This document shows, one piece after another, positions 1 through 64,000 of a stretch of 64,000 bases of DNA. This DNA is from Rhizobacter sp. (GTDB taxonomy: Bacteria; Pseudomonadota; Gammaproteobacteria; Burkholderiales; Burkholderiaceae_C). How positions within the stretch are numbered: position 1 is the stretch's first letter; each line of letters opens with the position of its first letter. The notes beneath the pieces are model-generated. The model was not told where the DNA came from, ran no database searches, and saw only the letters and a list, made by a program, of their open reading frames with translations. The stretch is taken from contig CP050901.1 of assembly GCA_050916095.1 (NCBI GenBank), positions 1,655,474-1,719,473 on the forward strand. Reading direction: 5' to 3'. Made by a program: the position numbers and the translations under genes.

Positions 1-510
1 CTGCTTGTCCAAAGAGCCTGCATCGCGCACGCCCACAAGACCCATGCCGCTGTCTAAATCGGTTTCTGTGGTGAACAGCCAGTGTGGCGATGCGGCTGAG
101 CGCCTGTTGGCCACCACATGCCCGTTGAAGCTGCGCCCGGCCTCGCTCCAGGCCCACTGTGCAGAACCATTGCGGGGTTGCCAGCGCAGCAGCCAGTCGC
201 CAGGGCGCCGTGCCACGGCCAACAGAGCTCCGCCGGGCTCGGCCAACAAACCATGCGCCCGTGTGGGCACCTCCAGCGAGATGTCAATGGACAGCCTGCC
301 ACTGAGTCCCGGAAGAAGCAGACCCACCCGATGGCCTTGCGCTTCATCCCAAGCCACCGCCAGGCGTGATCGATCTCGCAAGAACAAGGACGTCTGTGCA
401 GCAAGCACAGGCGATGTAATGAGTCCTGTACTGGCCCACGTCGCGGCGCCCGCTCGCAGAAAAAAACGCCGCGAGCATCCAACGTTGTTCGGATCAATCT
501 CCATCGGCAT
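1..510 (-). CDS. DUF1513 family protein, N-terminal ~170 aa (gene continues past the window's left edge)
   Basis: I translated the third minus-strand frame myself; it is absent from the ORF track because no stop falls inside the window. It reads MPMEIDPNNVGCSRRFFLRAGAATWASTG... with a Tat-type SRRxFLR signal and no internal stop down to position 1. Its position after the imelysin / DUF1111 / imelysin genes matches the canonical iron-regulated cluster order. Confidence 0.75.
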   Translation of the reverse strand, partial: MPMEIDPNNVGCSRRFFLRAGAATWASTGLITSPVLAAQTSLFLRDRSRLAVAWDEAQGHRVGLLLPGLSGRLSIDISLEVPTRAHGLLAEPGGALLAVARRPGDWLLRWQPRNGSAQWAWSEAGRSFNGHVVANRRSAASPHWLFTTETDLDSGMGLVGVRDAGSLDKQ

Positions 511-1615
511 CCGAAAACCCAATGCTGACTTCGAGCGCTGACGCCACCTGTGCTTCGGCCAGCCGCTTGGTCTGTGCCAATGCTCGGGCTGCTGCGAGTC
601 CCGGCTCAAAGCCAGCAGGTGGAGCTGGCAGGTAACCGGTCCGGTGCAGTTTTTTCATCGAAACGTCGCTGCGTTCGATCTGCATCACCCAGGCATCGGC
701 CAGCGGATTGAGTCCACGCCCACGCAAATAACTCTCGAGGCTGACCACCCCCTGACCGGGAGCAGGGCCCTGCTCACCGGGGAATACCGCCAGCTCGCGC
801 AGCACGCGCCACTGTCTCCACCAACTGTCGTAGGTGGCCCCGCTGAATGCGCGCGCAAAGGCCGGGGAGCCTGATACGTGATCCTTGGCCGAACGCCTTG
901 TTTGTTGCTCGCGCCAGGGCTTTTCCATTTGCGTCCAGCGCAGCCGCTCGAGGGCACCGATCCACTGGTTGATGAACGCAGAAAAAGCGGCATCGCCATC
1001 GGTCTCATCCCACTCTCGTTCAGCCTGTGCGCGAAACGCGGACTGCAAGGCCTTGGCGTCCCGCTCCAGTTCGGCTGCCACTTCCACAGCATATGCCGTT
1101 GCTTTGCTGCCGGGTTGCACCGGCTGGGCCCATAACAACCACTCCAATGCAGGAAAGCCCTTGGCCGGTGTGCCAATGCGCGCCATTTCTGAAGCGCCCG
1201 AGGGCGTACCTTCAATGGCGCGTTGGATCAGCAGTGGCCGTGTGGGGGTGAAGTCCATTTGCCGCAGTGAACGACGTTCGATGAGAGGGGCCAAAGGCAC
1301 TGTCGCCAAATTCTCCCAGGCTGCCAAGGTCGTCAACCAGCGCTCACGGGCATGGGCTAAGGGGGCTCGCGCAGCAGTTGCCTGGGTGCCATGAAGGGTT
1401 ATCAAGGCATCATGCAGCTGCCCGGTAGCGTCCACGAGGGCCTGCACGCGGCCGGGGGCCCAATGCCGATACAGTCCCACGGCCACATCGGTGGGGCGGT
1501 AAAACGGCACGGCCACGCTGGCGTACCCACTTTGAGCCCGGAGGTGGGAGCCAGTGGCCGCCCATGCCATGGCGATGGTGGCCCGCAAGACAAGACGGCG
1601 GCTCTCTTTGATCAC
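494..1615 (-). CDS. imelysin-like protein (peptidase M75 family, second copy in the cluster)
   Basis: 373 aa. Carries an ALEWLLW motif analogous to the HAIEFLLWG motif of the upstream imelysin. Cluster context. Confidence 0.7.
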   Translation of the reverse strand: MIKESRRLVLRATIAMAWAATGSHLRAQSGYASVAVPFYRPTDVAVGLYRHWAPGRVQALVDATGQLHDALITLHGTQATAARAPLAHARERWLTTLAAWENLATVPLAPLIERRSLRQMDFTPTRPLLIQRAIEGTPSGASEMARIGTPAKGFPALEWLLWAQPVQPGSKATAYAVEVAAELERDAKALQSAFRAQAEREWDETDGDAAFSAFINQWIGALERLRWTQMEKPWREQQTRRSAKDHVSGSPAFARAFSGATYDSWWRQWRVLRELAVFPGEQGPAPGQGVVSLESYLRGRGLNPLADAWVMQIERSDVSMKKLHRTGYLPAPPAGFEPGLAAARALAQTKRLAEAQVASALEVSIGFSDADGD

Positions 1616-3099
1616 AGCGACTCCACAAATTTCACCAACGCTTCGCGTTCGGCACGGTTCATCTTCAACACCTGCTGTTTGCTTTCTTCGGCTTCACCGC
1701 CATGCCACAGGATGGCCTCCAGCACACCGTTGGCCCGTCCATCGTGCAACAAGCGGGTGTGACCGTTGACGTCTTGGATTAGCCCAATGCCCCACAGCGG
1801 CGGTGTTTTCCACTGCTGGCCGTTGGCACGGAAGTCGGGGCGTCCATCGGCCAAAGCGGGGCCCATGTCATGCAACAACAAGTCGGTGTACGGCCAAATG
1901 GTTTGTCCTGAAAGCGCTGAGCTGGTCAGTCGCGGAAATGGCCCGCCCTCGGTTTTGTAGGAGGGACGGTGGCAAGCGGCACATTGGGCTTGCGAAAACA
2001 AAACCTGTCCGCGCAAAACCTGCGGGTCGTTCACATTTCGGCGTGCCGGTGGCGCGAGCACGGCTTGGTAGAACACCACGTCATCCAATGTCTTGTCGTC
2101 AATTTCCACACCCGTTGGCTTGGCCCCACCAGGCGCAGCCAAACAATCTCTTTGGGCCGGGGTACAGGCTTCTTGGCGAAAGTGACTGGAGGTGATGCCG
2201 ATATCTCCCAAAAACGCCCCCGCAGTTTGGTGCGCCAGCGTGGCCACATTGGCTTTCCAGCCAAAGCGGCCGATCATTTCCTTTGCTGCAAATGCGTCCC
2301 ACACCCTATTCGGTTGACCTTTGATGGGGCCGGGTGTGGCGGCCTGTGCCTGCGCGTTGGCAAGGATGTCTCTCTCGGCAATCGCCTCCAGCAAACCCAC
2401 GCCGATGACCTGCGGCGCGATGCGCGGACTGATCATGGTCTGCCTGCCCAAGGGGCCGTAGCCCAGTTGATCCAATTCATAAATGGGCTGCTGCAAGGTG
2501 TAGCGTGTGCCGTCGGCAAAACGCCCGTGCACAGCCTGCCAGCGCAGGCGCACCCTTGCCTCAGGTTTCACGCCCTGAACGGCTGCGGTGTTGAGCTGGT
2601 CACCATAAACTGGATGGGGGTTGGGGCCACCGTGTGCATCAAGCCCCGGCACTGACAGGCGCAGCAACAAGGACAACGGTTCTTGTGGCGACAGTCCATT
2701 CGTCCAAGGCGGCGGCTCACCGCGCCCATCGTGCAAATGGCAGGCGGCGCAGGAGCGCGCCAAAAAATGCGGTCCCAAACCATCCCGAGCCGTGGTGCTG
2801 GCCGGTGACTCCACCCAGTTGCGTTTGAAAAACGAGTTGCCGATGACAAAACGCGTACGCTCTTCATTGCTCAGGTTGGCTGCGGGAAAAGAAAATGCAT
2901 TGCGTCCCGTGGCCCACACAGTGGTCTCGCCGCCCACTTTTTCTCCGAAAGCATCGACCACGTTGCTGTCAGCACGGGTCGATGGCATCAGCCACAAGGT
3001 TGCGCTGGTGGCTGCCACGGCCCAAAAGATGAACTCGCGCTTGATCACAGTCCGGTCCTGATGATTACGGCTGAACCAAGGTGAGTTTTTTGATGCCAA
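1612..3099 (-). CDS. DUF1111 di-haem cytochrome c peroxidase-like thiol oxidoreductase
   Basis: 495 aa with two CAACH haem-binding motifs and an N-terminal signal. Sits between two imelysin genes, as expected. Confidence 0.8.
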   Translation of the reverse strand: MASKNSPWFSRNHQDRTVIKREFIFWAVAATSATLWLMPSTRADSNVVDAFGEKVGGETTVWATGRNAFSFPAANLSNEERTRFVIGNSFFKRNWVESPASTTARDGLGPHFLARSCAACHLHDGRGEPPPWTNGLSPQEPLSLLLRLSVPGLDAHGGPNPHPVYGDQLNTAAVQGVKPEARVRLRWQAVHGRFADGTRYTLQQPIYELDQLGYGPLGRQTMISPRIAPQVIGVGLLEAIAERDILANAQAQAATPGPIKGQPNRVWDAFAAKEMIGRFGWKANVATLAHQTAGAFLGDIGITSSHFRQEACTPAQRDCLAAPGGAKPTGVEIDDKTLDDVVFYQAVLAPPARRNVNDPQVLRGQVLFSQAQCAACHRPSYKTEGGPFPRLTSSALSGQTIWPYTDLLLHDMGPALADGRPDFRANGQQWKTPPLWGIGLIQDVNGHTRLLHDGRANGVLEAILWHGGEAEESKQQVLKMNRAEREALVKFVESL

Positions 3100-4219
3100 T
3101 GGCCGATGCCGCCGACACCATCTGCTCAGACTGTGCGGTCAGGCTTTTGATGGTGGCCTCGATCTTCGCGCGGCCCGGATGGCCTTGCACGATGGCGCGG
3201 TCAAATGGCGCAGGAATGGCCTCGGCGGCCAGTACCGAGCTGCGGATTTGCTGGGTGACTTTGTCGGCCAACGCGGCGTCCTTGGCTGCCACCAGTTCAC
3301 GCAGGCTCGGACCTTGTAAGGTGCTGCCATCTGCGCGCACATACCGCCCTAACCAGACGTTTTCGATGCCTTTGGCATTGGTCACCGCATCGCGGTGGGT
3401 GTTGTCGGAGAAACAGCTGTGTTCGTCCTCTTGGTCCTGGCTGGCCAAGGCCACCTCCAAACGTTCGCCCGCCAACTCACCACGTGAGAGCGAACCCATC
3501 GCCACCAACATCTTGCGCAGCGACTCGTTGCCACCTTTTTCGAAGCGAGCGCGGTAGTTGTTTTTAGTGTCGGGTGACCAAGCCTTGACCAGGAAGGTCA
3601 GGTCGTCGATCAGCAACTCCGTGACGACGTTGAGGTACTGGCGGCGGCGGTCGGCGTTGGGTGCCTTGCCATCCACAAAGTCTTCAAAGTTGCGGTTGCC
3701 GGGGCCGGTTTCGGACAGGTCTTGGCCCCATAGCAAAAACTCAATCGCATGCCAGCCGGTGGCGATGTTCTCTTCACCACCTTTTTCATTCTGTGCAGCC
3801 AACGCTTTTTTGGTGATGGGCTTTTTGCGGTTGTTGACGAGCCCAACCGCCTTCTTACCTTCCACGTAGTCCACGTAGGACTCGTCCATGGGCCAGGCGT
3901 TGATCTGGCCTTCGGGGCCTTTGTCGTCGTCAATGGGGCCGCCGTAAAAGCGGAACGCTTCGGTCTGTCCATAGAACTCACGCGCCGCCAGCCACGCTTG
4001 GCGGGCCTTGTCCAAATCCGCCTGAGATGGCGATGCGGTGAAGGCTTGAATGGCTTGCTGCATGGTCCTGGTCGCAGCCAATGCATCGTTGTAGTTGGCA
4101 TGCACCAGGGTGGCGTAGTGCGCAGCAACCGATGCAGGCGTGGCCGGCGTTTGGGCCCAACATGGGGCAGCCAGTGCCAGCCACAGCGCGGTAGCAATCA
4201 AGAGAGGTTGAAGTTTCAT
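3065..4219 (-). CDS. imelysin (IrpA/ICMP-like iron-regulated periplasmic protein)
   Basis: Signal peptide MKLQPLLIATALWLALAAPCWAQ. Motif GWHAIEFLLWGQD. I trimmed the start to the internal Met that carries the signal peptide. Confidence 0.8.
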   Translation of the reverse strand: MKLQPLLIATALWLALAAPCWAQTPATPASVAAHYATLVHANYNDALAATRTMQQAIQAFTASPSQADLDKARQAWLAAREFYGQTEAFRFYGGPIDDDKGPEGQINAWPMDESYVDYVEGKKAVGLVNNRKKPITKKALAAQNEKGGEENIATGWHAIEFLLWGQDLSETGPGNRNFEDFVDGKAPNADRRRQYLNVVTELLIDDLTFLVKAWSPDTKNNYRARFEKGGNESLRKMLVAMGSLSRGELAGERLEVALASQDQEDEHSCFSDNTHRDAVTNAKGIENVWLGRYVRADGSTLQGPSLRELVAAKDAALADKVTQQIRSSVLAAEAIPAPFDRAIVQGHPGRAKIEATIKSLTAQSEQMVSAASAIGIKKLTLVQP

Positions 4220-4259
4220 GGGGGTATTTCTTCCTGAAGTGGTTGAAGTAGGGGGTGTG

Positions 4260-6374
4260 TCAGAAGCGGTAGCGCACATTCAGGGCAGCGTTCAAACGCT
4301 CGCCATAACCGCAGTCTTGGTTTGCTCCTCGACACCAGGAGACATACTCTTTGTCAGCCACGTTTTTCACGTCCAGGCGTACATCCCATGGGCCGTTTGA
4401 ATAACCCACCATGGCATCCATCAGCGACACCGAGGGCAGCACCGGTGTGCCCGCATTGCCTGTCACATCACCGATGTACCTTGCCCCCAAGCCCACACGC
4501 CAGCCGCTGGCAAACTTGTATTGCGTCCAGGCCGATGCGGTTTTCTCGGCAATAGAACTCAAGCGTTTGCCGGTGACAGCATTCACTGCATCAAGTTGCG
4601 TGTAGTTGCCCAGCAGTTCCAGTCCCCCGGCGCGGTGCCTGGCCTCCAGCTCCCAGCCTTTGGTGGTGGAGCCAATTTGCTCCCTGCCGCCAGGCGTTGC
4701 GCCATCCACCACACGGTTCTTTTGTTCAATGTCGAACCATGCGATAGCCGCCGAAGTGTTGCCGCTGGCGGAAAGGTACTTGGCACCCACCTCGGTTTGC
4801 TGGCCGGTGGTGGGCTTGAGATAACCCGCGCCGGGCGTGCCATCGGTGCCCAGGTTGGGTGAGAACGCATCGGAGATGCTGGCGTAGGGCGATAAGCCAT
4901 TGTCAAACCGGTACATCAAACCCAAACGCCCCGTGGTGGCCGAGTTGCGCACCACGGTGTTCGGTGTGGTGGGGTTGAGCACCTCGTTGCGCGCCTGGTC
5001 GTGCCGCACTGCCAGCGACACCACCGCCGGCCCCCAACTGATGTGGTCGGTGACGTAGAGGCCCGTCTGCACAATTTTGTTGTCGGGCCTGTCGGTGGTG
5101 GGCAGCGCATTCAGGTTGAGTGTTCCGACATTGCCGTATACCGGCTGGTACAAATTGAGGTTGCCCACCCCTGACTGACTGAGGGAGTTGTACTCCTCCC
5201 AAAACGCATCCTGGTAGTCCAGTCCCACAGCCAACTCGTGTTGGGTGGGACCCAGCTTGACTTGGCCCTGCAAGCGCAGGTCGGCAGCGAGCACATCGGT
5301 CTTGCGGTCTGCCGAGTGAACGGTGCGAGTGATGTTGCCCGCGTCCGTGGGGATGGCGCCCACGGTGGCCCAAATTTCTCGCGTGACGCTGCTGGACTTG
5401 GTTTGGCGCGCGGTGGCGGCCAGCTTCCAGTTCTGACTGATGCGTTGATCCAAAAACAGGCTGAACTCGTTCTTGCGCATCTCGTACCGATCCCAGCCCG
5501 GCTCCCCCGCAAAACGGCTGCTGGGAATGCGCCCCAGTGGCGCATCACCCAGCGTGCCTTTGTACGGCAGGAACTGCGAAGACACCTTGGTGTCGTTTTG
5601 TTGATGGATGAACAGCGCCGTCAAGCGTGTGTCCGCATTGGGCTGCCAACTGAGCGATGGCATCAAAAGCTGCGCATCGTCATTCACATAGTCCACCTGT
5701 GTATTGCTGTCGCGTTTGAGCGCCACCAAGCGGTAGAGCCACGATTTACTCTGGTTCAGTGGCCCGGTCACGTCCGCCGCGAGTTGCTTGCGTTCGTAGC
5801 TGCCCAGTTGTAAGTCCACTTCACGCGCGGCGACCTTTTGAGGCTTTTTGGTCACCACGTTCACGATGCCCCCCAAGTCGGCCTGACCATAGTGAGCAGA
5901 GGAAGGCCCCTTCAGCACTTCAACACTTTCCAGCGTGTAAATCTCTGGCCGCACGTTGTTATAAAAGCCGAACAAGCCACGCAAGCCGTCGATGTAATTC
6001 GAGGGTGACAGGCCGCGTACAGCCGCCCAGTCGACCCGGGTGTCGAAACCAAAACGACCGGTGTAAACGCCCGCGCTGTATTGGAGCGACTCCTGGATGT
6101 TTTTGGCGCCGGTTTCGCGGATTTGTTCCACATCAATCACAGTCACTGACGACGGAGTGTCTTGTACGCTGGCTGCCGATTTGCCAACCGAAGCCGGCCT
6201 TTGCTGGGTGATGAGCCGGTCGCTTGCGGGGGTTTTGGCTTTGATGTTGACCTCGGGCAAGGTGCTTGCGCCTTGAGGTGCAGCTTGTGCCCAAGCCAAG
6301 GAATGTCCCAGTGCGAGTGCAGCACAGAGCGGAAGTTTTTTGAAGCGCAGCGAACGGTTTGATGTTGTTTTCAT
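4260..6374 (-). CDS. TonB-dependent outer-membrane receptor
   Basis: 704 aa. Signal peptide, plug/barrel features, C-terminal ...NVRYRF aromatic terminus. Confidence 0.85.
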   Translation of the reverse strand: MKTTSNRSLRFKKLPLCAALALGHSLAWAQAAPQGASTLPEVNIKAKTPASDRLITQQRPASVGKSAASVQDTPSSVTVIDVEQIRETGAKNIQESLQYSAGVYTGRFGFDTRVDWAAVRGLSPSNYIDGLRGLFGFYNNVRPEIYTLESVEVLKGPSSAHYGQADLGGIVNVVTKKPQKVAAREVDLQLGSYERKQLAADVTGPLNQSKSWLYRLVALKRDSNTQVDYVNDDAQLLMPSLSWQPNADTRLTALFIHQQNDTKVSSQFLPYKGTLGDAPLGRIPSSRFAGEPGWDRYEMRKNEFSLFLDQRISQNWKLAATARQTKSSSVTREIWATVGAIPTDAGNITRTVHSADRKTDVLAADLRLQGQVKLGPTQHELAVGLDYQDAFWEEYNSLSQSGVGNLNLYQPVYGNVGTLNLNALPTTDRPDNKIVQTGLYVTDHISWGPAVVSLAVRHDQARNEVLNPTTPNTVVRNSATTGRLGLMYRFDNGLSPYASISDAFSPNLGTDGTPGAGYLKPTTGQQTEVGAKYLSASGNTSAAIAWFDIEQKNRVVDGATPGGREQIGSTTKGWELEARHRAGGLELLGNYTQLDAVNAVTGKRLSSIAEKTASAWTQYKFASGWRVGLGARYIGDVTGNAGTPVLPSVSLMDAMVGYSNGPWDVRLDVKNVADKEYVSWCRGANQDCGYGERLNAALNVRYRF

Positions 6375-6455
6375 AGGGTTAAAAAGAAGAGTGGAAGAAA
6401 AACATGTGGTGCTCCACGGGTCAGTTCAATGCGTGGTTGCCCAAGACGAAACGCC

Positions 6456-7046
6456 TCAGCAAGCGCTTGAACAAGCCGAGTCACACAGCAACTCAGACAC
6501 CATGCGCCGCCAAGTCCGGGTGCAGCGTGCCTCTTCCTCCTGGTCTGGACAGGTGTGTGACGGCAAAGCGCAGCACTCCCCGGAGAGCACGAGCAAGGGG
6601 TCTTCTTGCTCATCGAATAATTCGAGTGCACAACTCAAACCCAGGGCTGTGGGGTGACGAACGATCCAGGCCCGCGATAGATGATCCGAGCACAGGTGCA
6701 ACAAGCGCCCAGCCTGGTGGATGCGCAGGCCCTGCGCGGTGGACTGCACCAATTCAATGCAGCCGCGCGACTCAAATGCATTCGGCTGCTCAAGCCACTG
6801 CATTTGCAGTGGAACGTTGGATTGAGCGGCCGCTTGTAGAAGGCGCTCGACGTCGTCGGCCTCAATGGGCACGGCAAATCCCGGCTCTGCCGCACGCAAG
6901 GCTTGCAGGCGTGAGAGACCTTGCCGCGAAATAAGGGCCTCCAGCTCGCTTCGGCTGCGAATGCAAGACCAGTCCCATTGAATGGGGCTGGGTGGTGATG
7001 TGCCCAGGTGTGCAGCGTGAAACATTGACATAGCAAAGTCCTCCAA
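6456..7046 (-). CDS. hypothetical Cys-rich protein between the receptor and exbD
   Basis: 196-aa ORF on the same strand as the operon. I recognise no family. Confidence 0.35.
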   Translation of the reverse strand: MEDFAMSMFHAAHLGTSPPSPIQWDWSCIRSRSELEALISRQGLSRLQALRAAEPGFAVPIEADDVERLLQAAAQSNVPLQMQWLEQPNAFESRGCIELVQSTAQGLRIHQAGRLLHLCSDHLSRAWIVRHPTALGLSCALELFDEQEDPLLVLSGECCALPSHTCPDQEEEARCTRTWRRMVSELLCDSACSSAC

Positions 7047-7162
7047 AAAAGTTCAGAAAAACAGTGCTGGCGGATGGCTGGCAGGAGCGTCGTTGCAAAA
7101 CGCATGTGAAGTGATGAGGCTGCGGCCTGCCGATAAAGGGGAGGGCGGCAGGTCGTGGTTAT

Positions 7163-7585
7163 TCAGTTTCCTGGCTCGGTCACAAACCCCAGCTTGAGCA
7201 GACCCGAACGCCGCACGGCAGCCATGGTTTTGGCCACGTGTTCGTATTCCACTTTGCGGTCACCGCGAATGAAGATCTCGGGTTGAGGCGCGCTTTTGGC
7301 CGCTATTTCCAGGCGCTGCGCAAGCGCTTGCTCGTCCAGCCTGTCGTTGTTCCAGAACACCGCCCCATCCGTCGCAATCGACAGGTTGATGGATTCGGGT
7401 TTCACCACCTGAGACGTGTTTTCTGCCCGGGGTAAATCCAGCTTCACCGTGTGGGTGAGCACCGGCACGGTGATGATGAAGATGATCAGTAGCACCATCA
7501 TCACGTCGATCAGCGGCACCATGTTGATGTCGCTGACCACGTCGTCGCTGCTGCTGTCCAGTCCACTGCCGAAGGCCATGGTCAC
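7163..7585 (-). CDS. exbD: biopolymer transport protein ExbD/TolR
   Basis: 140 aa with the typical NMVPLIDVMMVLLIIF transmembrane segment. Confidence 0.85.
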   Translation of the reverse strand: MTMAFGSGLDSSSDDVVSDINMVPLIDVMMVLLIIFIITVPVLTHTVKLDLPRAENTSQVVKPESINLSIATDGAVFWNNDRLDEQALAQRLEIAAKSAPQPEIFIRGDRKVEYEHVAKTMAAVRRSGLLKLGFVTEPGN

Positions 7586-8337
7586 GCTCCCTTCTTCACC
7601 AAAGCAGTGCGCATGGCCGTGACGTTGGCCGTCTCTTTGCTGACTGGCGAGCCAGTCAGAAAGTACGCGTGCAACTGACGCGCGAAACGATTGAGTTTGT
7701 TGGTGACGCCTTTGTTGCTGCGGATGAATGCGTTGTAGCCCAGCACCGCAGGTATCGCTACCGCCAAACCAAAGGCCGTCATGATGAGGGCCTCGCCCAC
7801 AGGGCCCGCCACCTTGTCAATGCTGGCTTGGCCACTGGCACCAATGCCCACCAGCGCGTGGTAGATGCCCCAAACGGTGCCGAAGAGACCGACAAACGGC
7901 GCGGTGGAGCCCACCGAAGCCAGCACGGCCAAGCCTGCGTTCATCCGTTCAGTGCTGTCGTCAATGGCCCCGCGCAGGCTTTCGCTCAGCCACTCGGCCA
8001 AACTGAGCTGGCCGTGCAAGTCGTCCTTGTTGCTGCTGTGGTGGTCTACTGCTGCCTGGCCTTCCAGCGCGATGAAACGAAAAGGGTTGTTCGCGCCTTG
8101 CTGGTCCAACAGAGCCATTCCTTCGGCAAAGCTGTGGGTGTGCCAAAAGTCCGCCACCGCACGTCCCGCACGGCGTAGCCGCATGGTGCGCCAGGTGCGG
8201 GTGGCGATGACGTACCAAGACACGATGGACATCAGCAGCAGCAACATGGCCACGCTTTTAATGATGGCGTCGCCTTGCGCCCAAAGCGCGGCCAGGCCGT
8301 AGGGGTTGTCGGTCATTGAAGAATCTCCATAGAACAA
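7582..8337 (-). CDS. exbB: MotA/TolQ/ExbB proton channel
   Basis: 251 aa, three-TM ExbB pattern. 4-bp overlap with exbD. Confidence 0.85.
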   Translation of the reverse strand: MFYGDSSMTDNPYGLAALWAQGDAIIKSVAMLLLLMSIVSWYVIATRTWRTMRLRRAGRAVADFWHTHSFAEGMALLDQQGANNPFRFIALEGQAAVDHHSSNKDDLHGQLSLAEWLSESLRGAIDDSTERMNAGLAVLASVGSTAPFVGLFGTVWGIYHALVGIGASGQASIDKVAGPVGEALIMTAFGLAVAIPAVLGYNAFIRSNKGVTNKLNRFARQLHAYFLTGSPVSKETANVTAMRTALVKKGA

Positions 8338-8370
8338 GGAATCACAAGGGATGAGGGAGGACTGAACAAC

Positions 8371-9156
8371 TCAACCCTCCAGTGAAAAGGTCAAAGGCTG
8401 CACATACCAAAAGGGGATGGCCTCGCTGCCGCGCCGGGCGGGCTGGTAACGCCATTGCCGCACCGCCTCCAGCGCGGCTTGATCCAGCCGGGGATAGCCG
8501 CTGCTGCGTTTGAGTTTGATGTCGCCCACCGAGCCATCGGCCAGGATATAAACATCCAACTGAACGCGGCCTTGTTCACCCAAACGCCGGGAGACGGGCG
8601 GATAGGCGGGGGCGGGGTTGTTGAGGTGGGCGGCATCCGAACGCGGTGGCACCACGGGCGCGGGGACGGCCACTGGTGCAGGCGCGGGCGGTGCAGGGGA
8701 AGGAAGTGCCTCGACCGCAGCAGCCTCTGCCACGGCGGGGGGGGCGGGCACAGGTGGCGCTGCCGTGACTGCCCGCTCGGAAGGTGCTGCCACAGGTGCG
8801 GGGGGCACGGGCTGGCGTCGCACCACGGGCCGAGGTGGCGGCTGCGGTTGCGGTTGTGCCACTGCCGGCAAGGGCACCGGTTCGACCACCGGTGGGGCCG
8901 TGACCAGCATGCCCACCACAGCAGGTGGTGCGACAGGCAGGTTGTGTTGGTTGAAGTATTGAATCAGCACCACCGCCAGCAGCAAGTGAAGCAAAGCCAC
9001 GGCCATCAAGGCCCAGGGGTTTTCAGAACTGCCCTGAGTCGCTGCAACAACCAGTGTGTGCAGAGGTGGTGCAGGCGGCGGTGTGTCGGAACGGGTATCC
9101 GCCGGATTGCCGGTCAAACCCGTTGCAATCGGTATTGATTGAGAAAATGCAGACAT
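8371..9156 (-). CDS. tonB: energy transducer TonB
   Basis: N-terminal TM segment, long Pro/Ala-rich linker, C-terminal TonB domain (...YPRLDQAALEAVRQWRYQP...). Confidence 0.85.
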   Translation of the reverse strand: MSAFSQSIPIATGLTGNPADTRSDTPPPAPPLHTLVVAATQGSSENPWALMAVALLHLLLAVVLIQYFNQHNLPVAPPAVVGMLVTAPPVVEPVPLPAVAQPQPQPPPRPVVRRQPVPPAPVAAPSERAVTAAPPVPAPPAVAEAAAVEALPSPAPPAPAPVAVPAPVVPPRSDAAHLNNPAPAYPPVSRRLGEQGRVQLDVYILADGSVGDIKLKRSSGYPRLDQAALEAVRQWRYQPARRGSEAIPFWYVQPLTFSLEG

Positions 9157-9210
9157 GGTGAAGCCTCAGACAAACACAGGGCTGGCTTCACCGGAGGTGT
9201 GGCTGGCGCG
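9157..9210 (-). ncRNA. conserved 5' leader hairpin element (copy 1, tonB leader)
   Basis: RNA-sense GGUGAAGCC ... 18 nt ... GGCUUCACC-AUG. Includes a GGCUGGC direct repeat and a CACC-GGA-GGUG mini-hairpin. Nearly identical in sequence and spacing to 12561-12613. Confidence 0.4.
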
Positions 9211-9230
9211 AGGGCTGATTGTAGCTCGCA

Positions 9231-9251
9231 AATGAGAATGATTCTTATTAC
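9231..9251. promoter_or_regulatory. candidate Fur box upstream of tonB-exbBD
   Basis: AATGAGAATGATTCTTATTAC resembles the 19-bp Fur consensus GATAATGATAATCATTATC. Lies about 75 nt upstream of the tonB ATG. Confidence 0.45.
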
Positions 9252-9269
9252 TGAATGGGTTTCAAATCA

Positions 9270-9602
9270 TCACTTCGAACTGCTGTCGTGCTGAAGCTGA
9301 CGCGCCAGGGGTGCGAGCCACCGAGGCTTCCATGTCAGCACGAAAGCCACGGTCATGGCATTGAACGTCAGCATCACGGTCCACAACAAGCTGCCAAAAC
9401 CGGGGCCCTGGCTGTGCAGGAGGCCCATGAGGGCGCAGGCCTGCATCAGCAAACCCACGGCTGCCAGCCCACGTCCACCGAGGCGCTGTGCCAGGGGCAA
9501 ACCCGAGACATGGCTCCAATGCCGCTCTTGTGAGAGCGCCAGCGCGACAAACCCCAGCCAACTGCCGACAAAGGCCAGCCCGGTCAGCACTGTTTCAAAC
9601 AT
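9270..9602 (-). CDS. DUF3325 domain membrane protein
   Basis: 110-aa hydrophobic protein directly downstream of the PepSY-TM gene, the typical partner arrangement. Confidence 0.7.
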   Translation of the reverse strand: MFETVLTGLAFVGSWLGFVALALSQERHWSHVSGLPLAQRLGGRGLAAVGLLMQACALMGLLHSQGPGFGSLLWTVMLTFNAMTVAFVLTWKPRWLAPLARQLQHDSSSK

Positions 9603-11238
9603 GGTGAGTCCTGGTGTTGGCGGTGACGGCTTGAGTCACCAAATGTTCTGTGTGCGTCGCTGTTCGATTCGCCTGCGGCTGGGCGCCGCCTAAACGCTGA
9701 AAACACCAGCTTGCTAGCCCGGCAACCGCCAGCAGCATCACATCCATGCCGGCCACTGGCCAGTAGCCGCGTGCCAAGGTAGCGGCCACGTGGTCGCCGG
9801 TGGTGACGCCGTTGAGCACGACGGCCAAGATCGCCAGCGCCGCAATCGCCAGGCACTGCTCGCGCCAGGCCCGCCGTGCCGGTTGGGTCGCCGGGTCGGC
9901 GCGCCGCCAGGCGGCGTGGGCGAATGTGGCCAGCCACACCAAATAAAAGGCCCACATTTCCAGTGCGGCACGGTCTTGTGCAGCGAATTGAGCATCCAAG
10001 GGCAGCAGGCGGTTTGTCACGAAAAACGCCAGCGTGGCGATGACGATGCCGGTGATGCTGCCAATGGCGAGCGCTTCCACCAGGCGCACTCCAGCGAGCC
10101 CTTTTTGGGCATGGCTGGCGCGGCGAGACTCCAGCCAAAAGATAAAGCCGGTGGCGATCATCACGCAGCCCGCCAACCCCGCAGCAAAGTACAACCACCG
10201 CAAGGTCCAGTGCCGAAACTGGATGAAGTGCAAGCCGCTGATGAAACGCTGCACCGTCATCACGGGCGCGGAGTTGAAGCTGTAGAGCACGCGGCCCGAC
10301 ACGCCGTCTAGGTACAACTGGTCCAGGTTCATCGTCACACTGTCTTCATAGCTGCGGCGCAGTTCCACGTAGCTGGCTTTGTCTCCAGGGTGCCAAACGC
10401 GGATGAAATTCGCCTCACCGCCTTGCCACTGGGTGCGCGCCTGGGCACGCATGGCGTCCAGCGAGGCGAGGTTGGACGCGGGTTCACCCTCGGTGGCGCG
10501 GCGGTACTGGCCATAGCCGTCCTTGTTGAAAGCTTGGCGCGCCGCTGGCACGTCCTTGGCTTCAGGGTAGGCCGCGCTGTAGCTGCTGGGCCAGTAAATG
10601 CCCATGAAAATCACCAGACCCGACAGCGCCATCACAAAATGAAATGGCATGGCCAGAACGCCCGTGAGGTTGTGTAAGTCCAGGCTGGCGCGCTGGATGT
10701 GTTTTTTGGGACGGAACAAAAAGAAGTCGGCAAAAATTTTGCGATGAATCACCACGCCGCTGACCACCATCACCAGCATGGCCATGCCCGCCATGCCCAC
10801 CAGCCAGTAGCCCAGGTCTTTCCACTTCAGGTGCAGATTGAAGTGGAAGGGAAAAATAAAACCCGTGCCCGCCAACGTTTCTGTGTGTGCCAGCACCGCG
10901 CCGGTTTGCGGGTGCAGGTAGCGGCGCTCGGTGGTTTTGGTGGCCTCGTTGCGCCAGCGCAGCTCCACCGCAGGCACCCGCTCGCTGGGCAGTCGCAAAA
11001 ACCATTGCGAAGCGCCCTGCGCAAGCTGCTGTGCTTGCGCGGTGATGGGCCCGTCCAGCTGCACTGCTTCTGTGTCCAGCTTGGGCGACAAGCGTGTGCC
11101 GGGCGACATCCAGCGGTCAATCTCGCGGTCAAACACACTGAGCGTGCCCATCCAAAAAATCGCCAACAGCAAGCTGCCAATCACCACCCCCGCCCATGTA
11201 TGCAACCAGGCCATTGATTTGCGGAAAGTTGCTTCCAT
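9595..11238 (-). CDS. PepSY-associated TM helix protein (PiuB-like iron-uptake membrane protein)
   Basis: Start trimmed to MEATFRKSMAWLHTWAGVV.... Multiple TM segments and periplasmic loops. Confidence 0.8.
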   Translation of the reverse strand: MEATFRKSMAWLHTWAGVVIGSLLLAIFWMGTLSVFDREIDRWMSPGTRLSPKLDTEAVQLDGPITAQAQQLAQGASQWFLRLPSERVPAVELRWRNEATKTTERRYLHPQTGAVLAHTETLAGTGFIFPFHFNLHLKWKDLGYWLVGMAGMAMLVMVVSGVVIHRKIFADFFLFRPKKHIQRASLDLHNLTGVLAMPFHFVMALSGLVIFMGIYWPSSYSAAYPEAKDVPAARQAFNKDGYGQYRRATEGEPASNLASLDAMRAQARTQWQGGEANFIRVWHPGDKASYVELRRSYEDSVTMNLDQLYLDGVSGRVLYSFNSAPVMTVQRFISGLHFIQFRHWTLRWLYFAAGLAGCVMIATGFIFWLESRRASHAQKGLAGVRLVEALAIGSITGIVIATLAFFVTNRLLPLDAQFAAQDRAALEMWAFYLVWLATFAHAAWRRADPATQPARRAWREQCLAIAALAILAVVLNGVTTGDHVAATLARGYWPVAGMDVMLLAVAGLASWCFQRLGGAQPQANRTATHTEHLVTQAVTANTRTHHV

Positions 11239-11248
11239 GCCCTTGCTC

Positions 11249-11542
11249 CTAAATGAACTGCAATACACCCCAGGCCAGCGCCGCGCCGCCCAGCACACCC
11301 AGACTCAAGCGAGAAGTACTGCGCACACTGAAGGCCCACAGCAGCACCACCAGGTAAATCACAAAACCCAGCATCGCCGCCGACACCGTGGCTTCGCTGC
11401 GTGGCAGCCCTGCCAGCACCAAACCCTGGGTGAGCAAAGCCACCAGTGCGGCAGTGAGGGCGTAACCACCCGCCACCGCCAGGGTGACCCGCAGCAGCAT
11501 TCGTGATGCCAGGCGGAAACCAGAGGGTGAATTTGTTGTCAT
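11249..11542 (-). CDS. DUF3649 domain membrane protein
   Basis: Start trimmed to MTTNSPSGFRLASRMLLRVTLAVAGGYALT.... Canonical upstream partner of PepSY-TM and DUF3325. Confidence 0.7.
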   Translation of the reverse strand: MTTNSPSGFRLASRMLLRVTLAVAGGYALTAALVALLTQGLVLAGLPRSEATVSAAMLGFVIYLVVLLWAFSVRSTSRLSLGVLGGAALAWGVLQFI

Positions 11543-11780
11543 GTCATTCCCCGCTGGAAGGGTTTTGCAGATAGGTTCACGACCCATTGAAAACGCAGAA
11601 ACTCAAAACGGCACCCCCAGCCAGGCCCCGGGTAGAGGTTGGTGGGCCCGGCGGCGTTGCCGCTGATCGACATAGAAAGGTTCGCGCCGAAACCCAGCGC
11701 GCGAACCGAAGGGCCGCGTGGCAAGGCAGCTTGCAATGAAAGTAGCCTCAGTAAGAGGGGGGCGACTGGAACCGTCATGC

Positions 11781-12560
11781 TCACTTCATGACATTGGGCG
11801 GTGCAGCGGGCAATGTCGGCAGCGGGGCCAAGCCTTTGGCTTGTACCAAGGTGAGCGTGGTGACGAAACTGCTGCGGTCGTAAGCCTCCGGGCCGCTTGC
11901 GCCTTGGCGCTCGCCTGGGCCAGTGCTGTGTTTGACCTCGGCGGTGTAGGTGCCGCGCCAGGGCATGGCCACCTTGAGCTTGCCTTGGTTGTCGGCTTCG
12001 TGCTCACGCAACCAGCCTGAGCTGGTCACGAACACCACCTTGGCTTTGGGCAGGGGCTGGCCGTCGTAGAAGGCCTGTAGCTCCACACCGTCCGCACCGC
12101 TTTTGCCGGTGGGCACCAGGTCGAGTTTGAGTTGCGGCGCTTGTGGCGAAAGGTCTGTCACCAGGCGTGCGGCGGGGTGGTAAACGCTGCGCACGGTTTT
12201 GTCGCCGTCCTTGCGCTCACTCATGGGGTAGGTGGGCTCCTCCGCCACCAGGGATTCGCCGCGTGCGGCACGGCCAGAAAGCACAAAACCGGCGGCGGTT
12301 TTGTGCAAAGTCAAGGGTCGCACCCCTTGTGCTGAAACCTGGCGCGCAACCGGTTTGACGAACTTGTCGAGCAGCCCCGGCGAGGCTTCGCGCAGGTTGC
12401 CTCCGAACTCGCCAAAGTAAAGCACGGCGTTTCGGTTGTTCTGTTCGATCCAAATTTGGTGGGCTTGGGCCGAGCCGAGCGTTGTAGCCAGCATGGCAGA
12501 TAAAGCAAGGGCGCGCAGCGATGCCGTTAGCCGTGATTGCGAGGCGGTAGAGGTCAACAT
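11781..12560 (-). CDS. DUF4198 domain periplasmic protein
   Basis: Signal peptide (MLTSTASQSRLTASLRALALSAMLATTLGSAQA). Commonly encoded with TonB-dependent and PepSY iron systems. Confidence 0.7.
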   Translation of the reverse strand: MLTSTASQSRLTASLRALALSAMLATTLGSAQAHQIWIEQNNRNAVLYFGEFGGNLREASPGLLDKFVKPVARQVSAQGVRPLTLHKTAAGFVLSGRAARGESLVAEEPTYPMSERKDGDKTVRSVYHPAARLVTDLSPQAPQLKLDLVPTGKSGADGVELQAFYDGQPLPKAKVVFVTSSGWLREHEADNQGKLKVAMPWRGTYTAEVKHSTGPGERQGASGPEAYDRSSFVTTLTLVQAKGLAPLPTLPAAPPNVMK

Positions 12561-12613
12561 GGTGAAACCTTTGAATAAAGAAAAGGCTGGCTTCACGCGG
12601 GGTGTGGCTGGCG
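12561..12613 (-). ncRNA. conserved 5' leader hairpin element (copy 2, DUF4198 operon leader)
   Basis: Same architecture as 9157-9210: GUGAAGCC paired with GGUUUCAC immediately 5' of the AUG, with a compensatory G-U wobble. Confidence 0.4.
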
Positions 12614-12633
12614 GATGGAAAATTATATATACA

Positions 12634-12652
12634 AATGCGAATCATTCGCATT
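12634..12652. promoter_or_regulatory. candidate Fur box (near-palindrome) upstream of the DUF4198 operon
   Basis: AATGCGAATCATTCGCATT, a near-perfect palindrome close to the Fur consensus. Adjacent AT-rich stretch AAAATTATATATAC. Confidence 0.5.
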
Positions 12653-12706
12653 AAAATGATTGTCTCCTGTCAGCACAGACCAACTGACCGGTGTTGATGA
12701 ACCTGC

Positions 12707-12769
12707 CACCCCGCACCCCGCACCCCGCACCCCGCACCCCGCACCCCGCACCCCGCACCCCGCACCCCG
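12707..12769. repeat. heptanucleotide tandem repeat (CACCCCG)x9
   Basis: Nine perfect tandem copies counted directly, followed by a degenerate tenth. Lies in the divergent intergenic region between the DUF4198 operon and the DUF2325 gene. Confidence 0.9.
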
Positions 12770-12927
12770 CCAGCCCGCGCCAGCCAGTGCTCCTCGAAAA
12801 GGAATGCTGCCCATGCCGCGTCAGTGCCCCATCGCCCGAAACACCCGCTTTCCTTGCGCTACGCCACCACAGAATATGCGGTTGCGCTGTATTGAGTTTG
12901 CGCCCAAGCGACTTGCCGGAATGTCCC

Positions 12928-14241
12928 ATGAATGCTGGTGAAGAGGCTTCGCCAGACCGCCTCGGCGAGGTGTCGCTGCAAAGTGTGGTGAGCGCATTGC
13001 AAGCGCGTGGTGACCGCTGCTGTGCGCCCGTGGTCTCACTGCTTCCTGCCAGTCGGGCGGGTTCCCGTCGCCGTCGCCTGTGGGAGTTGAACGGTCATGC
13101 CCACTGCCCGGTGGTCGGCCTGTGCCTGCCTGTGAGTCTGGTTCGACGCTTGGTGACCAAAGCTCTGGGCCTCGCGGACGAAGACGACTATGTGTTGCAC
13201 TGTGACGCTGTCGCGGCGGCGCAGCACCGCACCTTGATCGCCGAGGCCTTGCAGCGTGAACTGGAACGGCGCCATGCGCCCCAGGTGCGATCCGTCGCCG
13301 CCCTCAAAACCCAGGATGACTTGCGGTTGTGGTGGCAAACCCAGCGCTACGAACCCGGCATTGCGGGGGCGTTGTGGGCAATTCTTACCCACCCCCGCTG
13401 CACCCCTGGCCTGGAGCGCCGCGTGCTGGCAGATGTTCACATGCAGCAACACGAGCTGGGACAAAACCTGCGCGCCCAGGGTGATCGGTTGATTGGCCTG
13501 CAAAAGGCCAATGTGGAACTGGTGCAAGAAAAAACCCAACTACAAAACCGGGTTGACGTAACCATGCGCCAACTCACCCAACAGCGTGAGACCCTGACTG
13601 CTGAACTCATGCGCCTGCGCGGCCAGTTGCTCGTCAAAGACGCCACCATCACCGGCCTGCAGGACGAATTGCGCGAGTTGCGCCGCGCGCAACCCGGCTT
13701 GCCCCAGCGCAAAGCACTGGCCGAGCAGGTGGCCAACCAGAATGAACAACTGCGTGATTTGCAGCGTGAATTACACCTGACCAAGCAAAAGATACCGGCC
13801 GCGCCCCGCTCCGCGACGGCTGCTGCCCCGGCAGCGCCGGTCGGTGAAACTGTCGCCGTACCCTTGCGATTTTTTGAGAACCGACCAGCAACGCCGACCG
13901 CGCTTGCAGCCCAAGCGGTGCTCTGCGTGGGCGGGCGTACCGGGGCAGTGCCTGCTTACAAACGCCTCGTGGAAAACATTGGCGCGCGTTTTCTGCACCA
14001 CGACGGCGGCGACGAGGACAACCCGCAGCGCCTCGCCGCCACGCTGGCTGCCGCCGACTTGGTGATCTGCCAAACCGGCTGCGTCAGTCACGATGCCTAC
14101 TGGCGCGTGAAAGACCATTGCAAACGAACCGGAACCCGCTGCGTCTTTGTGAACAACCCCAGTGCCAGCAGCTTGTTGCGTGCGCTGAAACAAGTGGCTT
14201 CAGGCAAGCACACAGAGTTTGCTCATGAACAGTCCAATTAA
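12928..14241 (+). CDS. DUF2325 domain protein with central coiled-coil
   Basis: The C-terminal region (LCVGGRTGAVPAYKRLVENIGARFLHHDGG...ICQTGCVSHDAYWRVKDHCKRTG) matches DUF2325. I trimmed the start to MNAGEEASP.... The upstream PRTPHPA translation is simply the heptamer DNA repeat read in frame. Confidence 0.7.
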   Translation: MNAGEEASPDRLGEVSLQSVVSALQARGDRCCAPVVSLLPASRAGSRRRRLWELNGHAHCPVVGLCLPVSLVRRLVTKALGLADEDDYVLHCDAVAAAQHRTLIAEALQRELERRHAPQVRSVAALKTQDDLRLWWQTQRYEPGIAGALWAILTHPRCTPGLERRVLADVHMQQHELGQNLRAQGDRLIGLQKANVELVQEKTQLQNRVDVTMRQLTQQRETLTAELMRLRGQLLVKDATITGLQDELRELRRAQPGLPQRKALAEQVANQNEQLRDLQRELHLTKQKIPAAPRSATAAAPAAPVGETVAVPLRFFENRPATPTALAAQAVLCVGGRTGAVPAYKRLVENIGARFLHHDGGDEDNPQRLAATLAAADLVICQTGCVSHDAYWRVKDHCKRTGTRCVFVNNPSASSLLRALKQVASGKHTEFAHEQSN

Positions 14242-14623
14242 AACCCCATCCCAGGAAATGCTGGCGCGTTGGGATCGTTTGGGGTTGAGCGTGCGCTGCG
14301 CCTATTGCCCGGCCTATGGCAACCTCATACGCTGTTACCTGGCCTTGGGGGGTCTGCTGGTTCACCGAGGCGTTCTCACAGAACTGGCCGCCAACCAGCG
14401 CATGCTCACACTGCTGCTGCAAACGGCAGGTGACGAGGCTTTGCCGTGGTTTTGGCGTTCCGTGTGCATTGAACACACCGCCCTGCCGCAGGCACGGCTG
14501 GTGTCGCAACTCAAACTGCACGATCCCCTGGCCGTGGAGGGTGTACTGGCGGCAGTGCAACAAGCACGCGACGCACTGCCATGCCAGCCCGGCCACTTTC
14601 CCGCAGCATGCGCTCCTCGATGA
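14225..14623 (+). CDS. hypothetical protein
   Basis: 133-aa ORF overlapping the DUF2325 stop. No recognisable family. Confidence 0.35.
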   Translation: MNSPIKTPSQEMLARWDRLGLSVRCAYCPAYGNLIRCYLALGGLLVHRGVLTELAANQRMLTLLLQTAGDEALPWFWRSVCIEHTALPQARLVSQLKLHDPLAVEGVLAAVQQARDALPCQPGHFPAACAPR

Positions 14624-14975
14624 GGCGAGCCATCGTGAAGTCCAGACCTTCGCGCCGGGGCCGAAACAAGCGCCAAGCCGAGCGAAGTGCCGCAGAACAC
14701 CGGCGCCTGGCTTGGCGGCGTGAGCGTTGGCGAGATGGGTTCACCGGTGCCGTGGTTGCCGGTGTTGTGGGGGCGATATTTTGGATTTTCCCGCCCTCAA
14801 TACCGGGTGGCGGTTGGGACGCTGGGCCTCTGGTGTCGTTTGTGTGGTGATGTGAGGGCCGCCAACGCCCGGGGCACAATCAATGGCTGCAAACTCATCC
14901 AGGAGCCCCCACCATGCAAGGCGACCCCCAAGTCATTACTGACCTTGCCTCTGTAATCCGTATCCCATAACCGAG

Positions 14976-15872
14976 TCACGAATTGGCTTGCATGGCCTGG
15001 GCCGCAAACCAGCTTTGCTCGAACTGCATCGGACTGACATAGGCCAGAGTCGAGTGCAGCCGGGCTTGGTTGTACCAAAGCAGCCAGGCCATGACCTCGT
15101 CTTTGGCTTGCCTCCTGGTTTCAAAGCGCTGCCCATGTAGGCGTTCTACCTTCAGTGACCCGAACAAGGTCTCGCTGCACGCATTGTCCCAACAGTTGCC
15201 CCGCCTGCTCATGGACGCCTGAATTCCGTACTCACTGAGCACGTCCCTGAAGTCTTGGCTTGCGTATTGACTGCCTCTGTCGCTGTGGAAGATCAGCCCT
15301 GCGCCTTTGTCTGGATGTCGCTTGAACCATGCCATGCGCAGCGCATCAATGACGATGTCGCGTGTCATGTCTTGCCGCAAGCTCCAGCCCACCACTTGAC
15401 GGCTGAAGAGGTCAATCACCACTGCCAGGTACAGCCAGCCCTCTTGGGTGTCGATGTAGGTGATGTCCCCCGCCCACACCTTGTCAGGCTCTTGAACGTT
15501 GAATTGCCGCTCCAGCAGGTTGGGTGCAATCGGCAAATCATGTTTGCTGTCGGTGGTGATCTTGAATCTGCGTTTGCCTTTGGCGCGAATGCCGTGCAAT
15601 TGCATGAGCTTTTGCACCCGGTCTTTGCCCACCCGGATGCCGCGTGCCAGCAGTTCTTTCCACATGCGAGGCCAGCCGTAGCTGGCCCTGACCTGGGCGT
15701 GAATTGCTTTGATGTGTACCAGCAAGGCGTCATCACTGAGGTGGCGTCGTTGCGCCGCACTGGCCCGCCGCAGGAAGTGCTCGTGATACCCGGCCACGCT
15801 GACACGCAGAACCCGGCACTGCACAGAGATTGGCCACACCCGCCGGTGGCTTTGTATGAAGGCGTACTTCAC
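14976..15872 (-). CDS. IS3-family transposase OrfB (DDE integrase core)
   Basis: 298 aa, rve/DDE domain. Overlaps OrfA by 4 bp, probably expressed as an OrfAB fusion by -1 frameshifting. Confidence 0.9.
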   Translation of the reverse strand: MKYAFIQSHRRVWPISVQCRVLRVSVAGYHEHFLRRASAAQRRHLSDDALLVHIKAIHAQVRASYGWPRMWKELLARGIRVGKDRVQKLMQLHGIRAKGKRRFKITTDSKHDLPIAPNLLERQFNVQEPDKVWAGDITYIDTQEGWLYLAVVIDLFSRQVVGWSLRQDMTRDIVIDALRMAWFKRHPDKGAGLIFHSDRGSQYASQDFRDVLSEYGIQASMSRRGNCWDNACSETLFGSLKVERLHGQRFETRRQAKDEVMAWLLWYNQARLHSTLAYVSPMQFEQSWFAAQAMQANS

Positions 15873-16168
15873 GTCGATCCCTTTGCAAAGTACGCCGTGG
15901 CCTTTTCCAGGATGTCGCGCTCCATCTTGACCCGCGCCAGCTCTGCCCTCAAGCGGCTGATCTCCATTTGTTCGCTGCTTACCTTGACCCGGCTGTCAGC
16001 GCCCTTGAGTTTGCCTTCGCGGTGCGCTTTGATCCAGTTGAACAGCGTCTGCTCAACCACCCCAAGCGTCCTGGCCGCTGCCGCCATGCTTTGGCCGCCT
16101 TCCACCAGCCGCACCGCCTCGAACTTGAACTCCTGCGTGTACCTCGCCCTTTTGGCTCTCTTCGTCAT
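15869..16168 (-). CDS. IS3-family transposase OrfA (HTH)
   Basis: 99 aa, MTKRAKRARYTQEFKFEAVRLV...ILEKATAYFAK, typical of IS3 OrfA. Confidence 0.9.
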   Translation of the reverse strand: MTKRAKRARYTQEFKFEAVRLVEGGQSMAAAARTLGVVEQTLFNWIKAHREGKLKGADSRVKVSSEQMEISRLRAELARVKMERDILEKATAYFAKGST

Positions 16169-17112
16169 TTCCGCTCTCCTTTGCTTGCGATTGAATCACT
16201 CAGCAAGGGATACGGTTTTCGGGGGCAAGGTCATTACCGCGCTGCAAGCGCAACTCAGAAACGAACTCACGGCCATCAACCAGTATTTCGTCCACTACCG
16301 CATGTTCAAACACTGGGGTTTTGAGAAGATTGCCAAGAAGGAGTACGAGGAGTCCATTGGCGAGATGAAACACGCCGATGCGTTGATGGAGCGCATCTTT
16401 GCGCTCGACGGTCTGCCCAATTTGCAAGACCTGGGCAAGTTGTTCATCGGTGAAACTCTGGTGGAAGCACTGCGTTGCGACCTCACCTCTGAGCAAGGGG
16501 CACAGCAAACCATCAAAGACGGTATTCATACCTGCGAGGCCGCCCGAGACTATGTGTCACGCGACCTGCTGCAAGGCATTTTGGAAGACACCGAAGAACA
16601 CATCGACTTCCTGGAAACCCAGCTCGATCTGGTAGCCAAGGTGGGTGAGCAGAACTACCTTCAGTCGCAGATGGGTTGACTTTTGATGGGTGGACTCAGT
16701 CGTCGAACGTCAGCTGAGGCACCTCCGATACCGTGACTTGCTCGCAGTGCTCGCCAGGGCTGCGATAGCTGTCACGGGGCCAGCACCCCGATGGTGTCCA
16801 GATCTTCAATGCTCTGCTCACGGCAGGAGTCTCCGGCCGACATTCAAAACAGTGAGTGCTCCGACGCGAAGCGTTGTCGAGCGACCATGTGTGGACCCGC
16901 CGCCATCACCCGGCGAGTCGCTTGGCCCAACGGCAACGCCGGAGAACATCAGGCCAAAAAGCCGCTTGTCCACAGTCCGGCCAAGGGTAAGCGTGGAAGC
17001 CGCAGGTGTAAGCGCGGCGCGCTCTTGTGCATCGCTTTGCCCTCGTGTGTCTTATAGAAGCAGTTTCTGCCGTGACAGGCGGGTTAACGATGGCCGTCAG
17101 CTTGGGCGCGGA

Positions 17113-17131
17113 ACGTGTTGTAATGCGAATC
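17113..17131. promoter_or_regulatory. candidate Fur box upstream of bfd-hemP
   Basis: AATGCGAATCGTTCTCATT is the same variant as the box at 12634. It is about 440 bp upstream of bfd, so the regulatory link is uncertain. Confidence 0.35.
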
Positions 17132-17568
17132 GTTCTCATTTATAGTATCCGAACTGGTCTGTTATGCCAAAACCAATTCACGACAGAACCCACCCGCGAA
17201 GGGCTGTGGCCGGTTTAACAGATCGTTCAGCCACATCGCCCGCTAGGGCGCTATCTCCGTACTCTGGAGGAGTCGATCTTGAAACATCTCCTGCCTAATT
17301 GCCGAGCCGCGACGCTCACGCGAGTTGTTGCGCTGCCGAGGAATTCACAGCTGTCTTGGCTCTCTACGGCCATCAGTCGGTTGAAGGCTGAGGCTCGAGG
17401 CTCGATTTTGGGTACCGCCCATCTGCTCATTCAGTGCGATCAAGGCAGTGCCTGCGGGCATGAATCCAGAAAAGACGGGCTCACTCGCTTATGTTTTATC
17501 CATGCATCGCAAAACAACGGCCCGTTCCTGGGCGGTTCTGGGGGGCGGAGCGCCGAAGGAGCACAAGC

Positions 17569-17820
17569 ATGATCGTGTGCATTTGCCACCGCGTCTCCGA
17601 CCGGGACATTCACCGCGCTGTTCACGAAGGCTGCCGCAGTTTTGAAGACCTGCAAGATGAATTGCGCGTGGCCACAGGCTGTGGGGCGTGCACGCGCTGC
17701 GCAGCCCATCTTTTCGAGGCACAAGTGCAGGCCTGCTCGAAGGTTTGTTCTGCGGAAACGTCAGCCACTTGCTCGGCTGGTTTGCAATCGTCGGTGAACT
17801 TTTTGCAGGTGGCCGCATGA
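17569..17820 (+). CDS. bfd: BFD-like [2Fe-2S]-binding protein (bacterioferritin-associated ferredoxin)
   Basis: MIVCICHRVSDRDIHRAVHEGCRSFEDLQDELRVATGCGACTRCA with CxC...CxxC. RBS AAGGAG. Confidence 0.8.
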   Translation: MIVCICHRVSDRDIHRAVHEGCRSFEDLQDELRVATGCGACTRCAAHLFEAQVQACSKVCSAETSATCSAGLQSSVNFLQVAA

Positions 17821-18038
17821 ACGAAAACTCCTCGGGCGCGCCCCTGCCACAGCCCGTCCAACCGGACCAGCAGGGTGACTTTGTTTTCACCCATTCCCAC
17901 CGTAACGCAGGCCAACCCGTGCGGCGAATCACCAGCGCCCAGCTTTTTGGTACCAACCAGGAAATTGAAATCGAACACGGCGGCAGTTGTTATCGACTGC
18001 GGCAAACCGCCTTGGGAAAACTCATCATGACCAAGTAG
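17817..18038 (+). CDS. hemP: hemin uptake protein HemP
   Basis: 73 aa, ...RITSAQLFGTNQEIEIEHGGSCYRLRQTALGKLIMTK. ATGA overlap with bfd. Confidence 0.75.
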   Translation: MNENSSGAPLPQPVQPDQQGDFVFTHSHRNAGQPVRRITSAQLFGTNQEIEIEHGGSCYRLRQTALGKLIMTK

Positions 18039-19080
18039 CGCATCGTTTACTAAGCGATCACGTTTTTAAAATTTTTGGGTCTGGGCTCCCACTCGAATCG
18101 TGCTCTGGTACTGCTGTGCTGAATTCACAGCAGTGTCCATTCGCGGCGTTGTCGCAGCTTTTTCGAGCAGCGCAGATAGCACGCTGGGTTTTGACCGTCC
18201 AAGTCTCACCTCAGTGGCAAGGTGCTTCGACTTCGATGGCACGACTCGTTTTGTTGATCTCACAAGCGCTGCAGTGGCAAACGCAAACGACGTGTATCAG
18301 CGAGGTTTTTGGGTGGCCTGTATCAGCCGTGCTTTTGGCGATTTTTAGTGGCCATTTGGCGCGCCCAAATCACGCTACCGAAAAGGGTTCTAACCCGCAG
18401 AGCTTTCGGTTGGCGAGCACGGTTACCACATTGACGGGTATAGCGACCCATTGCAAACTGAAGACTCTTGCCGGACCACTGTTCCGGTCCCATCGAGGGA
18501 GAAACAGGCCGGGTTCCTGCTTCCGGTCCCAAGAAGGAAAAACAGGCGTCGCAGTCGTTACCTGCCTCAGAGAACTTTTTTAGTCTCTCCCGTGCATAGG
18601 CGCAAGCCTCTGCACCCGTTCAAAAGACGCGCTGCTGTGCACCGGCTGAGCAGCGACAGTCTCGTGCCCCCGTGGCCTCTATGCACTGCGCTTGTGCGCC
18701 GCCCGGTAAAGAAGGCCACCGTTTTTTTTTAAGCGCACCCAGCCACCGCTGCTTGCGCCGCGAATTGCAAGAGCCAGCGTCGTCACTGGCGGCTAGCTGA
18801 CAGTGACGACGCTCTAACATGGCTTTCTCCCCTGTCAAGGGCCCAATTTTTGCCCCGTGACGGGGTGAAGTGACGAGCAAATGGAAGGCCCAAGCCATCG
18901 TTGGCAACGGACGCAAAATGCCGTTGTCAAGGCTGCTGATGAGCGCCGCACAGAGCCTCGAGGTCGCAGATTATTTTGACCCCTCCCCCCACTGCGGGAA
19001 TTTTTACGCCCACCCCCAACGTCAGTGGGCCAGAGGACTCAGGCCCTGGGCTTTCAGTTTGCCTAAGAATTTTTTTAGTG

Positions 19081-19620
19081 GATGAGGACTTGCTGCCCTT
19101 GTCCCATGGCGCGGTTGAATCTGCGCCCGATTGACTTGCGTGGTGACAGCCCTGCTGTCACCACGCCGCCGAGTCCCCCGTCAGAGGACGCTCGAAGGTC
19201 AAGCCTTCGATTCGCAAGGGGTTGCCCCCTTCACACTGGAGTGCGGTGTCGAACCGCCCCCGCTTTGAGTTGCCACGGCTTGACCGTGGCTGTCTCCGCC
19301 AGATTCCCGTCAGAGGATCAGCGAAGGTTAGTTTTTTGCCTTTGCAGTGGATGAGGTTCTGATGACCTTCATCCAGCGGCGCGGTTCGCCCCGCGCCCAA
19401 AGTCTCCGCATGGCCACAGCTCCGCTGTCGCCATGCCGCCAGGTTCCCCGTCAGAGAACTTCAGAAGGTCAAGCCTTCGGATTGCAAGGGTTTGCGCCCT
19501 TCACCTTTGGTTGCGGCTTGTCCCGCACCGCCCTTGAGTTGCCACGGCTTGACTGTGGTGGCCCACGTCAGATCCCCCGTCAGAGGATCAACCACTGAAC
19601 GTGTGCGAAGCACACCCCTT
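19081..19620. repeat. two tandem ~270-bp repeat units (~75-80% identical) with conserved hairpins
   Basis: Both units begin GATGAGG..., contain CCCGTCAGAGGA sub-repeats (4 copies), and have hairpins TGGTGACAG/CTGTCACCA and GCCACGG/CCGTGGC that keep pairing through partly compensatory changes. Confidence 0.6.
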
Positions 19621-19862
19621 GGACCCTGGGTCAATGGTCTGCTGTGTGAGCTGTACCCACAGGTACGACACACAGTGCCACATGCGCGTGCAACGCAGGC
19701 AAGTTGTACCCCTTTGCACAAACGGGATTGGTGTCCCGTGTCCCTTGTGATTCCTACTCGCTGCGGCGTTTGGGATGGACAGAAACACTTACCGATTTTT
19801 TGGCACCACGTTTTCATTTTTGGTTTTCTTGTTTTTGCTCCGCTGTTTTCAAGAGGTACCCC

Positions 19863-20729
19863 ATGCGCAACCTGAACCACGATTTCAAGAACCTTGCCCG
19901 TCGCAACCGAGATGGGTCGTTTGCGACCCAGCATGACCGAGAGGTCATGCTGACCTTGGTCGCGAATCAATTGCACGAAGGGGGCTTCCGGCATCTACGG
20001 GCCACGGGGGTGCGCTCCAAGCATGTGGAGCATTTGGTGAACCGCTGGCATGAAGAAGGCATCAGCCCCGGCACCTTCAAGAACCGGATGAGCGCTTTGC
20101 GTTGGTTGGCCGAGAAGATCGGCAAACAAAACATCGTGGCCCGTGAGAATGCGGCCTATGGCATTGCGGATCGGCGCCACGTGACGAATGAATCCAAGGC
20201 CCAGTTGTTGGAAATCGCACGCCTTGATGTGGTGACCGATCCGTACACGGTGTTGTCGCTGAGGCTGCAAGAAGCCTTTGGTCTGCGGCGGGAGGAAAGC
20301 ATCAAGCTGCAGCCCGTTTGGGCCGATCGTGGCGATGTGTTGCGACTCAAGGCCAGTTGGACCAAAGGCGGCAAGGAGCGGGAAGTTCCGATCGTCACTG
20401 ATGTACAGCGCCTAGCGTTGAACGATGCCAAACAGTTGGCGGGTTCAGCGTCCTTGATCCCTGAAGGCATGTCCTACCGCGACCAACTCAACCGCTTCAA
20501 GGCGCAAGCGGCCAAGGCGGGCATCAACCGGGTGCATGGGCTGCGGCATCAATACGCGCAGCGGCGGTATCAACAGCTCACCGGATGGAAGGCTCCCGCA
20601 GCGGGTGGGCCAACTTCAAAGCAACTCAGTGCGGAGCAGAAGGCGTTGGACCGGCAAGCACGCCTTGTTGTCTCGCGTGAGCTGGGTCATGAGCGCGAGC
20701 AAATAACTTCGGTTTATTTAGGCCGCTGA
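19863..20729 (+). CDS. tyrosine recombinase / phage-type integrase family protein
   Basis: C-terminal HGLRHQYAQRR ... LGHEREQITSVYLGR (H-x-x-R and catalytic Tyr). Start trimmed to MRNLNHDFKNLA. Confidence 0.7.
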   Translation: MRNLNHDFKNLARRNRDGSFATQHDREVMLTLVANQLHEGGFRHLRATGVRSKHVEHLVNRWHEEGISPGTFKNRMSALRWLAEKIGKQNIVARENAAYGIADRRHVTNESKAQLLEIARLDVVTDPYTVLSLRLQEAFGLRREESIKLQPVWADRGDVLRLKASWTKGGKEREVPIVTDVQRLALNDAKQLAGSASLIPEGMSYRDQLNRFKAQAAKAGINRVHGLRHQYAQRRYQQLTGWKAPAAGGPTSKQLSAEQKALDRQARLVVSRELGHEREQITSVYLGR

Positions 20730-20763
20730 ACCAGAACCGCAATGCATGACTGGTCAGACCGCC

Positions 20764-21135
20764 ATGAACACGCTGGACCTGGTTCAAGCCGCACACCTGC
20801 TAAAGGTGCATCCAAAGACCTTGGAGCGTCTGGCACGCAGTGGTGCGGTTCCGGCCTGCAAGGTGGGACGCGCCTGGGTCTTTGTCGACGACTTGCTTCT
20901 TGAAATGCTGGTGTCAAAATCGACCTCGCGTGTGTCCGTGGTCGACTTACAGGAGAACTCTGAATGTCGCTCTACAGACGCAAGGACTCACCATTTTGGT
21001 GGGTCAAACTCCCGCTCATTCGCGGCGAGTCGAAGCCTTTACAGCAAAGCACTGGGACTGCCGATAAGCGGCAGGCGCAGCAGGTCCATGACCAGCTCGC
21101 CGCCGCCCGATGGGAGCAAGAACGGCTTGGTGTGA
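20764..21135 (+). CDS. AlpA/Xis-like helix-turn-helix excisionase-family protein (3' extent uncertain)
   Basis: MNTLDLVQAAHLLKVHPKTLERLARSGAVPACKVGRAWVFVDDLLLEML is a classic phage regulatory HTH. The ORF as drawn overlaps the int start by about 170 bp. Confidence 0.5.
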   Translation: MNTLDLVQAAHLLKVHPKTLERLARSGAVPACKVGRAWVFVDDLLLEMLVSKSTSRVSVVDLQENSECRSTDARTHHFGGSNSRSFAASRSLYSKALGLPISGRRSRSMTSSPPPDGSKNGLV

Positions 21136-21998
21136 AGGCCCGGCACACCTGGGAAGAGGCGGTACTGCGCTGGCTCTTGGAAACGAAGCACAAGGCCACG
21201 CACGAAGATGACAAGGCAAAGCTTCGCTGGCTGGATTCTTACCTTGGAGGAAAGTACCTCGACGAGATCGACCGAACGCTGATTGACCGGATCAAGTTTG
21301 ACCGCGAAAACGTCTCTTCGCACTCAACAACAAACCGCTACTTGGCTTTGGTGAGAGCGATTCTCAAACGTGCTTGCAACGAGTGGGAATGGCTGGAACG
21401 GGTGCCCAAGTTCAAGTTGTTCAAGGAAACCGAAGGCCGGGTTCGTTCATTGACACCGCAGGAATTTCAGACGCTGTTGAATGAACTGCCGGAGCACTTG
21501 TTCGACATGGCGGTGTTCGCAGTGGCAACCGGGCTCAGGCAAGCCAACGTGAAGGGCTTGCAGTGGTCACAGGTGGACTTGGAACGACAACATGCCTGGA
21601 TTCCTGGAAGCCAGCACAAGAATGGCAAGCCGCATTCGGTGCCTTTGAACGACATGGCCTTAACTGTGTTGGGCAGGCAACTGGGCAAGCACCCGAGTTG
21701 TGTGTTCACTTACCAGGGTCAAGCCATCGAGCAAGTCTCCACGCGGGCTTGGCGGCGGGCGCTGGAGCGGGCAGGGATTGCGGACTTTCGGTGGCACGAT
21801 TTGCGGCACACGTTTGCGACATGGCACCGGCAGGCCGGAACACCCACCCATGAGCTACAGCGGCTCGGTGGTTGGAAAACCGGCGTGATGGTGGAACGTT
21901 ACGCCCATGTCGCACCCGAGGCGTTGCAAAGTGCGGCCAGCCGGTTGGATGGGTTTGGTGGCTACGATTTGGCTACGCCACAAAGGACAACGGCTTAG
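20964..21998 (+). CDS. int: tyrosine-type site-specific integrase (phage/island integrase adjacent to tRNA)
   Basis: 344 aa with R...HDLRHTF...Y catalytic signature (WHDLRHTFATWHRQAGT ... VERYAHV). Ends 29 bp from the 3' end of tRNA-Asn. Confidence 0.85.
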   Translation: MSLYRRKDSPFWWVKLPLIRGESKPLQQSTGTADKRQAQQVHDQLAAARWEQERLGVKARHTWEEAVLRWLLETKHKATHEDDKAKLRWLDSYLGGKYLDEIDRTLIDRIKFDRENVSSHSTTNRYLALVRAILKRACNEWEWLERVPKFKLFKETEGRVRSLTPQEFQTLLNELPEHLFDMAVFAVATGLRQANVKGLQWSQVDLERQHAWIPGSQHKNGKPHSVPLNDMALTVLGRQLGKHPSCVFTYQGQAIEQVSTRAWRRALERAGIADFRWHDLRHTFATWHRQAGTPTHELQRLGGWKTGVMVERYAHVAPEALQSAASRLDGFGGYDLATPQRTTA

Positions 21999-22026
21999 AC
22001 ATTTCTGTCTAAGCCGTTGATTTTCT

Positions 22027-22102
22027 TGGCTCCTCGACCTGGGCTCGAACCAGGGACCTACGGATTAACAGTCCGGCGCTCTACCGACTGAGCTATCGAG
22101 GA
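22027..22102 (-). tRNA. tRNA-Asn (GTT), 76 nt with encoded CCA
   Basis: Reverse complement reads TCCTCGATAGCTCAGTCGGTAGAGCGCCGGACTGTTAATCCGTAGGTCCCTGGTTCGAGCCCAGGTCGAGGAGCCA. Anticodon loop CU-GUU-AA, T-loop GGTTCGAGCCC, 7-bp acceptor stem TCCTCGA/TCGAGGA. Confidence 0.9.
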
Positions 22103-22151
22103 ATTGAGCCATAGATTATAGCCTTAATTTTTTGGTCTTGACTACTGCCGA

Positions 22152-24356
22152 TCAAAGATCAGTTTGCACTGACAAGCGGAAGGTTCGCGGTGCCATGGGG
22201 TAGAGGTAGACGTGGTCGAACTGGTAAGGCGACTCGCGCCAGCGGCGTTGGTCGAACACGTTGCTCACACCGGCCCGCCAAATCCACTGGCTGGTGGATT
22301 TGTTCCCTGCACCGCCAGTGCGGTAACGCAAGCCCAAATCCACCTGCTGGGTGCTGGGAATGCTGACGCTGTTGTCGGGCAGCACTTGTCGGCGGCTTTC
22401 AGAAACAACATCGGCCAACAATGCCAAACCCTGCAGCGCAGCCACGTCGTAGCGCGCTTGCAGCTTCACCGTCGTGGTCGGCACGTTCACCGGCGTTTTG
22501 CCGTTGATGTTTGGGTCTTGGCTGTTTTGCCGCTTTGCGTGCAGCCACTGCAAGCCGCCCTGCAGTGACCACGGACCGCTGCGCAGGTTGGTGGTCAGCT
22601 CGATGCCTTGGTGGCGAGCTTGTCCATCCGTCTGGCGCGTGCAGGTGCCGCCTGGGGTGTCGCTGAAACAATCTGGCCCGACGCTGGTTGAAACGGGGCG
22701 ACTGATGTCAAACCACGCGACCGACCAGGCCAGGGGTCGGCCGCTCTTTTTCAGGCCAATCTCGGTTTGTCGGCTACGCAGTGCAGGCAAGGCCTGACCT
22801 GCATTGGTGAAGCGCGCGCGGTTGGGGGCTACATCGCTTTCAACGCCTTGGCCCCAACTGGCGTAGGCCGTGGTGTCGTCGTTCAGGGCAACGCTTGCCG
22901 CTAACCACGGGGTGGTGAACGATTGCTGGTAGCTCGTTGCACGCGAGCCATTGGTGCGAATGCTGTCGCGCTCCAATCGGCTGTGACGCAGGCCCAGCCA
23001 CGCGGTGAGGTGGGGCGTGAATTTGACCGCGTCGCGTACAAAAAATTCGGTGCTGCGCTCATCGCGGTTGGTGTTTTGATCGGTCAAGGCCGGGTCGGCC
23101 GGTGTGATGGCCGTGCCGATCACATTGCCGCTACCCACGTAGTTGTAGGCCTGCATCTGAAAACGTTGGATCAGCTTGTTCTGCTGCACGCCCCAGGAAA
23201 GCCGGTGTTCCAAATTGCCGGTTTGAAATTGGCCATGCGCGGCCACCTCCAAGCTATGCAAACGGCGGCGCTCGTTTTCGCTGCGGAAGTCGTACATGTC
23301 AAAGCTGCCATCCGAACAGTAACGGTCGTAGCGCTCTTCTGCACTGCAGCCATAGGCGTAAGCGAGGCGGTCCTGGGTTCGCAGGCGTTGGCTAGCAGCA
23401 TGGGCTGTCCAGCGCCACTGCGAATTCAGACGCTGGGTGTAACGCAGTGAGTAGGTGTCTGCGTCCATCACCACAGGCAAGGACCATGGCTGGTTGTTCA
23501 GGTTAATACGCGCATCGTTCACTGCGGGCAGCGTATTGCCCAGCAAACTGAAGCCGGGTTGGCTGCGCTGGCTGCGGTGGCTGGTTTCAAACTCCGCTTC
23601 CAAAAGAACGTCGGGGTTGATGCGCCAATCACCGGCCACGGCCAACAAATTGCGGTGGCCTTGCAACTGACGTACGAAAGAATCCAAACGTTCATAAGCC
23701 GCATTCACCCGCAGGCCGAATGTTTGATCCTTGCCAAATCGCTGGCTGATGTCCACCGCGCCCAAGAGTGCGCCGTTGTCTCGCCATTCCACGAAGGCGT
23801 TGCGCAGCGGCTCGGCCAAAGGGCGCTTCACCACCAAGTTGACCAAACCGCCTGGGCTGCTGACGCCAGTTTGCACGCCACTGGTGCCTTTGAGGATTTC
23901 GATGCGTTCTTTGTTGTCCAGTGGCAGCGAGGTTTCTGCGCTGATGGGCAAGCCATCACGTCGGAAGTTTCTGCGGTGGTCCACCACATACCCACGAATC
24001 GTCAGGTAGTCCCAATACCCTTCGCTGTTGTAGGCGTCGCTCACAGCGGGGTCGAGTTTGGTGGTGTTGGACAAACGCGAGAAGCTGCGGTCGCGCTGCG
24101 CCTCCAGGTTGATGGTGCTGGCTTGGAACGGGGCCTTTGCGGCAGGGACGTCACCCCAACCGCTCACGTCAGCAGGTGGGTTGGCGCGGCCTGTCACCGT
24201 GACGGGTTCAAGTGTTGGGGTGTTCTGGTTGGTGGTCTGCGCCCAAAGGCTGCTGCTGATGCAAAGCAAAAGAGCGGCATGTGCAATGGGCTTCAGCGCT
24301 GAATGACGCTGATACTTGGTCGAGCGGGTCGTGTGTGATGCGAAGAAATTTGCCAT
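22152..24356 (-). CDS. TonB-dependent siderophore receptor
   Basis: Signal peptide ...LLLCISSSLWAQT, plug and barrel regions. Start trimmed to MANFFASHTTR. Confidence 0.8.
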   Translation of the reverse strand: MANFFASHTTRSTKYQRHSALKPIAHAALLLCISSSLWAQTTNQNTPTLEPVTVTGRANPPADVSGWGDVPAAKAPFQASTINLEAQRDRSFSRLSNTTKLDPAVSDAYNSEGYWDYLTIRGYVVDHRRNFRRDGLPISAETSLPLDNKERIEILKGTSGVQTGVSSPGGLVNLVVKRPLAEPLRNAFVEWRDNGALLGAVDISQRFGKDQTFGLRVNAAYERLDSFVRQLQGHRNLLAVAGDWRINPDVLLEAEFETSHRSQRSQPGFSLLGNTLPAVNDARINLNNQPWSLPVVMDADTYSLRYTQRLNSQWRWTAHAASQRLRTQDRLAYAYGCSAEERYDRYCSDGSFDMYDFRSENERRRLHSLEVAAHGQFQTGNLEHRLSWGVQQNKLIQRFQMQAYNYVGSGNVIGTAITPADPALTDQNTNRDERSTEFFVRDAVKFTPHLTAWLGLRHSRLERDSIRTNGSRATSYQQSFTTPWLAASVALNDDTTAYASWGQGVESDVAPNRARFTNAGQALPALRSRQTEIGLKKSGRPLAWSVAWFDISRPVSTSVGPDCFSDTPGGTCTRQTDGQARHQGIELTTNLRSGPWSLQGGLQWLHAKRQNSQDPNINGKTPVNVPTTTVKLQARYDVAALQGLALLADVVSESRRQVLPDNSVSIPSTQQVDLGLRYRTGGAGNKSTSQWIWRAGVSNVFDQRRWRESPYQFDHVYLYPMAPRTFRLSVQTDL

Positions 24357-24617
24357 CGTGGTTCCGTGTTGCGATGGCAGGTCGGCGGCCCCAACAAAGC
24401 GTTGCCACGTCAAGTGGCGGCGATGCTTGGAGCATGCTTCCCTGCGCGAGGATTACCTCAATCAGGTTCAAAGGGACTTTCTCAGTCGAGCCGTGGCGAA
24501 CACGGCCCAACACCCCTAGCGAATGCGGCAACAGTTTGTTGCCGCAAGGGAGATTATCGCTTCAGTTGAAAGCCCATGGCCAGGGCAGGCCGAAGGGGCA
24601 CCGCTCACACGCGGTGT

Positions 24618-25337
24618 TCACGCCGTGGACAGCGTCACCCACAAGGATTCAAACGCGGCATGAAACTGCCTGAGCAAGCCTGGGTCGTTGCTGAGTACCA
24701 GGTTCTCTTCGTTGTGTTCGCAGGCGCTGCGCGTCCAGTTGTAGCTGCCGTTGAGCAGCCAGCGGCGGTCGAAGAGGGCGTATTTGTGGTGCATGTGGGC
24801 GGGCGTGAAGTCAACCCGAACGTTGATGCCCGCAGCGCGCAGCCTGTCAATGTCGCTGCCAGTATCAAAAGCCTTGTCATTGTCGGTGATCAAACGCACC
24901 ACCACGCCGCGGCGGTGGGCTGCCAGAACCTCCTGGCTGATGCGGTCGTCCGAGAGCGTGAAAACACAAATGTCCACGCACTCACGGCTGCTGCGTAATT
25001 GGCCCAGGATGGCGTTGAGGCAATCGGCTCCAGGACTGAAATAGGCCTGCGCACGGTGGCTGCCGCCAGCCGTGCGAGAGACATCCAGCGCGCGCATCAC
25101 GCCCTCCAGCCAGCGCACCAGGGCTTGGGGTTCGGCTGATTCCAGCGTGCCAAGTTGTTGGCGCACCAACTCAAACGCCCCGTTGCGCAGTTGGCGCAGC
25201 CCTTCTTCTGGCAGCTGGGCATCACGCAGCGTTTGGGTGAGTTGGCGTTTTTCTTCGTCGCTGAGGCGGGCGTCTTGCAAGCTGTCTTGCAATTGCCGGC
25301 GCAAACTATGTAGCACCTCTTGGGCGGGGGCGGACAT
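24618..25337 (-). CDS. phospholipase D-family (Nuc-like HKD) nuclease
   Basis: HMHHKYALFDRRWLLNGSYNWTRSA is an HxK(x4)D(x6)GSxN motif. Start ATG lies 1 nt after the TGA stop of the upstream giant gene, indicating translational coupling. Confidence 0.75.
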   Translation of the reverse strand: MSAPAQEVLHSLRRQLQDSLQDARLSDEEKRQLTQTLRDAQLPEEGLRQLRNGAFELVRQQLGTLESAEPQALVRWLEGVMRALDVSRTAGGSHRAQAYFSPGADCLNAILGQLRSSRECVDICVFTLSDDRISQEVLAAHRRGVVVRLITDNDKAFDTGSDIDRLRAAGINVRVDFTPAHMHHKYALFDRRWLLNGSYNWTRSACEHNEENLVLSNDPGLLRQFHAAFESLWVTLSTA

Positions 25338-25338
25338 A

Positions 25339-28300
25339 TCAGCTTCCTTTGCCTTTGGGTGCGGTTTGGCGGGACCGTACGTCTTCCAGTTGTTTGGCCA
25401 CACGCTCCACTTCGTTGTGAATGGAATGGTCGAGGTTGAGGCGGTTTTCTGTGGCCGCAATCAAAGGCATCAGGATTTTTCGGTAGGTGACTGCTATCTC
25501 CAGCATCGCCTCGGCCAGGCGCACGCCTTCTGACTCTGTTGGTTTGGGCACTGCGGTCTGCGGCGGTTTGAGGCCATCCACCGCACGTGCCACGTCGAGC
25601 AAGGTGGTGGCGATGCGGGTGCTGCCGTCGGTGTCGCTGCCGCCGAGTTTGCGTTGGCGCACGAACTCTTCGCAAATGGCCTGCCAGCGCTGGGCTTCAT
25701 CGGGCGTGGGTGTGCCCAGCAACTGCGCCAGCTTGAGCAGGTTTTCTTCTGCGCCGGTGGTAAGGGTTTGCGCCTCGCCCCGGTAGTGGTCGCGCAGCAG
25801 CGCGTCCAACTCGTCGTCGCGCATCTGCGGGTTGATCTGCGCTGCGAGTTTGGTCATGTTGCGGTAGCTGCCTTGCAGCTTGAACGGCGGCTCGGTGCGG
25901 TAGTCGTCTTTTTGAGCGGCGGACTCGATGTAATTCAGATTGACCTTGAGCAGCAGGTCCCGGGCGCGGAACAGGCGCTTGAAGAGTTGTGTGAGTTCTT
26001 CGAGCTCAGCAGCGCCGTAGGGATGAGTGAACTGGCTGTCTGCCACCTCCTGGCCTTGCGCACGTTGCACGAGCAGGTGCACGTCTTTCGGGTCGCGTGA
26101 CGACAGCGGCAGCAGCACAGGGTTGGCGGTGAGGCTGTTCTCCAGGTAGGACAGCGCGAAAAGCGCTTCGCGGCCCGACAGCACATCGCCGAGGTTGTAG
26201 ATGTCGGCCCGGTTGGCCAGCATGTCGGGAATCTTGAACACATCACCCGACTCGGTGTAGGGGTTGCCCGCCATCACCACCGCAAAACGTTTGCCGCGCA
26301 GGTCGTAGCTGCGCGGCTCGCCATTCCACACGCCTTCTATGCGGCGTGTGCCGTCAGCCAAGGCGATGAACTTTTGCAAGAACTCGGGGTGGGTGTGCTG
26401 AATGTCGTCCAGGTAGAGCATCACATTGCTGCCCATGGCCAGGCCGAGGTTGAGTTTTTCCAGCTCTTGTTTGGCCGCACTGTGTTCGGCCGACGCCGGA
26501 TCAATCGAGACCACATCGTGGCCCAGCGCCGGGCAGTTGATGCGTACAAAAACCATGCCCAAACGGTCGGCCACATACTCCATCAAGGTGGTTTTGCCAT
26601 AGCCGGGCGGGGAGATCAGCAGCAGCAGCCCCATGCGGTCAGTGCGGGATGCATCACCTGCCGCACCCATTTGTTTGGCCAGGTTGTCGCCGATCAGGGG
26701 CAGGTAGACCTCGTCGATCAAGCGGTTGCGGACAAAGGTGGACAGCGGCTTGGCCTGGAACTGGTGCAGGCGCAATCGTTTCTTTTCTTGGCTGATGAGC
26801 TCGTGGCGCAGACGCTGTAGCGACTCGAAGGCCGGCAATACCTGGTTCTGATGGTGCAAAAAGCGCTGCCAAAAATCATTGAGATTGAGCCTGAGCTGGC
26901 CTTGCTGTAGACGCGGATGTTCGCTCAACAAACCGTCAACCTGTATTTCGAGTGTGGCGTTGATGCGTTGCCTCGGCGTTTGCAGACATAGCACTGTGGC
27001 GGCTTCGTCCGCCCAGCGCCGGTTGTCATGGTCTTGCGTGTGGCTGGCCGCATAGGCTCGCGTCCAGTCGCGCGCCAAACGCCAGCGCTCGGCGGGGCTA
27101 CTTGCGGCGAGGTCCCGTTGCCAATCGGCCCAGCGGCCCCGTTGCTCCAGCTCGCGCCGCAAGCTGCTGGCCAAATCGTCGGCGGGGCCAGACACCACCC
27201 AGCTCGCGGTCGAGCCATCCATGCTGGCCAATTGCCGCACCAGGTAGGCGGCCGCCTGGGCGGCGCGGGTGTCGTTCAGCGCCTTGTCGCGTTCATTCGG
27301 TGCTTCATCCCCGTGCATGAACTCGCTGGCAAAACGTTGCAAAGCCAGGGCGGTGTCGCCTTCCAGAGTGATCAGCGCTTGCTGCGATGAAAACAGTTGC
27401 TGCATTTGCAGCGCGGCGCGGGCGCGGCGTTGCAATGCCTCGCAGGCATCGGCCTTCAAGCCTTGAGTCGCGTAGAGCATGGCCCAGGCCCGCTCCACCG
27501 GACCGAAGGCCAGCAAACCCGCACCGTCTTGCATGCGCACCAGGGCAGTCAGGATGCGCGTCGCATCTTCGTCGTGCACACCTTTTTGATAGCCCTCTTG
27601 GTAGCGCGGAGCCGCCAGGGTACGCACCAACTCGATGACAGGTGTGGCTCCGGTGCTGACTTCATCGGCCCTGCCCACCGCCGCAACCAGATCGGCCCAG
27701 GGCAAGGTATGTTGGCCTTGCAGAACCGCTTGCATCAGGCAACCGGCAAGGTATTCGGCGCGGCTGATATCGGCGGTCTCAGAGGCCAGGCTTTGTTCCC
27801 AATAAGCCTTCAGTGCGTCCAGGCGCGCATCGTTGACTGGCGCCATGTAGTCGGTGCCCGTGATCTGAAACACCGGGCCTTGTTGGCTGGGCAACAGGCT
27901 CAGGTCCAGGGCCTGGCGCTGGATGGTGAAAGCATGGCGCCCGAAACGCAGGGTGTTGCCGTCGGCAGCGACCAGATCGCCTTTGTCGCGGACCATGCGC
28001 AAGGCCTGGTCGCGGGCCGTCTTCAATCGGGTGGAAATGTCATCGGCCTGGACCGCCGCGCCCAGGCTGCGCAGGTCGTCCATCAGCTGGCGCAGCTTGG
28101 CCAGCAACGGGTCGCCTGCGAAGTAGCCGTGGATCTGGCCCACCTCTGCGAAGCCCGAGACCCGGCGCGGGATGCCGTCCAGAATGCGGCCTGCTGCCTC
28201 GGCCACGGCCTGCGCGCGACGCTGCCGCGCTTCCACCAGGCTTTGCCGGCGTGCTGACAGCGCATCCACCACGGCTTCGCGTTTGTTGGCTACATCGGTG

Positions 28301-30564
28301 ATGAACACATCGTGTTCGGCGAAGCGGCCTTCGAGTTCTTCTAGCTGGGCCAACAAACGAGTCAGGGCCTCGTCGCATTTTTCCGGGGTGTCGGCAAACT
28401 CCAGCGCGTTTTCCACCGCCTGGCCGAAGAGTTTGAACTGCGCGCCGAACTCAGCGGCAGACTCAGAAGCGCCCAAGTTTTTGCGCCGACCCCGTGCTTC
28501 GGCACGTTGCCGGTTGATCTCGCCGTAGAGCGTGGAAATGCGGTCGAGGATGGCGGTGCGCACCACCGCATCACCTCCGGGCAGGGTGCCGAGCTGTTCG
28601 GTCAGCAGGTCCAGTCCCAGGGCTTGTGCGTCCAGTTGGGTGAGCAGTTGCGTCAGGGCTGGACTGGTTTGGGCTTGCGCCAGGTCAGCGGCGCTTTTGA
28701 TCAAGGCCTGCTGGTGGCCGTCAAAGGCGTGTGGGTCGGCCAGAAAGGCCATGGCGCGGCCGCCCACTTGTTGCTGCTGGTCTTGCAGCACATCATCCAT
28801 GGCCTCAATGGCGGCGAGGTCGGCATAACGCAGTTCTTTGAGCGGCTGCAAGCGACCGCGCTGCTGCCGCAGCCTGCCCAGTGCCGCGACGAAGTCATCG
28901 GGTTTGCGCCACAAGGTGCTGGCAATGTCGGTCAGCAGGGTATGTTGCTCGCCCTCAAACTGCTGCAAGGCGCGGGCCGTGTCGCGGCGAATGCTGTCGA
29001 CTTTTTCAAACTCGGTCAGGGTCTGGCGTGCACCCTCCACGATGCCATTCAAGTCATCGGCCAAGCCCTGTGTTTCAGGGGCATCCAACCAGAAATAGGC
29101 GTCGCTGATGCGTGTGCACTGGCGAATCAAGTCTTCGTAAGCGGTGCGGGTGGGCACTTGTTCGCGCACCGCGCGGGTGATGCCCATCAGGTCGGACACG
29201 CCGCGCACCAGTTCGGCATTGCCGACTTTGGCGAAAAAACCGGTGCCGCGTGGCAGCGCGGCGGCATGGTCTTCACTGGCGAAGGGCGTTTGCCACAACT
29301 GCATCTGGTGCACGCGGGTGGGCTCGTTGCCATCAGAGAGGAAAACCAAAATGCGCCCGTCGGGAAACCGCGCGTAACCATGGGCCACGATGGGCGCAGC
29401 CAGGGTTTTGTTGATCAGGTTGTAGGCAAAGAGCACATAGTGGCCGCCACCGGGTTGGTAGAAGACATAGAGCACCTCTTCGCCGTGTGGTGAGCGAATC
29501 AACCGCTTGAAACGCAAGCCGCTGCTCAAGTCTGCTGGCAGGTCAAATCGTTTGTAGTCGCCAGATTGCAAGTACATGCCGCCCGGAAAAATAATGCCGT
29601 GGTCTTCGGGCAGCTGCACGCAGGACACGCCTATGGCATCGATGCGCTCAACCTTTTGCGTTCGGGTGTTGAACACCAGGTAGCGGACGGTGCTTTCGCG
29701 GTAGGGCTTGATGCGCAGCAGAATCAGCAGGCCCAAGCGTGCCCAGGAGAACTCTGCATCCACCAGGGCCTGGTGTTTGTCTTCCACCGGTTCGCTGTAA
29801 ATGCCCAGTCCAGTTTCGGTGTTGTTCTCAATTTTGACGGTGAGGTCGCCGCCCATGGTTTCCACAAACACGGTGTCGAGCACATTGATGTGCGGGTGTT
29901 TGCCGCCAACGTGGTCCTCCCGTGTGGCTACTGTCCACTCGAAATCGTGGGTGGCGGGCAGGGCGATGTCGCGCTCACCACGGTTGTCCAGGTAACGGAT
30001 GCTGCCGTCGCGTTCAATGCTCCATCGGAACACCCTGACATCGTGCAACTGTTGGCCAATCTGGAAGGCCGCCAACAGTTTGTCTTGCGTGACGCGCAAC
30101 TGGATCAATGAGGCTTGTTTGTAATAGGCGTAGAGCTCGCGGAAATCGGCCACAAAACGCGTGTCGTCCAGGAAGGTGCCGGCTGTGGCAACCGCTTCCA
30201 GTTCGTCCGCCCCGTCGTGCACAGCCAATCGGTAAAGCGCAAACACGTCAGCAATGGCGGTTTCTTTGCGCAGGCCGATGAACACGTTGTAGCCCAGCAG
30301 TACCAGGTCACCGATGCGCACCATGTCGCGGGCCACACAATTGTTTTCGGTGCGTGCGCGCGTGCGCAGCAGCAGACTTTGTTCTGAGCGCCCAAACTCA
30401 GTGAGCCGCGCCTCATTGAGTTGCTGGATTTTGGCCAGCAGGCTGTCACCTTGGGTTTGCAGGCGTTTTTTCAGCAGCTCGTAGCTGCCACCTTCGGACA
30501 CCAAGCGCTCCACCGCGTCTTGTGCGGGTGCCGTGGCCGAGGTAGATGATGGGGCGTCAGACAT
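25339..30564 (-). CDS. giant (1741-aa) AAA+ ATPase-domain protein of unknown function
   Basis: Uninterrupted 5.2-kb ORF. C-terminal P-loop NTPase: Walker A ISPPGYGKTTLMEY, Walker B VMLYLDDIQ, AGNP sensor-like motif (AAA_5/MoxR/McrB-like). The N-terminal ~1150 aa has long helical/coiled-coil stretches and no family I can name. Confidence 0.8.
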   Translation of the reverse strand: MSDAPSSTSATAPAQDAVERLVSEGGSYELLKKRLQTQGDSLLAKIQQLNEARLTEFGRSEQSLLLRTRARTENNCVARDMVRIGDLVLLGYNVFIGLRKETAIADVFALYRLAVHDGADELEAVATAGTFLDDTRFVADFRELYAYYKQASLIQLRVTQDKLLAAFQIGQQLHDVRVFRWSIERDGSIRYLDNRGERDIALPATHDFEWTVATREDHVGGKHPHINVLDTVFVETMGGDLTVKIENNTETGLGIYSEPVEDKHQALVDAEFSWARLGLLILLRIKPYRESTVRYLVFNTRTQKVERIDAIGVSCVQLPEDHGIIFPGGMYLQSGDYKRFDLPADLSSGLRFKRLIRSPHGEEVLYVFYQPGGGHYVLFAYNLINKTLAAPIVAHGYARFPDGRILVFLSDGNEPTRVHQMQLWQTPFASEDHAAALPRGTGFFAKVGNAELVRGVSDLMGITRAVREQVPTRTAYEDLIRQCTRISDAYFWLDAPETQGLADDLNGIVEGARQTLTEFEKVDSIRRDTARALQQFEGEQHTLLTDIASTLWRKPDDFVAALGRLRQQRGRLQPLKELRYADLAAIEAMDDVLQDQQQQVGGRAMAFLADPHAFDGHQQALIKSAADLAQAQTSPALTQLLTQLDAQALGLDLLTEQLGTLPGGDAVVRTAILDRISTLYGEINRQRAEARGRRKNLGASESAAEFGAQFKLFGQAVENALEFADTPEKCDEALTRLLAQLEELEGRFAEHDVFITDVANKREAVVDALSARRQSLVEARQRRAQAVAEAAGRILDGIPRRVSGFAEVGQIHGYFAGDPLLAKLRQLMDDLRSLGAAVQADDISTRLKTARDQALRMVRDKGDLVAADGNTLRFGRHAFTIQRQALDLSLLPSQQGPVFQITGTDYMAPVNDARLDALKAYWEQSLASETADISRAEYLAGCLMQAVLQGQHTLPWADLVAAVGRADEVSTGATPVIELVRTLAAPRYQEGYQKGVHDEDATRILTALVRMQDGAGLLAFGPVERAWAMLYATQGLKADACEALQRRARAALQMQQLFSSQQALITLEGDTALALQRFASEFMHGDEAPNERDKALNDTRAAQAAAYLVRQLASMDGSTASWVVSGPADDLASSLRRELEQRGRWADWQRDLAASSPAERWRLARDWTRAYAASHTQDHDNRRWADEAATVLCLQTPRQRINATLEIQVDGLLSEHPRLQQGQLRLNLNDFWQRFLHHQNQVLPAFESLQRLRHELISQEKKRLRLHQFQAKPLSTFVRNRLIDEVYLPLIGDNLAKQMGAAGDASRTDRMGLLLLISPPGYGKTTLMEYVADRLGMVFVRINCPALGHDVVSIDPASAEHSAAKQELEKLNLGLAMGSNVMLYLDDIQHTHPEFLQKFIALADGTRRIEGVWNGEPRSYDLRGKRFAVVMAGNPYTESGDVFKIPDMLANRADIYNLGDVLSGREALFALSYLENSLTANPVLLPLSSRDPKDVHLLVQRAQGQEVADSQFTHPYGAAELEELTQLFKRLFRARDLLLKVNLNYIESAAQKDDYRTEPPFKLQGSYRNMTKLAAQINPQMRDDELDALLRDHYRGEAQTLTTGAEENLLKLAQLLGTPTPDEAQRWQAICEEFVRQRKLGGSDTDGSTRIATTLLDVARAVDGLKPPQTAVPKPTESEGVRLAEAMLEIAVTYRKILMPLIAATENRLNLDHSIHNEVERVAKQLEDVRSRQTAPKGKGS

Positions 30565-30645
30565 GAGGAATCAGTGGAGTCCGGTTGGAGGGCCGAGGTG
30601 GTTGGTGCCGCGCTTCAAAACGCGCACACGGCCTTTAGAGGGCCT

Positions 30646-30894
30646 TTAAAGGCTGTGTTGTGCACGCAAATCGGCCACCGCCTTGCGCATGTCATCGCTC
30701 AAATCAGACGGCGTCAGTTTGGCGATGATGCTGCGCAGGATGCGCTTTTCGTTGTCGTCCACCGCGCCGTCTCGCTGGGCAATGGCGACAATTTTCTTCA
30801 GCTCTGCCACCTCCAGCACACCGTCGTTGGAAAAACACTGGATGGAACGGAAGGCCATCTCTAAGTAGTCGCGGGATTCAGCCATGTTGAACAT
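30646..30894 (-). CDS. small TerB-like (tellurite-resistance TerB / DjlA-N-like) domain protein
   Basis: 82 aa with duplicated DG(x5)E pattern (SNDGVLEVAELKKIVAIAQRDGAVDDNEKRIL). Sits between the flotillin and the giant ATPase gene. Confidence 0.5.
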   Translation of the reverse strand: MFNMAESRDYLEMAFRSIQCFSNDGVLEVAELKKIVAIAQRDGAVDDNEKRILRSIIAKLTPSDLSDDMRKAVADLRAQHSL

Positions 30895-30929
30895 TCCTTA
30901 TCGTTGAAAATTGGAAGTGAGCTGAGCCT

Positions 30930-33071
30930 TCAAGACTTACCCAAACTCTTGAGCAGGTTTTGCAACGCTGTCTTCTGAGACTCATCACCGTCGCGCATGA
31001 CCTTGCTCAGCAGCGAGGCCACGCTCAGGTTCTGAATTTCGCTGGCTGAACTGCCCAAAGCGCCAAGCAGCTCGCGCAGGTCTGGGATCACATCGCGCTC
31101 ACCGGCCAATTGGTCTTTGAAGGCCACTTGCAAGGTTTTGCTTTTGTTCACCACACCGTCGATGCCTTTGCCCACGGACAAGGCATTGACGAAGCGGTCG
31201 AAGTAGTCGCCTTCGCCACCCACGATGTCGATCTTGGCATTGGTCAAAGCGGTACCCAAAACATCCGCTTGCTCGCGGGCGATGGAGGTTTGCGCCTCAA
31301 TGCCTTTGACGGTTTCAATGTGGGCCTTCTCCAATTGCATGCGGAATTCTTCGTGGGCCCGGGTCTCGGGGCTCATGGCGCTCATGGCTTCGAACTTGTC
31401 ACGCAGGCCCTTGGCCTCAGCCTGGAAGCGGACTTCAATGGTGTTCGCATCGGCTTGGCCCGACTTCACCACCGCGTCGGCGTCGGCCAGGCGCACCTGC
31501 ACGTCGGCCAAACCGAGTTTTTCTTTGCCTGTGGCTTCGGCTTCGAGTTTGGCTTGCAGGCCCGCCGCTTCGGCTTGGGAGCGCAGTTCAATCACCTTGG
31601 CTTCGGATTGGCCTTCTTTCAAAGTGGCCTCGGCGCCGGCAGTGCGCACATGGACATCGGCCATGCCTTGTTTCTCGATGGCATCGGCTTGCACCATGGT
31701 GACCTTGGCCGCGGCCAAACCAGGTGCGGCGCTGAGGGCCTCAACGCCTTCTGCTTCGCGTTTTTTGGCTTCCGCGTCTTTCTCAGCCACTTTCAATCGC
31801 GCGTCGGCCAGGGTGGTTTCTTCCACTGCTTTGTGGCGGGCACGGCGTTCTTGGGCTTCGGCGGCTTTGACTTCGGTGATGAGTTTTTCCTCGGCTTGGC
31901 CTTCCGCCAGGATCACCGTTGATTGTTTGGTGCGGCTGGCGTCGGCCACCACACGCAGCTCTTTGATGGCTTCTTCTTGTTCGGCCACGGTGCGCTCGAC
32001 CACGATGCGCTCGCGGATGACGTCGGCGATGGCTTTCTTTTGCACCTCGACGGCTTTGTCTTTCTCGATTTTCTGCAGCGTCACTTCTTTCTCGCGGTCC
32101 ACCACCTCCAGCTCGCGGGCACGAATGACTTTTTCCTCTTCAATCGCCACGGCACGCTTGCGGTTGTTCTCGGCCACTTCTTTTTCACGCAGCACGTTTT
32201 CTTGCTGCACGGACACCGACTGTTCGGCCTGCAAGCGAGCCATCTCAGACTTCGTTTTTTCTTCGGACTGAACTTTTGATGTTTCGGCCTCTTCGCGGGC
32301 CTTCACCGTGGCCACCTCACGCGACTGGCGGGCCTGCGCATCGGCCGCTTGGCGCTCCAGCTCCAGCAGGGCTTCTTGGGTTTCGACGTTTTTCTTTTTG
32401 ATCTGCATCTCTTCGTTGCGACGCAGCTCGTTGGTGCGCACATGCTCCACCGCCGTCAATTCGGTGATTTTTTTGATGCCCTGCGCATCCAGGATGTTGT
32501 TGGAATCGAGTTTTTCCAGGGGTGTTTGTTCGAGGTAGTCGATGGCTGCATCGTCCAGCACATAGCCCGAGAGGTCGTCGCCAATCTGGCTGATGATCTC
32601 GTCTCGGAAGCGGTCACGCGCCTGGTACAGGTCGACGAAATCCATGGCTTTGCCAACAGTTTTCAAAGCCTCTGAGAACTTGGCGGAGAACAGCTCCTCC
32701 AGCGTCTCTTGGCTGGACGCTCTTGCGCAGCCTATGGCCTGCGCTACCTTCAAGACGTCGTCGGCGGTTTTGTTAACGCGCACGAAAAATTTCACTTTGA
32801 TGTCGGCGCGAATGTTGTCGCGGCAAATCAGGCCCTCGAGGCCCGAGCGGTCAATTTCAATGGTTTTGACCGAAATCTCCATCAACTCAGCCTTGTGGAT
32901 GATGGGGTAGACCATGCGGCCAGTGAACGTCACTTCCGGTTCGGCGCGTAAGGTGTTGATGATGAGCGCATGGCCTTGTTCTATCTTGCGATAGAACTTG
33001 GCAAACATGGCGACGAAACACAGCAGAAAGAAAGCCGCTAAACCCGCGGCGACGATGACGGTGAACTCCAT
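30930..33071 (-). CDS. yqiK: flotillin/SPFH (band 7) family inner-membrane protein, YqiK-like
   Basis: N-terminal TM segment, SPFH domain, then a very long Ala/Glu-rich coiled-coil repeat region. Start trimmed to MEFTVIVAAGL. Confidence 0.8.
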   Translation of the reverse strand: MEFTVIVAAGLAAFFLLCFVAMFAKFYRKIEQGHALIINTLRAEPEVTFTGRMVYPIIHKAELMEISVKTIEIDRSGLEGLICRDNIRADIKVKFFVRVNKTADDVLKVAQAIGCARASSQETLEELFSAKFSEALKTVGKAMDFVDLYQARDRFRDEIISQIGDDLSGYVLDDAAIDYLEQTPLEKLDSNNILDAQGIKKITELTAVEHVRTNELRRNEEMQIKKKNVETQEALLELERQAADAQARQSREVATVKAREEAETSKVQSEEKTKSEMARLQAEQSVSVQQENVLREKEVAENNRKRAVAIEEEKVIRARELEVVDREKEVTLQKIEKDKAVEVQKKAIADVIRERIVVERTVAEQEEAIKELRVVADASRTKQSTVILAEGQAEEKLITEVKAAEAQERRARHKAVEETTLADARLKVAEKDAEAKKREAEGVEALSAAPGLAAAKVTMVQADAIEKQGMADVHVRTAGAEATLKEGQSEAKVIELRSQAEAAGLQAKLEAEATGKEKLGLADVQVRLADADAVVKSGQADANTIEVRFQAEAKGLRDKFEAMSAMSPETRAHEEFRMQLEKAHIETVKGIEAQTSIAREQADVLGTALTNAKIDIVGGEGDYFDRFVNALSVGKGIDGVVNKSKTLQVAFKDQLAGERDVIPDLRELLGALGSSASEIQNLSVASLLSKVMRDGDESQKTALQNLLKSLGKS

Positions 33072-33126
33072 ATGATTCCTTTTTTTGTAGCGTGAAGTGT
33101 TGAGTGGAATGCTGGTGGCTGTCAGT

Positions 33127-33774
33127 TCAAAGCAATGCATCCGGTGACGGTCGAACCAAATAATGACGAGTGGTTTCGTTGTAGGCCACGATTTGCGCTT
33201 TGTCGCCCTTGACCAGGGTTTGAGGCGCTTGTGTCCAGACCCGGATGTGAACGTTGGTGCCCTGCTGTATCACCGCAGCGCGGCCAAAACGATCATCCAC
33301 ACGCTGGCTCAATACGACGCAGGTTTGTCCCACCAGGCCGGCATTGCCAACGGCGTGGTGGACGAAGAAGAGCCCTCGCATGGGACGAATCAACAGGGCC
33401 GTCAGTGGAATCGATGCCGCCAGGCTTAGCAGCAAGATGACGGTGCCGCTGACCCAAAAAATGAAGCCGCTGCCAAGGCTGGCCAAGACCCATTGGCCCG
33501 CCAGGCAACACAAGGTCCACGACAGCAGCACCAAGATGCTGACCACGATGGAAAACGGCACACCGTGCAAGCCCATGGCCACCGCGTAACCGGCGAGGGT
33601 GGACAGCTCGCCGGGGTCGCCGTCGGCCTGCAACTCCACTTCCAGGTCGAGACCGGTGGATTCGAAATCCACAAACCCCACCAAGGCCAGCAGCCAGTAC
33701 ACCAGCACCACCAGCAGCAGTGCGGTGAAGATGGCAGTGGGGTAACTCAATGCGGCACCGATAAAACGGTCCAT
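33127..33774 (-). CDS. yqiJ: NfeD-like membrane protein (YqiJ/DUF1449) with C-terminal OB-fold
   Basis: 215 aa, multi-TM N-terminus and soluble C-terminus. Canonical upstream partner of flotillin. Confidence 0.7.
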   Translation of the reverse strand: MDRFIGAALSYPTAIFTALLLVVLVYWLLALVGFVDFESTGLDLEVELQADGDPGELSTLAGYAVAMGLHGVPFSIVVSILVLLSWTLCCLAGQWVLASLGSGFIFWVSGTVILLLSLAASIPLTALLIRPMRGLFFVHHAVGNAGLVGQTCVVLSQRVDDRFGRAAVIQQGTNVHIRVWTQAPQTLVKGDKAQIVAYNETTRHYLVRPSPDALL

Positions 33775-33829
33775 GCTTTCCTCCCTCGATGCGTGATGGG
33801 CTTTTAGACCACCGTTTTTTGTGAGTGAA

Positions 33830-34165
33830 TTATCGGTGTGTGATGCTTTGCTGCGCGAAGCGGATCAGTTCCTGGGTCACGCGTTCTTTGATGGTTAGTT
33901 TGTCGTCTGGCGGTAACCCGTAACGTTGGGCGAGGACCTCATAGTCAGCCGTGGTCAACGATACGGTGAGCCTGGGGCGCTTGGGCCGGGTGGGCGCAGA
34001 CAACTGCAGCAGCGCCCGGATTTGGTCTGAAGTGGACAGGTTGTTGTGAAACGCAGCCGTGCGCACCGCTTGCAGCACGGTTTCTTCCACATCAAAGGCC
34101 ACCTGGACTGCACGCAGCGCGTCGTCTGACCCACTCCAGCGCGCCGGCTTGCGTTGCATGGTCAT
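33830..34165 (-). CDS. hypothetical protein
   Basis: 111-aa ORF with 4-bp overlap to the upstream PspA-family gene. Confidence 0.4.
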   Translation of the reverse strand: MTMQRKPARWSGSDDALRAVQVAFDVEETVLQAVRTAAFHNNLSTSDQIRALLQLSAPTRPKRPRLTVSLTTADYEVLAQRYGLPPDDKLTIKERVTQELIRFAQQSITHR

Positions 34166-34872
34166 GTGGGATTCTGCGACTCGTTTTGACGTCTCGCACG
34201 AATGCGATCCATCACGGCTTGCTGGCGCTGTGCGTTGTCGCCTATGCCCGCCTTCGCGAGTTTTTCGGTGAGCGCTGCATCACCGAGGTCTTTGTTCAGT
34301 TGCTCGGCGGCTGTCATGCGGTCGGCCAGGGTTTCATGGCGCTGCTTGATGCGTTCCAACGATTCGCGGGCACTCACCAAACGTGAGCCGCCGTGGTCGA
34401 TGTTGTCCGAGATGGAGCGCGTCGCCCGGTAGACGCTCTCGGTGGTTTTGGCGATGCCCAGTTCTCGTTCGTGTTCGCGGATGCGTGCCTCGGCGGTTTT
34501 GATCAGGTCTTTCAAACGCGACACCTGCAGCGAGCAGGCCGCGTGCGCGCGGCTTTGCGCTTGCAGTGCCAAATCCAGCGCGCCCACTTTGCTGGCCACT
34601 TCTTCGGCCAGTTGGTCTTCATGTTTGTTCAGCGCCTCGACAGCCAGGGTTTCATAGCGCTGGATCTCGTTCTGTAATTTTTCGATTTCACGGGCGCTTT
34701 GCATTTCGTGCGCCATGACACCAGCGAGTTCATGCTTGGCATCGGAGACGGATCTTTTGGCATCCAGAATTTCTTGCTCGTAAATCGCGCTGGCGTTGGC
34801 GTCGACCACGCTCTCGCCGATGTCGCGCATGCTGCTGCGCATAAGGGTGATGACTTTTTTTATCACGGACAT
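34162..34872 (-). CDS. PspA/IM30 family protein (YjfJ-like)
   Basis: Coiled-coil PspA pattern. Start trimmed to MSVIKKVITLMRSSMRDIGESVVDANASAIYEQEILDAKR. Confidence 0.75.
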   Translation of the reverse strand: MSVIKKVITLMRSSMRDIGESVVDANASAIYEQEILDAKRSVSDAKHELAGVMAHEMQSAREIEKLQNEIQRYETLAVEALNKHEDQLAEEVASKVGALDLALQAQSRAHAACSLQVSRLKDLIKTAEARIREHERELGIAKTTESVYRATRSISDNIDHGGSRLVSARESLERIKQRHETLADRMTAAEQLNKDLGDAALTEKLAKAGIGDNAQRQQAVMDRIRARRQNESQNPT

Positions 34873-34900
34873 GGGGGTCTCCCGGGCGTTGCGGGGTGCG

Positions 34901-35317
34901 TCATTGCAAAAACTCCGACAGCGCGTCCAACGCATCCAGCGCGTTGTCGCTGAGTATGGACACGTCATGGGCGACGTCCTGAACCTTGGCATCACGCGCC
35001 AGCGCACCAAACAAGACGAAGCGCTTGCCGACGCGGCCAAAGGAGGACAGCGGCACCGAGGGATTCAGGTCGAGCAAAGTTTCCAGTAATTCGCCTCGGC
35101 GTTCAGGCAGTACTTCATCGTCCGACCAGAGGTAACACAGGCACAGAATTTGGGCCTCAGAACTGGTGAGGTAAATGGGCAACTCTTGCCGCCCCTCAAT
35201 GCTGATCTGCACCACAGGGACGTCGCCCGGTATCGGCTGCAGATCGACAGCGACGCCGCCCATGGCCTCGCCTATCAGCACGTCCAAACCCTCCAGCAAC
35301 TCGTGCAGTGTTTTCAT
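34901..35317 (-). CDS. DUF2170 (YjfI-like) protein
   Basis: Start trimmed to the Met preceded by the strong RBS GGGAGG (MKTLHELLEGLDVLIGEA...). YjfI/YjfJ pairing as in E. coli. Confidence 0.6.
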   Translation of the reverse strand: MKTLHELLEGLDVLIGEAMGGVAVDLQPIPGDVPVVQISIEGRQELPIYLTSSEAQILCLCYLWSDDEVLPERRGELLETLLDLNPSVPLSSFGRVGKRFVLFGALARDAKVQDVAHDVSILSDNALDALDALSEFLQ

Positions 35318-35374
35318 ATCCTCCCTTGATCGGACTCTCGTTGGCGGAGCCCATGGGCGGCAGAATACGTGTTC

Positions 35375-35389
35375 TGACATAACATGTCA
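35375..35389. promoter_or_regulatory. palindrome TGACATAACATGTCA upstream of the DUF2170-...-PLD operon (candidate operator)
   Basis: 6-bp arms (TGACAT/ATGTCA) with a 3-bp spacer, about 60 bp upstream of the first gene's start. Confidence 0.3.
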
Positions 35390-35465
35390 ACCGCTTTTTA
35401 TTGGGCGGCTTCAGGCCACGGGTGTCGAGGGATAAATGACTGTTGGCTCCTCTAGCTGTGTCGAT

Positions 35466-36035
35466 TCAGCGTGGCGACACGCCGATCAGCCACAGGTGCA
35501 GGCCACTGATGAAAGCGCCATAGAGCACGAGTCCCAAGAAGATCGCCAGCAGGTCGTTGAAACGCCCGGCGGGCACGCCTGGCACAGCCCTGGCAGGCCG
35601 ACGTTTAAGCGACACACGGTCGGCCACCGCCCAGAGCAACAAGCTGCCAAACAGCAGCACATCGGCCACGTTGCCATTGGCCAGCAAATGCGCCAGTGCC
35701 CAGAGTTTGGTGGCCAAGAGCATGGGGTGTTTGGCCGCGCGTTGGATACGACCCGGCAAGTAGGCGGCCAGCAGCAGCACAAAGACGGGCGCCATCAAAA
35801 GCAGGGCGATATGACGAAGGGCCGTGGGCACCTGGTACAGCACCACAGGATGCAGTCGCGCCTGGCCGTAGCCCGCCACGATCAAAACCAAGCCCAGCAC
35901 GGCCACCAGCGAGTACACCCCTTTCCACAACGTTTCTCCCCGCAGCGCCACCTGCCGGTCGCGCCAGGCAGGCGCAACGATGGACAGGCTGTGGATGCCG
36001 ATGAAAAGAATCAGTCCAATGATGAGCAGGGTCAT
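35466..36035 (-). CDS. NnrU family membrane protein
   Basis: Start trimmed to MTLLIIGLILFIGIHSLSIV. Multi-TM NnrU pattern. Confidence 0.65.
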   Translation of the reverse strand: MTLLIIGLILFIGIHSLSIVAPAWRDRQVALRGETLWKGVYSLVAVLGLVLIVAGYGQARLHPVVLYQVPTALRHIALLLMAPVFVLLLAAYLPGRIQRAAKHPMLLATKLWALAHLLANGNVADVLLFGSLLLWAVADRVSLKRRPARAVPGVPAGRFNDLLAIFLGLVLYGAFISGLHLWLIGVSPR

Positions 36036-36091
36036 GCGGGGCTCCGTGGGTCGGCCATGGAGTGTAGGGGGTGAGCCCGCTGCGCCGTGTG

Positions 36092-37165
36092 TCAGCGCTC
36101 TGGCGTATCGACCCCGAGCCGCTGCTGCAGTTTGGAACTGCTGGTGGTGTATTCCAAGCGGACCGGTTGATCGGGAAACACTATTGCAGCGGCCGCAAAC
36201 GCGGCCAGCGTAGCCTCGTGAAAGCCGCACAGGATGAGTTTGCGTTTGCCGGGGTAGGTGTTGACGTCACCCACCGCGAAGATGCCCGGCACGCTGGTTT
36301 GGAATTTCTCGGTGTCCACCACCACCTGTTTGCGCTCCAGGTCCAAGCCCCATTGCGCGATCGGGCCGAGCCTGGGCGACAGGCCCAGGAAAACCAGCAG
36401 CGCATCCAGCGGCAGGGTTCGTGTGTTGACATCTGTGTCCGTGATGTGCACGCCTCGGAGGCGTCCACTGTCGATCTCCAAGCCGGTGATCTGCCCCACA
36501 TGGAATTGAATCTGCTGCGCCTCGCACAAGGCCTGTACCTTGGCCACGCGGGCGGGTTCGGCCTGGAAACCATCACGGCGGTGCACCAGGGTGACGCTGG
36601 CGGCTTGGTGCGGGCCCGGTTGCGCAAAGTAGGCGGCCCAGTCGAGGGCCGTGTCGCCGCCGCCATTGATAGTGATGTGTTGGCCTTGGAACAAGGCCGG
36701 GTCTTTGACGCCGTAAAAAATCTGCGTGCCGACCAAGGGCTCGACGCCATCCACCTTCAGCGAACGCGGTTGAAACGAGCCCACGCCGCCTGCGACAAAA
36801 ATGGTTTTGGTGATGAAACCCTGGCCCTGGACGGTGGCCACATCAAACCGCCCATCCTCGCGCCGCTGCACCAGGCTGACTTCCTGGCCCATGTGAAAGC
36901 GGGCACCCAGGGGTTTGATTTGGTCCAGCAGCCTGTCGACCAGTTCTCGGCCTGTGCAGGCGGGCAGTGCGGGAATGTCGTAGATGGGTTTGTCAGGGTA
37001 CAACTCGGCGCATTGGCCGCCAGGGTGGTCCAGCGTGTCCACTACATGAGCTTGAATGCCGAGCAAGCCCAGCTCGAACACCTGGAACAAACCCACAGGA
37101 CCGGCGCCGATGATGAGGGCGTCGGTTTCTATTGGCGCCAATGTGGAGTCGAGCAGTTTCGACAT
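36092..37165 (-). CDS. ferredoxin-NADP+ reductase (thioredoxin-reductase-like FNR type 2)
   Basis: 357 aa with two dinucleotide-binding motifs (IIGAGPVGL and [12 protein letters not shown]). Confidence 0.8.
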
Positions 37166-38093
37166 CAGCCACTAACCAATGAACAGGCTCGGTCGACATT
37201 TCGTAGACATCATGGTTCTGCCTCCGTGGCTTTGAACACCCCTGGCCATTGAAGCTCTATCGAGACTCCATCTGTTCCGAATATCGTTGGGTGGTCCAAA
37301 TGTCTATATCCCAGAAGTCTTTAACGATCAGCGCGTGATTGGCGTCGAAATCAATTGCCCAATGGTAGTTCTTGACAGGCTGTTCGGGGCCGCTGAACCC
37401 GATCCGAACACAGCGTCCAACTACCTTCCATTCGTTGCATCCACGCCAGAACGTTGCGGCGTTGGTAGCATCTGGTAGCGGCAAGGACTCGTTGAACAGC
37501 CGATTGAACGTATCGACAAACTGCCGAGCTCTTGACTCGACAACTTGATCGACTGTCCAGATGTATTCGGGGGTGCCGTTCATCGCGCTACCAGCAACCG
37601 CCGCTGCATAAAGCACGACTGACTCTCGCAGTGCTGTCAATACGACCGGATCACGCGATAAAGCGGCGAGGGTCACCAAAGAGAAATCGTTGGAGTTGAC
37701 AGCACACAGGTAAGCGGCGTCCGTTATTTTTGGGATGTTCCACGCGGGAATCGTCTTCTGAAGGGCGAGTGACAACGAATCTTCCCCCCCGCTTAACAAA
37801 CAGTCCCCATCGGATGACGGTCCAAAGATGCCTGACTCGATGATTTGTTTGAGGCGCTTGTAGCCCTCTACGGCAAAAACATTTGGTTCCAGGTGCCTCG
37901 GAACGCGTTGAAGCGCTCGCATAAGACGGAAGTACTCTGTCAGCTGCTCGTCCTCAGCGTAATAGCCCTCAATGGGAACATTTGCCGGGGCAATTGCCAA
38001 CGCAGAAGCGGTCTCTTTGGCGCAGCAATGACCTTGCCCCCGAAAACCGTATCCCTTGCTGAGTGATTCAATCGCAAGCAAAGGAGAGCGGAA

Positions 38094-38393
38094 ATGACGA
38101 AGAGAGCCAAAAGGGCGAGGTACACGCAGGAGTTCAAGTTCGAGGCGGTGCGGCTGGTGGAAGGCGGGCAAAGCATGGCGGCAGCGGCCAGGACGCTTGG
38201 GGTGGTTGAGCAGACGCTGTTCAACTGGATCAAAGCGCACCGCGAAGGCAAACTCAAGGGCGCTGACAGCCGGGTCAAGGTAAGCAGCGAACAAATGGAG
38301 ATCAGCCGCTTGAGGGCAGAGCTGGCGCGGGTCAAGATGGAGCGCGACATCCTGGAAAAGGCCACGGCGTACTTTGCAAAGGGATCGACGTGA
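38094..38393 (+). CDS. IS3-family transposase OrfA
   Basis: 99 aa, identical to 15869-16168. Confidence 0.9.
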   Translation: MTKRAKRARYTQEFKFEAVRLVEGGQSMAAAARTLGVVEQTLFNWIKAHREGKLKGADSRVKVSSEQMEISRLRAELARVKMERDILEKATAYFAKGST

Positions 38394-39286
38394 AGTACGC
38401 CTTCATACAAAGCCACCGGCGGGTGTGGCCAATCTCTGTGCAGTGCCGGGTTCTGCGTGTCAGCGTGGCCGGGTATCACGAGCACTTCCTGCGGCGGGCC
38501 AGTGCGGCGCAACGACGCCACCTCAGTGATGACGCCTTGCTGGTACACATCAAAGCAATTCACGCCCAGGTCAGGGCCAGCTACGGCTGGCCTCGCATGT
38601 GGAAAGAACTGCTGGCACGCGGCATCCGGGTGGGCAAAGACCGGGTGCAAAAGCTCATGCAATTGCACGGCATTCGCGCCAAAGGCAAACGCAGATTCAA
38701 GATCACCACCGACAGCAAACATGATTTGCCGATTGCACCCAACCTGCTGGAGCGGCAATTCAACGTTCAAGAGCCTGACAAGGTGTGGGCGGGGGACATC
38801 ACCTACATCGACACCCAAGAGGGCTGGCTGTACCTGGCAGTGGTGATTGACCTCTTCAGCCGTCAAGTGGTGGGCTGGAGCTTGCGGCAAGACATGACAC
38901 GCGACATCGTCATTGATGCGCTGCGCATGGCATGGTTCAAGCGACATCCAGACAAAGGCGCAGGGCTGATCTTCCACAGCGACAGAGGCAGTCAATACGC
39001 AAGCCAAGACTTCAGGGACGTGCTCAGTGAGTACGGAATTCAGGCGTCCATGAGCAGGCGGGGCAACTGTTGGGACAATGCGTGCAGCGAGACCTTGTTC
39101 GGGTCACTGAAGGTAGAACGCCTACATGGGCAGCGCTTTGAAACCAGGCGGCAAGCCAAAGACGAGGTCATGGCCTGGCTGCTTTGGTACAACCAAGCCC
39201 GGCTGCACTCGACTCTGGCCTATGTCAGTCCGATGCAGTTCGAGCAAAGCTGGTTTGCGGCCCAGGCCATGCAAGCCAATTCGTGA
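38390..39286 (+). CDS. IS3-family transposase OrfB (DDE)
   Basis: 298 aa, identical to 14976-15872. Confidence 0.9.
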   Translation: MKYAFIQSHRRVWPISVQCRVLRVSVAGYHEHFLRRASAAQRRHLSDDALLVHIKAIHAQVRASYGWPRMWKELLARGIRVGKDRVQKLMQLHGIRAKGKRRFKITTDSKHDLPIAPNLLERQFNVQEPDKVWAGDITYIDTQEGWLYLAVVIDLFSRQVVGWSLRQDMTRDIVIDALRMAWFKRHPDKGAGLIFHSDRGSQYASQDFRDVLSEYGIQASMSRRGNCWDNACSETLFGSLKVERLHGQRFETRRQAKDEVMAWLLWYNQARLHSTLAYVSPMQFEQSWFAAQAMQANS

Positions 39287-39428
39287 CTCGGTTATGGGAT
39301 ACGGATTACAGAGGCAAGGTCACAAAGTAGCTCGTCCCGTTCGTGGTGTTTCATCGCTTCGCGATAAAACTCGTCGAGAGCAAGTAGCAGGACTCGGTTA
39401 TCTACGATTCGAGCGTGAGTGGTCATGA

Positions 39429-39752
39429 CTACTTAATCAACTCACCCAATTTCCCAGTCTTGTCCTTCCACTCATCCGCATCCGGCAACGGCGCTTTGCG
39501 TTTGGTGATGCTGGGCCATTTTTTGGACAGGTCGAGGTTGATTTTGATCATGTGCTGCTGATCGCTGGGCACATCTTCTTCAGGAACGATGGCATTGACC
39601 GGGCACTCGGGAATGCACACGGCGCAGTCGATGCATTCATCGGGGTCGATGGTGAGGAAGTTGGGGCCTTCGCGGAAACAGTCGACAGGGCACACGTCCA
39701 CACAGTCGGTGTATTTGCAGCGGATACAGGCTTCGGTGACAACGTGGGTCAT
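39429..39752 (-). CDS. fdxA: 7Fe ferredoxin
   Basis: 107 aa with CxxCxxCxxxCP and CxxCxxxCP cysteine motifs. Confidence 0.85.
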
Positions 39753-39838
39753 GACTCAGGTTCGGAAGTTAAAACAAAGTGGGGAAGCAGCAGTGAGCAC
39801 TTGGACGGGCGGCTGCAGCTGGGTATGAAGAAGTGATT

Positions 39839-40621
39839 TTAAGGGCTCGGGGTTTTCACCAGGATTTGTGGCGGTACAAAACCCTTGGATTCGATGTTCG
39901 TTGGGGTTGCGCTGGTGAGTGCGACTGCACCGGCCCCCACGGTGACCACGGTGGGCCGGCCGGCGTGCAACAAGCTGGCGCGGGCCAGGGTGGCGACAGA
40001 ATGATCGCTGTGCAATTGGTCGGGCCAACCGGCACGGGAGACCACGCTGACCGGCGTGCTGCTTTCCCAGCCGGCATCAATCAGTTGGCGGGCCAACGCG
40101 GCCAGTTGTTTGCCCGCCATGTAAAAAACTTCGGTGTCGGCACTGCGCTGGGCCTGCAATTCCCCACTGCGCGTCATGGCCGTGGTGAGGCTGACGCTGC
40201 GGCCCGTGCCGCGCCGGGTCAGCGGCCGCTGCGTGGCGGCGGCTGCGGCGATGGCGGCGGTGACGCCAGGGATGACTTCGCTGCTGATGCCCGCTTGCGC
40301 CAAGGCCAAGAGTTCTTCTTCCAAACGACCAAAGATGCTGGGGTCGCCCCCTTTGAGGCGCACCACGCACTGGCCAGCTTGTGCGTGTTGCACCAGGAGG
40401 GCGTTGATTTTGGTTTGCGCCACGCTGTCGCAAAACCCGCGTTTACCGACGTGGATCCAATTCGCTTTGGGTGCGAACTCGCGCAGCGCGGGGTCGGTGA
40501 GGGCGTCGAACAGCACCACGTCGGCCTGCGCCAAGGCGCGTGCACCACGCAGCGTGATCAGGTCAGCCGCGCCAGGGCCGGCGCCGATGAAGATCACATG
40601 GCCGAGTTTGCTCATGTCCAA
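39839..40621 (-). CDS. cobA: uroporphyrinogen-III C-methyltransferase
   Basis: 260 aa, VIFIGAGPGAADLITLRG... SUMT fold. Next to the sulfur-assimilation genes, consistent with sirohaem synthesis. Confidence 0.8.
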   Translation of the reverse strand: MDMSKLGHVIFIGAGPGAADLITLRGARALAQADVVLFDALTDPALREFAPKANWIHVGKRGFCDSVAQTKINALLVQHAQAGQCVVRLKGGDPSIFGRLEEELLALAQAGISSEVIPGVTAAIAAAAATQRPLTRRGTGRSVSLTTAMTRSGELQAQRSADTEVFYMAGKQLAALARQLIDAGWESSTPVSVVSRAGWPDQLHSDHSVATLARASLLHAGRPTVVTVGAGAVALTSATPTNIESKGFVPPQILVKTPSP

Positions 40622-40630
40622 CGCCTGGGT

Positions 40631-41917
40631 TTACGCCGCCGCCTTCACCAACAACGCACCACTGGTGCGGTTGCTGGTGGGGTCCACGATGATGAGCGAG
40701 CCACCCACGCGGTTGTCGGCGTAGGCTTCCACCGGCAAGGCTTGTTGGGTTTCGATGGTGACGTGACCAATGTCGTTCACCGCCAGTTCATGCGCATCCA
40801 TGCTTTGCAGGTTGTGGATGTCGAGGCGGCTTTCAATGCTGCTGATGCGGGCCTGCACCCAGCGGTTGCCATGGCGCACCCAGTACTTGCGGCCAACCAC
40901 GGCGGGCTCGATGTCCAGCCAAGCCAAGGTGGCGGTGAAACGCTGGGCTTCGTGGATGGTTTGCGGTGTGCTGATCCAGTCACCACGCGACACATCGAGT
41001 TGGCGGTCCAGCACCACACCGGCGCTTTGGCCGGCTTCGACCACGTCCACCACCTCGGCGGCCAGTCGCACTTCAGCGACCACCGCTGTTTGACCGCTGG
41101 GGAAAATCTGCACCGCATCACCGGCTTTCACGCGGCCATGGGCAATGCGGCCATACAGGGTGCGTGGCTGGTTGCCCGTGCCTTCGCCTTCGCGGCTCAC
41201 ATACTGCACGGGAATCAGCAGGTCGCCGTCTTTGCGCTCTTGCAAGGCGGGCAGGCTCTCCAGCAGTTGCAACAGCGACGGGCCGTTGTACCAATCGGCA
41301 TCCAAAGGTTGGGTCACGTTGTCGCCACGCAAGGCGGATACAGGAATGATGCCGGCCACTGCAATGCCCGCTTGCTGGGCGAATGCTTCCAGAGCTGTTT
41401 TCACCGTGTTGTAGGCCGCGCCGGGGTTCTCAATCGCGTCGAGCTTGTTGATGGCAAACACAATGCTGGGCACGCGCAGCAAATGCGCCAGCAAAGCGTG
41501 GCGGCGGGTTTGCGGCAACAGTACGGGCGCTTTGACGTCGAGTTTGGTGATGTCCACCAGCACCACGGCGGCATCGCTGCCTGCGGCGGCGGTCACCATG
41601 TTGCGGGTGTACTGCTCGTGGCCGGGCGCGTCGGCAATGATGAATTTGCGCGACTTGGTGGCGAAGTAGCGGTAGGCCACGTCAATCGTGATGCCTTGTT
41701 CGCGTTCGGCCTCCAGGCCGTCGGTCAGCAGGGACAAATCGATCGGCGCACCAGCGGCTTTTTTCTCGAGCGTGTCGAGCTGGTCAGCCAGGATGGCGCG
41801 GCTGTCATACAGCAAGCGGCCAATCAAGGTGCTCTTGCCATCGTCGACCGAACCTGCGGTGAGAAAACGCAGGGCGCGGTGGTCGGCAGGGGCGGATTTT
41901 GGGTTGTCGGTTGTCAT
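40631..41917 (-). CDS. cysN: sulfate adenylyltransferase subunit 1 (GTPase)
   Basis: 428 aa, G-domain motifs GSVDDGKST and DAPGH. Confidence 0.85.
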   Translation of the reverse strand: MTTDNPKSAPADHRALRFLTAGSVDDGKSTLIGRLLYDSRAILADQLDTLEKKAAGAPIDLSLLTDGLEAEREQGITIDVAYRYFATKSRKFIIADAPGHEQYTRNMVTAAAGSDAAVVLVDITKLDVKAPVLLPQTRRHALLAHLLRVPSIVFAINKLDAIENPGAAYNTVKTALEAFAQQAGIAVAGIIPVSALRGDNVTQPLDADWYNGPSLLQLLESLPALQERKDGDLLIPVQYVSREGEGTGNQPRTLYGRIAHGRVKAGDAVQIFPSGQTAVVAEVRLAAEVVDVVEAGQSAGVVLDRQLDVSRGDWISTPQTIHEAQRFTATLAWLDIEPAVVGRKYWVRHGNRWVQARISSIESRLDIHNLQSMDAHELAVNDIGHVTIETQQALPVEAYADNRVGGSLIIVDPTSNRTSGALLVKAAA

Positions 41918-42876
41918 CAGAAATAGCCTTCTTTTTTTCTACGCTCCATGGAGGCGTCGGAGGTACGGTCATCCATTCGTGTGGCACCACGTTCGCTCAC
42001 CGTCACCTTCAGCGTCTCGGCGACGATCTCCGTGGCATTGGCGGCGGGGCTTTCTACGGGGCAGGTGCAGGTCATGTCGCCCACGGTGCGAAAGCGCACT
42101 TGCGCGGTCTCGACCACCTCACCCGCTTCAGGGGGGGTGACCTCGGTCAAGGGCACCAACAAACCTTTGCGGCGAATCACCTGGCGGTCGTGTTTGTAGT
42201 AGAGGCTGGGCAGCGGAATGTTTTCGCGGGCGATGTAGAGCCACACGTCCAGTTCCGTCCAGTTGCTGATCGGGAAGGCGCGCATGTGCTCGCCCGGTTT
42301 GATGCGCGTGTTGAAGAGCGTCCAGAGTTCGGGGCGCTGCTCTTTGGGTTGCCACTGGCCAAAGCTGTCGCGGTGGCTGAAGATGCGTTCTTTGGCGCGG
42401 GCTTTTTCCTCGTCGCGGCGGGCGCCGCCCATGAGCACATCAAAGCGGTGTTCTTCAATGGCTTCGAGTAGCGCCACGGTTTGGTGGCCGTTGCGGGATT
42501 CAAGCGGGTGCGACAGGCGCACCGTGCCACGCTTGATGGAGTCCTCCAGATAGCCCACCACCAAACGTTCACCCATCTCCGCCACACGGCGGTCGCGGAA
42601 TTCGATCACTTCAGGGAAGTTGTGGCCGGTGTCCACATGCAGCAGCGGGAAGGGCAGTCGGCCTTTGAATTCACCATCCTTACCTTTAGTCTTGAACGCC
42701 TTTTCGGCCAAACGCAGAACGACACAAGAGTCTTTGCCGCCCGAGAACAAGAGGGCAGGGCGCTCAAACGCAGCCACGGTTTCACGCAAGATGAAGATGG
42801 CTTCTTCTTCCAGCCAATCCAGGTGGCTGTGGTCGAGCTGGGGCAGCAGTTGCTCGATGGTCAAGGGGGCGTTCAT
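41917..42876 (-). CDS. cysD: sulfate adenylyltransferase subunit 2
   Basis: PAPS-reductase-like fold with SGGKDS P-loop. Start trimmed to MNAPLTIEQL. Confidence 0.85.
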   Translation of the reverse strand: MNAPLTIEQLLPQLDHSHLDWLEEEAIFILRETVAAFERPALLFSGGKDSCVVLRLAEKAFKTKGKDGEFKGRLPFPLLHVDTGHNFPEVIEFRDRRVAEMGERLVVGYLEDSIKRGTVRLSHPLESRNGHQTVALLEAIEEHRFDVLMGGARRDEEKARAKERIFSHRDSFGQWQPKEQRPELWTLFNTRIKPGEHMRAFPISNWTELDVWLYIARENIPLPSLYYKHDRQVIRRKGLLVPLTEVTPPEAGEVVETAQVRFRTVGDMTCTCPVESPAANATEIVAETLKVTVSERGATRMDDRTSDASMERRKKEGYF

Positions 42877-43781
42877 TTCCGATCTCCAATCATTGATACC
42901 GCGGCTTCTTCTGCGCCATGCACATGCAAGCCGCACTCCTTCGCTTTTTCATCTTGGCTGCGGCCGGGCTCATTCGAGCCCTTAACTTCGGACATACCGA
43001 AGTTAGCCTGCGCCGAAACGAGGTCGCCAGACGCCTCGCTGCGCAAGGCGCTCGACGCTGGCGCGTCGAGGTGCGTCTTGTGCAAGCCGCACTCTTTGGC
43101 GTCCTCGTTTTCCCACCACCAACGGCCTGCGCGGAAGTCTTCGCCAACAGCAATTGCCCTTGTGCATGGCGCGCAGCCAATGCTGGGCATGAATTCGTCG
43201 TGCAGTGGGTTGTAGGGCACCTTGTGGGTGGCGATGTAGTGCCAGACGTCGGCCCAGCTCCAATCGGCCAGCGGGCTCCATTTGGTGCGACCTTTGTCGT
43301 CCAGCTCACTGAAGGGTACGTCGCCCCGGTTGTTGGATTGCTCGCGGCGCAGGCCCGTGATCCAGGCGGTGCGGCCGTCCAACATACGTGACAGCGGCTC
43401 CAACTTGCGAATGCCGCAGCAGGCTTTGCGCAGGTCAATGCTGTCGTACATGGCGCGTTCGCCGTTCGTTTTGACGAAATGAATCACGGCCTCGGCTTGG
43501 GGGCGGTAAACCTCGACCGACAGGCCGTAGTGGGCCTCAATGCGTGAAATTAACGCCACCGTTTGTTCGTGCAGTGCACCTGTCTCCAAGGTGCCAATGG
43601 CCACGGGGATTTGATGGCGTGCGATCAAGTCGGTGATCACCATGTCTTCGGCACCCAGACTGGTGGCTTGCACCACTTGGCCGGCGTGTTCGGTTGCCGC
43701 TTGGCGCAGCACTGTCAGCGCATTCGCCACGCGTTGATCGAAACCGGCGGTGGCGCGTGCATACAGGGTGATGGCAGTCAT
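42873..43781 (-). CDS. cysH: phosphoadenosine phosphosulfate (PAPS/APS) reductase with unusual C-terminal extension
   Basis: Core CysH domain followed by a roughly 60-aa tail that repeats the terminal KECGLH motif. Confidence 0.8.
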   Translation of the reverse strand: MTAITLYARATAGFDQRVANALTVLRQAATEHAGQVVQATSLGAEDMVITDLIARHQIPVAIGTLETGALHEQTVALISRIEAHYGLSVEVYRPQAEAVIHFVKTNGERAMYDSIDLRKACCGIRKLEPLSRMLDGRTAWITGLRREQSNNRGDVPFSELDDKGRTKWSPLADWSWADVWHYIATHKVPYNPLHDEFMPSIGCAPCTRAIAVGEDFRAGRWWWENEDAKECGLHKTHLDAPASSALRSEASGDLVSAQANFGMSEVKGSNEPGRSQDEKAKECGLHVHGAEEAAVSMIGDRK

Positions 43782-44311
43782 ATCGATGAGCCCGCCTGGT
43801 TGAACTCTGGTGCAGCTGCTTTGCCGCTTTCTGGCCGAGCAAATACCGGGCGATGCTCACTGACATCGGCCTGGTAGTAAGCGGGGAAAAAGGTCAGGGC
43901 ACGTTCGGCGGCTTCACGCGACTGATCGGCACGCAGCTGTACTGCATCAAAACCGGTCCGCTGCAGCAGTTGCAGCATGTCCACCAGCACCTGGCCGGTG
44001 GCGCGCACTTCGCCTTGGAAGCGAAAGCGGTTGCGCAGCAGGCGTGCCTGGCTGTAGGCGCGGCCATCGACCCACTTGGGAAACTCCAAGGCGATCAGGG
44101 ACAGGCGGGGCAGGTCGGCTTCCAGCTCTTCAATGTCGGCGTCGTTGGGGAAGATCACCCCGACCTTCATGTCTTGCGGCCAAAGGGCGCGCACGCCGTG
44201 CCACTGCGCCAGGGTGAGCAGGCTGTGGTCCTTGGGGGTGAGGTTGACGATGGGGCCGTCTTCACCGATGACGCTGTGCCAGGGGTCGCGTTGGGGGTCT
44301 ATGAATTTCAT
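43778..44311 (-). CDS. DUF934 domain protein (sulfite-reductase-associated)
   Basis: 177 aa. Conserved position between the sulfite reductase and cysH genes. Confidence 0.7.
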   Translation of the reverse strand: MKFIDPQRDPWHSVIGEDGPIVNLTPKDHSLLTLAQWHGVRALWPQDMKVGVIFPNDADIEELEADLPRLSLIALEFPKWVDGRAYSQARLLRNRFRFQGEVRATGQVLVDMLQLLQRTGFDAVQLRADQSREAAERALTFFPAYYQADVSEHRPVFARPESGKAAAPEFNQAGSSI

Positions 44312-44478
44312 GGTTTCGTGTTATCGAGCTTTTAAATAAATGGCGACACCACACTCCGTTCGGGCTGAGCTTGTCGAAGCCAGCGCGGGCCTCGGTGCAG
44401 GCCCTTCGACAGGCTCAGGGCGAACGGGCTAGAGATTGTCGTGAATAAAGTGCGGACTAACAGGTCAAACGGCGCGTT

Positions 44479-46185
44479 TTAGGCTGCCTTGGCCGTTGAA
44501 CGGCGGATCGCGTTGGCGGCTGATTTGAAGGGGTCCAGGCCGACACGTTTGACGGTGTCGATGAAACGCTCATTCGCCGCTCTGGTTTCGCGGTAGGTGT
44601 CGATCACGGCTTCAATGGCATCGGCGACTTCATCGGCGGCGAACGACGGGCCAATCACCTTGCCCGGCACAGGTTCACCGCTTTGCGTGGAACCGTCGGA
44701 GCCTGCAAGCGTCACCTGGTACCACTCGGTGCCGTCCTTGTCCACGCCGAGCACACCAATGTGGCCGCTGTGGTGGTGGCCGCAGGAGTTGATGCAACCG
44801 CTGATGTGCAGGTCGATGTCACCAATGTCGTAAAGCTCGTCCAGGTCTTGGTAACGCGTGGTGAGTTCTTCGGCCAGCGGCAAGGAGCGTGCGTTGGCGA
44901 GCGAGCAGAAGTCGCCACCCGGGCAAGCAATCATGTCGGTGAGCAAGCCGATGTTGGGTGTGGCAAAACTCGCATCGCGCGCGGCTTGCCACAGGGCGTA
45001 GAGCTCAGACTCACGCACCCACGGCAGCACCAGGTTCTGGTCGTGCGACACGCGCAACTCGCCTTGGCTGTAGAGGTCGGCCAGGTCGGCAGCCAAGTCC
45101 ATTTGCACGTCGGTCGCGTCGCCTGGCGCTTGACCCAGACGTTTGAGCGACAAAGTCACGGCGCGGTAGCCACTGACTTGGTGCGGATGCACATTACGCT
45201 CCAACCAGCGCTTGAAAGCCACCGGCGCGTTGTCGTCCACATGGTGGGTGCTGGCATGGTGTTGCACCCCAGCGGGGCGCACGAAGCAGGCGTTGACGCG
45301 GTCAAACTCGGCTTGCGGAATCAGGTGGGCGCTGCCTTCGATGTCGCGGGTCAGGATGTTGTGGAACTCCTTGTTCACATCATCAAAAAATGCCTGGCCT
45401 TCGGCTTTGACCAAAATTTTGATGCGCGCCTTGTACATGTTGTCGCGCCGGCCGTAGCGGTTGTAGACCCGCACGATGGCTTCGATGTAAACCAGGATCT
45501 GTTGCCACGGCAAGAACTCGTTGATGACCGAACCAATCACCGGCGTGCGGCCCATGCCGCCACCGACCAGCACCTTGAAGCCCACTTCACCGGCGGCGTT
45601 TTTCAGCAACTGCAGGCCGATGTCGTGCCAGGCGATGGCGGCGCGGTCTTCTTTCGCGCCGCTGACGGCGATCTTGAATTTGCGTGGCAAATGGGCGAAC
45701 TCTGGGTGCAAGGTGCTCCACTGGCGCAAGATTTCGCAATAAGGCCGAGGGTCAACAATTTCATCTGCCGCCACGCCAGCGAAGCAGTCGCTGGTGATGT
45801 TGCGGATGCAATTGCCGCTGGTTTGAATGCCGTGCATGTTCACTGCCGCCAGCGCATCCATCACGTCGGCGCTTTGGGTCAGCGGAATCCAGTTGTATTG
45901 CAGGTTCTGGCGGGTGGTGAAGTGGCCATAACCTTTGTCGAATTCGCGGGCAATGCGGGCCAGGGCGCGCAACTGCAGGCTGCTCAGTTCACCGTAAGGC
46001 ACGGCCACACGCAGCATGGGCGCATGGCGCTGGATGTACCAGCCGTTTTGCAGGCGCAAGGCGCGAAACTCTTCGTCGCTGAGTTGGCCCTTCAAGTTGC
46101 GCTGCAACTGGTCGCGGTATTGCGCGGCGCGTTGGCGCACGAACTGGGCATCGAATTCGGTGTAGGTGTACATGGGTTTCTGCAA
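44479..46185 (-). CDS. sulfite reductase hemoprotein (nitrite/sulfite reductase family)
   Basis: 568 aa with sirohaem/4Fe-4S cysteine clusters. Confidence 0.85.
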   Translation of the reverse strand: MQKPMYTYTEFDAQFVRQRAAQYRDQLQRNLKGQLSDEEFRALRLQNGWYIQRHAPMLRVAVPYGELSSLQLRALARIAREFDKGYGHFTTRQNLQYNWIPLTQSADVMDALAAVNMHGIQTSGNCIRNITSDCFAGVAADEIVDPRPYCEILRQWSTLHPEFAHLPRKFKIAVSGAKEDRAAIAWHDIGLQLLKNAAGEVGFKVLVGGGMGRTPVIGSVINEFLPWQQILVYIEAIVRVYNRYGRRDNMYKARIKILVKAEGQAFFDDVNKEFHNILTRDIEGSAHLIPQAEFDRVNACFVRPAGVQHHASTHHVDDNAPVAFKRWLERNVHPHQVSGYRAVTLSLKRLGQAPGDATDVQMDLAADLADLYSQGELRVSHDQNLVLPWVRESELYALWQAARDASFATPNIGLLTDMIACPGGDFCSLANARSLPLAEELTTRYQDLDELYDIGDIDLHISGCINSCGHHHSGHIGVLGVDKDGTEWYQVTLAGSDGSTQSGEPVPGKVIGPSFAADEVADAIEAVIDTYRETRAANERFIDTVKRVGLDPFKSAANAIRRSTAKAA

Positions 46186-46428
46186 AAAAATCGGTGAATG
46201 AGTTTGAGGCCTGCCGTGACCGGCGACATACAGAACAACAAATCAGTTTTTCAGGCCTGCGTCATTTCAGCCAACAACAGCGTCGCGGCGTCATCGTGCG
46301 ACCCAGGCCCGGCCCACTCAAAATCGGCATCTGGTCCATGTTGGTTCACGATGGTGCTTTTCAGTGCTGAAACTCGAGGTGGCGACTGTAAATGGACTCT
46401 ATATATTTAAGAACTACATATTTGTATT

Positions 46429-47352
46429 GTGATTATGCTAATGAGGAATATGAAACTGCTTTTGGCGCTGTTATCGCTTTGTCTGGGCTTGGTGGGCTGC
46501 CAAACTACCTCCAAGGCGGTTGAACCCCTTCCTGTTCCTGCCACCCCGGCCGTGGTCGTGCCCAAACCCACACCCAAACTGCCACGTTGGGGTTTGGCGC
46601 TGGGCGGTGGCGCGGCGCGTGGCTTTGCTCACATAGGCGTGATTCAGGTTCTGGAAGAAGCGGGTATTGCACCAGATTTGGTGGTCGGAACATCGGCGGG
46701 GAGTTTGGTTGCCGCGTTGTATGCGTCCGGCAAGTCAGGTTCGGTCTTGGGACAGTTGGCCGGTGACATGGACGAGGCTGCCATTACCGACTGGGGCTTT
46801 CCAGGACGCGGCTTGATTCGCGGTGAAGCGTTGGCGAAGTACGTTCGTGATCAAGTGGGTGGCCGCAACATGGAACAAATGCGGCTGCCACTGGGGATTG
46901 TCGCCACCGATTTGGACTCTGGACAGCCCATCCTCTTTGTGCGTGGCGACACTGGCATGGCGGTGCGGGCATCCAGCAGCGTACCGGCAGTGTTTCAGCC
47001 TGTGAAGATCGCTGGGCGTGAGTATGTGGACGGCGGTTTGGTGTCGCCCGTACCGGTTCGTTTTGCAAGGCAAATGGGGGCGGAGATGGTAGTGGCAGTA
47101 GACATTTCTGCGCCGCCCGAAGGCGGCCCGACGGGCGACCCGTTTCGAATGCTGCTGCAAACCTTCGCCATCATGGGGCGCAGCATCAATTATTTTGAGC
47201 TGCGTGATGCCGACGTGGTGGTGCGGCCGCTGCTGCCCGGCGTGTCGGCCACGGCGTTCGCCGCACGTAAGCAGTCCATTCAAGCAGGCCGTGACGCCAT
47301 GTTGGCGCTGCTACCCACCCTGCGCGCCAAGTTGGCGGAGAAAATGCATTGA
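46429..47352 (+). CDS. patatin-like phospholipase, probable lipoprotein
   Basis: GGGAARGFAHIGV and GTSAGS (GxSxG) motifs. Lipobox-like ...LGLVGC. AT-rich promoter just upstream. Confidence 0.8.
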   Translation: MIMLMRNMKLLLALLSLCLGLVGCQTTSKAVEPLPVPATPAVVVPKPTPKLPRWGLALGGGAARGFAHIGVIQVLEEAGIAPDLVVGTSAGSLVAALYASGKSGSVLGQLAGDMDEAAITDWGFPGRGLIRGEALAKYVRDQVGGRNMEQMRLPLGIVATDLDSGQPILFVRGDTGMAVRASSSVPAVFQPVKIAGREYVDGGLVSPVPVRFARQMGAEMVVAVDISAPPEGGPTGDPFRMLLQTFAIMGRSINYFELRDADVVVRPLLPGVSATAFAARKQSIQAGRDAMLALLPTLRAKLAEKMH

Positions 47353-47387
47353 CGAAAAAAATCCCGGTGGATCACCGGGATTTTTGA
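47353..47387. terminator. bidirectional rho-independent terminator between convergent patatin and phasin genes
   Basis: AAAAAAATCCCGGTG-GAT-CACCGGGATTTTT: a perfect 9-bp stem flanked by A- and T-runs. Confidence 0.65.
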
Positions 47388-47424
47388 ATCACACGACCAA
47401 GCCCAAAGGCCCGGTTCGCGGTAA

Positions 47425-47970
47425 TCAACGCTTCTTAGAAGCGGTTTGTGCGGTCTTCAGCGCGGTGCTTGTCACAGCCGTGAAGTTGGCTTCGGCCACG
47501 TCGGCAGCTTGTTTGGCAGCCTTGCTCACGCTCTCGTAAGCGTTGTTGGCAGCTGCCACAGCCGATTTCACCAAAGCGACGGCGTTCTCGGAACCAGCAG
47601 GTGCGTTCTTCACAGCAGCATCAACGGCTGCGGTGAACTTCTTTTGTGCTTCGGTAGCCGTGGCTTCAGCAACCTTGCCAACTTCGGCGTTGGTTGCCGC
47701 AGCGATGTCATACAGGTGACGGCTGTAGGCGGCGGCTTTTTCAGCGGCCGGTTGCAGCAACGCAGCTTGCAGGGCCATCAGTTCTTGTGCGTCTTTGGCC
47801 GACAGGGCGGCTTTGGTGGTTTCAGCGGCTTCGCCCAGGGCGGTTTTCGCGACTTGCAGGTTCAACTCAACCAGCTTTTCGATGCCTTCGAAGGCTTTGT
47901 TCGTCAGGCCGAAGAGGGTTTCGACGTTGGCTTTGTGGGCGGCGATCAGTTGTTCAGGTGTGAAGCTCAT
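47425..47970 (-). CDS. phaP: phasin family PHA-granule protein
   Basis: 181 aa, Ala-rich helical phasin pattern. Confidence 0.8.
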
Positions 47971-48328
47971 GAGGTTCTCCTAAGAATGAAGTGGGTGAAA
48001 AAAGTACAACGATGGACAACGGGTGGGTACTGCGAGAAATTAGATCGTCTGTGCGCTCTGGCGCAGAGTTTGTTGCACTGCACCATGACCGTAAGTATAC
48101 GGCGCTTGCATGACAAATCAAGTGCTTTCGTTGTGCGGCGCAGCAAATTGGGGAGGGCTCCCCAATTCCAGCGAAGTGCCGAGCATAGGTCGTGCGGTGG
48201 TGAGCGTCCAGAAATAGAACATCTGGAGACAGTCGCATTGTTTATGACGCTCTGAACGGATCCGTGCTGCTACAAACTACCGACAGTGATGCAGAGAGTC
48301 TTCAGTGCCACCAGCGAGTACCCCATCC

Positions 48329-49273
48329 ATGAAGGCCTACTACGCCGACCATTTCGTCTTGCCCTTGCCCGACGGCCACCGGTTTCCGATGCAAAAGTAC
48401 CGCTTGCTGCGCGATCAATTGCAGGCTGTGCTTCCTGCCGTGTCCTTGCAAGAGGCCCCAGCTGCCAGCGATGGCGAACTGGCCTTGGCCCACACGCCTT
48501 CATATGTGGAGGCCGTGGTTCAGGGCACGCTCAGCGCTACAGCGCAGCGCGAAATTGGATTCCCCTGGACGCCGCGAATGGTCGAGCGTTCCAGGCGGTC
48601 GGTTGGGGCCACCATTGCCGCTGCGCGCACCGCTTTGCGTGAAGGTGTGGCGGCGAACTTGGCCGGAGGGACGCACCATGCCTACGCGGACAAGGGTGGC
48701 GGATATTGTGTTTTCAACGATGTGGCGGTTGCCGCCCGTTTGATGCAGGCGGAGTCGCATCGTCAGCACCGGAAACTGTTGCGCATCGCTGTGGTGGATT
48801 TGGATGTGCACCAAGGCAACGGCACGGCGGCCATCTTTGCGGACGACCCCACGGTCTTCACCTTGTCGATGCATGGCGAGAAAAACTTCCCCTTTCGCAA
48901 AGAGGCCAGCGACTTGGATGTTGATTTGCCCGACGGTTGTTCGGACGACGCTTACCTGTCTGCGCTAGACAAGGCCCTGATCGACATGGAGCGCCGCCAC
49001 ACCGAGGGTTCCCCCGGTTTGATCTTCTATGTTGCTGGTGCGGATCCCCATGAGGGTGATCGGCTCGGGCGGCTCAAACTCACAACGGCAGGTTTGCGCT
49101 TCAGGGATCAACGTGTGTTCGACTTTGCGCGTGAGCGCCACATTCCGCTGGCGTTTTCGATGGCCGGTGGTTACGGGCGCGTCATCGAAGACACTGTGGC
49201 AGTTCAAGTCAATACCTACCGAGTCGGCTTAGACAGTTGGGCTCGGTGGCCGAATCAAGAAAAAGCTCGGTAA
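48329..49273 (+). CDS. histone deacetylase-family protein (AcuC/HDAC-like)
   Basis: Start trimmed to MKAYYADHFVLPLPDGHRFPMQKY. HDAC-type metal-binding residues. Confidence 0.75.
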   Translation: MKAYYADHFVLPLPDGHRFPMQKYRLLRDQLQAVLPAVSLQEAPAASDGELALAHTPSYVEAVVQGTLSATAQREIGFPWTPRMVERSRRSVGATIAAARTALREGVAANLAGGTHHAYADKGGGYCVFNDVAVAARLMQAESHRQHRKLLRIAVVDLDVHQGNGTAAIFADDPTVFTLSMHGEKNFPFRKEASDLDVDLPDGCSDDAYLSALDKALIDMERRHTEGSPGLIFYVAGADPHEGDRLGRLKLTTAGLRFRDQRVFDFARERHIPLAFSMAGGYGRVIEDTVAVQVNTYRVGLDSWARWPNQEKAR

Positions 49274-49331
49274 TACACGCTGCAAAAACGCGCGGTGAAA
49301 CAATCAAACTCCTGTTCTGGAGACTCCATCC

Positions 49332-50042
49332 ATGCCTCAACGCCCCAGCTTCACCCCAGATCAAACCGCCGCCGTCGATGCGGCCATCACCTCGCGCGCT
49401 TCGATTCGCGCTTTTTTGCCAACGCCGGTGCCGCAGGAAACCATTGTGGACATCCTGCGTGTTGCGTCGCGCGCGCCGTCTGGCACCAACACCCAACCCT
49501 GGAAGGTGACCGTCTTAACAGGCAACACCTTGAAGTCGCTGGCCGCCAAAGTGTTGGCCGCTTTTGATGACCCCGCCGTCGCCGCCACCCACACCGAGGA
49601 ATATGCCTACTACCCCACCGAGTGGCGTTCACCCTACATCGACCGCAGGCGCAAGGTGGGTTGGGATTTGTATGGCTTGCTCGGCATCCAGAAAACCGAC
49701 AAAGCCCGCATGCATGCCCAGCATGGCCGCAACTACACGTTTTTTGATGCGCCCGTGGGTCTGATGTTCACCATAGACCGCGTCATGCAACAAGGCAGTT
49801 GGCTGGACTACGGCATGTTCCTGCAGAACATCATGGTCGCCGCGCGCGCACGTGGACTGGATACCTGCCCGCAAGCGGCTTTCACGCCATTTCACAAAAT
49901 CATCTTGGAGCACATTGAGGCACCTGCTACCGACATGCTGGTGTGTGGCATGTCCCTGGGCTGGGCCGATCCACAGGCGGTGGAGAACAGTTTGGTGACT
50001 GACCGAGAGCCGGTTGAGGGATTCACTCGTTTCATGAGCTGA
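49332..50042 (+). CDS. nitroreductase family protein
   Basis: 236 aa, ...SIRAFLPTPV..., NAD(P)H-flavin nitroreductase fold pattern. Confidence 0.75.
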   Translation: MPQRPSFTPDQTAAVDAAITSRASIRAFLPTPVPQETIVDILRVASRAPSGTNTQPWKVTVLTGNTLKSLAAKVLAAFDDPAVAATHTEEYAYYPTEWRSPYIDRRRKVGWDLYGLLGIQKTDKARMHAQHGRNYTFFDAPVGLMFTIDRVMQQGSWLDYGMFLQNIMVAARARGLDTCPQAAFTPFHKIILEHIEAPATDMLVCGMSLGWADPQAVENSLVTDREPVEGFTRFMS

Positions 50043-50297
50043 AGTGCAGTGCGGCCGCAGCGCGGGTGCGTGGGGACGTCCGCCTAGCACTACATGGGTT
50101 GTTACCTACGTAGGACGCAGAGCACCGCCTCACTACAATTCCTTGCCTGAAGTGGGCCTATTTGCTTGGAGTCTGGGTACATCAACAAACCTACGAACCA
50201 AGCATCCTGTGTGTCACAGATACCTGCCCAAGTTTGAAAACCAAAAATTGACCTCGGTGCGGCACCAGCACCACGGACAACTCATGTAGGAGACAAG

Positions 50298-51722
50298 ATG
50301 AACTTGAACCCCCGAACCCAGGCCGTAGCGCTGGGCGTGCTGATGTGCCTGTGGCCCAGCCTGGGCCACGCCGCTGACTTGGACGGATCGCAGTTGGCCA
50401 TTTGGTGGGGCGTGCCATTTGCCGGGGTGTTGCTCTCCATCGCCTTGATGCCTTTGATCGTTCCCGCGTTTTGGCACCACCATTTCGGCAAGGTCATGCT
50501 GGGTTGGGCGGCGGTCTTTATGTTGCCGTTTGCGTACTTGTTTGGCACTGGCGCGGCCATGACAGGTTTGTTGCATGCTTTGGTGGCCGAATACATCCCC
50601 TTCATCGTGCTGGTGGGTACGTTATTTGTGGTGGCTGGGGGCATATTCATTCGGGGCAACATCCATGGCAGTCCCGCTGTGAACGCATTCATCCTGGCCA
50701 CGGGCGCTGTCCTGGCCAGCTTCATGGGCACCACGGGCGCATCCATGCTGCTCATCCGCCCCATCATCCGCGCCAACGACAACCGCAAACATGCGGCCCA
50801 TGTGATTGTCTTTTTCATATTCATCGTGTCTAACGCGGGTGGCTCACTGACGCCCCTGGGCGACCCCCCCTTGTTCCTGGGGTTTCTGAAAGGCGTGGAC
50901 TTCTTCTGGACAGTGAAACACCTTTTTCCTGAAACCATTTTCTTGGTAGCTTCATTGCTGGCGATTTTTTATGTGATTGACAGCTACTACTACCGCAAGG
51001 AAGGCGTGTTGCCCGTCGATCCGACGCCCGACAACAAAACCACTTTCGGCTTTGAAGGCGGGGTCAACTTCTTGTTCCTCGGTGGCGTCGTGGCCTTGGT
51101 GCTCATGAGTGGTATCTGGAAGTCAGGTGTGGCGTTCAGTGTGGCCGGTGCCGATGTCAGTTGGGCTGCTTTGTTGCGTGATGTGGGTCTGGTTTGTCTG
51201 GCGCTGGCGTCGCTGCGTTTGGCCTCACAAGATGCGCGTGAGAAAAACCAATTTACTTGGGGACCGATTCTCGAAGTGGCCAAACTTTTTGCGGCTATTT
51301 TTCTCACCATCATTCCTGTGTTGGCCATGTTGCGTGCAGGGTCGCAAGGCGCGTTTGCACCTGTGGTGGCCGCAGTCACCGGGCCTGATGGTCAACCGAT
51401 AGACGCCATGTATTTCTGGGCCTCGGGTTTGTTGTCCTCGTTCTTGGACAACGCGCCGACCTACCTGGTGTTTTTCAACATGGCCGGTGGCGACCCGGCC
51501 GTGTTGATGACCACCTTGGCGACCACTTTGGCCGCCGTCTCCGCCGGGTCAGTGTTCATGGGGGCCAACACCTACATTGGCAATGCGCCTAACTTCATGG
51601 TCAAAGCCATCGCCGAAGACCGCGGTATCAAGATGCCAAGCTTCTTTGGTTACATGGCCTGGTCTTGCACCATTTTGTTGCCGCTGTTCGCCCTCATGAC
51701 CTTGATCTGGTTCCGGGGATGA
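50298..51722 (+). CDS. NhaD/ArsB-superfamily ion transporter (Na+/H+ antiporter NhaD-like)
   Basis: 474 aa, about 12 TM segments, NhaD-like motifs. Confidence 0.7.
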   Translation: MNLNPRTQAVALGVLMCLWPSLGHAADLDGSQLAIWWGVPFAGVLLSIALMPLIVPAFWHHHFGKVMLGWAAVFMLPFAYLFGTGAAMTGLLHALVAEYIPFIVLVGTLFVVAGGIFIRGNIHGSPAVNAFILATGAVLASFMGTTGASMLLIRPIIRANDNRKHAAHVIVFFIFIVSNAGGSLTPLGDPPLFLGFLKGVDFFWTVKHLFPETIFLVASLLAIFYVIDSYYYRKEGVLPVDPTPDNKTTFGFEGGVNFLFLGGVVALVLMSGIWKSGVAFSVAGADVSWAALLRDVGLVCLALASLRLASQDAREKNQFTWGPILEVAKLFAAIFLTIIPVLAMLRAGSQGAFAPVVAAVTGPDGQPIDAMYFWASGLLSSFLDNAPTYLVFFNMAGGDPAVLMTTLATTLAAVSAGSVFMGANTYIGNAPNFMVKAIAEDRGIKMPSFFGYMAWSCTILLPLFALMTLIWFRG

Positions 51723-52748
51723 AAGTCCAGCCCCGTCCTTGGATACTCGTCGCCCGAGCGGTTTTCCCCGAGGTGGTCGAGCGCCTGCGCCGCTACTTTG
51801 ACGTGCAAACCAATGAGACCGACGAGGTCTGGTCAAGCGCTCAGTTGAGTCAACATCTGCAGGGCAAACAGGGCGCTTTCATCACGGCAGGCGAAAAAAT
51901 TGATGCGGCCTTGCTGGCCGCCAACCCCCAGCTCAAAGCCATTTGCAACATGGCGGTCGGCTACAACAACATCGACATCGCTGCCTGCACAGCGGCGGGT
52001 GTGCTCTGTACCAACACGCCCGACGTATTAACAGAGAGCACCGCTGATTTCGGTTTTGCCTTGATGATGGCCACTGCACGGCGTTTGGCCGAGGGTGAAC
52101 GTTTTCTGCGCAGTGGCCAGTGGAAAAAATGGACCTACAACCTGCTCGCGGGCAGCGATGTGCATGGTGCCAACCTGGGCATCCTCGGCATGGGGCCGCA
52201 TCGGCCAAGGCATTGCAAGGCGTGGCGCTTTGGGTTTTGGCATGCAAGTGATTTACCACAACCGATCCCCACTTGACGCGTCCACTGAGGCCTCGCTGAA
52301 CGCCCGTTACGTCAGCAAAGAAGACCTGCTGCGCCAAGCTGATCATTTGGTGCTGGTGCTGCCCTATTCCAGCGCGTCACACCATGCCATCGGCGCAGCC
52401 GAACTGGCCCTGATGAAGCCCACCGCCACCCTCACCAACATTGCACGCGGTGGCATCGTGGACGACGCTGCGTTAGCCCAGGCTCTTGCGGAGCAGCGCA
52501 TCGCCGCTGCGGGTTTGGATGTATTTGAAGGCGAGCCTCAGGTGCACCCTGATTTGCTCAAGCTGCCCAATGTGGTGCTCACCCCCCACATCGCCAGCAG
52601 CACCTTGGCCACCCGGCGCGCCATGGCGGATTTGGCGGCGGACAACTTGATTGCCGCGCTGGGTTGTGGACCGCAGGCGGGGCGGCCGCCGACGCCGATC
52701 AATCCTGAGGTGTTACTCCAAGGATTGACCGAACCCGGACTTGGTTAA
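51719..52748 (+). pseudogene. D-isomer-specific 2-hydroxyacid dehydrogenase with a +1 frameshift
   Basis: Two overlapping ORFs (51665-52276 and 52095-52748) together make one full-length 2-hydroxyacid dehydrogenase. The frame breaks in the NAD-binding motif at a GGGG run (52192-52195), where GLGRIGQAIARR is expected. Confidence 0.75.
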
Positions 52749-53005
52749 AAGTTGTGCGTGTTGCAGGGGGATCGCTTAAGCGGTAGAGAAGGATCGCTTT
52801 TCTGAGGTTAAGTGTCACGGTGGCTAACTCCGCAAGTACACGTGATAAGAATGGCTCCTCTGTCGAGTGGTTGGAGCTTCATTCGGCGTACGAGTAAACC
52901 AGCAACTTATGTGAGGGCAAGAGAATAAATCCGCGATTCACCCCAGGAGAATACATTGACCCACCAAGGGTCATGGCGTCGATGATTGAGTCTTTGAGTG
53001 TTGAC

Positions 53006-53581
53006 TCAGCCTTGGAGCACCCGATCCCATTTAGCCAGCGATCCTCCTGCGCTGGGGCCGGCGGAATGCACTACGTATGGAGTTTGGTGCCACTTTGTTT
53101 CTTGCACTTTTCCATTCGGACTCGATGCTTCGTCATCGTTGAGTTGCCACACTGAAATTTCACAGGCTGCAGTAATCGTCCGAGGGAGATAAATTGCTTT
53201 TGAACTCTCAAAGCCAACTGGAAGTTGATGCTTGTGCCAGGACATCTTGCCGAACTCAATGGCAAGGATCGTGAAAATCGGAAATGCGAAGACCGCGATA
53301 GCGATATGCAAAGGTCGAGGTCGTAAAAAAGTACCGAGATTTTGACGAAGTACATGTATCGGAAGAGCTATCGCCAATGCAATCAATCCGATTGAGACGA
53401 AAAGAATCCATATGCTCGCAACTTCAGACTCATACCAAAGCACGAGGGCGGTTGTGATTCCCAAAGCAACATAGAGTAAAAATCCCTTCCAGGGAAGTAG
53501 GATGGCGGGAACCAGCATCGCACAGAGGATGGCGATGCCAAATAGCAAGAATATTCCGAATGGATTAATGCCGCCAACCAT
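53006..53581 (-). CDS. hypothetical multi-TM membrane protein in a low-GC islet
   Basis: 191 aa, four or five hydrophobic segments. The surrounding ~1.1 kb (52750-53830) is markedly AT-richer than the rest of the window. Confidence 0.5.
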   Translation of the reverse strand: MVGGINPFGIFLLFGIAILCAMLVPAILLPWKGFLLYVALGITTALVLWYESEVASIWILFVSIGLIALAIALPIHVLRQNLGTFLRPRPLHIAIAVFAFPIFTILAIEFGKMSWHKHQLPVGFESSKAIYLPRTITAACEISVWQLNDDEASSPNGKVQETKWHQTPYVVHSAGPSAGGSLAKWDRVLQG

Positions 53582-53831
53582 ATGCTGCCGAAGCCAATTG
53601 GAAATCTATCAATACAGCCGCGAGAGTGGGCCAAAATTTAAATGGAATCGTACTCTTCTGAGGCAAGTTTTCAGTGTAGTTTCTGGGCGAAATAGGCCCT
53701 CGATAGAAACTACAGTTGCAATAATTCACATGAAGTTGACTCTACCAGCTTCTATTCGATAGCCCCTGCTTGGGAGCGGATACGCTGCCCATTGAGCTGT
53801 TAACCAATTCGAGCCTGCGACAATCCACGGC

Positions 53832-55292
53832 ATGAGTTATTTGCCCTGGATCGCTGTTTTTCTAGCCGCCTTGAATTTGCTGCTCTTGTTGTGGTGGGCG
53901 CTGCGTGTTTCGCGTGGTCCTGACCCCCATCGATCCCAACAACAAGCCGAACGCCTGGAGCGTGAGCTGCGCGATGAGGTCGGTCGCAGTGCGCGGGACA
54001 CGCGGCAGGAAATTGCCAACGCCCTGGGCGTGTTTCAGCAAACCCTGCTCACCCAGCAAGGTGATGTGGCGCGCACCCAGAACGAGCAGATCGACAGCTT
54101 TCGCGTTCAGCTCGCCTCGCTGCAAACTGCGGTCAGCCAGGCCCTGCAATCGGCGGTGAGTTCGCAGGCCAACCAAGCGCAGAGCTCACGCGACGCGCAG
54201 GACAGTGCCTTCAAACGGTTTGCCGATACCTTGAATGAACAGCTGCGGCTGTTGTCTGAAGCCAATGAGCGCCGCTTGAGTGATGTGCGCGGCGCGGTGG
54301 AGCAGCGCCTGACCGCATTGCAGCAAGGCAACGAAGCCAAGCTGGAACAAATGCGCTTGACGGTGGATGAAAAACTGCACGCGACCTTGGAGCAACGTTT
54401 GGGCGAGAGCTTCAAACAAGTGGCGGACCGCCTGGAACAAGTGCACAAAGGTTTGGGCGAGATGCAGTTGCTCGCCAAGGACGTGGGCTCGCTCAACCGG
54501 GTGCTCAGCAATGTGAAAACACGCGGCATTTTTGGCGAAGTGCAACTCGCCGGTTTGTTGGAACAGGTGTTCACGCCCGAGCAGTACGCATCCAACGTGG
54601 AAACGGTGCCGGGCTCCGGTGCACGGGTGGAGTTTGCGGTGAAGTTGCCGGGCCGACGCGACGATGGTCTGCCGATGTGGTTGCCAATAGACGCGAAGTT
54701 TCCACGTGAAGACCACGAACGATTGCTGGATGCGCAAGACCGGGCTGATGTCCCAGCGGCTGAAGCGGCGGCCAAGGCTATCGAAGCCCGTTTGCGTTTG
54801 GAAGCGCGGACCATCAAAGAAAAATACATTGCGGCCCCCCACACCACAGACTTTGCGATTTTGTTTTTGCCCACGGAAGGCCTTTACGCAGAGGCACTGC
54901 GTCGCCCGGGCTTGATGGAGTCGCTGCAACGCGAATACAAGGTCATGCTGGCCGGGCCCACCACCTTGCTCGCCACGCTGAACAGCTTGCAAATGGGTTT
55001 TCGCACCCTGGCGCTGGAGCAGCGTTCGGCCGAGGTGTGGGAGGTGCTGGGTGCGGTGAAAACCGAGTTCGCCAAGTTTGGTGATGTGCTGGCCAAAACC
55101 AAGAAAAAACTGGATGAAGCCAGCAACACCATCGACCAAGCGCAAACCCGTGCCAATGTGATGAACCGCAAACTCAAATCGGTGGAGGGGTTGCCTCAAC
55201 TGCGTGCGCAAGCCTTGTTGCCTTTGACGGACCCGGACGACGTGGATGATCCCGAGGCGGACACCTCGAAATCGGAGTCAAACGCCGGGTGA
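53832..55292 (+). CDS. rmuC: DNA recombination protein RmuC
   Basis: N-terminal TM segment, long coiled coil, C-terminal RmuC domain (ILFLPTEGLYAEALRRPGLMESLQREYKVMLAGPTTLLATL). Confidence 0.85.
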   Translation: MSYLPWIAVFLAALNLLLLLWWALRVSRGPDPHRSQQQAERLERELRDEVGRSARDTRQEIANALGVFQQTLLTQQGDVARTQNEQIDSFRVQLASLQTAVSQALQSAVSSQANQAQSSRDAQDSAFKRFADTLNEQLRLLSEANERRLSDVRGAVEQRLTALQQGNEAKLEQMRLTVDEKLHATLEQRLGESFKQVADRLEQVHKGLGEMQLLAKDVGSLNRVLSNVKTRGIFGEVQLAGLLEQVFTPEQYASNVETVPGSGARVEFAVKLPGRRDDGLPMWLPIDAKFPREDHERLLDAQDRADVPAAEAAAKAIEARLRLEARTIKEKYIAAPHTTDFAILFLPTEGLYAEALRRPGLMESLQREYKVMLAGPTTLLATLNSLQMGFRTLALEQRSAEVWEVLGAVKTEFAKFGDVLAKTKKKLDEASNTIDQAQTRANVMNRKLKSVEGLPQLRAQALLPLTDPDDVDDPEADTSKSESNAG

Positions 55293-56461
55293 ACGCAGGA
55301 TTCACGCGGCCCCTGCTAGGCCTGATCCTGAGCCAAATCAGCATTCACGCTTGCATGGCGGGTGTGCGTGTCGCAGCGCCGCTTTACGCTTTGCGCAGTG
55401 GTCATGATGCCTGGGCGGTGGGTGTGCTGATGGCATTGTTTGCCTTAGGCCCGATGTTTTTTGCACTGCGTGCCGGTCGTTATGCCGACCGGGTGGGTTA
55501 CCACCGCCCCATGTGGTGGGCTTGCGGTTTGGCGGTGGTTGGCGGTTTGCTGGCTGCCGTGGGGCAGTCCTATGCCCTGCTGTGTATCGCCGCGCTGCTG
55601 ACGGGCACGGGTGCCAACATGGGCATCATTACCAGCCAACGCTGTGCTGGTTTGATGGCACACGACGCAACACAGCGCATGCAGGTTTTCAGTTGGTTGG
55701 GTTTGGCACCGGCCTTGTCGAACGTGGTGGGACCGGTGTTGGCTGGGCTGCTGATTGACGCGGCAGGTTTTGGTGCCGCGTTTGCAGTTTTGGCTGCCTT
55801 GCCGGTGGCGAGTTTGCTGGCCGCGCGTTGGGTGCCCGAGCAGGTGGGCAGCTCCCCACTGTCGTCCCATGGTGACGACAAGCCTCGAACGGCCTGGGAC
55901 CTGTTGCGCTCGATGCCGCTGCTGCGTTTGTTGATGCTGAACTGGATGTTGTCCGCCAGTTGGGACATGCACGCTTTTGCATTGCCGCTGCTGGGGCACG
56001 ATCGGGGCTTGAGTGCATCTGCCATTGGATTGATTCTGGGCCTCTTTGCTGGCGCGGTGACGGCCGTGCGTTTGGTGATTCCCTTGCTCGCCCATCGCCT
56101 GGGGCCGCCTCAGGTGTTGTCCGGTGCCATGCTGCTGACGGCTGCGGTGTTCGCGGCTTATCCCTTTGCCAGCAGTGCCGCTTTGATGGCGTTGTACGCC
56201 TTGATATTGGGTTTGGCGCTGGGCGCGGTGCAGCCCATGGTGATGTCCACGCTGCACCACATCACACCAACCGGCCGCCACGGCGAGGTGATTGCCCTGC
56301 GGTCGATGGTGGTGAACTTGTCCAGCACTGTCATGCCGTTGCTCTTTGGGTTGGTGGGATCAACCGTTGGCGCTGACCCGCTGTTTTGGGTCATGGGTGC
56401 GGTGGTGGCTGCAGGCAGCGTCAGCGCCAAAAGCATGGGCCGCTGGGCGCAGCCCCTTTGA
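55289..56461 (+). CDS. MFS transporter
   Basis: 390 aa, 12-TM pattern. ATGA overlap with rmuC. Confidence 0.75.
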   Translation: MNAGFTRPLLGLILSQISIHACMAGVRVAAPLYALRSGHDAWAVGVLMALFALGPMFFALRAGRYADRVGYHRPMWWACGLAVVGGLLAAVGQSYALLCIAALLTGTGANMGIITSQRCAGLMAHDATQRMQVFSWLGLAPALSNVVGPVLAGLLIDAAGFGAAFAVLAALPVASLLAARWVPEQVGSSPLSSHGDDKPRTAWDLLRSMPLLRLLMLNWMLSASWDMHAFALPLLGHDRGLSASAIGLILGLFAGAVTAVRLVIPLLAHRLGPPQVLSGAMLLTAAVFAAYPFASSAALMALYALILGLALGAVQPMVMSTLHHITPTGRHGEVIALRSMVVNLSSTVMPLLFGLVGSTVGADPLFWVMGAVVAAGSVSAKSMGRWAQPL

Positions 56462-56467
56462 CTGTGA

Positions 56468-57133
56468 TCAGAACTTGATGCCCGTGGGACTTGCTGGTGC
56501 GGTGGGCGTTGTTGGGGCGGTAGTTGGCGCTGGCGTTGCCACTGGGCGAGCTGCAGGTGCTTGGGTGACCGTGCGCGGTGGAACCAGCGGCGTCGCCTCG
56601 GCATGTTTGTAGCCTGATGGCAGGGCAGATGTTGGTGGGTAGCCTGCTGCGTCCAGGTACTGGGCCCATTCGCTGCCAGAGAAACCGCGCAAGACCTGTG
56701 AGCCAATGGTCAAGGCGGGCACATCGTTGGCGCCTGCAATGCGTTTGTAGGCTTCAGAGTCTTCAGGGGTCGTCACCGAGCGTTCAGCATAGGGAATGCC
56801 GCGTTGCTTCAGAAAACTGCGACCCTTGTTGCAGGGGTCACAGTCTGCGGTCGTGATGTACAGAACGACGGGAAACTTGGTTGCCACCTGGCGCAGGGAC
56901 GCAGGCAATGATGTGGCGGGGTTGTCTACTGCTGCGGTGGCGCCGTTTGGCTTCACCGTAGAAATTTTGTCGTTGCTGGCAATGGGGGGCCTGTCGGTGT
57001 AACTGACCTTACCGTCCGGCCCGACCACTTTGTAAAGGGCATGCGCCGGGCTGGCTAAGAGCATCAGGCCCATACACAGGCCAGTGAGTTGGAATGCGCG
57101 GTGAGCGGAAATAAGTTCGAGCATCGGGTGCAT
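56468..57133 (-). CDS. DUF4124 / glutaredoxin-like domain protein with Pro/Thr/Ala-rich tail
   Basis: Signal peptide. Central ...VVLYITTADCDPCNKGRSFLKQRGIPYAE thioredoxin-fold CxxC. Low-complexity C-terminus. Confidence 0.65.
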   Translation of the reverse strand: MHPMLELISAHRAFQLTGLCMGLMLLASPAHALYKVVGPDGKVSYTDRPPIASNDKISTVKPNGATAAVDNPATSLPASLRQVATKFPVVLYITTADCDPCNKGRSFLKQRGIPYAERSVTTPEDSEAYKRIAGANDVPALTIGSQVLRGFSGSEWAQYLDAAGYPPTSALPSGYKHAEATPLVPPRTVTQAPAARPVATPAPTTAPTTPTAPASPTGIKF

Positions 57134-57237
57134 CTTTCTGGGTGTAGAGGCGTCGTCGATCGTGGGCAACAAACACTTGCCGCGTGGGGGCGATTTTGCG
57201 CCAACTCAACGCCGCCCGCTACAGGGTCCGATGCGGT

Positions 57238-59373
57238 TCAGGTGGTTGAATGTTCCAGGCCATCTTTCATGCCCTGGTGGCGCAACAAAGCGTCAATGCT
57301 GGGTTCGCGGCCGCGAAAGGCTTTGAAACTTTCCATGGCGGGGCGGCTGCCGCCGACTTCCAGCACGGTTTGCATGTAGCGGCGTCCGGTGTTGACACTC
57401 AGGATGCCGTCTTGCGGTGCCGACTCTTCGAATGCACTCCACGCATCAGCGCTGAGCACTTCGGCCCACTTGTAACTGTAGTAACCGGCTGAATAGCCAC
57501 CAGAAAAAATGTGCGAGAAGGTGTGCTGGAAGCGGTTGAACTCAGGCGGAGGCAGTACGCCAACCTCGTCGCGCACTTCGGCCAGCACGGCGTTGATGCG
57601 TTTTTCGCTGCCGGGCTCGGCATGCAGGCGCATGTCGAAGAGGGAGAACTCGACCTGTCGCAAGGTTTGCAATCCACTTTGAAAGTTCTTGGCCGCCAGC
57701 ATTTTGTCGAACAGCGTGCGCGGTAGCGCCTCGCCACTGTCTACATGGCTGGTGAGGCGTTTGACCACGTCCCACTCCCAGCAAAAGTTTTCCATGAACT
57801 GGCTGGGCAACTCCACCGCATCCCACTCCACACCGCTGATGCCGGACACACCCACATCGTTGATTTGCGTGAGCATGTGATGCAGGCCGTGGCCAAACTC
57901 ATGGAACAAGGTGGTGACATCGTCGTGGGTGAGTAGCGCTGGGCGCAATTGGCCGTTGACTTCCACAGGCGGCGCGAAGTTGCACACCAGGTGAGCCACG
58001 GGGGTTTGCAGCAAGCCTTCAGGGCGTGCCCAACGCTCGCGCACCCCGTCCATCCATGCGCCAGGCCGCTTGCCTGCGCGTGCGTAAAGATCCAAATAGA
58101 ACTGGCCTACCAAGGTTGCGGGCTGGTCCTGCCCCGCTGCTCGGGGGCGTTCAATGCGGAAGAAACGAACGCTGTCGTGCCAAACGGGCGCGACATCGGG
58201 TTTGATCGACACGCCGAACAATGTTTCGATGATGCGGAACAGCCCTTCAAGCACCTTGGGTTCGGTGAAGTACTGCTTCACCTCTTGTTCACTGAAGGCG
58301 TAACGAGCTTCTTTGAGTTTTTCGCTGGCGTAGCTGATGTCCCAGGCTTGCAGGTCGGGCAGCTTGAGTTCCTCTTTGGCGAAAAGGCGTAACTCGGCCA
58401 AGTCTTTTTCCGCATAGGGGCGGGCTCTGCTGGCCAGGTCGCGCAGAAACTGCATCACTTGTTCCGGGCTGTCGGCCATTTTGGTGGCCAGCGATACCTC
58501 GGCATAGTTGGCGTAGCCGAGCAAACGTGCTTCTTCCTGGCGCTGTGTCAGGAGTTGCTGCATCACCTCGCTGTTGTCGAGTTCCGGTGCGCCTAATTCG
58601 CTGGCTCGGGTGACGTTGGCGCGGTAGATCTGTTCGCGCAAGCTGCGGTCGTGTGCATATTGCAGCACCGGGAAGTAGCTGGGAAAGTGCAGGGTGATTT
58701 TGTAGCCGTCTTTGCCGTCGGCTTGGGCCAATGCAGCCGCGGCTTGTTGTACGTCTGCTGGAACGCCCTGCATTTGTTCAGCGGTGGCATAAAGGCTGAA
58801 TTGGTCGGTGGCGTCGAGGACATGCTCGGAGAATTTTTGGCCCAACTGCGCTTGGGTTTCTTGCAGCTGCGCAAACTTCAGTTTGTCTTCGCCTTGGAGT
58901 TCAGCGCCTGAAAGAACGAAGTCGCGCAGCGCGTTGGACAAAGCTCGTTTGCGCGGGATGGTCAAGGTCGCTGCGTTGGGGTTTTGGGCGACCGCTTTGT
59001 ACTTCGCATACAAACGTTCATCTGCCCCGAGCCGGGTGTAGAACTCTGTGACGCGTGCGAGGTTGTCTGTGTAGGCACTTCTCAATTCTGGGCTGTCAGC
59101 CACCGCGTTGAGGTGGGTGACCATGCCCCAGGCGTGTCCCAGTCGGACAGTGGCCACATCAAGCACCGCGGACAGCGCGTCGTAATCGGCAGCAAAACCG
59201 GGTGCGGTGACCGTCTCCAATGCGGCTGCGGCTTGCGCGAGCAATACATCCAAGGCGGGCCCCACGTGTTCCGGTTTAACCCGAGCGAATGCTGGCAATT
59301 GATTGGCATCGCCCGTGCTGAGCAAGGGGTTGTTGATGGAATCGGATTCGGTGGTGACAGCAGAAGTAGGCAT
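57238..59373 (-). CDS. prlC: oligopeptidase A (M3 family metallopeptidase)
   Basis: 711 aa with HEFGHGLHH zinc motif. Confidence 0.85.
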   Translation of the reverse strand: MPTSAVTTESDSINNPLLSTGDANQLPAFARVKPEHVGPALDVLLAQAAAALETVTAPGFAADYDALSAVLDVATVRLGHAWGMVTHLNAVADSPELRSAYTDNLARVTEFYTRLGADERLYAKYKAVAQNPNAATLTIPRKRALSNALRDFVLSGAELQGEDKLKFAQLQETQAQLGQKFSEHVLDATDQFSLYATAEQMQGVPADVQQAAAALAQADGKDGYKITLHFPSYFPVLQYAHDRSLREQIYRANVTRASELGAPELDNSEVMQQLLTQRQEEARLLGYANYAEVSLATKMADSPEQVMQFLRDLASRARPYAEKDLAELRLFAKEELKLPDLQAWDISYASEKLKEARYAFSEQEVKQYFTEPKVLEGLFRIIETLFGVSIKPDVAPVWHDSVRFFRIERPRAAGQDQPATLVGQFYLDLYARAGKRPGAWMDGVRERWARPEGLLQTPVAHLVCNFAPPVEVNGQLRPALLTHDDVTTLFHEFGHGLHHMLTQINDVGVSGISGVEWDAVELPSQFMENFCWEWDVVKRLTSHVDSGEALPRTLFDKMLAAKNFQSGLQTLRQVEFSLFDMRLHAEPGSEKRINAVLAEVRDEVGVLPPPEFNRFQHTFSHIFSGGYSAGYYSYKWAEVLSADAWSAFEESAPQDGILSVNTGRRYMQTVLEVGGSRPAMESFKAFRGREPSIDALLRHQGMKDGLEHSTT

Positions 59374-60224
59374 CAGCTCAGGCCGCGCTCGGCAGCTTCA
59401 ATGGTGTTGACGAGCAACATCGTAATCGTCATTGGGCCCACACCACCGGGAACAGGGGTAATCGCTGAAGCGATTTGGCTGACGTTTTCAAAGTCCACGT
59501 CGCCACAGAGTTTGCCGTCTGCCTTGCGGTTGATGCCCACGTCAATCACCACAGCGCCAGGTTTGACCATGTCAGCGGTCAGGGTGTTTGGGCGTCCGAC
59601 CGCCGCGACCACCACATCGGCTTGTCGGGTATGAAAACCGATATCGGCGGTGGCGCTGTGACAAACGGTGACCGTGGCGTTGGCCTGCAGCAGCAACAAA
59701 GCCATCGGTTTACCCACGGTGTTGCTGCGGCCGATGACCACCGCATGTTTGCCGCGCAGTTCGATGCCTGTGCTTTCAATCAGTTTCATGCAGCCATAGG
59801 GGGTGCAGGGTCGAAAGCCCGGCAAACCGGTCATGAGTTCTCCTGCGCTGAGGGTGGAGTAACCATCGACGTCTTTGTGGGTGGCGATGGTTTCGATCAC
59901 CTTGTGGGGATTGATGTGTTTGGGCAAAGGCATTTGCACCAAGATGCCGTGAATGCGTGGGTCAGCGTTCAGGGCTTGAATGCGCTCCAGCAGGGCCGCT
60001 TCGCTGAGGTCAGCGTCGTATTTGTCAAATACCGAGTACAGACCGTTGTCTTCGCAGGCTTTGATTTTGTTGCGCACATAGACCTGGCTTGCGGGGTCTT
60101 CCCCGACCAGTATCACGGCCAAGCCGGGTTGGTGGCCTTTTGCAGTCAATGTGGCTGCTCGGTGGGCGATGTCAGTGCGAATCTGTTTGGACAGGGCGTT
60201 GCCGTCGATGAGTTGGGCGGTCAT
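59373..60224 (-). CDS. folD: bifunctional methylenetetrahydrofolate dehydrogenase / methenyl-THF cyclohydrolase
   Basis: Start trimmed to [20 protein letters not shown]. Canonical FolD sequence. Confidence 0.9.
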
Positions 60225-60304
60225 GCAGAATTCCTGAGGTTCAAAAGGACAAAGACTGTTTACCCCTCTGAGGGCAGCGAAAGTTAGTCTTGTCAAGGTC
60301 GATG

Positions 60305-60649
60305 TTAACGAGGGCGGCTGTTTTGAATTTTCTCGATGGCTGGATTGGTCAAACAAAGACCACGATCTTCGTACCAGCCGGGTGCGTCTGGATGTAAAGA
60401 CCGGGACTCATTGGTCGTGACGTCGAGACCCGAAACACATACGTACTGGAAACCAGTTCGGTAAACCTGAACTTTTTTTAAGTCTGCTGTGGCAGTTAGA
60501 TGCACCCAAGCATCATGCGAAAGGTATACGTCAACCAAACGCCCTTCGTACTTCATGTATCGAAAACCATTCCAAGCATAGACTGCCGCCGTGGCAATCA
60601 ATAGCCCAACGGCTATGCGCAGTGCGAGACGTCGTAGGCCGGCTTGCAT
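60305..60649 (-). CDS. small membrane-anchored protein (candidate immunity protein)
   Basis: Start trimmed to [26 protein letters not shown] (TAATG overlap with the upstream amidase gene). One N-terminal TM or signal-anchor segment. Confidence 0.45.
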
Positions 60650-61089
60650 TAATGCCCCGAGCCTTCCCAGCGTCTGAATGTTGGGGCTTGGCCTTTGCGA
60701 GAACCCCAATCGTTCACAACAACCACCGATGAAGTAGCCGATGCAGTTTTGCCGGGCGCCACAACAATGGCTGCATGCCCCGTGTAGGTGTCATGTCCTG
60801 GTGGCTCTATCGCGACAATGTCTCCTGGCAGCGCGGGTTCACCCGAGCCCAATACTCTCCAGCCCGCAATTGCCGTAGCCTTACTTGCCCATATAGATGC
60901 AGTGATAGGGCGTGCGCCCAGCGGGCCTCCATTCGTGTACGGCACTACCGCGCCCGCTGCATTGGTTACCTCAGCAAAAAACAAGTCGCACTTATTGGTG
61001 AACGGTAGTTGGTTTCCTGTTTGTTTCGAAAATCCCCAATCGGTCCGACTCTCCATCTTTATTGCGAACGTAGCGATACGAACCCGCAC
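60649..61089 (-). CDS. papain-like (Tae4/CHAP/NlpC-P60-like) amidase, candidate peptidoglycan-hydrolase toxin
   Basis: N-proximal Cys (TNKCDLFFAEV) and downstream His (PGHDTYTGHAAIVVAPG). No signal peptide. Paralogous to the next gene. Confidence 0.5.
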   Translation of the reverse strand: MRVRIATFAIKMESRTDWGFSKQTGNQLPFTNKCDLFFAEVTNAAGAVVPYTNGGPLGARPITASIWASKATAIAGWRVLGSGEPALPGDIVAIEPPGHDTYTGHAAIVVAPGKTASATSSVVVVNDWGSRKGQAPTFRRWEGSGH

Positions 61090-61092
61090 TGC

Positions 61093-61608
61093 TCATCCTC
61101 CGCCCAAGACTTTCTTGTCTTCCCTCTCCAGCTTCCAAAACGTGACTTGGCTGAATTTCGTGTCGCTGGCCCAAGGATCCCAGACCGTTTTGTCGCCTTT
61201 GCTCTTCGCACCGGGCCAGGAACCCAGTGAAGTGGACATGGCTGGAGCGTAGTTCCCGCGTGTGCGCAGATTTTCCTGTTTGCCATCTTTTGCATAGGCG
61301 TAACCACCTGCGGGTTTGTCCGGGCCGGGGTAGACCACGATGACATGTCCATGGCCGGTTTCCGTTTTTCCGCCAATGACAAGAGCACCCTCTCGTGCCA
61401 ATCGCCCAATCTCAGACAGGGGTGCTGGTTTCCAGTGCTTTTGACCCTTGACATGCGCCATCAGTGCGTTGGCATCCATCCAAGGTTGATTCGGCAGGTA
61501 CTGCTGAATGACTTGCCAAACTGCGTGACTGCAAGAGTTGGGGTGCATGTCATAGGCTTGGTCGCAAGCTTGCTTGAGCTTGTTGAAGGCGTCTTGGTTC
61601 ACGGACAT
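61093..61608 (-). CDS. Tae4-like papain-fold amidase, candidate T6SS-type effector
   Basis: HPNSCSHAVWQV and GALVIGGKTETGHGHVIVVYPG resemble the Tae4 Cys/His motifs (compare FQNACPIRMSYV / GIIVVKGHGW...GHVTLW in Salmonella Tae4). No signal peptide. Confidence 0.55.
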   Translation of the reverse strand: MSVNQDAFNKLKQACDQAYDMHPNSCSHAVWQVIQQYLPNQPWMDANALMAHVKGQKHWKPAPLSEIGRLAREGALVIGGKTETGHGHVIVVYPGPDKPAGGYAYAKDGKQENLRTRGNYAPAMSTSLGSWPGAKSKGDKTVWDPWASDTKFSQVTFWKLEREDKKVLGGG

Positions 61609-62141
61609 GGGCTCTGTGTAGGTCGGTTAGGGTTGTTGATGGGCCTGTAGCGTTTGGATGGGGCATCCCATTTCAAACTTGGCAAGCTGTAGTTGCCCCC
61701 GATGGCAGGACTCAAAACGTCCAACCGAAGCAGGGTTGGCGTGCCTTGTTTCCAGCCACCAGCGCGAACGACCAACTGATTTGGGGGATCAGAAGGGAAC
61801 AAATGCGGCAGTTGTGCCAAGCACTGGCCTGATGGATCGATGAGCATGGGCAAAGGGAATGATTCCCATGGCGCATCCTTGGGTAGTCCGGCGTAATAGT
61901 CGTCCACAAAAACGCTGAGCAGACTTACCTTGGCGATCTGATTTTGTTGGCGGGTCAACGCACAAAGTCTTGTGGAGCCTCGGTACTTGCTCCAGGACTC
62001 CGGCAAAGCTGTAGATGCATCCACCGGTGTGCACGCGGATGCCTCCAGCGTGATCCATCCCTCAGCCTGTGCAGAGCAAGCAAAGAACGCACTTGCCGCA
62101 GTGCAGATCACCCAAAGAAGACATCTGCGGTGTAATGTCAT
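61599..62141 (-). CDS. secreted/periplasmic protein (signal peptide), possible immunity protein
   Basis: MTLHRRCLLWVICTAASAFFACSAQAEG signal peptide, 180 aa. Overlaps the downstream amidase gene by 10 bp. Confidence 0.5.
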   Translation of the reverse strand: MTLHRRCLLWVICTAASAFFACSAQAEGWITLEASACTPVDASTALPESWSKYRGSTRLCALTRQQNQIAKVSLLSVFVDDYYAGLPKDAPWESFPLPMLIDPSGQCLAQLPHLFPSDPPNQLVVRAGGWKQGTPTLLRLDVLSPAIGGNYSLPSLKWDAPSKRYRPINNPNRPTQSPCP

Positions 62142-62227
62142 GACAGCGATTGTTCCGTGGGTGATGCAGTGGCCACGTGCTTCAAAACTGGCGCAACCTC
62201 GAAATCAGGCCGTCCGTGCGTTCTGCG

Positions 62228-62851
62228 TCAGGCTTTTGCTTGCGCGCCCAACGCAATTTTCAGCAAATCAGCCACCGTGTTGGCGTTGAGCTTTTCCATG
62301 ATGTTGGCGCGGTGGGCTTCAACGGTTTTGATGCTAATGCCAAGGTCGTCGGCGATTTGTTTGTTCAAACGTCCCGCGACGATGCGCTCCAGCACCTGGG
62401 CTTCACGTGTGGTTAAACGTGACAACAAGGCGTCCCGGCTCGCGGCCTCTTGTTGGTTAGAGAACGAAGAGCGAGCCTGGTCGAGCATGCGCTCCACCAA
62501 TCCCAGCAACTCGTCTTCCTTGAACGGCTTTTCAATGAAGTCCATCGCGCCTTTTTTCATGGTCGTGACGGCCATGGGGACATCGCCGTGACCGGTGATG
62601 AAAACCACGGGCAGGGGTGAACGGCGTTCCAACAATTTGTCCTGCAACTCCAGGCCGCTCATGCCATCCATGCGGATGTCCACAATCAGGCAAGCCACTT
62701 CGCGTGAGTCAAATCGCGATAGAAACGACTCGGCGGAATCAAAACACTTCACACGGTAGTCTTTCCCCTCGAGCAACCACTGCAAGGAGTCGCGCACTGC
62801 CTCGTCGTCATCGACGACATAAACAGTGCCTTTTTTCGGAATCAGGCTCAT
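62228..62851 (-). CDS. FixJ/LuxR-family two-component response regulator
   Basis: Receiver domain (VYVVDDDEAVRDSL...DIRMDGMSGLEL) plus C-terminal LuxR HTH. Confidence 0.85.
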   Translation of the reverse strand: MSLIPKKGTVYVVDDDEAVRDSLQWLLEGKDYRVKCFDSAESFLSRFDSREVACLIVDIRMDGMSGLELQDKLLERRSPLPVVFITGHGDVPMAVTTMKKGAMDFIEKPFKEDELLGLVERMLDQARSSFSNQQEAASRDALLSRLTTREAQVLERIVAGRLNKQIADDLGISIKTVEAHRANIMEKLNANTVADLLKIALGAQAKA

Positions 62852-64000
62852 GGGATCTCGGCGGGACGGTGGGCGGGTGGCGAGGGCTCTGCTGAGTCAG
62901 TGAGCTGGGCTATTTGTACAGGCAGCGTGAAACTGAAGCAGCAACCTACAACGGAGTTTGCATTGTAGAGGTTTTGCCCTCTGATACGACCGCGGTGGGA
63001 CTCGATGATCGTTCGGCACAAACTCAGACCGATGCCCAGGCCCTCAGCCTTGGTCGAGAAGAAAGCTTCGTACAGGCGACTGATGACTTCCTCTTTGATG
63101 CCAGGGCCCATGTCAGTGACGCTGAATTCCACCACGCTGCCTTCGTCGTCGCTTCGTTTGGGAACCACACGCAGCTCGATGTTGCGCCGGGCTTTGGGCA
63201 AGCGAGCCATGTCGATGGCTTCTGCCGCATTTTTGAGCAGATTGAGCAGCACCTGCTCGATCAGGATGGGGTCAACCTCCACCACCGGCAGCCGCTGCGC
63301 GACATAGGTGTGGATGGCCACGTGGCGGCGTCGCAACTCGATCCCCGCCAACTCGACCGCGTTGTCCACCATAGACCGTACCTCGGTGGGTTGGCGCTGC
63401 GGTTCGCTTCGCTTCACAAAAGCGCGAATGCGGTGAATGATTTGCCCCGCCCGCTGCGCTTGGCGCGAAGTTTTCTCCAAGGCAGCAATCAGGTCATCGG
63501 TTTCAATCGCACCCGAACGCACGCGTGACACCATCCCATTGCAGTAGTTGGTGATGGCAGTGAGCGGTTGGTTCAATTCATGCGCGACCGATGACGCCAT
63601 TTCGCCCATCGTGACCAATCGACTGGTGACCTGCGCTTTTTCCGCTTGTTGAGCTGCCAAACTTTCTGCGGAGCGGCGTGCGGTGATGTCAGTGGCGATC
63701 AACATTTGCACCAAACGGCCATCCGTCCACTGCAAATACCGAGCGCGAACATCAAACCATTTGTTCAGTGTGGCGACAAATACTTCCCTCGTGTCCGACC
63801 CCGCTTCGGTGAGTTCTTGCGTGGGCAGCCCGCCGAGGTTGTCAACTTCATCGTCGGACTCCGCGGGTAGCGCGGCCAATTTCGGGTCGTCGCCGGCCAG
63901 CATGGCGTGGCCGTTGGCATCGGCGCCGAACCACAAGCGGTAGGAGCGGTTGGCAAACAGCAACTCGCCTTGTTGAACTGCTTGTACGGAAACGGCGGCG
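62848..64000 (-). CDS. FixL-like PAS sensor histidine kinase (N-terminus lies beyond the window)
   Basis: HisKA H-box (SVAHELNQPLTAI) and HATPase_c motifs, upstream PAS segment. Probably continues past 64000. Confidence 0.8.
   Translation of the reverse strand, partial: AAVSVQAVQQGELLFANRSYRLWFGADANGHAMLAGDDPKLAALPAESDDEVDNLGGLPTQELTEAGSDTREVFVATLNKWFDVRARYLQWTDGRLVQMLIATDITARRSAESLAAQQAEKAQVTSRLVTMGEMASSVAHELNQPLTAITNYCNGMVSRVRSGAIETDDLIAALEKTSRQAQRAGQIIHRIRAFVKRSEPQRQPTEVRSMVDNAVELAGIELRRRHVAIHTYVAQRLPVVEVDPILIEQVLLNLLKNAAEAIDMARLPKARRNIELRVVPKRSDDEGSVVEFSVTDMGPGIKEEVISRLYEAFFSTKAEGLGIGLSLCRTIIESHRGRIRGQNLYNANSVVGCCFSFTLPVQIAQLTDSAEPSPPAHRPAEIP

Follow-up and report, generated by a model that had tools for sequence, protein, structure and literature searches.

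A candidate HmuP-responsive element in the leaders of the tonB and DUF4198 operons of Rhizobacter sp.

Two adjacent minus-strand operons in the 64,000-nucleotide stretch of Rhizobacter sp. DNA analyzed here (the window), one headed by tonB and the other by a DUF4198-like gene, share a leader element that agrees with the HmuP-responsive element (HPRE) in its motif, in being repeated, in its distance to the ATG, in taxon, and in the presence of a hemP gene. We consider it somewhat better than an even bet that the leader is a 5'-UTR with two HPRE copies lying behind a Fur-repressed sigma-70 promoter, and that HemP raises expression post-transcriptionally via these repeats. The putative HPRE targets that would be new here, in an uncultured Rhizobacter-like lineage, are tonB-exbBD, the DUF4198/PepSY operon, and possibly a DUF2325 gene.

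Layout and conservation of the leaders

The tonB gene (8371–9156, minus strand; 261 aa; Pfam) starts at ATG 9156 (9154–9156) and is the first gene of its operon. Downstream come exbB, exbD, a HemS/ChuX-like gene, a TBDR gene, and imelysin/DHOR/imelysin genes, all assigned by Pfam. Directly upstream, and adjoining the tonB operon, is a second operon (9270–12560, minus strand) made up of the gene for a DUF4198-like periplasmic protein (11781–12560, minus strand; Pfam; first gene, ATG 12560 at 12558–12560), a 112-aa ORF, PepSY_TM, and DUF3325. This operon has no receptor gene, and the predicted tonB operon has the TBDR gene downstream. The PepSY system of the DUF4198 operon is putatively of the ferric reductase type. 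A DUF2325 gene (ATG 12823, plus strand) is divergent from the DUF4198 operon. The window also encodes a 73-aa HemP (17817–18038, plus strand; PF10636; tblastn E = 6e-14; Pfam score of 57.6 bits against a cut-off of 25), whose gene overlaps the 3' end of a bfd-like gene (17569–17820) and lies 9 kb away.

The NCBI annotation (PGAP) calls later starts for both leading genes, giving proteins of 211 aa for TonB (P0001) and 237 aa for DUF4198 (P0121). Nine orthologues of TonB keep the upstream ATG 9156, a frame that is open from it, and the N-terminal MSAxS that this start provides; Met51, the PGAP start, is replaced by V, F, or A in orthologues. Translated from ATG 12560, DUF4198 carries a complete signal peptide, and its orthologues keep TTCACCATG. 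The conserved N-termini encoded from the upstream ATGs therefore indicate that the leaders abut the genuine start codons of TonB and DUF4198. Two other readings of the leader as coding sequence were rejected. A GTG start within GTGAAGCCAGCC, producing a uORF or an N-terminal extension, matches the frame of the ATG in some DUF4198 leaders only, is out of frame at tonB, and has no SD. A small plus-strand ORF (ATGGTGAAGCC...) lies in different frames in the two copies. The 271-aa DUF4198 ORF and the translated leader in P0123 both follow from the in-frame GTGAAGCCAGCC GTG.

Both leaders, ~58 nt in length, have the same order of elements: a Fur-like palindrome, TAYAAT, 9–10 variable bases, GCCAGCC-ACACC-N4-GTGAAGCCAGCC, a U-rich stretch of 12–14 nt (18–19 nt on a second count), and (G/A)AGG(C/T)TTCACC-ATG. 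In the mRNA sense the tonB copy reads GCCAGCC ACACC TCCG GTGAAGCCAGCC CTGTGTTTGTCT GAGGCTTCACC ATG and the DUF4198 copy reads GCCAGCC ACACC CCGC GTGAAGCCAGCC TTTTCTTTATTCAA AGGTTTCACC ATG, and the alignment of the two runs from the Fur box through the ATG. A preliminary description of this DNA had noted a shared leader upstream of tonB and the DUF4198 operon, and both copies were found as it placed them, with the mRNA on the minus strand. A scan with the pattern GCCAGCCACACC-N4-GTGAAGCCAGCC (28 nt, 24 bases specified, up to three mismatches) returned two matches in the 64 kb and none in 100 shuffles. The CACC-NNN-GGTG mini-hairpin described for both leaders is present in the tonB copy; the second copy has CAC...GTG only.

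Fur-box-like sites, also part of that description, were recovered near both leaders as 9-1-9 palindromes. The tonB site AATGAGAATGATTCTTATT (9231–9249) agrees with the E. coli consensus at 13 of 19 positions and the DUF4198 site AATGCGAATCATTCGCATT (12634–12652) at 12 of 19; the latter is shared by that operon and the DUF2325 gene diverging from it. These sites are related to GATAATGATAATCATTATC, lie immediately 5' of the −10 hexamer, and are aligned in every orthologous leader. The −10 hexamer, predicted from the sequence, is TACAAT at tonB (9218–9223, minus strand) and TATAAT at DUF4198. It sits ~9–11 nt 5' of the first GCCAGCC, and the form TAYAAT occurs in 10 of the 12 leaders aligned below, the remaining two having CACAAT and TATACT. 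Inspection of the leaders by eye revealed no ECF or sigma-54 promoter motifs.

At tonB the first GCCAGCC occupies 9201–9207 and the second, 21 nt after it, 9180–9186 (both minus strand). The first three bases of the second repeat fall in the 5' arm of a predicted hairpin. The corresponding repeats at DUF4198 are at 12606–12612, from the pattern scan, and 12585–12591 (minus strand), the latter overlapping the hairpin 5' arm GTGAAGCC (12589–12596). In both window leaders the second repeat ends 23–24 nt 5' of the ATG.

Ten further distinct leaders with the element were found on metagenomic contigs encoding TonB or DUF4198 homologues. Eight of these precede tonB (L001, L002, L004, L012, L015, L055, L056, and L057) and two precede DUF4198 (L051 and L052); together with the two window copies they make up the 12-leader alignment. 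The element is absent at L017, where a TonB of 52% identity is encoded by a gene internal to another operon. Fourfold synonymous sites in the TonB C-terminal domain are ~40–60% identical to the window in seven of eight orthologues, which is near saturation, and the stretch between the −10 hexamer and the motif retains only 1–5 of 10 bases of the window copy. Over the same orthologues the two GCCAGCC heptamers are identical to the window copy at 12–14 of 14 positions, the hairpin 5' arm at 4–6 of 6, and the 3' arm at 7–9 of 9. Because the motif positions are near-invariant while synonymous and adjacent leader sites have diverged, the leader element is judged to be under purifying selection. GCCAGC is invariant in 12 of 12 leaders; the invariant core of the alignment consists of two such copies, 21 nt apart, and AGG-TTC ahead of the ATG. 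By this measure the most conserved feature is the pair of GCCAGC(C) direct repeats, not the stem.

Among 185,579 species-representative genomes, CCAGCCACACCNNNNGTGAAGCC had seven matches, with no convincing copy among those inspected: those in Limnobacter (L006) and Enterobacterales (L010) read as coding, and the others came from unrelated phyla. The relaxed pattern GCCAGCNNCACCNNNNGTNNAGCCAGCC had 31 matches in the JGI metagenome collection, none with the context of a Fur box, a −10 box, and an ATG. With the exact element absent from both collections, it is either narrowly distributed or poorly sampled. No additional strong copy turned up when ~121 kb (the window, L036, and six related loci) was searched with a covariance model (R1), whose only other match was a weak one (E = 0.06) in the leader of the HemS-like gene.

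That weak match is a GCCAGCC-ATCC-GCCAGC pair (7066–7082, minus strand; spacing 11) in the intergenic leader between exbD and the HemS-like gene, where L056 keeps one GCCAGC copy only. A second pair, GCCAGCC-CGC-GCCAGCC (12769–12785, plus strand; spacing 10), lies in sense orientation in the divergent DUF2325 leader and is kept in L051, L052/L053, and L002. The 64-kb window has seven intergenic GCCAGCC heptamers, and all of them fall in four leaders of one iron cluster. Each is in the sense orientation, even in the divergent DUF4198/DUF2325 region, where they occur on both strands. At least two GCCAGC within 80 nt upstream were found for 4 of 56 window genes, all in the iron cluster. In the DUF2325-type leaders, which are unrelated to the tonB and DUF4198 leaders, a second GCCAGCA is predicted from single sequences to pair with the AUGCUGCGC start region.

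Relationship of the repeats to the HPRE

The HPRE is described as a direct-repeat motif in the 5'-UTR, found in alpha- and betaproteobacteria and needed for activation by HmuP/HemP/ChuP (Amarelle, Koziol & Fabiano 2019, Biometals 32:273, as related in PMC9131926 and PMC9241770). Proteins of this family are small, bind heme, and are required for full expression of their target genes (PMC9131926). Our comparison was with HPRE sequences as quoted in that later paper (PMC9131926), which gives the C. violaceum examples as CCCGCAAGCCAGCCGACAGCCAGCCAGCG at −26 from the chuR ATG and GCCAGCCAGACGACGCCGCCG at −49 from vbuA. The GCCAGCC pair of the window matches the HPRE, for instance AAGCCAGCCGACAGCCAGCC of C. 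violaceum chuR. The window core GCCAGCC, extended to AAGCCAGCC in copy 2, is identical to the core of the C. violaceum HPREs quoted there, and a direct repeat of the (A/C)AGCCAGCC type is present in both leaders, with a spacing of 21 nt as against 11 nt in chuR. The element had been thought specific to this lineage. On the evidence of the match its core motif is not: it is shared with the HPRE of alpha- and betaproteobacteria, a range that includes the host, a Rhizobacter sp. of the Burkholderiales.

The association with hemP extends to the related contigs. In L001, L004, and L012, hemP is the divergent neighbor of tonB. L055 has the canonical order, with hemP ahead of a TBDR gene, and the AGCCAGCC repeats are present in the leader of that TBDR gene as AGCCAGCCAGC...CAGCCAGCC. 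A search of the plasmid collection for an independent hemP-TBDR locus gave only enterobacterial matches and one Phyllobacterium hemP without an adjacent receptor.

The closest known systems share much with the window leaders but differ in detail. The E. meliloti shmR HPRE, as it is presented in PMC9131926 and PMC9241770, is likewise a direct-repeat motif in the 5'-UTR of iron-repressed uptake genes, co-occurs with hemP/hmuP, and is thought to act on mRNA. The window element differs in that it heads tonB-exbB-exbD and DUF4198/PepSY_TM/DUF3325 operons and not, directly, a heme-receptor gene; in the 21-nt spacing of its repeats, together with a conserved ACACC-N4-GTGAA insert; and in that repeat 2 lies in a predicted anti-RBS stem. 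The chuR and vbuA genes of C. violaceum, also a betaproteobacterium, are Fur-repressed, have AGCCAGCC repeats 26–49 nt 5' of the ATG, and need a HemP-family protein (de Lima et al. 2022, PMC9131926). HPRE targets in C. violaceum extend beyond heme, vbuA encoding a siderophore receptor (PMC9131926). However, the chuR repeats are spaced by 10–11 nt versus 21 nt in the window leaders, chuR has no promoter of its own and its leader is internal to chuPRSTUV, no hairpin is described there, and the targets are receptors rather than TonB (PMC9131926). The features that appear new in the window leaders are thus the 21-nt repeat spacing and the overlap of one repeat with a predicted RBS-occluding stem.

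Published accounts of how these proteins act diverge. In E. meliloti and C. violaceum, HmuP and ChuP appear, according to the account in PMC9131926, to work post-transcriptionally on the 5'-UTR, with published post-transcriptional increases in expression for HmuP on shmR and for ChuP on chuR and vbuA. Probes of chuP-chuR DNA showed no binding by ChuP (PMC9131926). By contrast, summaries have HemP/HmuP activating transcription in B. multivorans and B. japonicum, and acting as a repressor in S. maltophilia. The B. multivorans HemP, an activator of hmuRSTUV (Sato et al. 2017, as cited in PMC9241770), resembles the present case in protein family, order, and Fur-regulated heme-uptake context. The site that PMC9241770 gives for it, GGCTGCGCGCCCGGGCGCAGCC, lies in promoter DNA and is an inverted repeat, versus GCCAGCC direct repeats here in a leader predicted to be transcribed.

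The predicted hairpin over the ribosome-binding site

Two conserved blocks of the leader are complementary over 8–9 nt, an observation in favor of a stem. For both window copies RNAfold pairs GGUGAAGCC with GGCUUCACC in the MFE and centroid structures, at −16.8 kcal/mol for tonB and −9.8 kcal/mol for DUF4198, and most orthologous leaders also have this hairpin as their MFE fold. At tonB the stem is of 9 bp, between the 5' arm GGTGAAGCC (9184–9192) and the 3' arm GGCTTCACC (9157–9165), which lies directly 5' of the ATG and overlaps the SD GAGG (9164–9167). At DUF4198 it is of 8 bp including one G-U pair, with its 3' arm GGTTTCAC (12562–12569) just 5' of the ATG (all minus strand). The loops are of 18 and 19 nt, correcting the 15–18 nt of the preliminary description, and the second copy reads CGTGAAGCC, which gives 8 bp and not the 9 implied there. 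A hairpin near the start codon was thus correctly anticipated, but the stem spans −1 to −9 and two SD bases and leaves the AUG itself outside. Its stability is unremarkable, with z-scores against shuffled sequences of −0.1 to −1.8 for the window copies and +1.3 to −2.3 over all leaders.

The G-U pair of the second copy had been taken as a structure-preserving change, and a search for covariation did not uphold this. Among the 12 distinct leaders the stem shows no compensatory changes, three one-sided wobbles, and nine unpaired cells from pair-breaking changes; at the very position of the wobble, L004 has a G·A mismatch. In the 12-sequence alignment 91.6% of stem cells pair, and a shuffle control gave the observed values. 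One quarter of the observed stem changes preserve pairing, by our own estimate about as many as under unconstrained substitution. The arms are GGUCAUGCC/GGCUUCAUC in L055, GUUGAAGCC/GGCUUCUUC in L056, and GGUUGAGCC/GGCUUC-CC in L015, so that two or three stem pairs are lost uncompensated in each of these leaders while the GCCAGC repeats are retained. The inner AAGCC/GGCUU pairing, between HPRE copy 2 and the SD, can form in nine of the 12 leaders, in two of them via a G-U wobble, and the other three have lost one pair each.

The pairing probability from −13 to +3 is 0.66 for tonB, ranking 8th of 51 window genes, and 0.57 for DUF4198, ranking 19th of 51, from which start-region occlusion is, in these folding predictions, ordinary for this GC-rich window. 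The hairpin is the predicted fold, yet it is without evolutionary support. Rfam contained no family matching the region at the gathering threshold, and at a permissive threshold gave only a chance match (E = 8) to an sRNA fragment. An IRE/aconitase-type loop (CAGUG) was considered and discarded, occurring in one leader only. The idea that an HPRE works through RNA structure may not be new: in the abstract of their 2019 paper, Amarelle and colleagues reportedly link changes in HPRE sequence to predicted RNA secondary structure.

Possible mechanism and alternative explanations

Under the interpretation we favor, Fur would leave the promoter on iron limitation and transcription would start ~2–4 nt 5' of HPRE copy 1, a distance set by the predicted −10 box. 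The nascent leader is predicted to fold so that GGUGAAGCC, where HPRE copy 2 begins, pairs with GGCUUCACC. The resulting stem would mask the bases up to −1 along with half of the SD, damping translation and/or mRNA stability. HemP, alone or with a partner, would then act on the GCCAGCC repeats and raise expression post-transcriptionally, most simply by keeping HPRE copy 2 out of the stem so that the RBS is exposed. The outcome would be a TonB-ExbBD energizer and a DUF4198/PepSY operon that are tied not to Fur alone but also to the HemP regulon. The inner half of the anti-RBS arm is made up of repeat 2 (AAGCCAGCC), hence the hypothesis, less likely than not, that occupancy of the repeats would free the SD. 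It is doubtful that the model can be taken as far as to make HemP, perhaps in heme-bound form, a sequence-specific RNA-binding protein recognizing phased GCCAGCC, whose capture of repeat 2 would melt the anti-RBS stem and whose regulon, including TonB-ExbBD and DUF4198/PepSY, would let heme gate all TonB-dependent uptake in the lineage.

The hairpin could instead sequester the RBS autonomously, independently of HemP, and be opened by temperature or by an sRNA pairing with GUGAAGCCAGCC in an anti-antisense fashion. It is the MFE fold, it abuts the AUG, and both arms are conserved far above neutral positions. RyhB-shiA is, besides CyaR-chuA, an example of sRNA anti-antisense activation. Precedents at Fur-regulated uptake genes are the FourU thermometer of shuA/chuA (PMC3660397) and the activation of chuA by CyaR (PMC9002310). 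An inhibitory leader hairpin could likewise be opened by a trans factor on its 5' arm. With the FourU thermometers of shuA, chuA, and shuT, iron- or heme-uptake genes likewise combine Fur repression with a 5'-UTR hairpin that occludes the SD (PMC3660397, PMC5458455). However, the window stem lacks the UUUU:AGGA pairing: the SD GG pairs with the CC of GAAGCC in a perfect, stable, GC-rich 9-bp stem (−16.8 kcal/mol) that has no U-tract opposite the SD and no Rfam match to FourU or ROSE, the conserved motifs lie outside the stem, and the organism is environmental. As to an sRNA, the motif matches a protein-associated element, and the 64-kb window holds no complementary intergenic sequence and no intergenic GGCUGGC-containing candidate. 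The sole apparently intergenic GGCUGGC, at 25065, reads as part of an uncalled small minus-strand gene with an ATG near 25337, and other GCTGGC sites are unremarkable. Of the original proposal of a cis-acting translational-control or sRNA-target element of iron-uptake operons, a conserved cis element in a predicted 5'-UTR remains, and the sRNA finds no candidate in the window. With no covariation, with stems broken in L055, L056, L015, and L004, and with the conserved upstream GCCAGCC and the pairs in hairpin-less leaders left unexplained, we regard an autonomous hairpin as unlikely.

We hold it equally improbable that the phased GCCAGC repeats are an operator, bound as double-stranded DNA by HemP and a partner or by another regulator that modulates transcription initiation or elongation. 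Spacings of 10, 11, and 21 bp, or about one to two helical turns, would suit helical phasing, and for B. multivorans and B. japonicum the summaries cited above report HemP/HmuP to be a DNA-binding activator, for S. maltophilia a repressor. Against this, the repeats are positioned 3' of the predicted −10 box, which would be unusual for an activator, and keep strictly to the sense orientation on both strands of the divergent region; ChuP failed to bind chuP-chuR DNA probes (PMC9131926), and the B. multivorans site GGCTGCGCGCCCGGGCGCAGCC, as reported in PMC9241770, is unrelated. Mere inheritance, in which a promoter and leader were copied between operons and kept by common descent and RBS-context constraints with little regulatory meaning, would agree with the clear homology of the window copies from Fur box to ATG and with the unremarkable stem statistics. 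It is very unlikely given motif blocks that are invariant despite near-saturated synonymous sites and scrambled adjacent leader positions, and given the same heptamer pair in non-homologous leaders. Least credible of all is a mini-ORF in the loop of the tonB leaders, NTG-TTY-NTY-TRA, with its stop overlapping the SD; translation of its three codons would both open the stem and be coupled to initiation at tonB. Seven of nine tonB leaders have the frame, with TGA/TAA and TTT/TTC alternation, and a GGUGA 10 nt upstream is a possible SD, but any of G, T, C, or A occurs at the first position of the putative start codon, which is hence unconstrained, and the frame is missing in L015, L056, and all three DUF4198 leaders.

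Many alpha- and betaproteobacteria have HPREs and proteins of the HemP family, and the published mechanism is contradictory, transcriptional in some accounts and post-transcriptional in others. The leaders described here do not represent a new class of regulator; they are best seen as a further case of a known element whose mechanism is still disputed. With the motif at the extreme 5' end of short predicted 5'-UTRs and one repeat in a predicted RBS stem, they offer a compact, testable model for how HemP works. If control by HemP is true, the putative regulon would extend from outer-membrane receptors to TonB-ExbBD and the DUF4198/PepSY_TM/DUF3325 operon, and would help to assign the DUF proteins to iron or heme acquisition; otherwise this is an ordinary conserved leader.

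Start codons and the loop of the tonB leader

In the public annotation (PGAP), translation begins at Met51 for TonB (9006, versus the upstream ATG at 9156) and at Met23 for the DUF4198 protein (12494, versus the upstream ATG at 12560). For both proteins we favor the upstream ATGs, as suggested by orthologue alignment and by the conserved TTCACCATG context.

Inside the hairpin loop of the tonB leader lies a three-codon frame, NTG-TTY-NTY-TRA (window 9166-9177, minus strand), whose stop codon overlaps the Shine-Dalgarno sequence. The frame is present in 7/9 tonB leaders (the window and contigs L001, L002, L004, L012, L055, and L057), beginning with ATG in L055, and was not found in the DUF4198 leaders. 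It is probably just a conserved U/G-rich loop.

GCCAGCC-type sequences at other loci

The intergenic leader between exbD and the HemS-like gene carries GCCAGCC-ATCC-GCCAGC, after which come a U-rich stretch and GGAGG (window 7047-7100, minus strand); only one GCCAGC is retained in its L056 orthologue. A further sequence similar to the leader core, GCCAGCCGCAAGCCGGTGAATTGCCAGC, occurs at L001 2532-2559 and L004 2511-2538 (both plus strand), where it is antisense at the meeting point of the coding genes Methyltransf_33 and DinB_2/FGE-sulfatase. This likeness is probably due to chance and kept by coding constraint.

The bfd-hemP locus and its surroundings

The gene for HemP, the candidate trans-acting factor, overlaps a bfd-like [2Fe-2S] gene by 4 nt (window 17569-18038, plus strand), and ∼430 nt before bfd, at 17119-17137, is a sequence resembling a Fur box (13/19). 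Elsewhere in the window, a 1303-bp inverted duplicate of 99.7% identity (14940-16242 and 38020-39322), probably an insertion sequence, has one copy adjoining a bacterioferritin-like gene with a ferritin domain, at about 16.2-16.7 kb. A 182-bp direct repeat of ∼80% identity adjoins a pair of tyrosine-integrase genes and a tRNA gene (19146-19590, 19704-21998, and 22030-22102), a region that may be the boundary of an integrated element. A TPP riboswitch scoring 56.4 bits, above the gathering score, was detected at 24422-24527 (minus strand), with a 753-residue ORF downstream of it (22152-24413, minus strand).

The leader of the divergent DUF2325 operon

The small ORF/DUF2325 operon is divergent from the DUF4198 operon, and the two have a Fur palindrome in common. 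Its leader contains GCCAGCC-NGC-GCCAGC(A/C) at window 12769-12785 (plus strand), as do the DUF2325 leaders at L051 285-300, L052 1269-1284, and L002 4828-4843 (all minus strand). Immediately 5' of this pair in the window is a perfect (CACCCCG) × 9.1 tandem repeat (12707-12770, plus strand); CACCC(C)G occurs just once in each of the orthologous leaders of L051 and L052. The array has the appearance of a slipped-strand expansion extending the DUF2325 5'-UTR, and it could be phase-variable. In leaders of this type, the second copy, GCCAGC(A/C), and the AUGCUGCGC start region are predicted to base-pair. The small ORF/DUF2325 operon may be a further HPRE target, HPRE being the published HmuP-responsive 5'-UTR element with a GCCAGCC core.

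Follow-up and report, generated by a model that had tools for sequence, protein, structure and literature searches.

A 64-kb stretch of DNA (64,000 nucleotides in full; hereafter the window) holds nine perfect head-to-tail copies of the heptamer CACCCCG between two divergently oriented genes. A sequence-only reading of this DNA proposed that the array is a phase-variation switch, in which slipped-strand changes in copy number would alter the promoter spacing or the 5'-UTR length of one or both genes. The locus therefore raises two questions, namely whether the number of units differs between genomes and what such a difference could do to the flanking genes.

The array and its neighbours

Based on TRF analysis the array was the top-scoring tandem repeat of the window (score 128, period 7, 9.1 copies, 100% matches), and the nine perfect units that the sequence-only reading had counted were confirmed by reading the sequence directly. 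The same analysis found no second array with at least 4 copies of a unit of at least 4 nt in the 64-kb window. The two-unit 14-mer occurred 8 times in the window, always inside the array, compared to 0.09 occurrences expected from shuffles. To give a base rate, 642 kb of related Burkholderiales DNA and the window were searched for arrays with a period of 4-12, at least 4 copies and at least 85% matches. Three arrays passed, and among them (CACCCCG)x9 is both the longest and the sole perfect array. Of these three SSRs two were heptamers, and in another Burkholderiales MAG a (TTTTCCG)x5.9 array was located just 3' of the DUF2325 gene (L039:3239-3279). Within the window, a 38-bp unit is present in 2.1 copies at 18470-18547, 3' of hemP (78% matches, TRF score 91), and each of these units holds a GGACC..GGTCC hairpin.

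The array was indeed found to be intergenic and to lie in a divergent regulatory region with a Fur-like box nearby (Table 1), flanked on one side by the DUF4198 gene (- strand, ATG 12558-12560) and on the other side by the DUF2325 gene (+ strand, ATG 12928). An open reading frame of 516 aa that begins at GTG 12691 and ends at 14241 would turn the repeat into a (PRTPHPA)n stretch of protein. This coding reading was rejected as the homologs are too short: the best 120 DUF2325 homologs are 388-480 aa long and cover only 71-82% of the 516-aa ORF. Moreover, the 49-bp difference in the two-unit allele described below breaks the reading frame of this ORF. In view of the homolog lengths and the broken frame, the repeat-encoded N terminus is an artefact, as the sequence-only reading had already stated. 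Independent contigs encode the exact 437-aa DUF2325 product that begins with ATG 12928.

For the DUF2325 protein no matches were obtained in PDB or NCBIfam. Its N-terminal region is cysteine-rich (..CCAPVV.., ..HAHCPVVGLCLP..) and is followed by a long central coiled coil. In the literature on DUF2325 function we noted only a short Cys-rich homolog of C. jejuni, which is PerR-regulated and adjoins katA and a heme-trafficking gene (PMC9426514). The last 14 nt of an upstream ORF (uORF) also include the DUF2325 ATG, and the uORF is read in the +1 frame with respect to DUF2325. Counterparts were present at the same position and with the same 14-nt overlap in the two nearest sister species, with 42 codons in one (L001:3631-3759) and 36 codons in the other (L002:1548-1658). 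The overlap suggests translational coupling or a leader peptide. The conservation of the uORF peptide is weak, and in many other species DUF2325 follows directly, without a uORF, on the conserved element described below. On the leftward side, the gene order of the cluster is DUF4198, PepSY_TM, DUF3325, TonB, ExbB, ExbD and HemS.

Table 1. Positions of the array and of the genes, predicted sites and mobile element discussed in the text (numbering of the window)
Feature	Position	Strand	Details
Paired GCCAGC boxes before hemS	7066-7082	-	Boxes 3-9 nt apart
Paired GCCAGC boxes before tonB	9181-9207	-	Boxes split by small hairpin
DUF4198 gene	11781-12560	-	First in leftward cluster
Second HPRE-like element, DUF4198 leader	12586-12612	-	GCCAGCC-ACACCCCGCGTGAA-GCCAGC; 25 nt before ATG, split by small hairpin
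Inferred -10 box of leftward DUF4198 promoter	12622-12627	-	TATAAT, read from sequence
Predicted rightward sigma70-type promoter	12628-12657	+	TATACA-18-TAAAAT; overlaps Fur-like box
Palindromic Fur-like box	12634-12652	.	AATGCGAAT-C-ATTCGCATT; perfect 9-1-9 inverted repeat
Heptamer array (CACCCCG)x9	12707-12769	+	63 bp, nine perfect tandem units
HPRE-like element	12762-12790	+	GCAC-ccc-GCCAGC-ccgc-GCCAGC-ca-GTGC; boxes 12769-12774 and 12779-12784
Paired GCCAGC boxes before uORF-DUF2325	12769-12784	+	28 nt before uORF ATG, boxes 3-9 nt apart
uORF	12813-12941	+	42 codons; Shine-Dalgarno AGGA 12800-12803
DUF2325-domain protein gene	12928-14241	+	437 aa; Pfam PF10087, E 1e-24
IS3-family element	14940-16233		1.29 kb; orfA 15869-16168, orfB 14976-15872; rve and HTH_Tnp_1 domains
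hemP (HmuP/HemP family)	17688-18038	+	Pfam PF10636, E 1.8e-15

Copy number in near-identical genomes and in relatives

Counting units in related genomes, as the sequence-only reading had suggested, revealed that the array is polymorphic: compared to the 9 units of the window, 2 units were found in five metagenome contigs that are 99.6-99.95% identical to it. These contigs originate from JGI samples 3300044845, 3300042463, 3300042301, 3300043774 and 3300042569, and were reached through exact matches to the 437-aa DUF2325 protein, to DUF3325 and to a spurious 53-aa ORF adjoining the array, look-ups that gave 2-unit alleles only. Compared to the window, 1 SNP was found in 514 nt of their left flanks and none in 500 nt of their right flanks. 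The spacing from DUF4198 to DUF2325 is 319 nt in the 2-unit form and 368 nt in the window, a difference of 49 nt or seven heptamers (7 x 7). A sixth contig (3300059473), judged by spacing alone, has the same DUF4198-DUF2325 distance as the 2-unit contigs. One haplotype, with 2 units and the same flanking SNP, is thus common to six metagenome samples, the sixth by spacing, which may represent a single population. Among the consensus contigs of these six samples no intermediate or minor allele was seen, and only 2 and 9 units were found. A metagenome scan with a 20-mer of the left flank gave five matches, all of them unrelated chance hits, and no new alleles. Exact matches to the 516-aa extended ORF, the 259-aa DUF4198 protein and a 132-aa downstream ORF were absent from the searched collections, and the window strain itself is not in them. 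A genome scan with DUF2325 yielded no close relative (best match 51% identity), and the species is not among the GTDB representatives; the host belongs to the Burkholderiales, is uncultured and has been seen in metagenomes only. Copy number therefore differs between near-identical genomes, which is a strain-level length polymorphism and not demonstrated high-frequency switching.

Such a difference could also arise if the 9 units were an assembly or consensus artefact and not part of the real genome. Tandem repeats are error-prone in long-read consensus, and the window strain was missing from the searched collections. However, nine perfect units with clean flanks would be an atypical consensus error, assemblers are not expected to invent 49 bp of perfect repeat, and other private differences of the window strain are real, including SNPs and an IS insertion with an intact target duplication. 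An artefact is therefore considered very unlikely. Both alleles should be real, as a de Bruijn assembler given 9-unit reads would lack the k-mers that span a 2-unit junction, and the same would hold the other way round. The insertion concerned is an IS3-family element that sits after approximately codon 8 of bacterioferritin (bfr ATG 14914), with an intact 4-bp TTAC target duplication. As this bfr insertion is missing from the 2-unit contigs, the window strain has a second structural change of its own in this iron-homeostasis neighbourhood, about 2 kb from the array. A second IS3-family copy, 99.85% identical, is located at 38027-39322.

The nearest sister species carry one unit (L001, 82% protein identity) or a degenerate unit (L002, 71%). 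Measured start to start, the distance between the Fur-like box and the conserved element that follows the array is 88 nt in L001, 83 nt in L002 and 86 nt in the 2-unit allele, compared to 135 nt in the window. This spacing agrees within 5 nt across the three species, and the sequence in between is poorly conserved. As the sister species combine one unit or a degenerate unit with matching spacing, the ancestral state was probably 2-unit-like. No tandem repeat was detected upstream of DUF2325 in the loci of 80 other species. Judged from these comparisons, the 9-unit tract is a recent expansion private to the strain.

Predicted promoters, HPRE-like elements and the leader

Only one promoter-like site was found in 12400-13100, the rightward pair TATACA-18-TAAAAT, for which shuffles gave 0.1 sites. 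Its -10 hexamer is kept in the sister species as TAAACT (L001) and TACACT (L002), and the -10 box of the leftward DUF4198 promoter as TATAAT (L001) and TATACT (L002). The palindrome at 12634-12652, which we take to be a Fur box from its likeness to the Fur-box consensus, overlaps the rightward promoter. Boxes with at most 2 mismatches to it also precede DUF2325 in L001-L004, as well as in 15 of the 80 loci from other species. From the position of the hexamers we infer a rightward start site at about 12664. The array begins approximately 43 nt 3' of this site, and relative to the inferred leftward start it is about 90-150 bp upstream.

In classical SSR phase variation of the promoter-spacer type, a tract between the -35 and -10 hexamers changes the spacing between them. 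The array resembles these tracts in that it is a simple repeat between genes and changes length by slippage, but it differs in lying outside both predicted core promoters. It can therefore not alter the -35/-10 spacing of either promoter, and the promoter-spacing mechanism of the sequence-only reading was not supported. Its broader claim, that copy number would affect promoter spacing or 5'-UTR length for either gene, is narrowed to 5'-UTR length, and to the rightward uORF-DUF2325 transcript. Likewise, the proposal of a phase-variable locus retains the difference in copy number between strains and loses its mechanism at the promoters. The phase-variation switch is a hypothesis about what is, as observed, a mutable length polymorphism, and an ON/OFF promoter switch is not expected.

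The 30 nt between the array and the Shine-Dalgarno sequence are filled by an element that resembles the HemP/HmuP-responsive element (HPRE). The array directly abuts it, with the last G of the array being the first base of HPRE box 1. The sequence-only reading had seen a degenerate tenth unit here (CCAGCCCG); this is no decayed repeat, and instead corresponds to the first GCCAGC box of the conserved element. The block 12762-12790 is invariant in the window, L001 and L002. The same layout was found 20-35 nt (60 nt in one locus) before the first start codon at 18 further DUF2325 loci, where two GCCAGC boxes lie 3-9 nt apart, are usually bracketed by GCAC..GTGC and often come right after the hemP stop codon. 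The uORF starts 28 nt after box 2, as does the first start codon in other species. Paired GCCAGC boxes were present upstream of DUF2325 in 20 of 80 species, compared to 2 of 80 in a coding control. From this sequence context, DUF2325 appears to be a conserved part of the hemP/Fur neighbourhood, and an uncharacterised cysteine-rich protein family would thereby be linked to predicted Fur/HemP control. A hemP-like stop (..GKLILTK and stop codon) was observed just upstream in 26 of the loci L010-L089.

The published HPRE of C. violaceum chuR reads CCCGCAAGCCAGCCGACAGCCAGCCAGCG and is separated from the ATG by 26 nt (PMC9131926). By sequence, the element next to the array matches this class. It shares with the HPRE of Amarelle et al. 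2019, as cited in PMC9131926, the paired GCCAGC(C) boxes, the C-richness, the position 24-34 nt before a start codon and the presence of hemP, here within the window. The hemP product is a candidate trans-acting partner of the HPRE-like elements. In contrast to the HPREs described there, which are upstream of genes for TonB-dependent heme/siderophore receptors, the elements reported here precede DUF2325 (via the uORF), DUF4198, tonB and hemS, and a microsatellite is no part of the element as described there. Exact paired boxes occurred 4 times in the window, compared to 0.8 expected by chance, and all of them were sense-oriented and 24-34 nt before a start codon. The element in the DUF4198 leader contains one CACCCCG, and its GGCTGGC pair is conserved in L001 and L002. 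HPRE-like elements before four gene starts suggest, if the predicted sites are used, that the HemP regulon is wider than the heme-receptor genes. Intergenic microsatellites with strain-level length variation are a known kind; the HPRE class is seen here in new gene contexts. The similarity to HPREs concerns the sequence element, and an RNA structure is not claimed, as RNAalifold gave a weak GCAC/GUGC stem only (-3 kcal/mol). An Rfam search of 12400-13100 returned no family, apart from a chance THF-II match at E=1.

The HPRE-like element also bears on whether the array is transcribed. According to PMC9131926, HPREs act in the 5' UTRs of mRNAs. The start site would therefore have to be upstream of 12762, and with the promoter at the Fur-like box as the sole candidate the array would be transcribed. 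A promoter inside or 3' of the array was considered and rejected, since there are no hexamer matches and the 30 nt up to the Shine-Dalgarno sequence are taken by the HPRE-like element. The array thus lies in the probable transcribed 5' leader of uORF-DUF2325, with a start site that is predicted from sequence. Across 21 loci, the 30 nt upstream of box 1 contained 48% C and 18% G, compared to 35% and 34% in the background. Since this flank is C-rich across loci, the microsatellite appears to have grown out of a naturally C-rich HPRE flank.

Possible consequences of the expansion

The 9-unit tract is 63 nt long and 71% C. The best C/G ratio over 78 nt is 4.5 in the 9-unit leader and 2.0 in the 2-unit leader, and the value of 4.5 is the maximum of the 64-kb window on either strand (99.9th percentile 2.85). 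In the predicted RNA the tract is unpaired in both the MFE and the centroid structure, and the leaders are not more stably folded than shuffles (z +0.68 for 172 nt, +0.83 for 300 nt, and also +0.28). C-rich, G-poor, unstructured and untranslated RNA is the signature of a Rho loading site. The - strand reads (CGGGGTG)9, with nine GGGG runs separated by 3-nt loops. Four-layer G-quadruplexes (G4s) were predicted on this strand from 4 units upward only, which places the 2-unit allele below the limit; the G4 energies are indicative only, as RNA parameters were used on a DNA strand.

We give about an even chance to a strain-specific slippage expansion from 2 to 9 units in the 5' leader that probably dampens or tunes uORF-DUF2325, where the effect on expression would follow from position and composition. 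Replication slippage most likely made the expansion, and the repeat may have been seeded by the C-rich 5' flank (..CCGCACCCC|GCCAGC..) of the HPRE. With nine perfect units the tract would now be hypermutable, and the 2-unit form would be the stable ancestral state. The expansion would touch neither core promoter. The leader would grow from approximately 100 to approximately 149 nt, the HPRE would be 49 nt more distant from the start site and the 5' end, and a 63-nt, 71%-C unstructured RNA would be placed in the leader, opposite a DNA template strand that would be G-quadruplex-capable. The outcome may be a graded reduction or re-tuning of the rightward operon with tract length. Candidate routes would be Rho loading on the C-rich leader, a G-quadruplex roadblock on the template strand, both suggested by composition, and an altered context of the HPRE. 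What counts against this explanation is that no relative among the 80 species has a repeat here, which argues against a selected, conserved function. If the tract does change expression, SSR tuning would extend from small-genome pathogens to an environmental high-GC betaproteobacterium, and the natural pair of 2 and 9 units would allow the effects of leader length, Rho loading and template G4s in a 5' UTR to be compared.

The closest parallel to such tuning is the (ATCTTTC)n repeat of H. influenzae hmw1A/hmw2A (PMC12721329; PMC8262952), which is also a perfect heptamer tandem that varies in length between strains. There, hmw expression falls as the transcribed 5'-UTR heptamer lengthens (PMC12721329). 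As in hmw, the tract would lie 3' of the promoter and 5' of the ribosome-binding site, in the leader, if the predicted start site is used, and a graded 'volume control' would be expected rather than a frame shift. However, in hmw the repeat pairs with a G-rich arm further downstream into a long hairpin that RNase III cleaves, whereas the tract studied here was predicted to be unpaired and no such hairpin was found. Furthermore, hmw has at least 11 units and concerns an adhesin of a host-adapted pathogen, whereas most genomes here have 2 units and the gene encodes an iron-regulated cytoplasmic protein of an environmental bacterium.

The G4 heptamers GGGAATC and GGGGAYT of Xanthomonas and Nostoc (PMC4692102) provide a second comparison. 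These share a 7-nt unit with a G-tract, here GGGGTGC on the - strand, and are intergenic, with the G-rich strand antisense and less than 50 bp upstream of an ORF; their function is unproven. In our case 43 nt separate the array from the uORF ATG 12813, and it is the - strand that is G-rich. The 9-unit array shares with the G4 class of Rehm et al. 2015 at least 4 G-tracts of at least 3 G, one per unit, and also a copy number that varies from 2 upward between close relatives. In contrast, the Xanthomonas and Nostoc heptamers form abundant dispersed families, prefer 4 units and are under-represented between divergent genes (PMC4692102), whereas we found a single array within the 64-kb window, with 9 units and in a divergent intergenic region. 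G- or C-rich heptamer arrays in large GC-rich genomes vary in length with no demonstrated regulatory role (PMC4692102).

The main rival to the tuning of uORF-DUF2325 is neutrality: the tract would be a variable-number tandem repeat that arose as a by-product of slippage in a C-rich leader and has no consequence for the expression of either gene. We regard this as a real possibility, which we do not prefer. Heptameric SSRs are over-represented in large high-GC genomes of non-pathogens and differ among close relatives with no role known (PMC4692102), the expansion was seen neither in the 80 related species nor in the other sampled genomes of the species, the leaders upstream of HPREs are generally C-rich and slippage-prone (48% C compared to 18% G in 21 loci), and in the RNA folds no structure was gained or lost. 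However, the distance between the Fur-like box and the HPRE is constrained within 5 nt, and because this spacing is conserved in three species despite diverged sequence, a silent 49-nt insertion is unlikely. In addition, the tract makes the most extreme C/G skew of the window, and it adjoins an HPRE-like element that, by sequence, matches a published functional element. If the tract is neutral, it would be a useful strain-typing marker.

Frequent and reversible change in copy number is a different matter from a recent expansion. Two features of SSR contingency loci were found, a perfect tract of slippage length and a length difference between close genomes. We consider it improbable that the tract works as a contingency locus in which slippage would reversibly set the Fur/HemP-controlled operon through Rho loading or through template G4s of at least 4 units. 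If true, this would be a stochastic 'volume control' of iron and heme homeostasis outside host-adapted pathogens, and a hint that HPREs protect C-rich leaders from premature termination. The form put forward in the sequence-only reading, in which the change switches either the DUF2325 operon or DUF4198, is in our view more doubtful still. Perfect tracts of such length slip frequently, 9 units being well above the length needed, a length difference between strains was shown, and the array sits among regulatory sequences of iron and heme genes, a class that is phase-variable in some pathogens. On the other hand, the tract is not between promoter hexamers, the six samples were monomorphic at 2 units with no intermediate or minor alleles seen, no similar SSR was found elsewhere in the 64 kb, the array is not conserved in relatives, and the target is a cytoplasmic protein and not a surface structure.

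Finally, repeated heptamers may serve as binding sites, as for ToxR, which binds heptads of the sequence TTTTGAT in front of ctxAB. A set of protein-binding sites of that kind, or resembling iterons, in which copy number would set the strength of activation, is the least probable of the explanations considered. The unit does contain CCGCAC, a stretch that also belongs to the conserved sequence 5' of the HPRE, and one CACCCCG is also present inside the leftward HPRE-like element. However, the relatives and the common allele carry 1-2 units only, which argues against a conserved multi-site operator, the 7-bp period keeps the sites off one helical face, and the GCCAGC box, the defining feature of the element, is missing from the unit. 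Further HPRE-like examples upstream of DUF2325 among L010-L089 are located at L014:2931-2994, L036:2906-2964 and L046:2854-2916. In many of the leaders a short segment 3' of the HPRE can, as judged by eye, pair with the Shine-Dalgarno sequence or the AUG.

Follow-up and report, generated by a model that had tools for sequence, protein, structure and literature searches.

Evidence for two separate insertions of an IS3-family element around a 21.8-kb segment of a Rhizobacter-like chromosome

Near-identical insertion sequences that lie in inverted orientation around a DNA segment raise the question of whether the segment arrived with them as a unit, was later turned over between them, or was already in place when each copy inserted. 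We addressed this question for a pair of elements separated by 21,795 bp within a 64-kb window, the whole stretch of DNA that was analysed, from a metagenome-assembled genome (MAG) of Rhizobacter sp. An earlier note on this DNA had located two inverted 1294-bp copies, and both the coordinates and the length proved exact. No third copy, full or partial, was found in the 64-kb window.

Anatomy and family of the element

The two copies are inverted relative to each other, and their parts are as follows.

14940..16233, minus strand: IS copy 1, 1294 bp, transposase genes pointing left, away from the bracketed DNA
14940..14966, no strand: IRR of copy 1 (orfB-distal end), TGACCTTGCCTCTGTAATCCGTATCCC, identical to the opposite end in 23 of 27 positions
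16207..16233, no strand: IRL of copy 1 (orfA-proximal end)
15869..16168, minus strand: orfA of copy 1, 99 aa, HTH_Tnp_1 (Pfam PF01527, E = 1.9e-18)
14976..15872, minus strand: orfB of copy 1, 298 aa, rve (Pfam PF00665, E = 9.3e-31), -1 frame relative to orfA
15881..15884, minus strand: putative -1 slip site (A-AAG), copy 1
38029..39322, plus strand: IS copy 2, 1294 bp, transposase genes pointing right, away from the bracketed DNA
38094..38393, plus strand: orfA of copy 2
38390..39286, plus strand: orfB of copy 2
38378..38381, plus strand: putative -1 slip site (A-AAG), copy 2, within the orfA/orfB overlap

Within the element, orfA (positions 66-365) and orfB (362-1258) partly overlap in relative frames 0 and -1. 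OrfA carries the HTH_Tnp_1 domain and OrfB carries HTH_21 together with rve/rve_3, including a DD(35)E triad of D136 (WAGD), D198 (HSD) and E234 (CSE), the last two separated by 35 residues, and a lysine, K241, seven residues past the glutamate. A simulated -1 slip yields an OrfAB protein of 397 aa that covers positions 1-369 of 369 of the equivalog model NCBIfam NF033516 'IS3 family transposase' and scores 417 bits against its cutoff of 160, whereas the next-best family, IS481, reaches 107 bits, below its cutoff of 224. The termini, TGACCTTGCC...GGCAAGGTCA (TGACC...GGTCA), form imperfect inverted repeats with TG...CA ends and 23 of 27 matching positions; the earlier note had recognized these repeats and underestimated their extent. 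Open reading frames, model match, DD(35)E triad, inverted repeats and target duplications all place the element in the IS3 family, in agreement with the original assignment; members of this family have repeats of ~20-40 bp and duplications of 3-5 bp.

The -1 frameshift at A-AAG is putative, and the RNA fold 3' of the slip site was not significantly better than that of shuffled sequence (z = -1.65). Under the proposed mechanism, ribosomal slippage at this motif would fuse OrfA (HTH) and OrfB (DD(35)E integrase-type) into the OrfAB transposase, which, by analogy with IS911, IS3 and IS150, would excise a copy in circular form, its ends abutted; this copy would then be pasted into a target cut with a stagger of 3-4 bp, the repair of which would leave the flanking duplication. 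Copy-out/paste-in transposition is established for the IS3 family (PMC11708052), and family membership suggests that the present element would follow the same route via a circular intermediate.

The OrfA and OrfB proteins do not differ between the copies, as had been reported. The DNA had been described as sequence-identical as well; it is in fact 99.85% identical, with differences at 2 of 1294 positions, both synonymous. Read on the strand where the copies align (plus for copy 1, minus for copy 2), position 15113 is T in copy 1 vs G at 39149 in copy 2 (orfB, Arg AGG/CGG), and position 16094 is G in copy 1 vs C at 38168 in copy 2 (orfA, Gly GGC/GGG). Two metagenomic copies that serve as outgroup, L001 and L002, have C at both variable sites in the orfA-to-orfB orientation, so that each window copy carries one private change. 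The insertions are still young, though not brand new, and the earlier note's argument from sequence identity to recent transposition was overstated. Intact reading frames and near-identity suggest that the element may be currently active. Within the population that was sampled, either insertion may be polymorphic. A search with an exact 40-mer from the end of the IS gave no match among 185,579 representative genomes, and exact-protein look-ups of OrfB gave matches limited to metagenome contigs of <2 kb.

Two interrupted genes and their duplications

Each copy sits within a gene and is flanked by its own short direct repeat.

14936..14939, no strand: TTAC duplication, left of copy 1
16234..16237, no strand: TTAC duplication, right of copy 1
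14914..14939, plus strand: 5' fragment of the bacterioferritin gene (bfr), codons 1-8 plus 2 nt, severed by copy 1
16234..16679, plus strand: 3' fragment of bfr, duplicated TTAC included
38026..38028, no strand: CAA duplication, left of copy 2
39323..39325, no strand: CAA duplication, right of copy 2
39323..39426, minus strand: 5' fragment of ORF2, a 290-aa conserved hypothetical, with its ATG 2 nt past the fdxA stop codon
37257..38028, minus strand: 3' fragment of ORF2

Copy 1 interrupts bfr at codon 9. Excision in silico of this copy with one TTAC restores a 155-codon gene, and the frame is recovered solely when the IS plus 4 nt is taken out. The restored 155-aa protein aligns without gaps over residues 1-154 with PDB entries 5zur and 4tod (E = 2.6e-66), and bfr is uninterrupted, at 154-155 codons, in all 80 relatives retrieved. 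Copy 2 interrupts ORF2, directly downstream of fdxA, at codon 34/35; removal of this copy with one CAA restores 290 codons whose product aligns gap-free with all 37 of the full-length homologues; removal of 0 or 6 nt with the IS, as a control, introduces gaps in all 37 alignments. Flanks match by chance with a probability of 1/64 for 3 bp and 1/256 for 4 bp. Both duplications stand beyond chance, and they also withstand an independent functional test, because removing the IS and one repeat restores each split gene. The TTAC and CAA flanks and the disruption of a gene by each copy, as originally described, are accordingly real.

As the source is a MAG, one copy might have arisen from the placing of a single repeat in two positions or from a chimeric join, and short-read metagenome contigs do break and join at IS ends: L001 lacks a duplication and L002 ends within the IS. 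Against such an artefact, the sequence is unique at all four junctions, each junction pair rebuilds a known gene to the nucleotide, and each copy has its private SNP; a misplaced repeat would not give frame-restoring duplications of 3-4 bp. We consider an assembly error extremely improbable. The deposited source record also contains a chimeric ORF (P0001; MAG Rhizobacter sp., HEQ39_07925) that runs from the IS end into ORF2, which indicates that this junction is present in the deposited assembly.

Origin and order of the bracketed segment

A composite transposon of the Tn5/Tn10 type, in which both elements and the 21.8 kb arrived as one unit, would account for a near-identical inverted IS pair around a segment with two tyrosine recombinase genes. 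Insertion as a unit predicts one outer duplication, whereas the outer flanks of the whole pair, ATTAC and CAAAG, do not match and no single duplication surrounds the IS-cargo-IS arrangement. Each IS instead has its own duplication and interrupts a gene, the remaining half of which falls within the bracket. The cargo is not discontinuous with its surroundings: the bfr and ORF2 frames run from outside to inside the bracket, and as these split genes span its edges, the inner DNA is continuous with the outer DNA. The presence of bfd, hemP, tRNA-Asn and an order-wide conserved module in the bracket also argues against a composite. The locus shares with Tn10/Tn5-type composites an inverted IS pair around a DNA segment, and differs from them in lacking a shared outer duplication and in having independent insertions into resident genes; IS10 and IS50 are cut-and-paste elements of the IS4 family. 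The outer flanks and individual duplications refute a composite origin of the segment, to which we assign next to no probability. With a duplication and a split gene of its own for each IS, the copies represent separate insertions, and the segment was not delivered as a composite transposon, as the earlier note had concluded.

The same note had placed most of the accessory cargo within the bracket, a view that the contents do not bear out. The genes are in part of core type (the bfr 3' part, bfd, hemP, tRNA-Asn, a TPP-riboswitch TonB receptor and a TrxR-like reductase), and the giant-ATPase operon is an 8-gene module with 68-82% identity in Variovorax, Hydrogenophaga, Ideonella, Rhizobacter, Aquabacterium and others. 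The operon is thus broadly conserved across the order and cannot be shown to be accessory. The bracketed DNA has a GC content of 55-65%, vs 50-64% outside, with the giant-ATPase operon unremarkable, and no clear GC boundary that would be a compositional sign of foreign DNA was seen at either IS. Where an integrase remnant had been described, there are two full-length tyrosine recombinase ORFs adjoining tRNA-Asn; a search for an att repeat of this tRNA gene, which could delimit an island, gave no match of at least 12 nt. Gene order around bfr was not conserved in the loci of 80 relatives searched with 35 window proteins, and the closest relative's Bfr among these 80 bfr loci has 86% identity, which makes synteny uninformative on what is accessory. 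For the ATPase module and ORF2, no credible PADLOC match pointed to a defence system and no structural relatives were found in PDB; a literature search for DUF3686 yielded no mention.

An odd number of inversions between the copies would have swapped the inner gene halves. The cross-paired flanks (1L with the reverse complement of 2L, 1R with that of 2R) do not match in either case, which indicates no net inversion; in this net sense the claim that no IS-mediated inversion has occurred is supported. A 1.3-kb inverted repeat of 99.85% identity is an ample RecA substrate, and a single consensus sequence is compatible with any even number of flips, or with a mixture of isomers of which one was assembled. 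The present order is, however, ancestral at both sites, and the two private SNPs have been neither homogenised nor exchanged. Such a history of flips or isomers is improbable, with a small chance of being correct.

We therefore conclude with high confidence that one IS3-family element inserted on two separate occasions into this Rhizobacter-like betaproteobacterial chromosome. Its anatomy and its place in the IS3 family are directly established, as are the two duplications, the disruption of both genes and a gene order without rearrangement. One insertion struck codon 9 of bfr and duplicated TTAC, and another struck codon 34/35 of ORF2 and duplicated CAA; the inverted orientation of the pair is happenstance, and the 21.8 kb has not flipped, or at any rate not an odd number of times.

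The pair had also been described as poised to invert or delete the segment. Intramolecular recombination between inverted repeats produces inversion and deletion requires direct repeats, so that the second outcome fails; a RecA-dependent flip of the 21.8 kb around which the 1.3-kb repeat lies could occur. We see very little likelihood that the pair acts as an invertible switch at the population level, or as a nascent compound element of 24.4 kb whose mobile cargo would comprise the tRNA-Asn/recombinase patch, the TonB receptor with its TPP riboswitch and the PspA/giant-ATPase module. If it did, the source community would contain inversion isomers or excised forms that the consensus assembly masks. 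For the preferred reading of two separate insertions, the implications are an IS lineage that is mobile, now or recently, in a Rhizobacter-like genome, the knockout of one bfr and one conserved hypothetical gene, and an inverted repeat that could destabilise assemblies or permit a 21.8-kb inversion. The locus also provides a worked example of how duplications and gene restoration separate independent insertions from composites and IS-mediated inversions. Its practical weight is small, as this is an ordinary IS element within routine bacterial genome biology, and new biology is not implied.

Subgroup and relatives

The duplications differ in length between the two insertions, with 4 bp for TTAC and 3 bp for CAA. 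A review-type statement assigns 3-bp target duplications to the subgroups IS3, IS51 and IS150, and 4-bp duplications to IS407 (PMC10045372). With a subgroup-typical length of either 3 or 4 bp, one of the two insertions is atypical, whichever subgroup applies. A metagenome scan for further sites recovered one full copy (81% identical, with ambiguous flanks, aag|...|caag), one fragment (terminal 43 nt only) and one partial copy, all uninformative on duplication length. The named elements in a spread sample of the protein search were IS600, IS3, IS1133, ISKpn18, ISAba22, IS981 and IS904, every one of which we take, from ISfinder labels, to lie outside the IS407 and IS2 subgroups, and the IS2 TnpB model scored only 26 bits against this transposase. 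Together with the mixed 4/3-bp duplications and the 3 bp seen in a Polaromonas relative, these sequence comparisons make the IS3/IS51/IS150 clade the most likely subgroup.

That relative, on plasmid unnamed1 of Polaromonas sp. P1-6 (CP087967.1, 223946-225232), is a 1287-bp element with a 3-bp duplication (GTT), the same termini and 79.9% nucleotide identity over its full length (82.6% between OrfAB proteins); it differs in its ~20% nucleotide divergence, its plasmid location and the lack of a curated IS name in the record. ISRso20 of Ralstonia solanacearum, named from the NCBI annotation 'IS3-like element ISRso20 family transposase', is colinear over its full length (1287 bp) and shares the terminal TGACCTTGCC/GGCAAGGTCA and the two-ORF layout, but has only 68-69% nucleotide identity, and the inspected copy lacks a flanking duplication. 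The enterobacterial IS3, IS600 and IS1133 are built like the present element, with a slip motif of A-AAG type and duplications of 3 bp, yet are distant, with OrfB ~40-41% identical and DNA similarity confined to 70-140 nt around the catalytic core. By convention, copies of the same IS share ~95% amino-acid identity. The IS3-family OrfB proteins of Ideonella azotifigens, Thiomonas spp. and Verminephrobacter eiseniae fall below this value, at 84-88% identity over 298 aa with an equal domain set. More broadly, the OrfB search returned >3000 database proteins at E <= 1e-100, which indicates that this transposase lineage is abundant in Burkholderiales.

Anatomy and relatives of the IS3-family element

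The situation is an ordinary one: a common IS3-family element has inserted twice, independently. A repeat finder returned one long inverted repeat in the window, with arms at 14940-16242 and 38020-39322, and trimming to the element gave two copies spaced 21,795 bp apart; no third copy, full or partial, was found in the window.

The two copies and their surroundings
14940-16233, transposase genes on the minus strand: copy 1, 1294 bp
38029-39322, transposase genes on the plus strand: copy 2, 1294 bp
15881-15884 (copy 1) and 38378-38381 (copy 2): A-AAG motif in the orfA/orfB overlap
16234-16242 and 38020-38028 (reverse complement): similar flanks, on the orfA-proximal side of both copies and in the same orientation relative to the IS
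37257-38028 and 39323-39426, minus strand: the two parts of ORF2, a conserved hypothetical gene split by copy 2

The arms exceed the element by nine bases, over which the flanks match at 7 of 9 positions (TTACCGCGC vs TTGCTGCGC). This similarity reflects chance or target similarity and could hint at a target preference, two sites being too few to tell.

Each copy encodes a 99-aa orfA product (HTH_Tnp_1) and a 298-aa orfB product (HTH_21, rve and rve_3), the latter in the -1 frame with a 4-nt overlap. A simulated -1 slip at the A-AAG motif yields a 397-aa OrfAB that matches NCBIfam NF033516, 'IS3 family transposase', from end to end (417 bits, cutoff 160). The catalytic residues of OrfB are D136, D198 and E234, with a D198-E234 spacing of 35 residues and K241 seven residues beyond E234. 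With its TG...CA ends, 1.3-kb length and duplications of 3-4 bp, the element has every IS3-family feature that can be read from sequence, which upholds the assignment in the earlier note. By family membership it would use -1 frameshifting and the copy-out/paste-in route, the transposition route of the IS3 family (PMC11708052). An RNA fold downstream of the slip site was no better than shuffled controls. The ten perfect bases originally quoted for the terminal inverted repeats are correct, and the repeat extends further, to 27 bp with 23 matches.

The copies had been described as sequence-identical, which is true only of their proteins: the DNA differs at two positions (15113/39149 and 16094/38168; 99.85% identity), and because the two substitutions are synonymous, at an Arg codon of orfB (AGG/CGG) and a Gly codon of orfA (GGC/GGG), OrfA and OrfB are identical. 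In copies on two metagenome contigs, L001 and L002 (99.7-99.8% identical), the base at both sites is C in the orfA-to-orfB orientation, and therefore each window copy has acquired one private derived change. Recent, active transposition is plausible from the intact reading frames and high identity, but was overstated given a private substitution in each copy. In L001 (ERZ27287902 k119_255178, 117-140), the 99.7%-identical IS lies directly after GGGGGGTAGCTCAGTTGGGAGAGC, which resembles the 5' half of a tRNA gene; this copy is without a flanking duplication, and the junction arose either when the IS inserted into a tRNA gene or through chimeric joining of short reads.

The transposase lineage is very common in Burkholderiales, with more than 3000 proteins matching at E <= 1e-100, and the element adds at most one new, unnamed member to a well-known family. 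Proteins of Ideonella azotifigens, Thiomonas and Verminephrobacter eiseniae share 84-88% identity with OrfB; classical IS3, IS600 and IS1133 are distant relatives (OrfB ~40% identical). In PLSDB the closest element, at 79.9% nucleotide identity, is carried by a Polaromonas plasmid; this unnamed IS has a 3-bp duplication (GTT). ISRso20 of Ralstonia follows at 68-69%. Several IS3-group elements give duplications of 3 or 4 bp, and the mixed lengths seen here are consistent with these. Relative to the subgroup scheme of 4 bp for IS407, 5 bp for IS2 and 3 bp for others (PMC10045372), one 3-bp and one 4-bp duplication represent a small irregularity. The score of the element on the IS2 TnpB model is just 26 bits. 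Among the sampled rows of named matches there were no IS407- or IS2-group elements, going by ISfinder subgroup labels.

Insertion sites and history of the intervening DNA

Copy 1 splits the bacterioferritin gene bfr; its left flank ends ATG CAA GGC GAC CCC CAA GTC ATT AC and its right flank starts TTAC CGCG. Deleting the copy and one TTAC gives a 155-codon ORF, residues 1-154 of which align gap-free with residues 1-154 of solved bacterioferritins (5zur, E = 2.6e-66; 4tod, E = 1.5e-53). The frame is kept only when 1, 4 or 7 nt are deleted, and a 4-bp duplication is therefore the sole solution within the family's range. The gene is uninterrupted, at 154-155 codons, in each of the 80 related loci that were retrieved from other Burkholderiales. 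An ORF of 474 aa at 15255-16679 (plus strand), which passes through copy 1 into bfr, is spurious and an annotation artefact.

Deleting copy 2 and one CAA likewise gives a 290-codon ORF2 on the minus strand, with its ATG 2 nt past the fdxA stop codon. A database search found 630 homologues at E <= 0.001, which are 52-70% identical and mostly 290-297 aa in length. The restored N-terminus is gap-free against all 37 full-length homologues, and a gap appears against all 37 when both CAA are kept or both deleted. Since deletion of the IS and one repeat restores bfr and ORF2, both duplications (TTAC and CAA) are genuine, as first proposed. The best ORF2 match is P0001, 'MAG: hypothetical protein HEQ39_07925 [Rhizobacter sp.]', which starts with MLAIESLSKGYGFRGQGH, a read-out of the IS end, followed by ORF2, and therefore annotates the copy 2/ORF2 junction itself; this fusion of 18 IS-derived residues to ORF2 is an annotation artefact. 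The ORF2 family is without a Pfam domain, and its members are scattered among Betaproteobacteria, Planctomycetota, Bacteroidota and Cyanobacteria (Acaryochloris) in unrelated gene neighbourhoods, one of them among a run of small unannotated ORFs. High conservation and patchy distribution suggest horizontal spread.

The outer flanks of the pair differ (ATTAC and CAAAG), and the DNA between the copies (the bracket) is continuous with that outside through both split genes. These observations support independent insertions and rule out delivery of the whole as a composite transposon. An odd number of IS-IS flips should pair a bfr half with an ORF2 half at each IS; such pairing is absent, in agreement with the earlier conclusion of no net inversion. 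A consensus sequence would hide both an even count of flips and minority inversion isomers in the population, either of which is unlikely. Recombination between inverted repeats gives inversion, and simple homologous recombination deletes DNA only between direct repeats; of the suggestion that the pair could invert or delete the bracket, only inversion stands.

Gene content and the accessory-cargo question

Left of copy 1 is an iron-uptake neighbourhood (TonB receptor, two imelysins, di-haem peroxidase, ExbB/ExbD, PepSY_TM and DUF2325); right of copy 2 are fdxA, sulfate-assimilation genes and then housekeeping genes to 64 kb. The bracket contains the bfr 3' part, bfd, hemP, a 1.7-kb non-coding stretch that includes a diverged repeat at 270-nt spacing, a TrxR-like flavoprotein gene, ORF2 and the following features.

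Features within the bracket
19138-19577: pair of non-coding units at 270-nt spacing, each ~170 nt long and 77-78% similar to the other, immediately upstream of the first recombinase gene
19704-22102: two tyrosine recombinase genes, abutting the tRNA-Asn 3' end and pointing at it, and tRNA-Asn
22027-22102, minus strand: tRNA-Asn
22152-24413: TonB-dependent receptor gene, directly downstream of the TPP riboswitch
24422-24527, minus strand: TPP riboswitch (Rfam RF00059, 56.4 bits)
24627-35317, minus strand: eight-gene module, in order DUF2170, PspA, orf111, orf215, orf736, orf82, ATPase, PLDc_2

Each non-coding unit has the motif CCCGTCAGAGGA...GAAGGTCAAGCCTTCG and neither matched Rfam. In place of the reported integrase remnant we found two apparently full-length recombinases (Phage_int_SAM_2 + Integrase_1, 341 aa; Phage_integrase, 344 aa). 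No tRNA-Asn-derived direct repeat of at least 12 nt occurs in the window as an att repeat, and the island boundary is therefore lost or degenerate. The riboswitch placement suggests that the receptor mediates thiamine-regulated outer-membrane uptake.

The eight-gene module, which looks of greater interest than the IS pair, includes a PspA/IM30 protein and a 1741-aa ATPase (DUF3686 + DUF7902 + AAA; NCBI name 'DNA repair ATPase'). It had no PADLOC match and no PDB relative, and our literature search turned up no paper mentioning DUF3686. The DUF2170-to-PLDc_2 order is shared by Ideonella sp. MAG2 (L092) and a Rhizobacter MAG (L093), with different neighbours and no clear counterpart of orf82. 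More than 4000 ATPase homologues were found at E <= 1e-20; all 120 matches listed span nearly the full length (1709-1776 aa, query coverage at least 98%), are 67-82% identical and come from many genera of the order, a conservation close to that of Bfr (78-86%). The module is not evidently accessory, and GC content has no step at either IS. The view of the bracket as accessory cargo thus fails for the bracket as a whole and holds for the recombinase patch and perhaps for ORF2, whose occurrence across phyla is sporadic and which lies in the bracket's lowest-GC kilobase.

Follow-up and report, generated by a model that had tools for sequence, protein, structure and literature searches.

The bacterioferritin gene bfr at this locus runs from an ATG at 14914-14916 to a stop codon at 16679 and is split inside codon 9 by an insertion sequence (IS). 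All positions are those of the window, i.e., the whole 64-kb stretch of DNA that was analysed. Downstream of bfr lie bfd, the gene for bacterioferritin-associated ferredoxin, and hemP, and a second copy of the same IS is found farther along the window. The features discussed here are as follows.

14914 to 14939, plus strand: bfr 5' fragment of 26 nt (codons 1-8 and 2 nt of codon 9), matching intact bfr in metagenome contigs L093-L097
14936 to 14939: left TTAC target-site duplication, 4 bp; a single TTAC at the L093-L097 empty site
14940 to 16233, minus strand: IS3-family insertion sequence, copy 1, with TG...CA ends
14940 to 14966: IRR, the terminal inverted repeat at the orfB end, TGACCTTGCCTCTGTAATCCGTATCCC, 23/27 identical to the other end
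14976 to 15872, minus strand: orfB, 298 aa, with HTH_21 and rve DDE integrase-core domains
15255 to 16679, plus strand: 474-aa ORF, a frame open antisense to the transposase genes and running into the bfr 3' fragment
15869 to 16168, minus strand: orfA, 99 aa, helix-turn-helix protein (HTH_Tnp_1)
15881 to 15884, minus strand: probable -1 frameshift motif A-AAG (AnG motif), 20 nt before the orfA stop codon
16185 to 16679, plus strand: hybrid ORF with a TTG start, in frame from the IS end through the duplicated TTAC into bfr
16207 to 16233: IRL, the terminal inverted repeat at the orfA end
16234 to 16237: right TTAC target-site duplication; a single TTAC at the L093-L097 empty site
16238 to 16679, plus strand: bfr 3' fragment, from base 3 of codon 9 through the stop codon (residues 10-155)
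17118 to 17146, plus strand: promoter-like site TTGTAA-17-TATAGT overlapping the Fur-box-like TGTAATGCGAATCGTTCTC
17569 to 17820, plus strand: bfd, 83 aa, intact, with a Fer2_BFD domain, CxC...CxxC cysteines and a GAAGGAG ribosome-binding site
17817 to 18038, plus strand: hemP, 73 aa, intact, its start overlapping the bfd stop codon (ATGA)
38029 to 39322, plus strand: IS copy 2, the same IS in inverted orientation, with 2 mismatches in 1,294 and its own 3-bp CAA duplication

The native ribosome-binding site of bfr, AGGAG, is located at 14901-14905. Positions 14914-14939 read ATG CAA GGC GAC CCC CAA GTC ATT AC and are followed by TGACCTTGCC..., so that the frame of the native ATG now specifies MQGDPQVIT-DLASVIRIP and ends at a stop 18 codons in, inside the IS. 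On the far side, the 3' fragment is free of frameshifts and internal stop codons, and 1 nucleotide distinguishes it from the empty-site allele. An initial annotation of this DNA had placed the IS after codon 9 of bfr, and this is borne out by the split inside that codon, by the TTAC duplication, and by the 155-aa frame that excision restores. It was also right to treat the 474-aa ORF as an artefact, as this frame consists of antisense IS sequence joined in frame to the 3' part of bfr.

Removal of the IS and one TTAC yields an in-frame protein of 155 aa, MQGDPQVITALQAQL..., which scores 225.6 bits against the NCBIfam bacterioferritin model TIGR00754 (cut-off 125.55) and matches the ferritin-like domain PF00210 with E = 9.4e-37. 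In alignment, the restored gene is colinear across the junction with the intact bfr of 80 other genomes. The haem ligand Met52 is present in the restored protein, as are E18, E51, H54, E94, and H130 among the ferroxidase-ligand positions.

IS copy 1 comprises 1,294 bp (14940-16233), with its transposase genes on the minus strand, and is bounded by imperfect terminal inverted repeats of 27 bp that are identical at 23 positions and end in TG...CA. OrfA matches PF01527 (E = 1.9e-18), while OrfB matches PF00665 (E = 9.3e-31) and scores 346.3 bits against the IS3 transposase model NF033516 (cut-off 160); the IS2 models gave a weak match only in the profile search. The catalytic residues of OrfB are spaced D136(61)D198(35)E234, with K at +7. 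orfB lies in the -1 frame relative to orfA, and under the AnG slippery-motif rule for the OrfAB frameshift of IS3-family elements (PMC5771124), slippage at A-AAG would probably yield a conceptual OrfAB fusion of 397 aa. The best PLSDB matches of OrfB are to a Sphaerotilus sulfidivorans plasmid, NZ_CP035707.1 (84.6%), and to Polaromonas sp. P1-6 (83.9%); at the DNA level, a megablast search of the PLSDB plasmids returned no near match to the IS. Target duplications of the IS3 family range from 3 to 5 bp. The IS3-family characters found here are the order and frame of the ORFs, the domains, the inverted repeats, and a short target duplication defined against the empty site. Identical IS ends recur in ten metagenome contigs with differing flanks and in the second copy within the window, which speaks against chance.

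Comparison of the bfr locus with that of related strains revealed the site before insertion. Five independent metagenome contigs (L093-L097) carry an intact, IS-free bfr with a single TTAC in the sequence ...CAAGTCATTACCGCGCTG.... Their left flanks are 99.8-100% identical to the window and their right flanks 97.6-99.0% identical; on the right, four of these contigs show one mismatch and two short gaps. The intact Bfr encoded at the empty site (P0122, 155 aa) is 1 residue off the restored protein. The initial annotation had reasoned that an IS-free, intact bfr in a related strain would imply misassembly. This reasoning does not hold: such strains exist and, taken with the target duplication, they demonstrate a genuine insertion. 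The five empty sites and the second IS copy, only 2/1,294 positions different, argue that the insertion is real and simple. That it is also recent follows from the similarity of the two IS copies, the undecayed state of the bfr fragments, and the persistence of the empty site in near-identical strains. Judging from these sequences, then, the event is a genuine recent transposition and not a misassembly.

What becomes of bfr after the insertion is less direct. The hybrid ORF takes its first 49 nt, i.e., codons 1-16 plus one base of codon 17, from the IS end, and its product consists of MRLNHSARDTVFGGK followed by Bfr residues 7-155, for a total of 164 aa. It retains E18, E51, M52, H54, E94, and H130. 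GenBank entry XVJ69568.1 is this same product, annotated as a 164-aa "bacterioferritin"; searches for proteins identical to Bfd or to the 164-aa hybrid matched no record. Thus, the proposed inactivation of bfr stands insofar as the native ribosome-binding site, the start codon, and the first 6-8 codons have been detached from the gene, and must be qualified insofar as an in-frame hybrid ORF keeps residues 7-155. Neither a Shine-Dalgarno sequence nor an SD-like purine run was found upstream of the TTG at 16185 or of the next TTG. The suggestion that the outward-facing end of the IS supplies a promoter was not upheld, since no outward sigma-70-like site was detected there at 9/12 matches or in a lenient scan at 8/12, in scans that rely on the sigma-70 consensus and can miss genuine promoters. 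In addition, a terminator-like hairpin lies within the IS on the plus strand (15829-15847). Given a hybrid ORF that lacks both a Shine-Dalgarno sequence and an outward promoter, we infer that the cell most likely makes no Bfr or far less of it.

The main alternative is that the insertion rewires bfr rather than silencing it: the hybrid ORF, MRLNHSARDTVFGGK plus residues 7-155, would be transcribed, either through read-through or from an IS-borne promoter that escaped recognition, and translated into a functional subunit under altered regulation. The N-termini of ferritin-like cages generally tolerate extensions, and the hybrid replaces only Bfr residues 1-6, remains in frame, keeps all of the conserved ligand positions, and bears the GenBank label of a bacterioferritin. 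Furthermore, the antisense frame that crosses the IS runs for 474 codons without a stop, making ribosome coverage possible in principle. Against this stand the same missing SD-like and sigma-70-like signals, the early stop in the native frame, and the terminator-like hairpin, and we consider this alternative unlikely. Its more specific form, in which the IS end provides a start codon and a 15-residue N-terminus to a working hybrid bacterioferritin that has escaped the native bfr control region, appears distinctly improbable. Were the hybrid to work, the insertion would have exchanged the regulation and the N-terminus of Bfr and would not be a knockout.

Another possibility is that the IS repeats were misjoined during assembly, or that the metagenome-assembled genome (MAG) consensus caught a minority allele in a population with mostly intact bfr. 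The assembly is apparently a MAG, the IS is repeated, and empty-site alleles are common in metagenomes. A search of the JGI metagenome contigs for either occupied junction found none, so the allele is known so far from the present assembly alone. However, a perfect 4-bp duplication with gene halves abutting the true ends of the IS is the product of transposition, not of a misjoin; a single contiguous sequence holds both junctions; and a minority variant would remain a genuine insertion. This explanation is therefore very improbable.

IS copy 2 interrupts a 290-aa ORF with no known function. A search for its empty site by way of the neighbouring ferredoxin was uninformative, since different organisms have different genes between fdxA and the reductase gene. 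Between the near-identical inverted copies lie bfr', bfd, hemP, two integrase genes, a gene for a TonB-dependent receptor, and others, but the idea that the copies form a composite transposon or an inverted 21.8-kb segment (16234-38028), with the bfr disruption as a by-product, is scarcely conceivable and is ruled out by the duplications, which match within each copy (TTAC/TTAC and CAA/CAA) and mismatch at the outer flanks (TTAC vs CAA), and by the direct flanking of copy 1 by both bfr halves and of copy 2 by both halves of the 290-aa ORF. No evidence contradicting the structural reading of the locus was encountered.

The genes downstream of bfr are intact, as the initial annotation had stated: bfd and hemP are both full ORFs whose products exceed their Pfam thresholds. 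Bfd scores 44.7 bits against PF04324 (cut-off 26) and has C4, C6, C38, and C41, the four Cys ligands expected for a [2Fe-2S] cluster, although it reaches just 28.6 against the E. coli-type equivalog PRK10509 (cut-off 75). HemP scores 56.9 bits against PF10636 (cut-off 25). The Fur-box-like site reported upstream of these genes is likewise present, at 17119-17137, where it overlaps the promoter-like site. It matches the consensus GATAATGATAATCATTATC at 13/19 positions, a level reached by about 1.7 hits per 64 kb in shuffled windows. The motif AATGCGAA...TTCGCATT is also found upstream of bfd in the compared loci L003, L004, L007, L009, and L025.

The 889-bp spacer between bfr and bfd was considered as a possible hidden element and rejected, with no Rfam hit and no convincing terminal repeats. 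No copies of it occur elsewhere in the window, and in the compared loci only the Fur-box motif is shared. There is no hmuV remnant in the spacer (in the sister contig L105, hmuV is the next gene after bfr), and the predicted folding of the 420-nt leader is not better than that of shuffled sequences (z = 0.27). The empty-site strains have the spacer as well, and it is thus unrelated to the IS.

Together, these findings make it highly probable that an IS3-family element transposed into bfr and that Bfr has most likely been lost or strongly reduced. In this reconstruction, the host is a Rhizobacter-like bacterium of the Sphaerotilaceae (Burkholderiales), and the 1,294-bp IS entered its bfr at nucleotide 26/27, duplicating the 4-bp target TTAC. 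The native start signals for transcription and translation, along with codons 1-8, were thereby cut off from the other 146 codons. Translation of the 3' part would be possible solely from the IS-end TTG, which has no Shine-Dalgarno sequence, and, as no outward promoter is detectable, transcription could reach it solely by reading through 1.3 kb of IS in the antisense direction. The bfd-hemP pair, 0.9 kb downstream and with its own putative Fur-box promoter, is structurally unaffected, and with bfr split, Bfd would probably be left without a known partner.

Whether such a strain would lose iron storage depends on ferritin genes beyond the 64-kb window. Within the window, no second Bfr-like ORF was found with an HMM built from hits of 150-165 aa (E up to 10). 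Many bacteria also contain ftn (PMC8945002, PMC11303784). If Bfr has been lost, the Bfd-mediated, haem-dependent release of stored iron (PMC7760384, PMC11303784) would have no substrate, and bfd would be orphaned; any iron phenotype is putative.

The main value of the locus lies in annotation and in strain variation. It represents an ordinary strain-level mutation, which opens no long-standing question: one environmental Rhizobacter-like lineage carries a fresh insertion in bfr that is absent from its sister strains in several metagenomes. From the remnant, gene callers have produced a 164-aa "bacterioferritin" (XVJ69568.1) that looks plausible but opens with 16 codons of IS sequence. Disruptions of this kind are hidden from view in protein catalogues.

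Multiple features relate the element and the genes around it to known systems. Like IS3, IS51, IS150, IS407, and IS911, which have the orfA/orfB organization, the IS is about 1.3 kb long and encodes a helix-turn-helix OrfA and a DDE OrfB in the 0 and -1 frames with an AnG motif; the D(61)D(35)E spacing with K at +7, the imperfect TG...CA repeats, and the 3-4-bp duplications add to the likeness (PMC5771124 for the family features). It differs in that no annotated element compared is identical to it.

The restored protein was compared with the Bfr structures PDB 5zur, P. aeruginosa BfrB (3is7), and E. coli Bfr (1bcf). Residues 1-154 align with the solved Bfrs without gaps, with E = 2.6e-66 to 5zur, for which a literature search found no paper. 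Position 127, another of the ferroxidase-ligand positions, is Thr (motif DTEEH) in the restored protein, whereas it is Glu in the Bfr of E. coli and P. aeruginosa. Thr127 is present in 5zur and in all 127 homologues that match the motif pattern (130 retrieved), and it is, on the strength of these alignments, a clade-wide trait shared with 5zur rather than a mark of decay. Unlike the genes of the solved Bfrs, the present gene is split by an IS.

In P. aeruginosa and A. baumannii, Bfd docks on Bfr over the haem, freeing the stored iron (PMC7760384, PMC11303784). As with the Bfr-Bfd pair of those species, a bfd with four Cys ligands adjoins bfr here. Unlike that pair, bfr and bfd are separated by the 889-bp spacer, and bfd is translationally coupled to hemP. 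The architecture of the promoter and its overlapping Fur-box-like site matches that of the bfd promoters of related genera.

An ordinary, recent, strain-specific insertion of an IS3-family element interrupts the bacterioferritin gene bfr. The features of the interrupted gene are as follows.

14914, plus strand: ATG start codon of bfr, preceded by AGGAG at 14901-14905
14936-14939 (left) and 16234-16237 (right): TTAC target duplication, directly abutting both IS ends
14940-16233: inserted IS, 1,294 bp
16168-15869, minus strand: orfA, 99 aa, HTH_Tnp_1 domain
15872-14976, minus strand: orfB, 298 aa, HTH_21 and rve domains

The 5' fragment of bfr consists of 26 nt (ATG CAA GGC GAC CCC CAA GTC ATT AC), ending at 14939 and followed by TGACCTTGCCTCTG... 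Deletion of the IS and one TTAC restores an unbroken ORF of 155 aa (MQGDPQVITALQAQLRNELTAINQYF...). The restored protein scores 225.6 bits against the TIGR00754 bacterioferritin model (cut-off 125.55) and aligns without gaps to solved bacterioferritins over residues 1-154 (5zur, E = 2.6e-66), and the restored DNA is colinear across the junction with the intact bfr of related Burkholderiales genomes (in locus L003, for instance, 469 nt align at 80.6% identity). Thus, the initial annotation was right to place the IS after codon 9 (MQGDPQVIT / ALQAQL), although strictly, codon 9 is cut after its second base. Residue 127 of the restored protein (~16590-16592) is a Thr within the motif DTEEH; Glu127 is a ferroxidase ligand in the Bfr of E. 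coli and P. aeruginosa. Thr127 is also present in PDB 5zur and in all 127 homologues that match the motif pattern (130 retrieved), and is a clade trait rather than a sign of decay. In a subunit of the ferritin type, a helix bulge has been described at the corresponding position (PMC11303784).

Imperfect inverted repeats of 27 bp, which agree at 23 positions, bound the IS, with TG at the start and CA at the end. The orfB frame is -1 relative to orfA, and an A-AAG motif (15884-15881) lies 20 nt ahead of the orfA stop codon; slippage there would yield a 397-aa OrfAB. OrfB contains the catalytic residues D136, D198, and E234 with D(61)D(35)E spacing and a K 7 residues past the E, and scores 346 bits against the NCBIfam IS3-family transposase model (cut-off 160). 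These domains, the -1 frame and A-AAG motif, the DDE spacing, and the termini are all IS3-family features (PMC5771124). Among annotated PLSDB proteins, the nearest OrfB relatives are from a Sphaerotilus sulfidivorans plasmid (84.6% identity) and Polaromonas sp. (83.9%); no near-identical IS DNA was found in PLSDB. Ten metagenome contigs encoding an identical OrfA carry the IS with exactly the same termini and differing flanks (99.7% identity in one contig, ~94% in the others).

An exact-protein look-up of HemP retrieved a 21-kb contig (GCA_041443045.1 / JGI 3300059473) that has the gene order of the window and an intact 155-aa ferritin-family gene. Its product differs from the restored Bfr at a single position, L70F, and is also encoded by 5 further contigs from different samples (L093-L097), whose left flanks are 99.8-100% and right flanks 97.6-99.0% identical to the window; in 4 of the 5, the right flank has 1 mismatch and 2 short gaps. 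All five empty sites read ...CCCCAAGTCATTACCGCGCTGCAAGC..., with TTAC present once. Together, the empty and occupied sites give the classical before/after picture of transposition. The initial annotation had held that an intact, IS-free bfr in a relative would imply misassembly; the finding of such relatives means the opposite. Because the window state at residue 70 is that of all other homologues, the split gene carries no private change, and the insertion is very recent.

Read from its native start signals (ribosome-binding site and ATG), bfr now gives a peptide of 18 codons, MQGDPQVITDLASVIRIP-stop. The 3' part is entered by a hybrid ORF that starts at a TTG within the IS end (16185-16679) and whose exact translation (MRLNHSARDTVFGGKVITALQ...) is deposited as XVJ69568.1, "MAG: bacterioferritin [Rhizobacter sp.]" (164 aa), which falls into one 90%-identity cluster with the nearest Bfr proteins; the genus Rhizobacter is placed in the Sphaerotilaceae (Burkholderiales). 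Of the hybrid ORF, 16 codons plus the first base of the following codon come from the IS. The ...AAGGTCA terminus of the IS, joined to the duplicated TTAC, recreates the codons GTC ATT ACC (V-I-T), and the hybrid consists of 15 foreign residues and native Bfr residues 7-155. It keeps E18, E51, M52, H54, E94, and H130. Nevertheless, it is improbable that the hybrid is a functional bacterioferritin. No purine-rich Shine-Dalgarno sequence precedes its TTG (the preceding sequence is CCGCTCTCCTTTGC), and a weak terminator-like hairpin lies inside the IS (15829-15847, plus strand). It had also been suggested that the outward IS end supplies a promoter; a scan for outward σ70-like promoters detected none, either at the tool threshold or at a relaxed 8/12. 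Expression of the 3' part is very probably absent or very low, which would make the allele null or a strong hypomorph.

The XVJ69568.1 annotation hides the disruption: codons 1-16 of this entry derive from the IS terminus. A 474-aa ORF (15255-16679), correctly flagged before as a trap, is a frame antisense to the transposase genes that stays open in 59% G+C DNA and runs in frame into the bfr remnant; the GenBank call is a shorter form of this trap. This is a useful caution for annotation, of low general interest. Overall, the initial observation is confirmed; its interpretation is largely sound but over-reaches in its promoter idea, its misassembly argument, and its phenotype, a loss of iron storage, which lies beyond what a 64-kb window can decide. 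No second Bfr-like ORF is present within the window; an additional Ftn is common among bacteria, and Bfr and Ftn subunits can form heteropolymeric cages (PMC8945002, PMC11303784).

The IS is a mobile, multi-copy element, with a second copy in the window.

38029-39322: IS copy 2, opposite in orientation to copy 1, 2 mismatches, its own 3-bp duplication CAA

Copy 2 splits a 290-aa ORF that lacks a Pfam match (flanks 37253-38028 and 39323-39428), between genes for a 7Fe-type ferredoxin (39429-39752) and a ferredoxin-NADP-reductase-like protein. The target duplications are separate for the two copies and the outer flanks do not match, which rules out both a composite transposon and an inversion of the intervening 21.8 kb. 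A pair of inverted copies at this distance is, in itself, a ready substrate for inversion. Between them, the minus strand of 25339-35040 encodes a 1,741-aa protein (DUF3686, DUF7902, and AAA domains), then ORFs of 736, 215, and 111 aa (no Pfam match), and lastly PspA/IM30; the segment with PspA and the 111-aa and 215-aa ORFs also adjoins ferredoxin/reductase genes in the unrelated contigs L098 and L102.

Upstream of bfr lies a haem/iron-uptake cluster (TonB-dependent receptor, HemS, ExbD, ExbB, TonB, DUF3325, PepSY_TM, DUF4198, and DUF2325). Three further Fur-box-like sites are near the ExbD/ExbB, TonB, and DUF4198/DUF2325 genes: two at 7469-7499 and 9228-9252 (13-14/19), and a third (12630-12656) that was picked out because it resembles the Fur-box-like sequence of bfd. 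These sites are consistent with an iron-regulated neighbourhood. Beside the third are 9 perfect tandem copies of the heptamer CACCCCG (12707-12770), which would be translated as PRTPHPA repeats if the DUF2325 ORF began at its long GTG start. In L093 and L094, which are otherwise nearly identical, the array is ~49 nt shorter, so it is a variable-number repeat. On the other side, two tandem copies of a ~270-bp unit (~77% identity; region 19072-19600) directly precede two adjacent tyrosine-recombinase genes (19704-21998; Phage_int_SAM_2/Integrase_1 and Phage_integrase). An empty-site strain's short-read contig stops near here, and an integrated island may have its edge in this region.

The genes downstream of bfr are intact, and a Fur-box-like site lies ahead of them, as first described.

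17118-17146: promoter-like site TTGTAA-17-TATAGT, overlapping the Fur-box-like sequence
17119-17137: Fur-box-like sequence, 13/19 matches
17569-17820: bfd, 83 aa, Fer2_BFD domain, CxC...CxxC cysteines, GAAGGAG ribosome-binding site
17817-18038: hemP, 73 aa, ATGA overlap with bfd

The 889-bp bfr-bfd spacer is unrelated to the IS, because empty-site strains have it too. A search of it recovered no known RNA family, no sign of repeats, no pseudogene, and no unusual folding, and the leader between the Fur-box-like promoter and bfd (within 17118-17568) has no Rfam match and an ordinary fold (z = 0.27). A 44-codon ORF (17164-17298) begins 18 nt past the -10 element of the promoter-like site. A AATGCGAA...TTCGCATT promoter is also found upstream of bfd in other genera (L003, L004, L007, L009, and L025), where it lies ~10 nt from the bfd ATG, compared with 420 nt in the window. 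In the nearest sister lineages, L105 and L107 (Bfr identity 97% and 90%), synteny with the window ends exactly at the bfr stop codon, and the place of the spacer, bfd, and hemP is taken by a convergent operon for a haem ABC transporter (hmuV/U/T, hemS, and a receptor).
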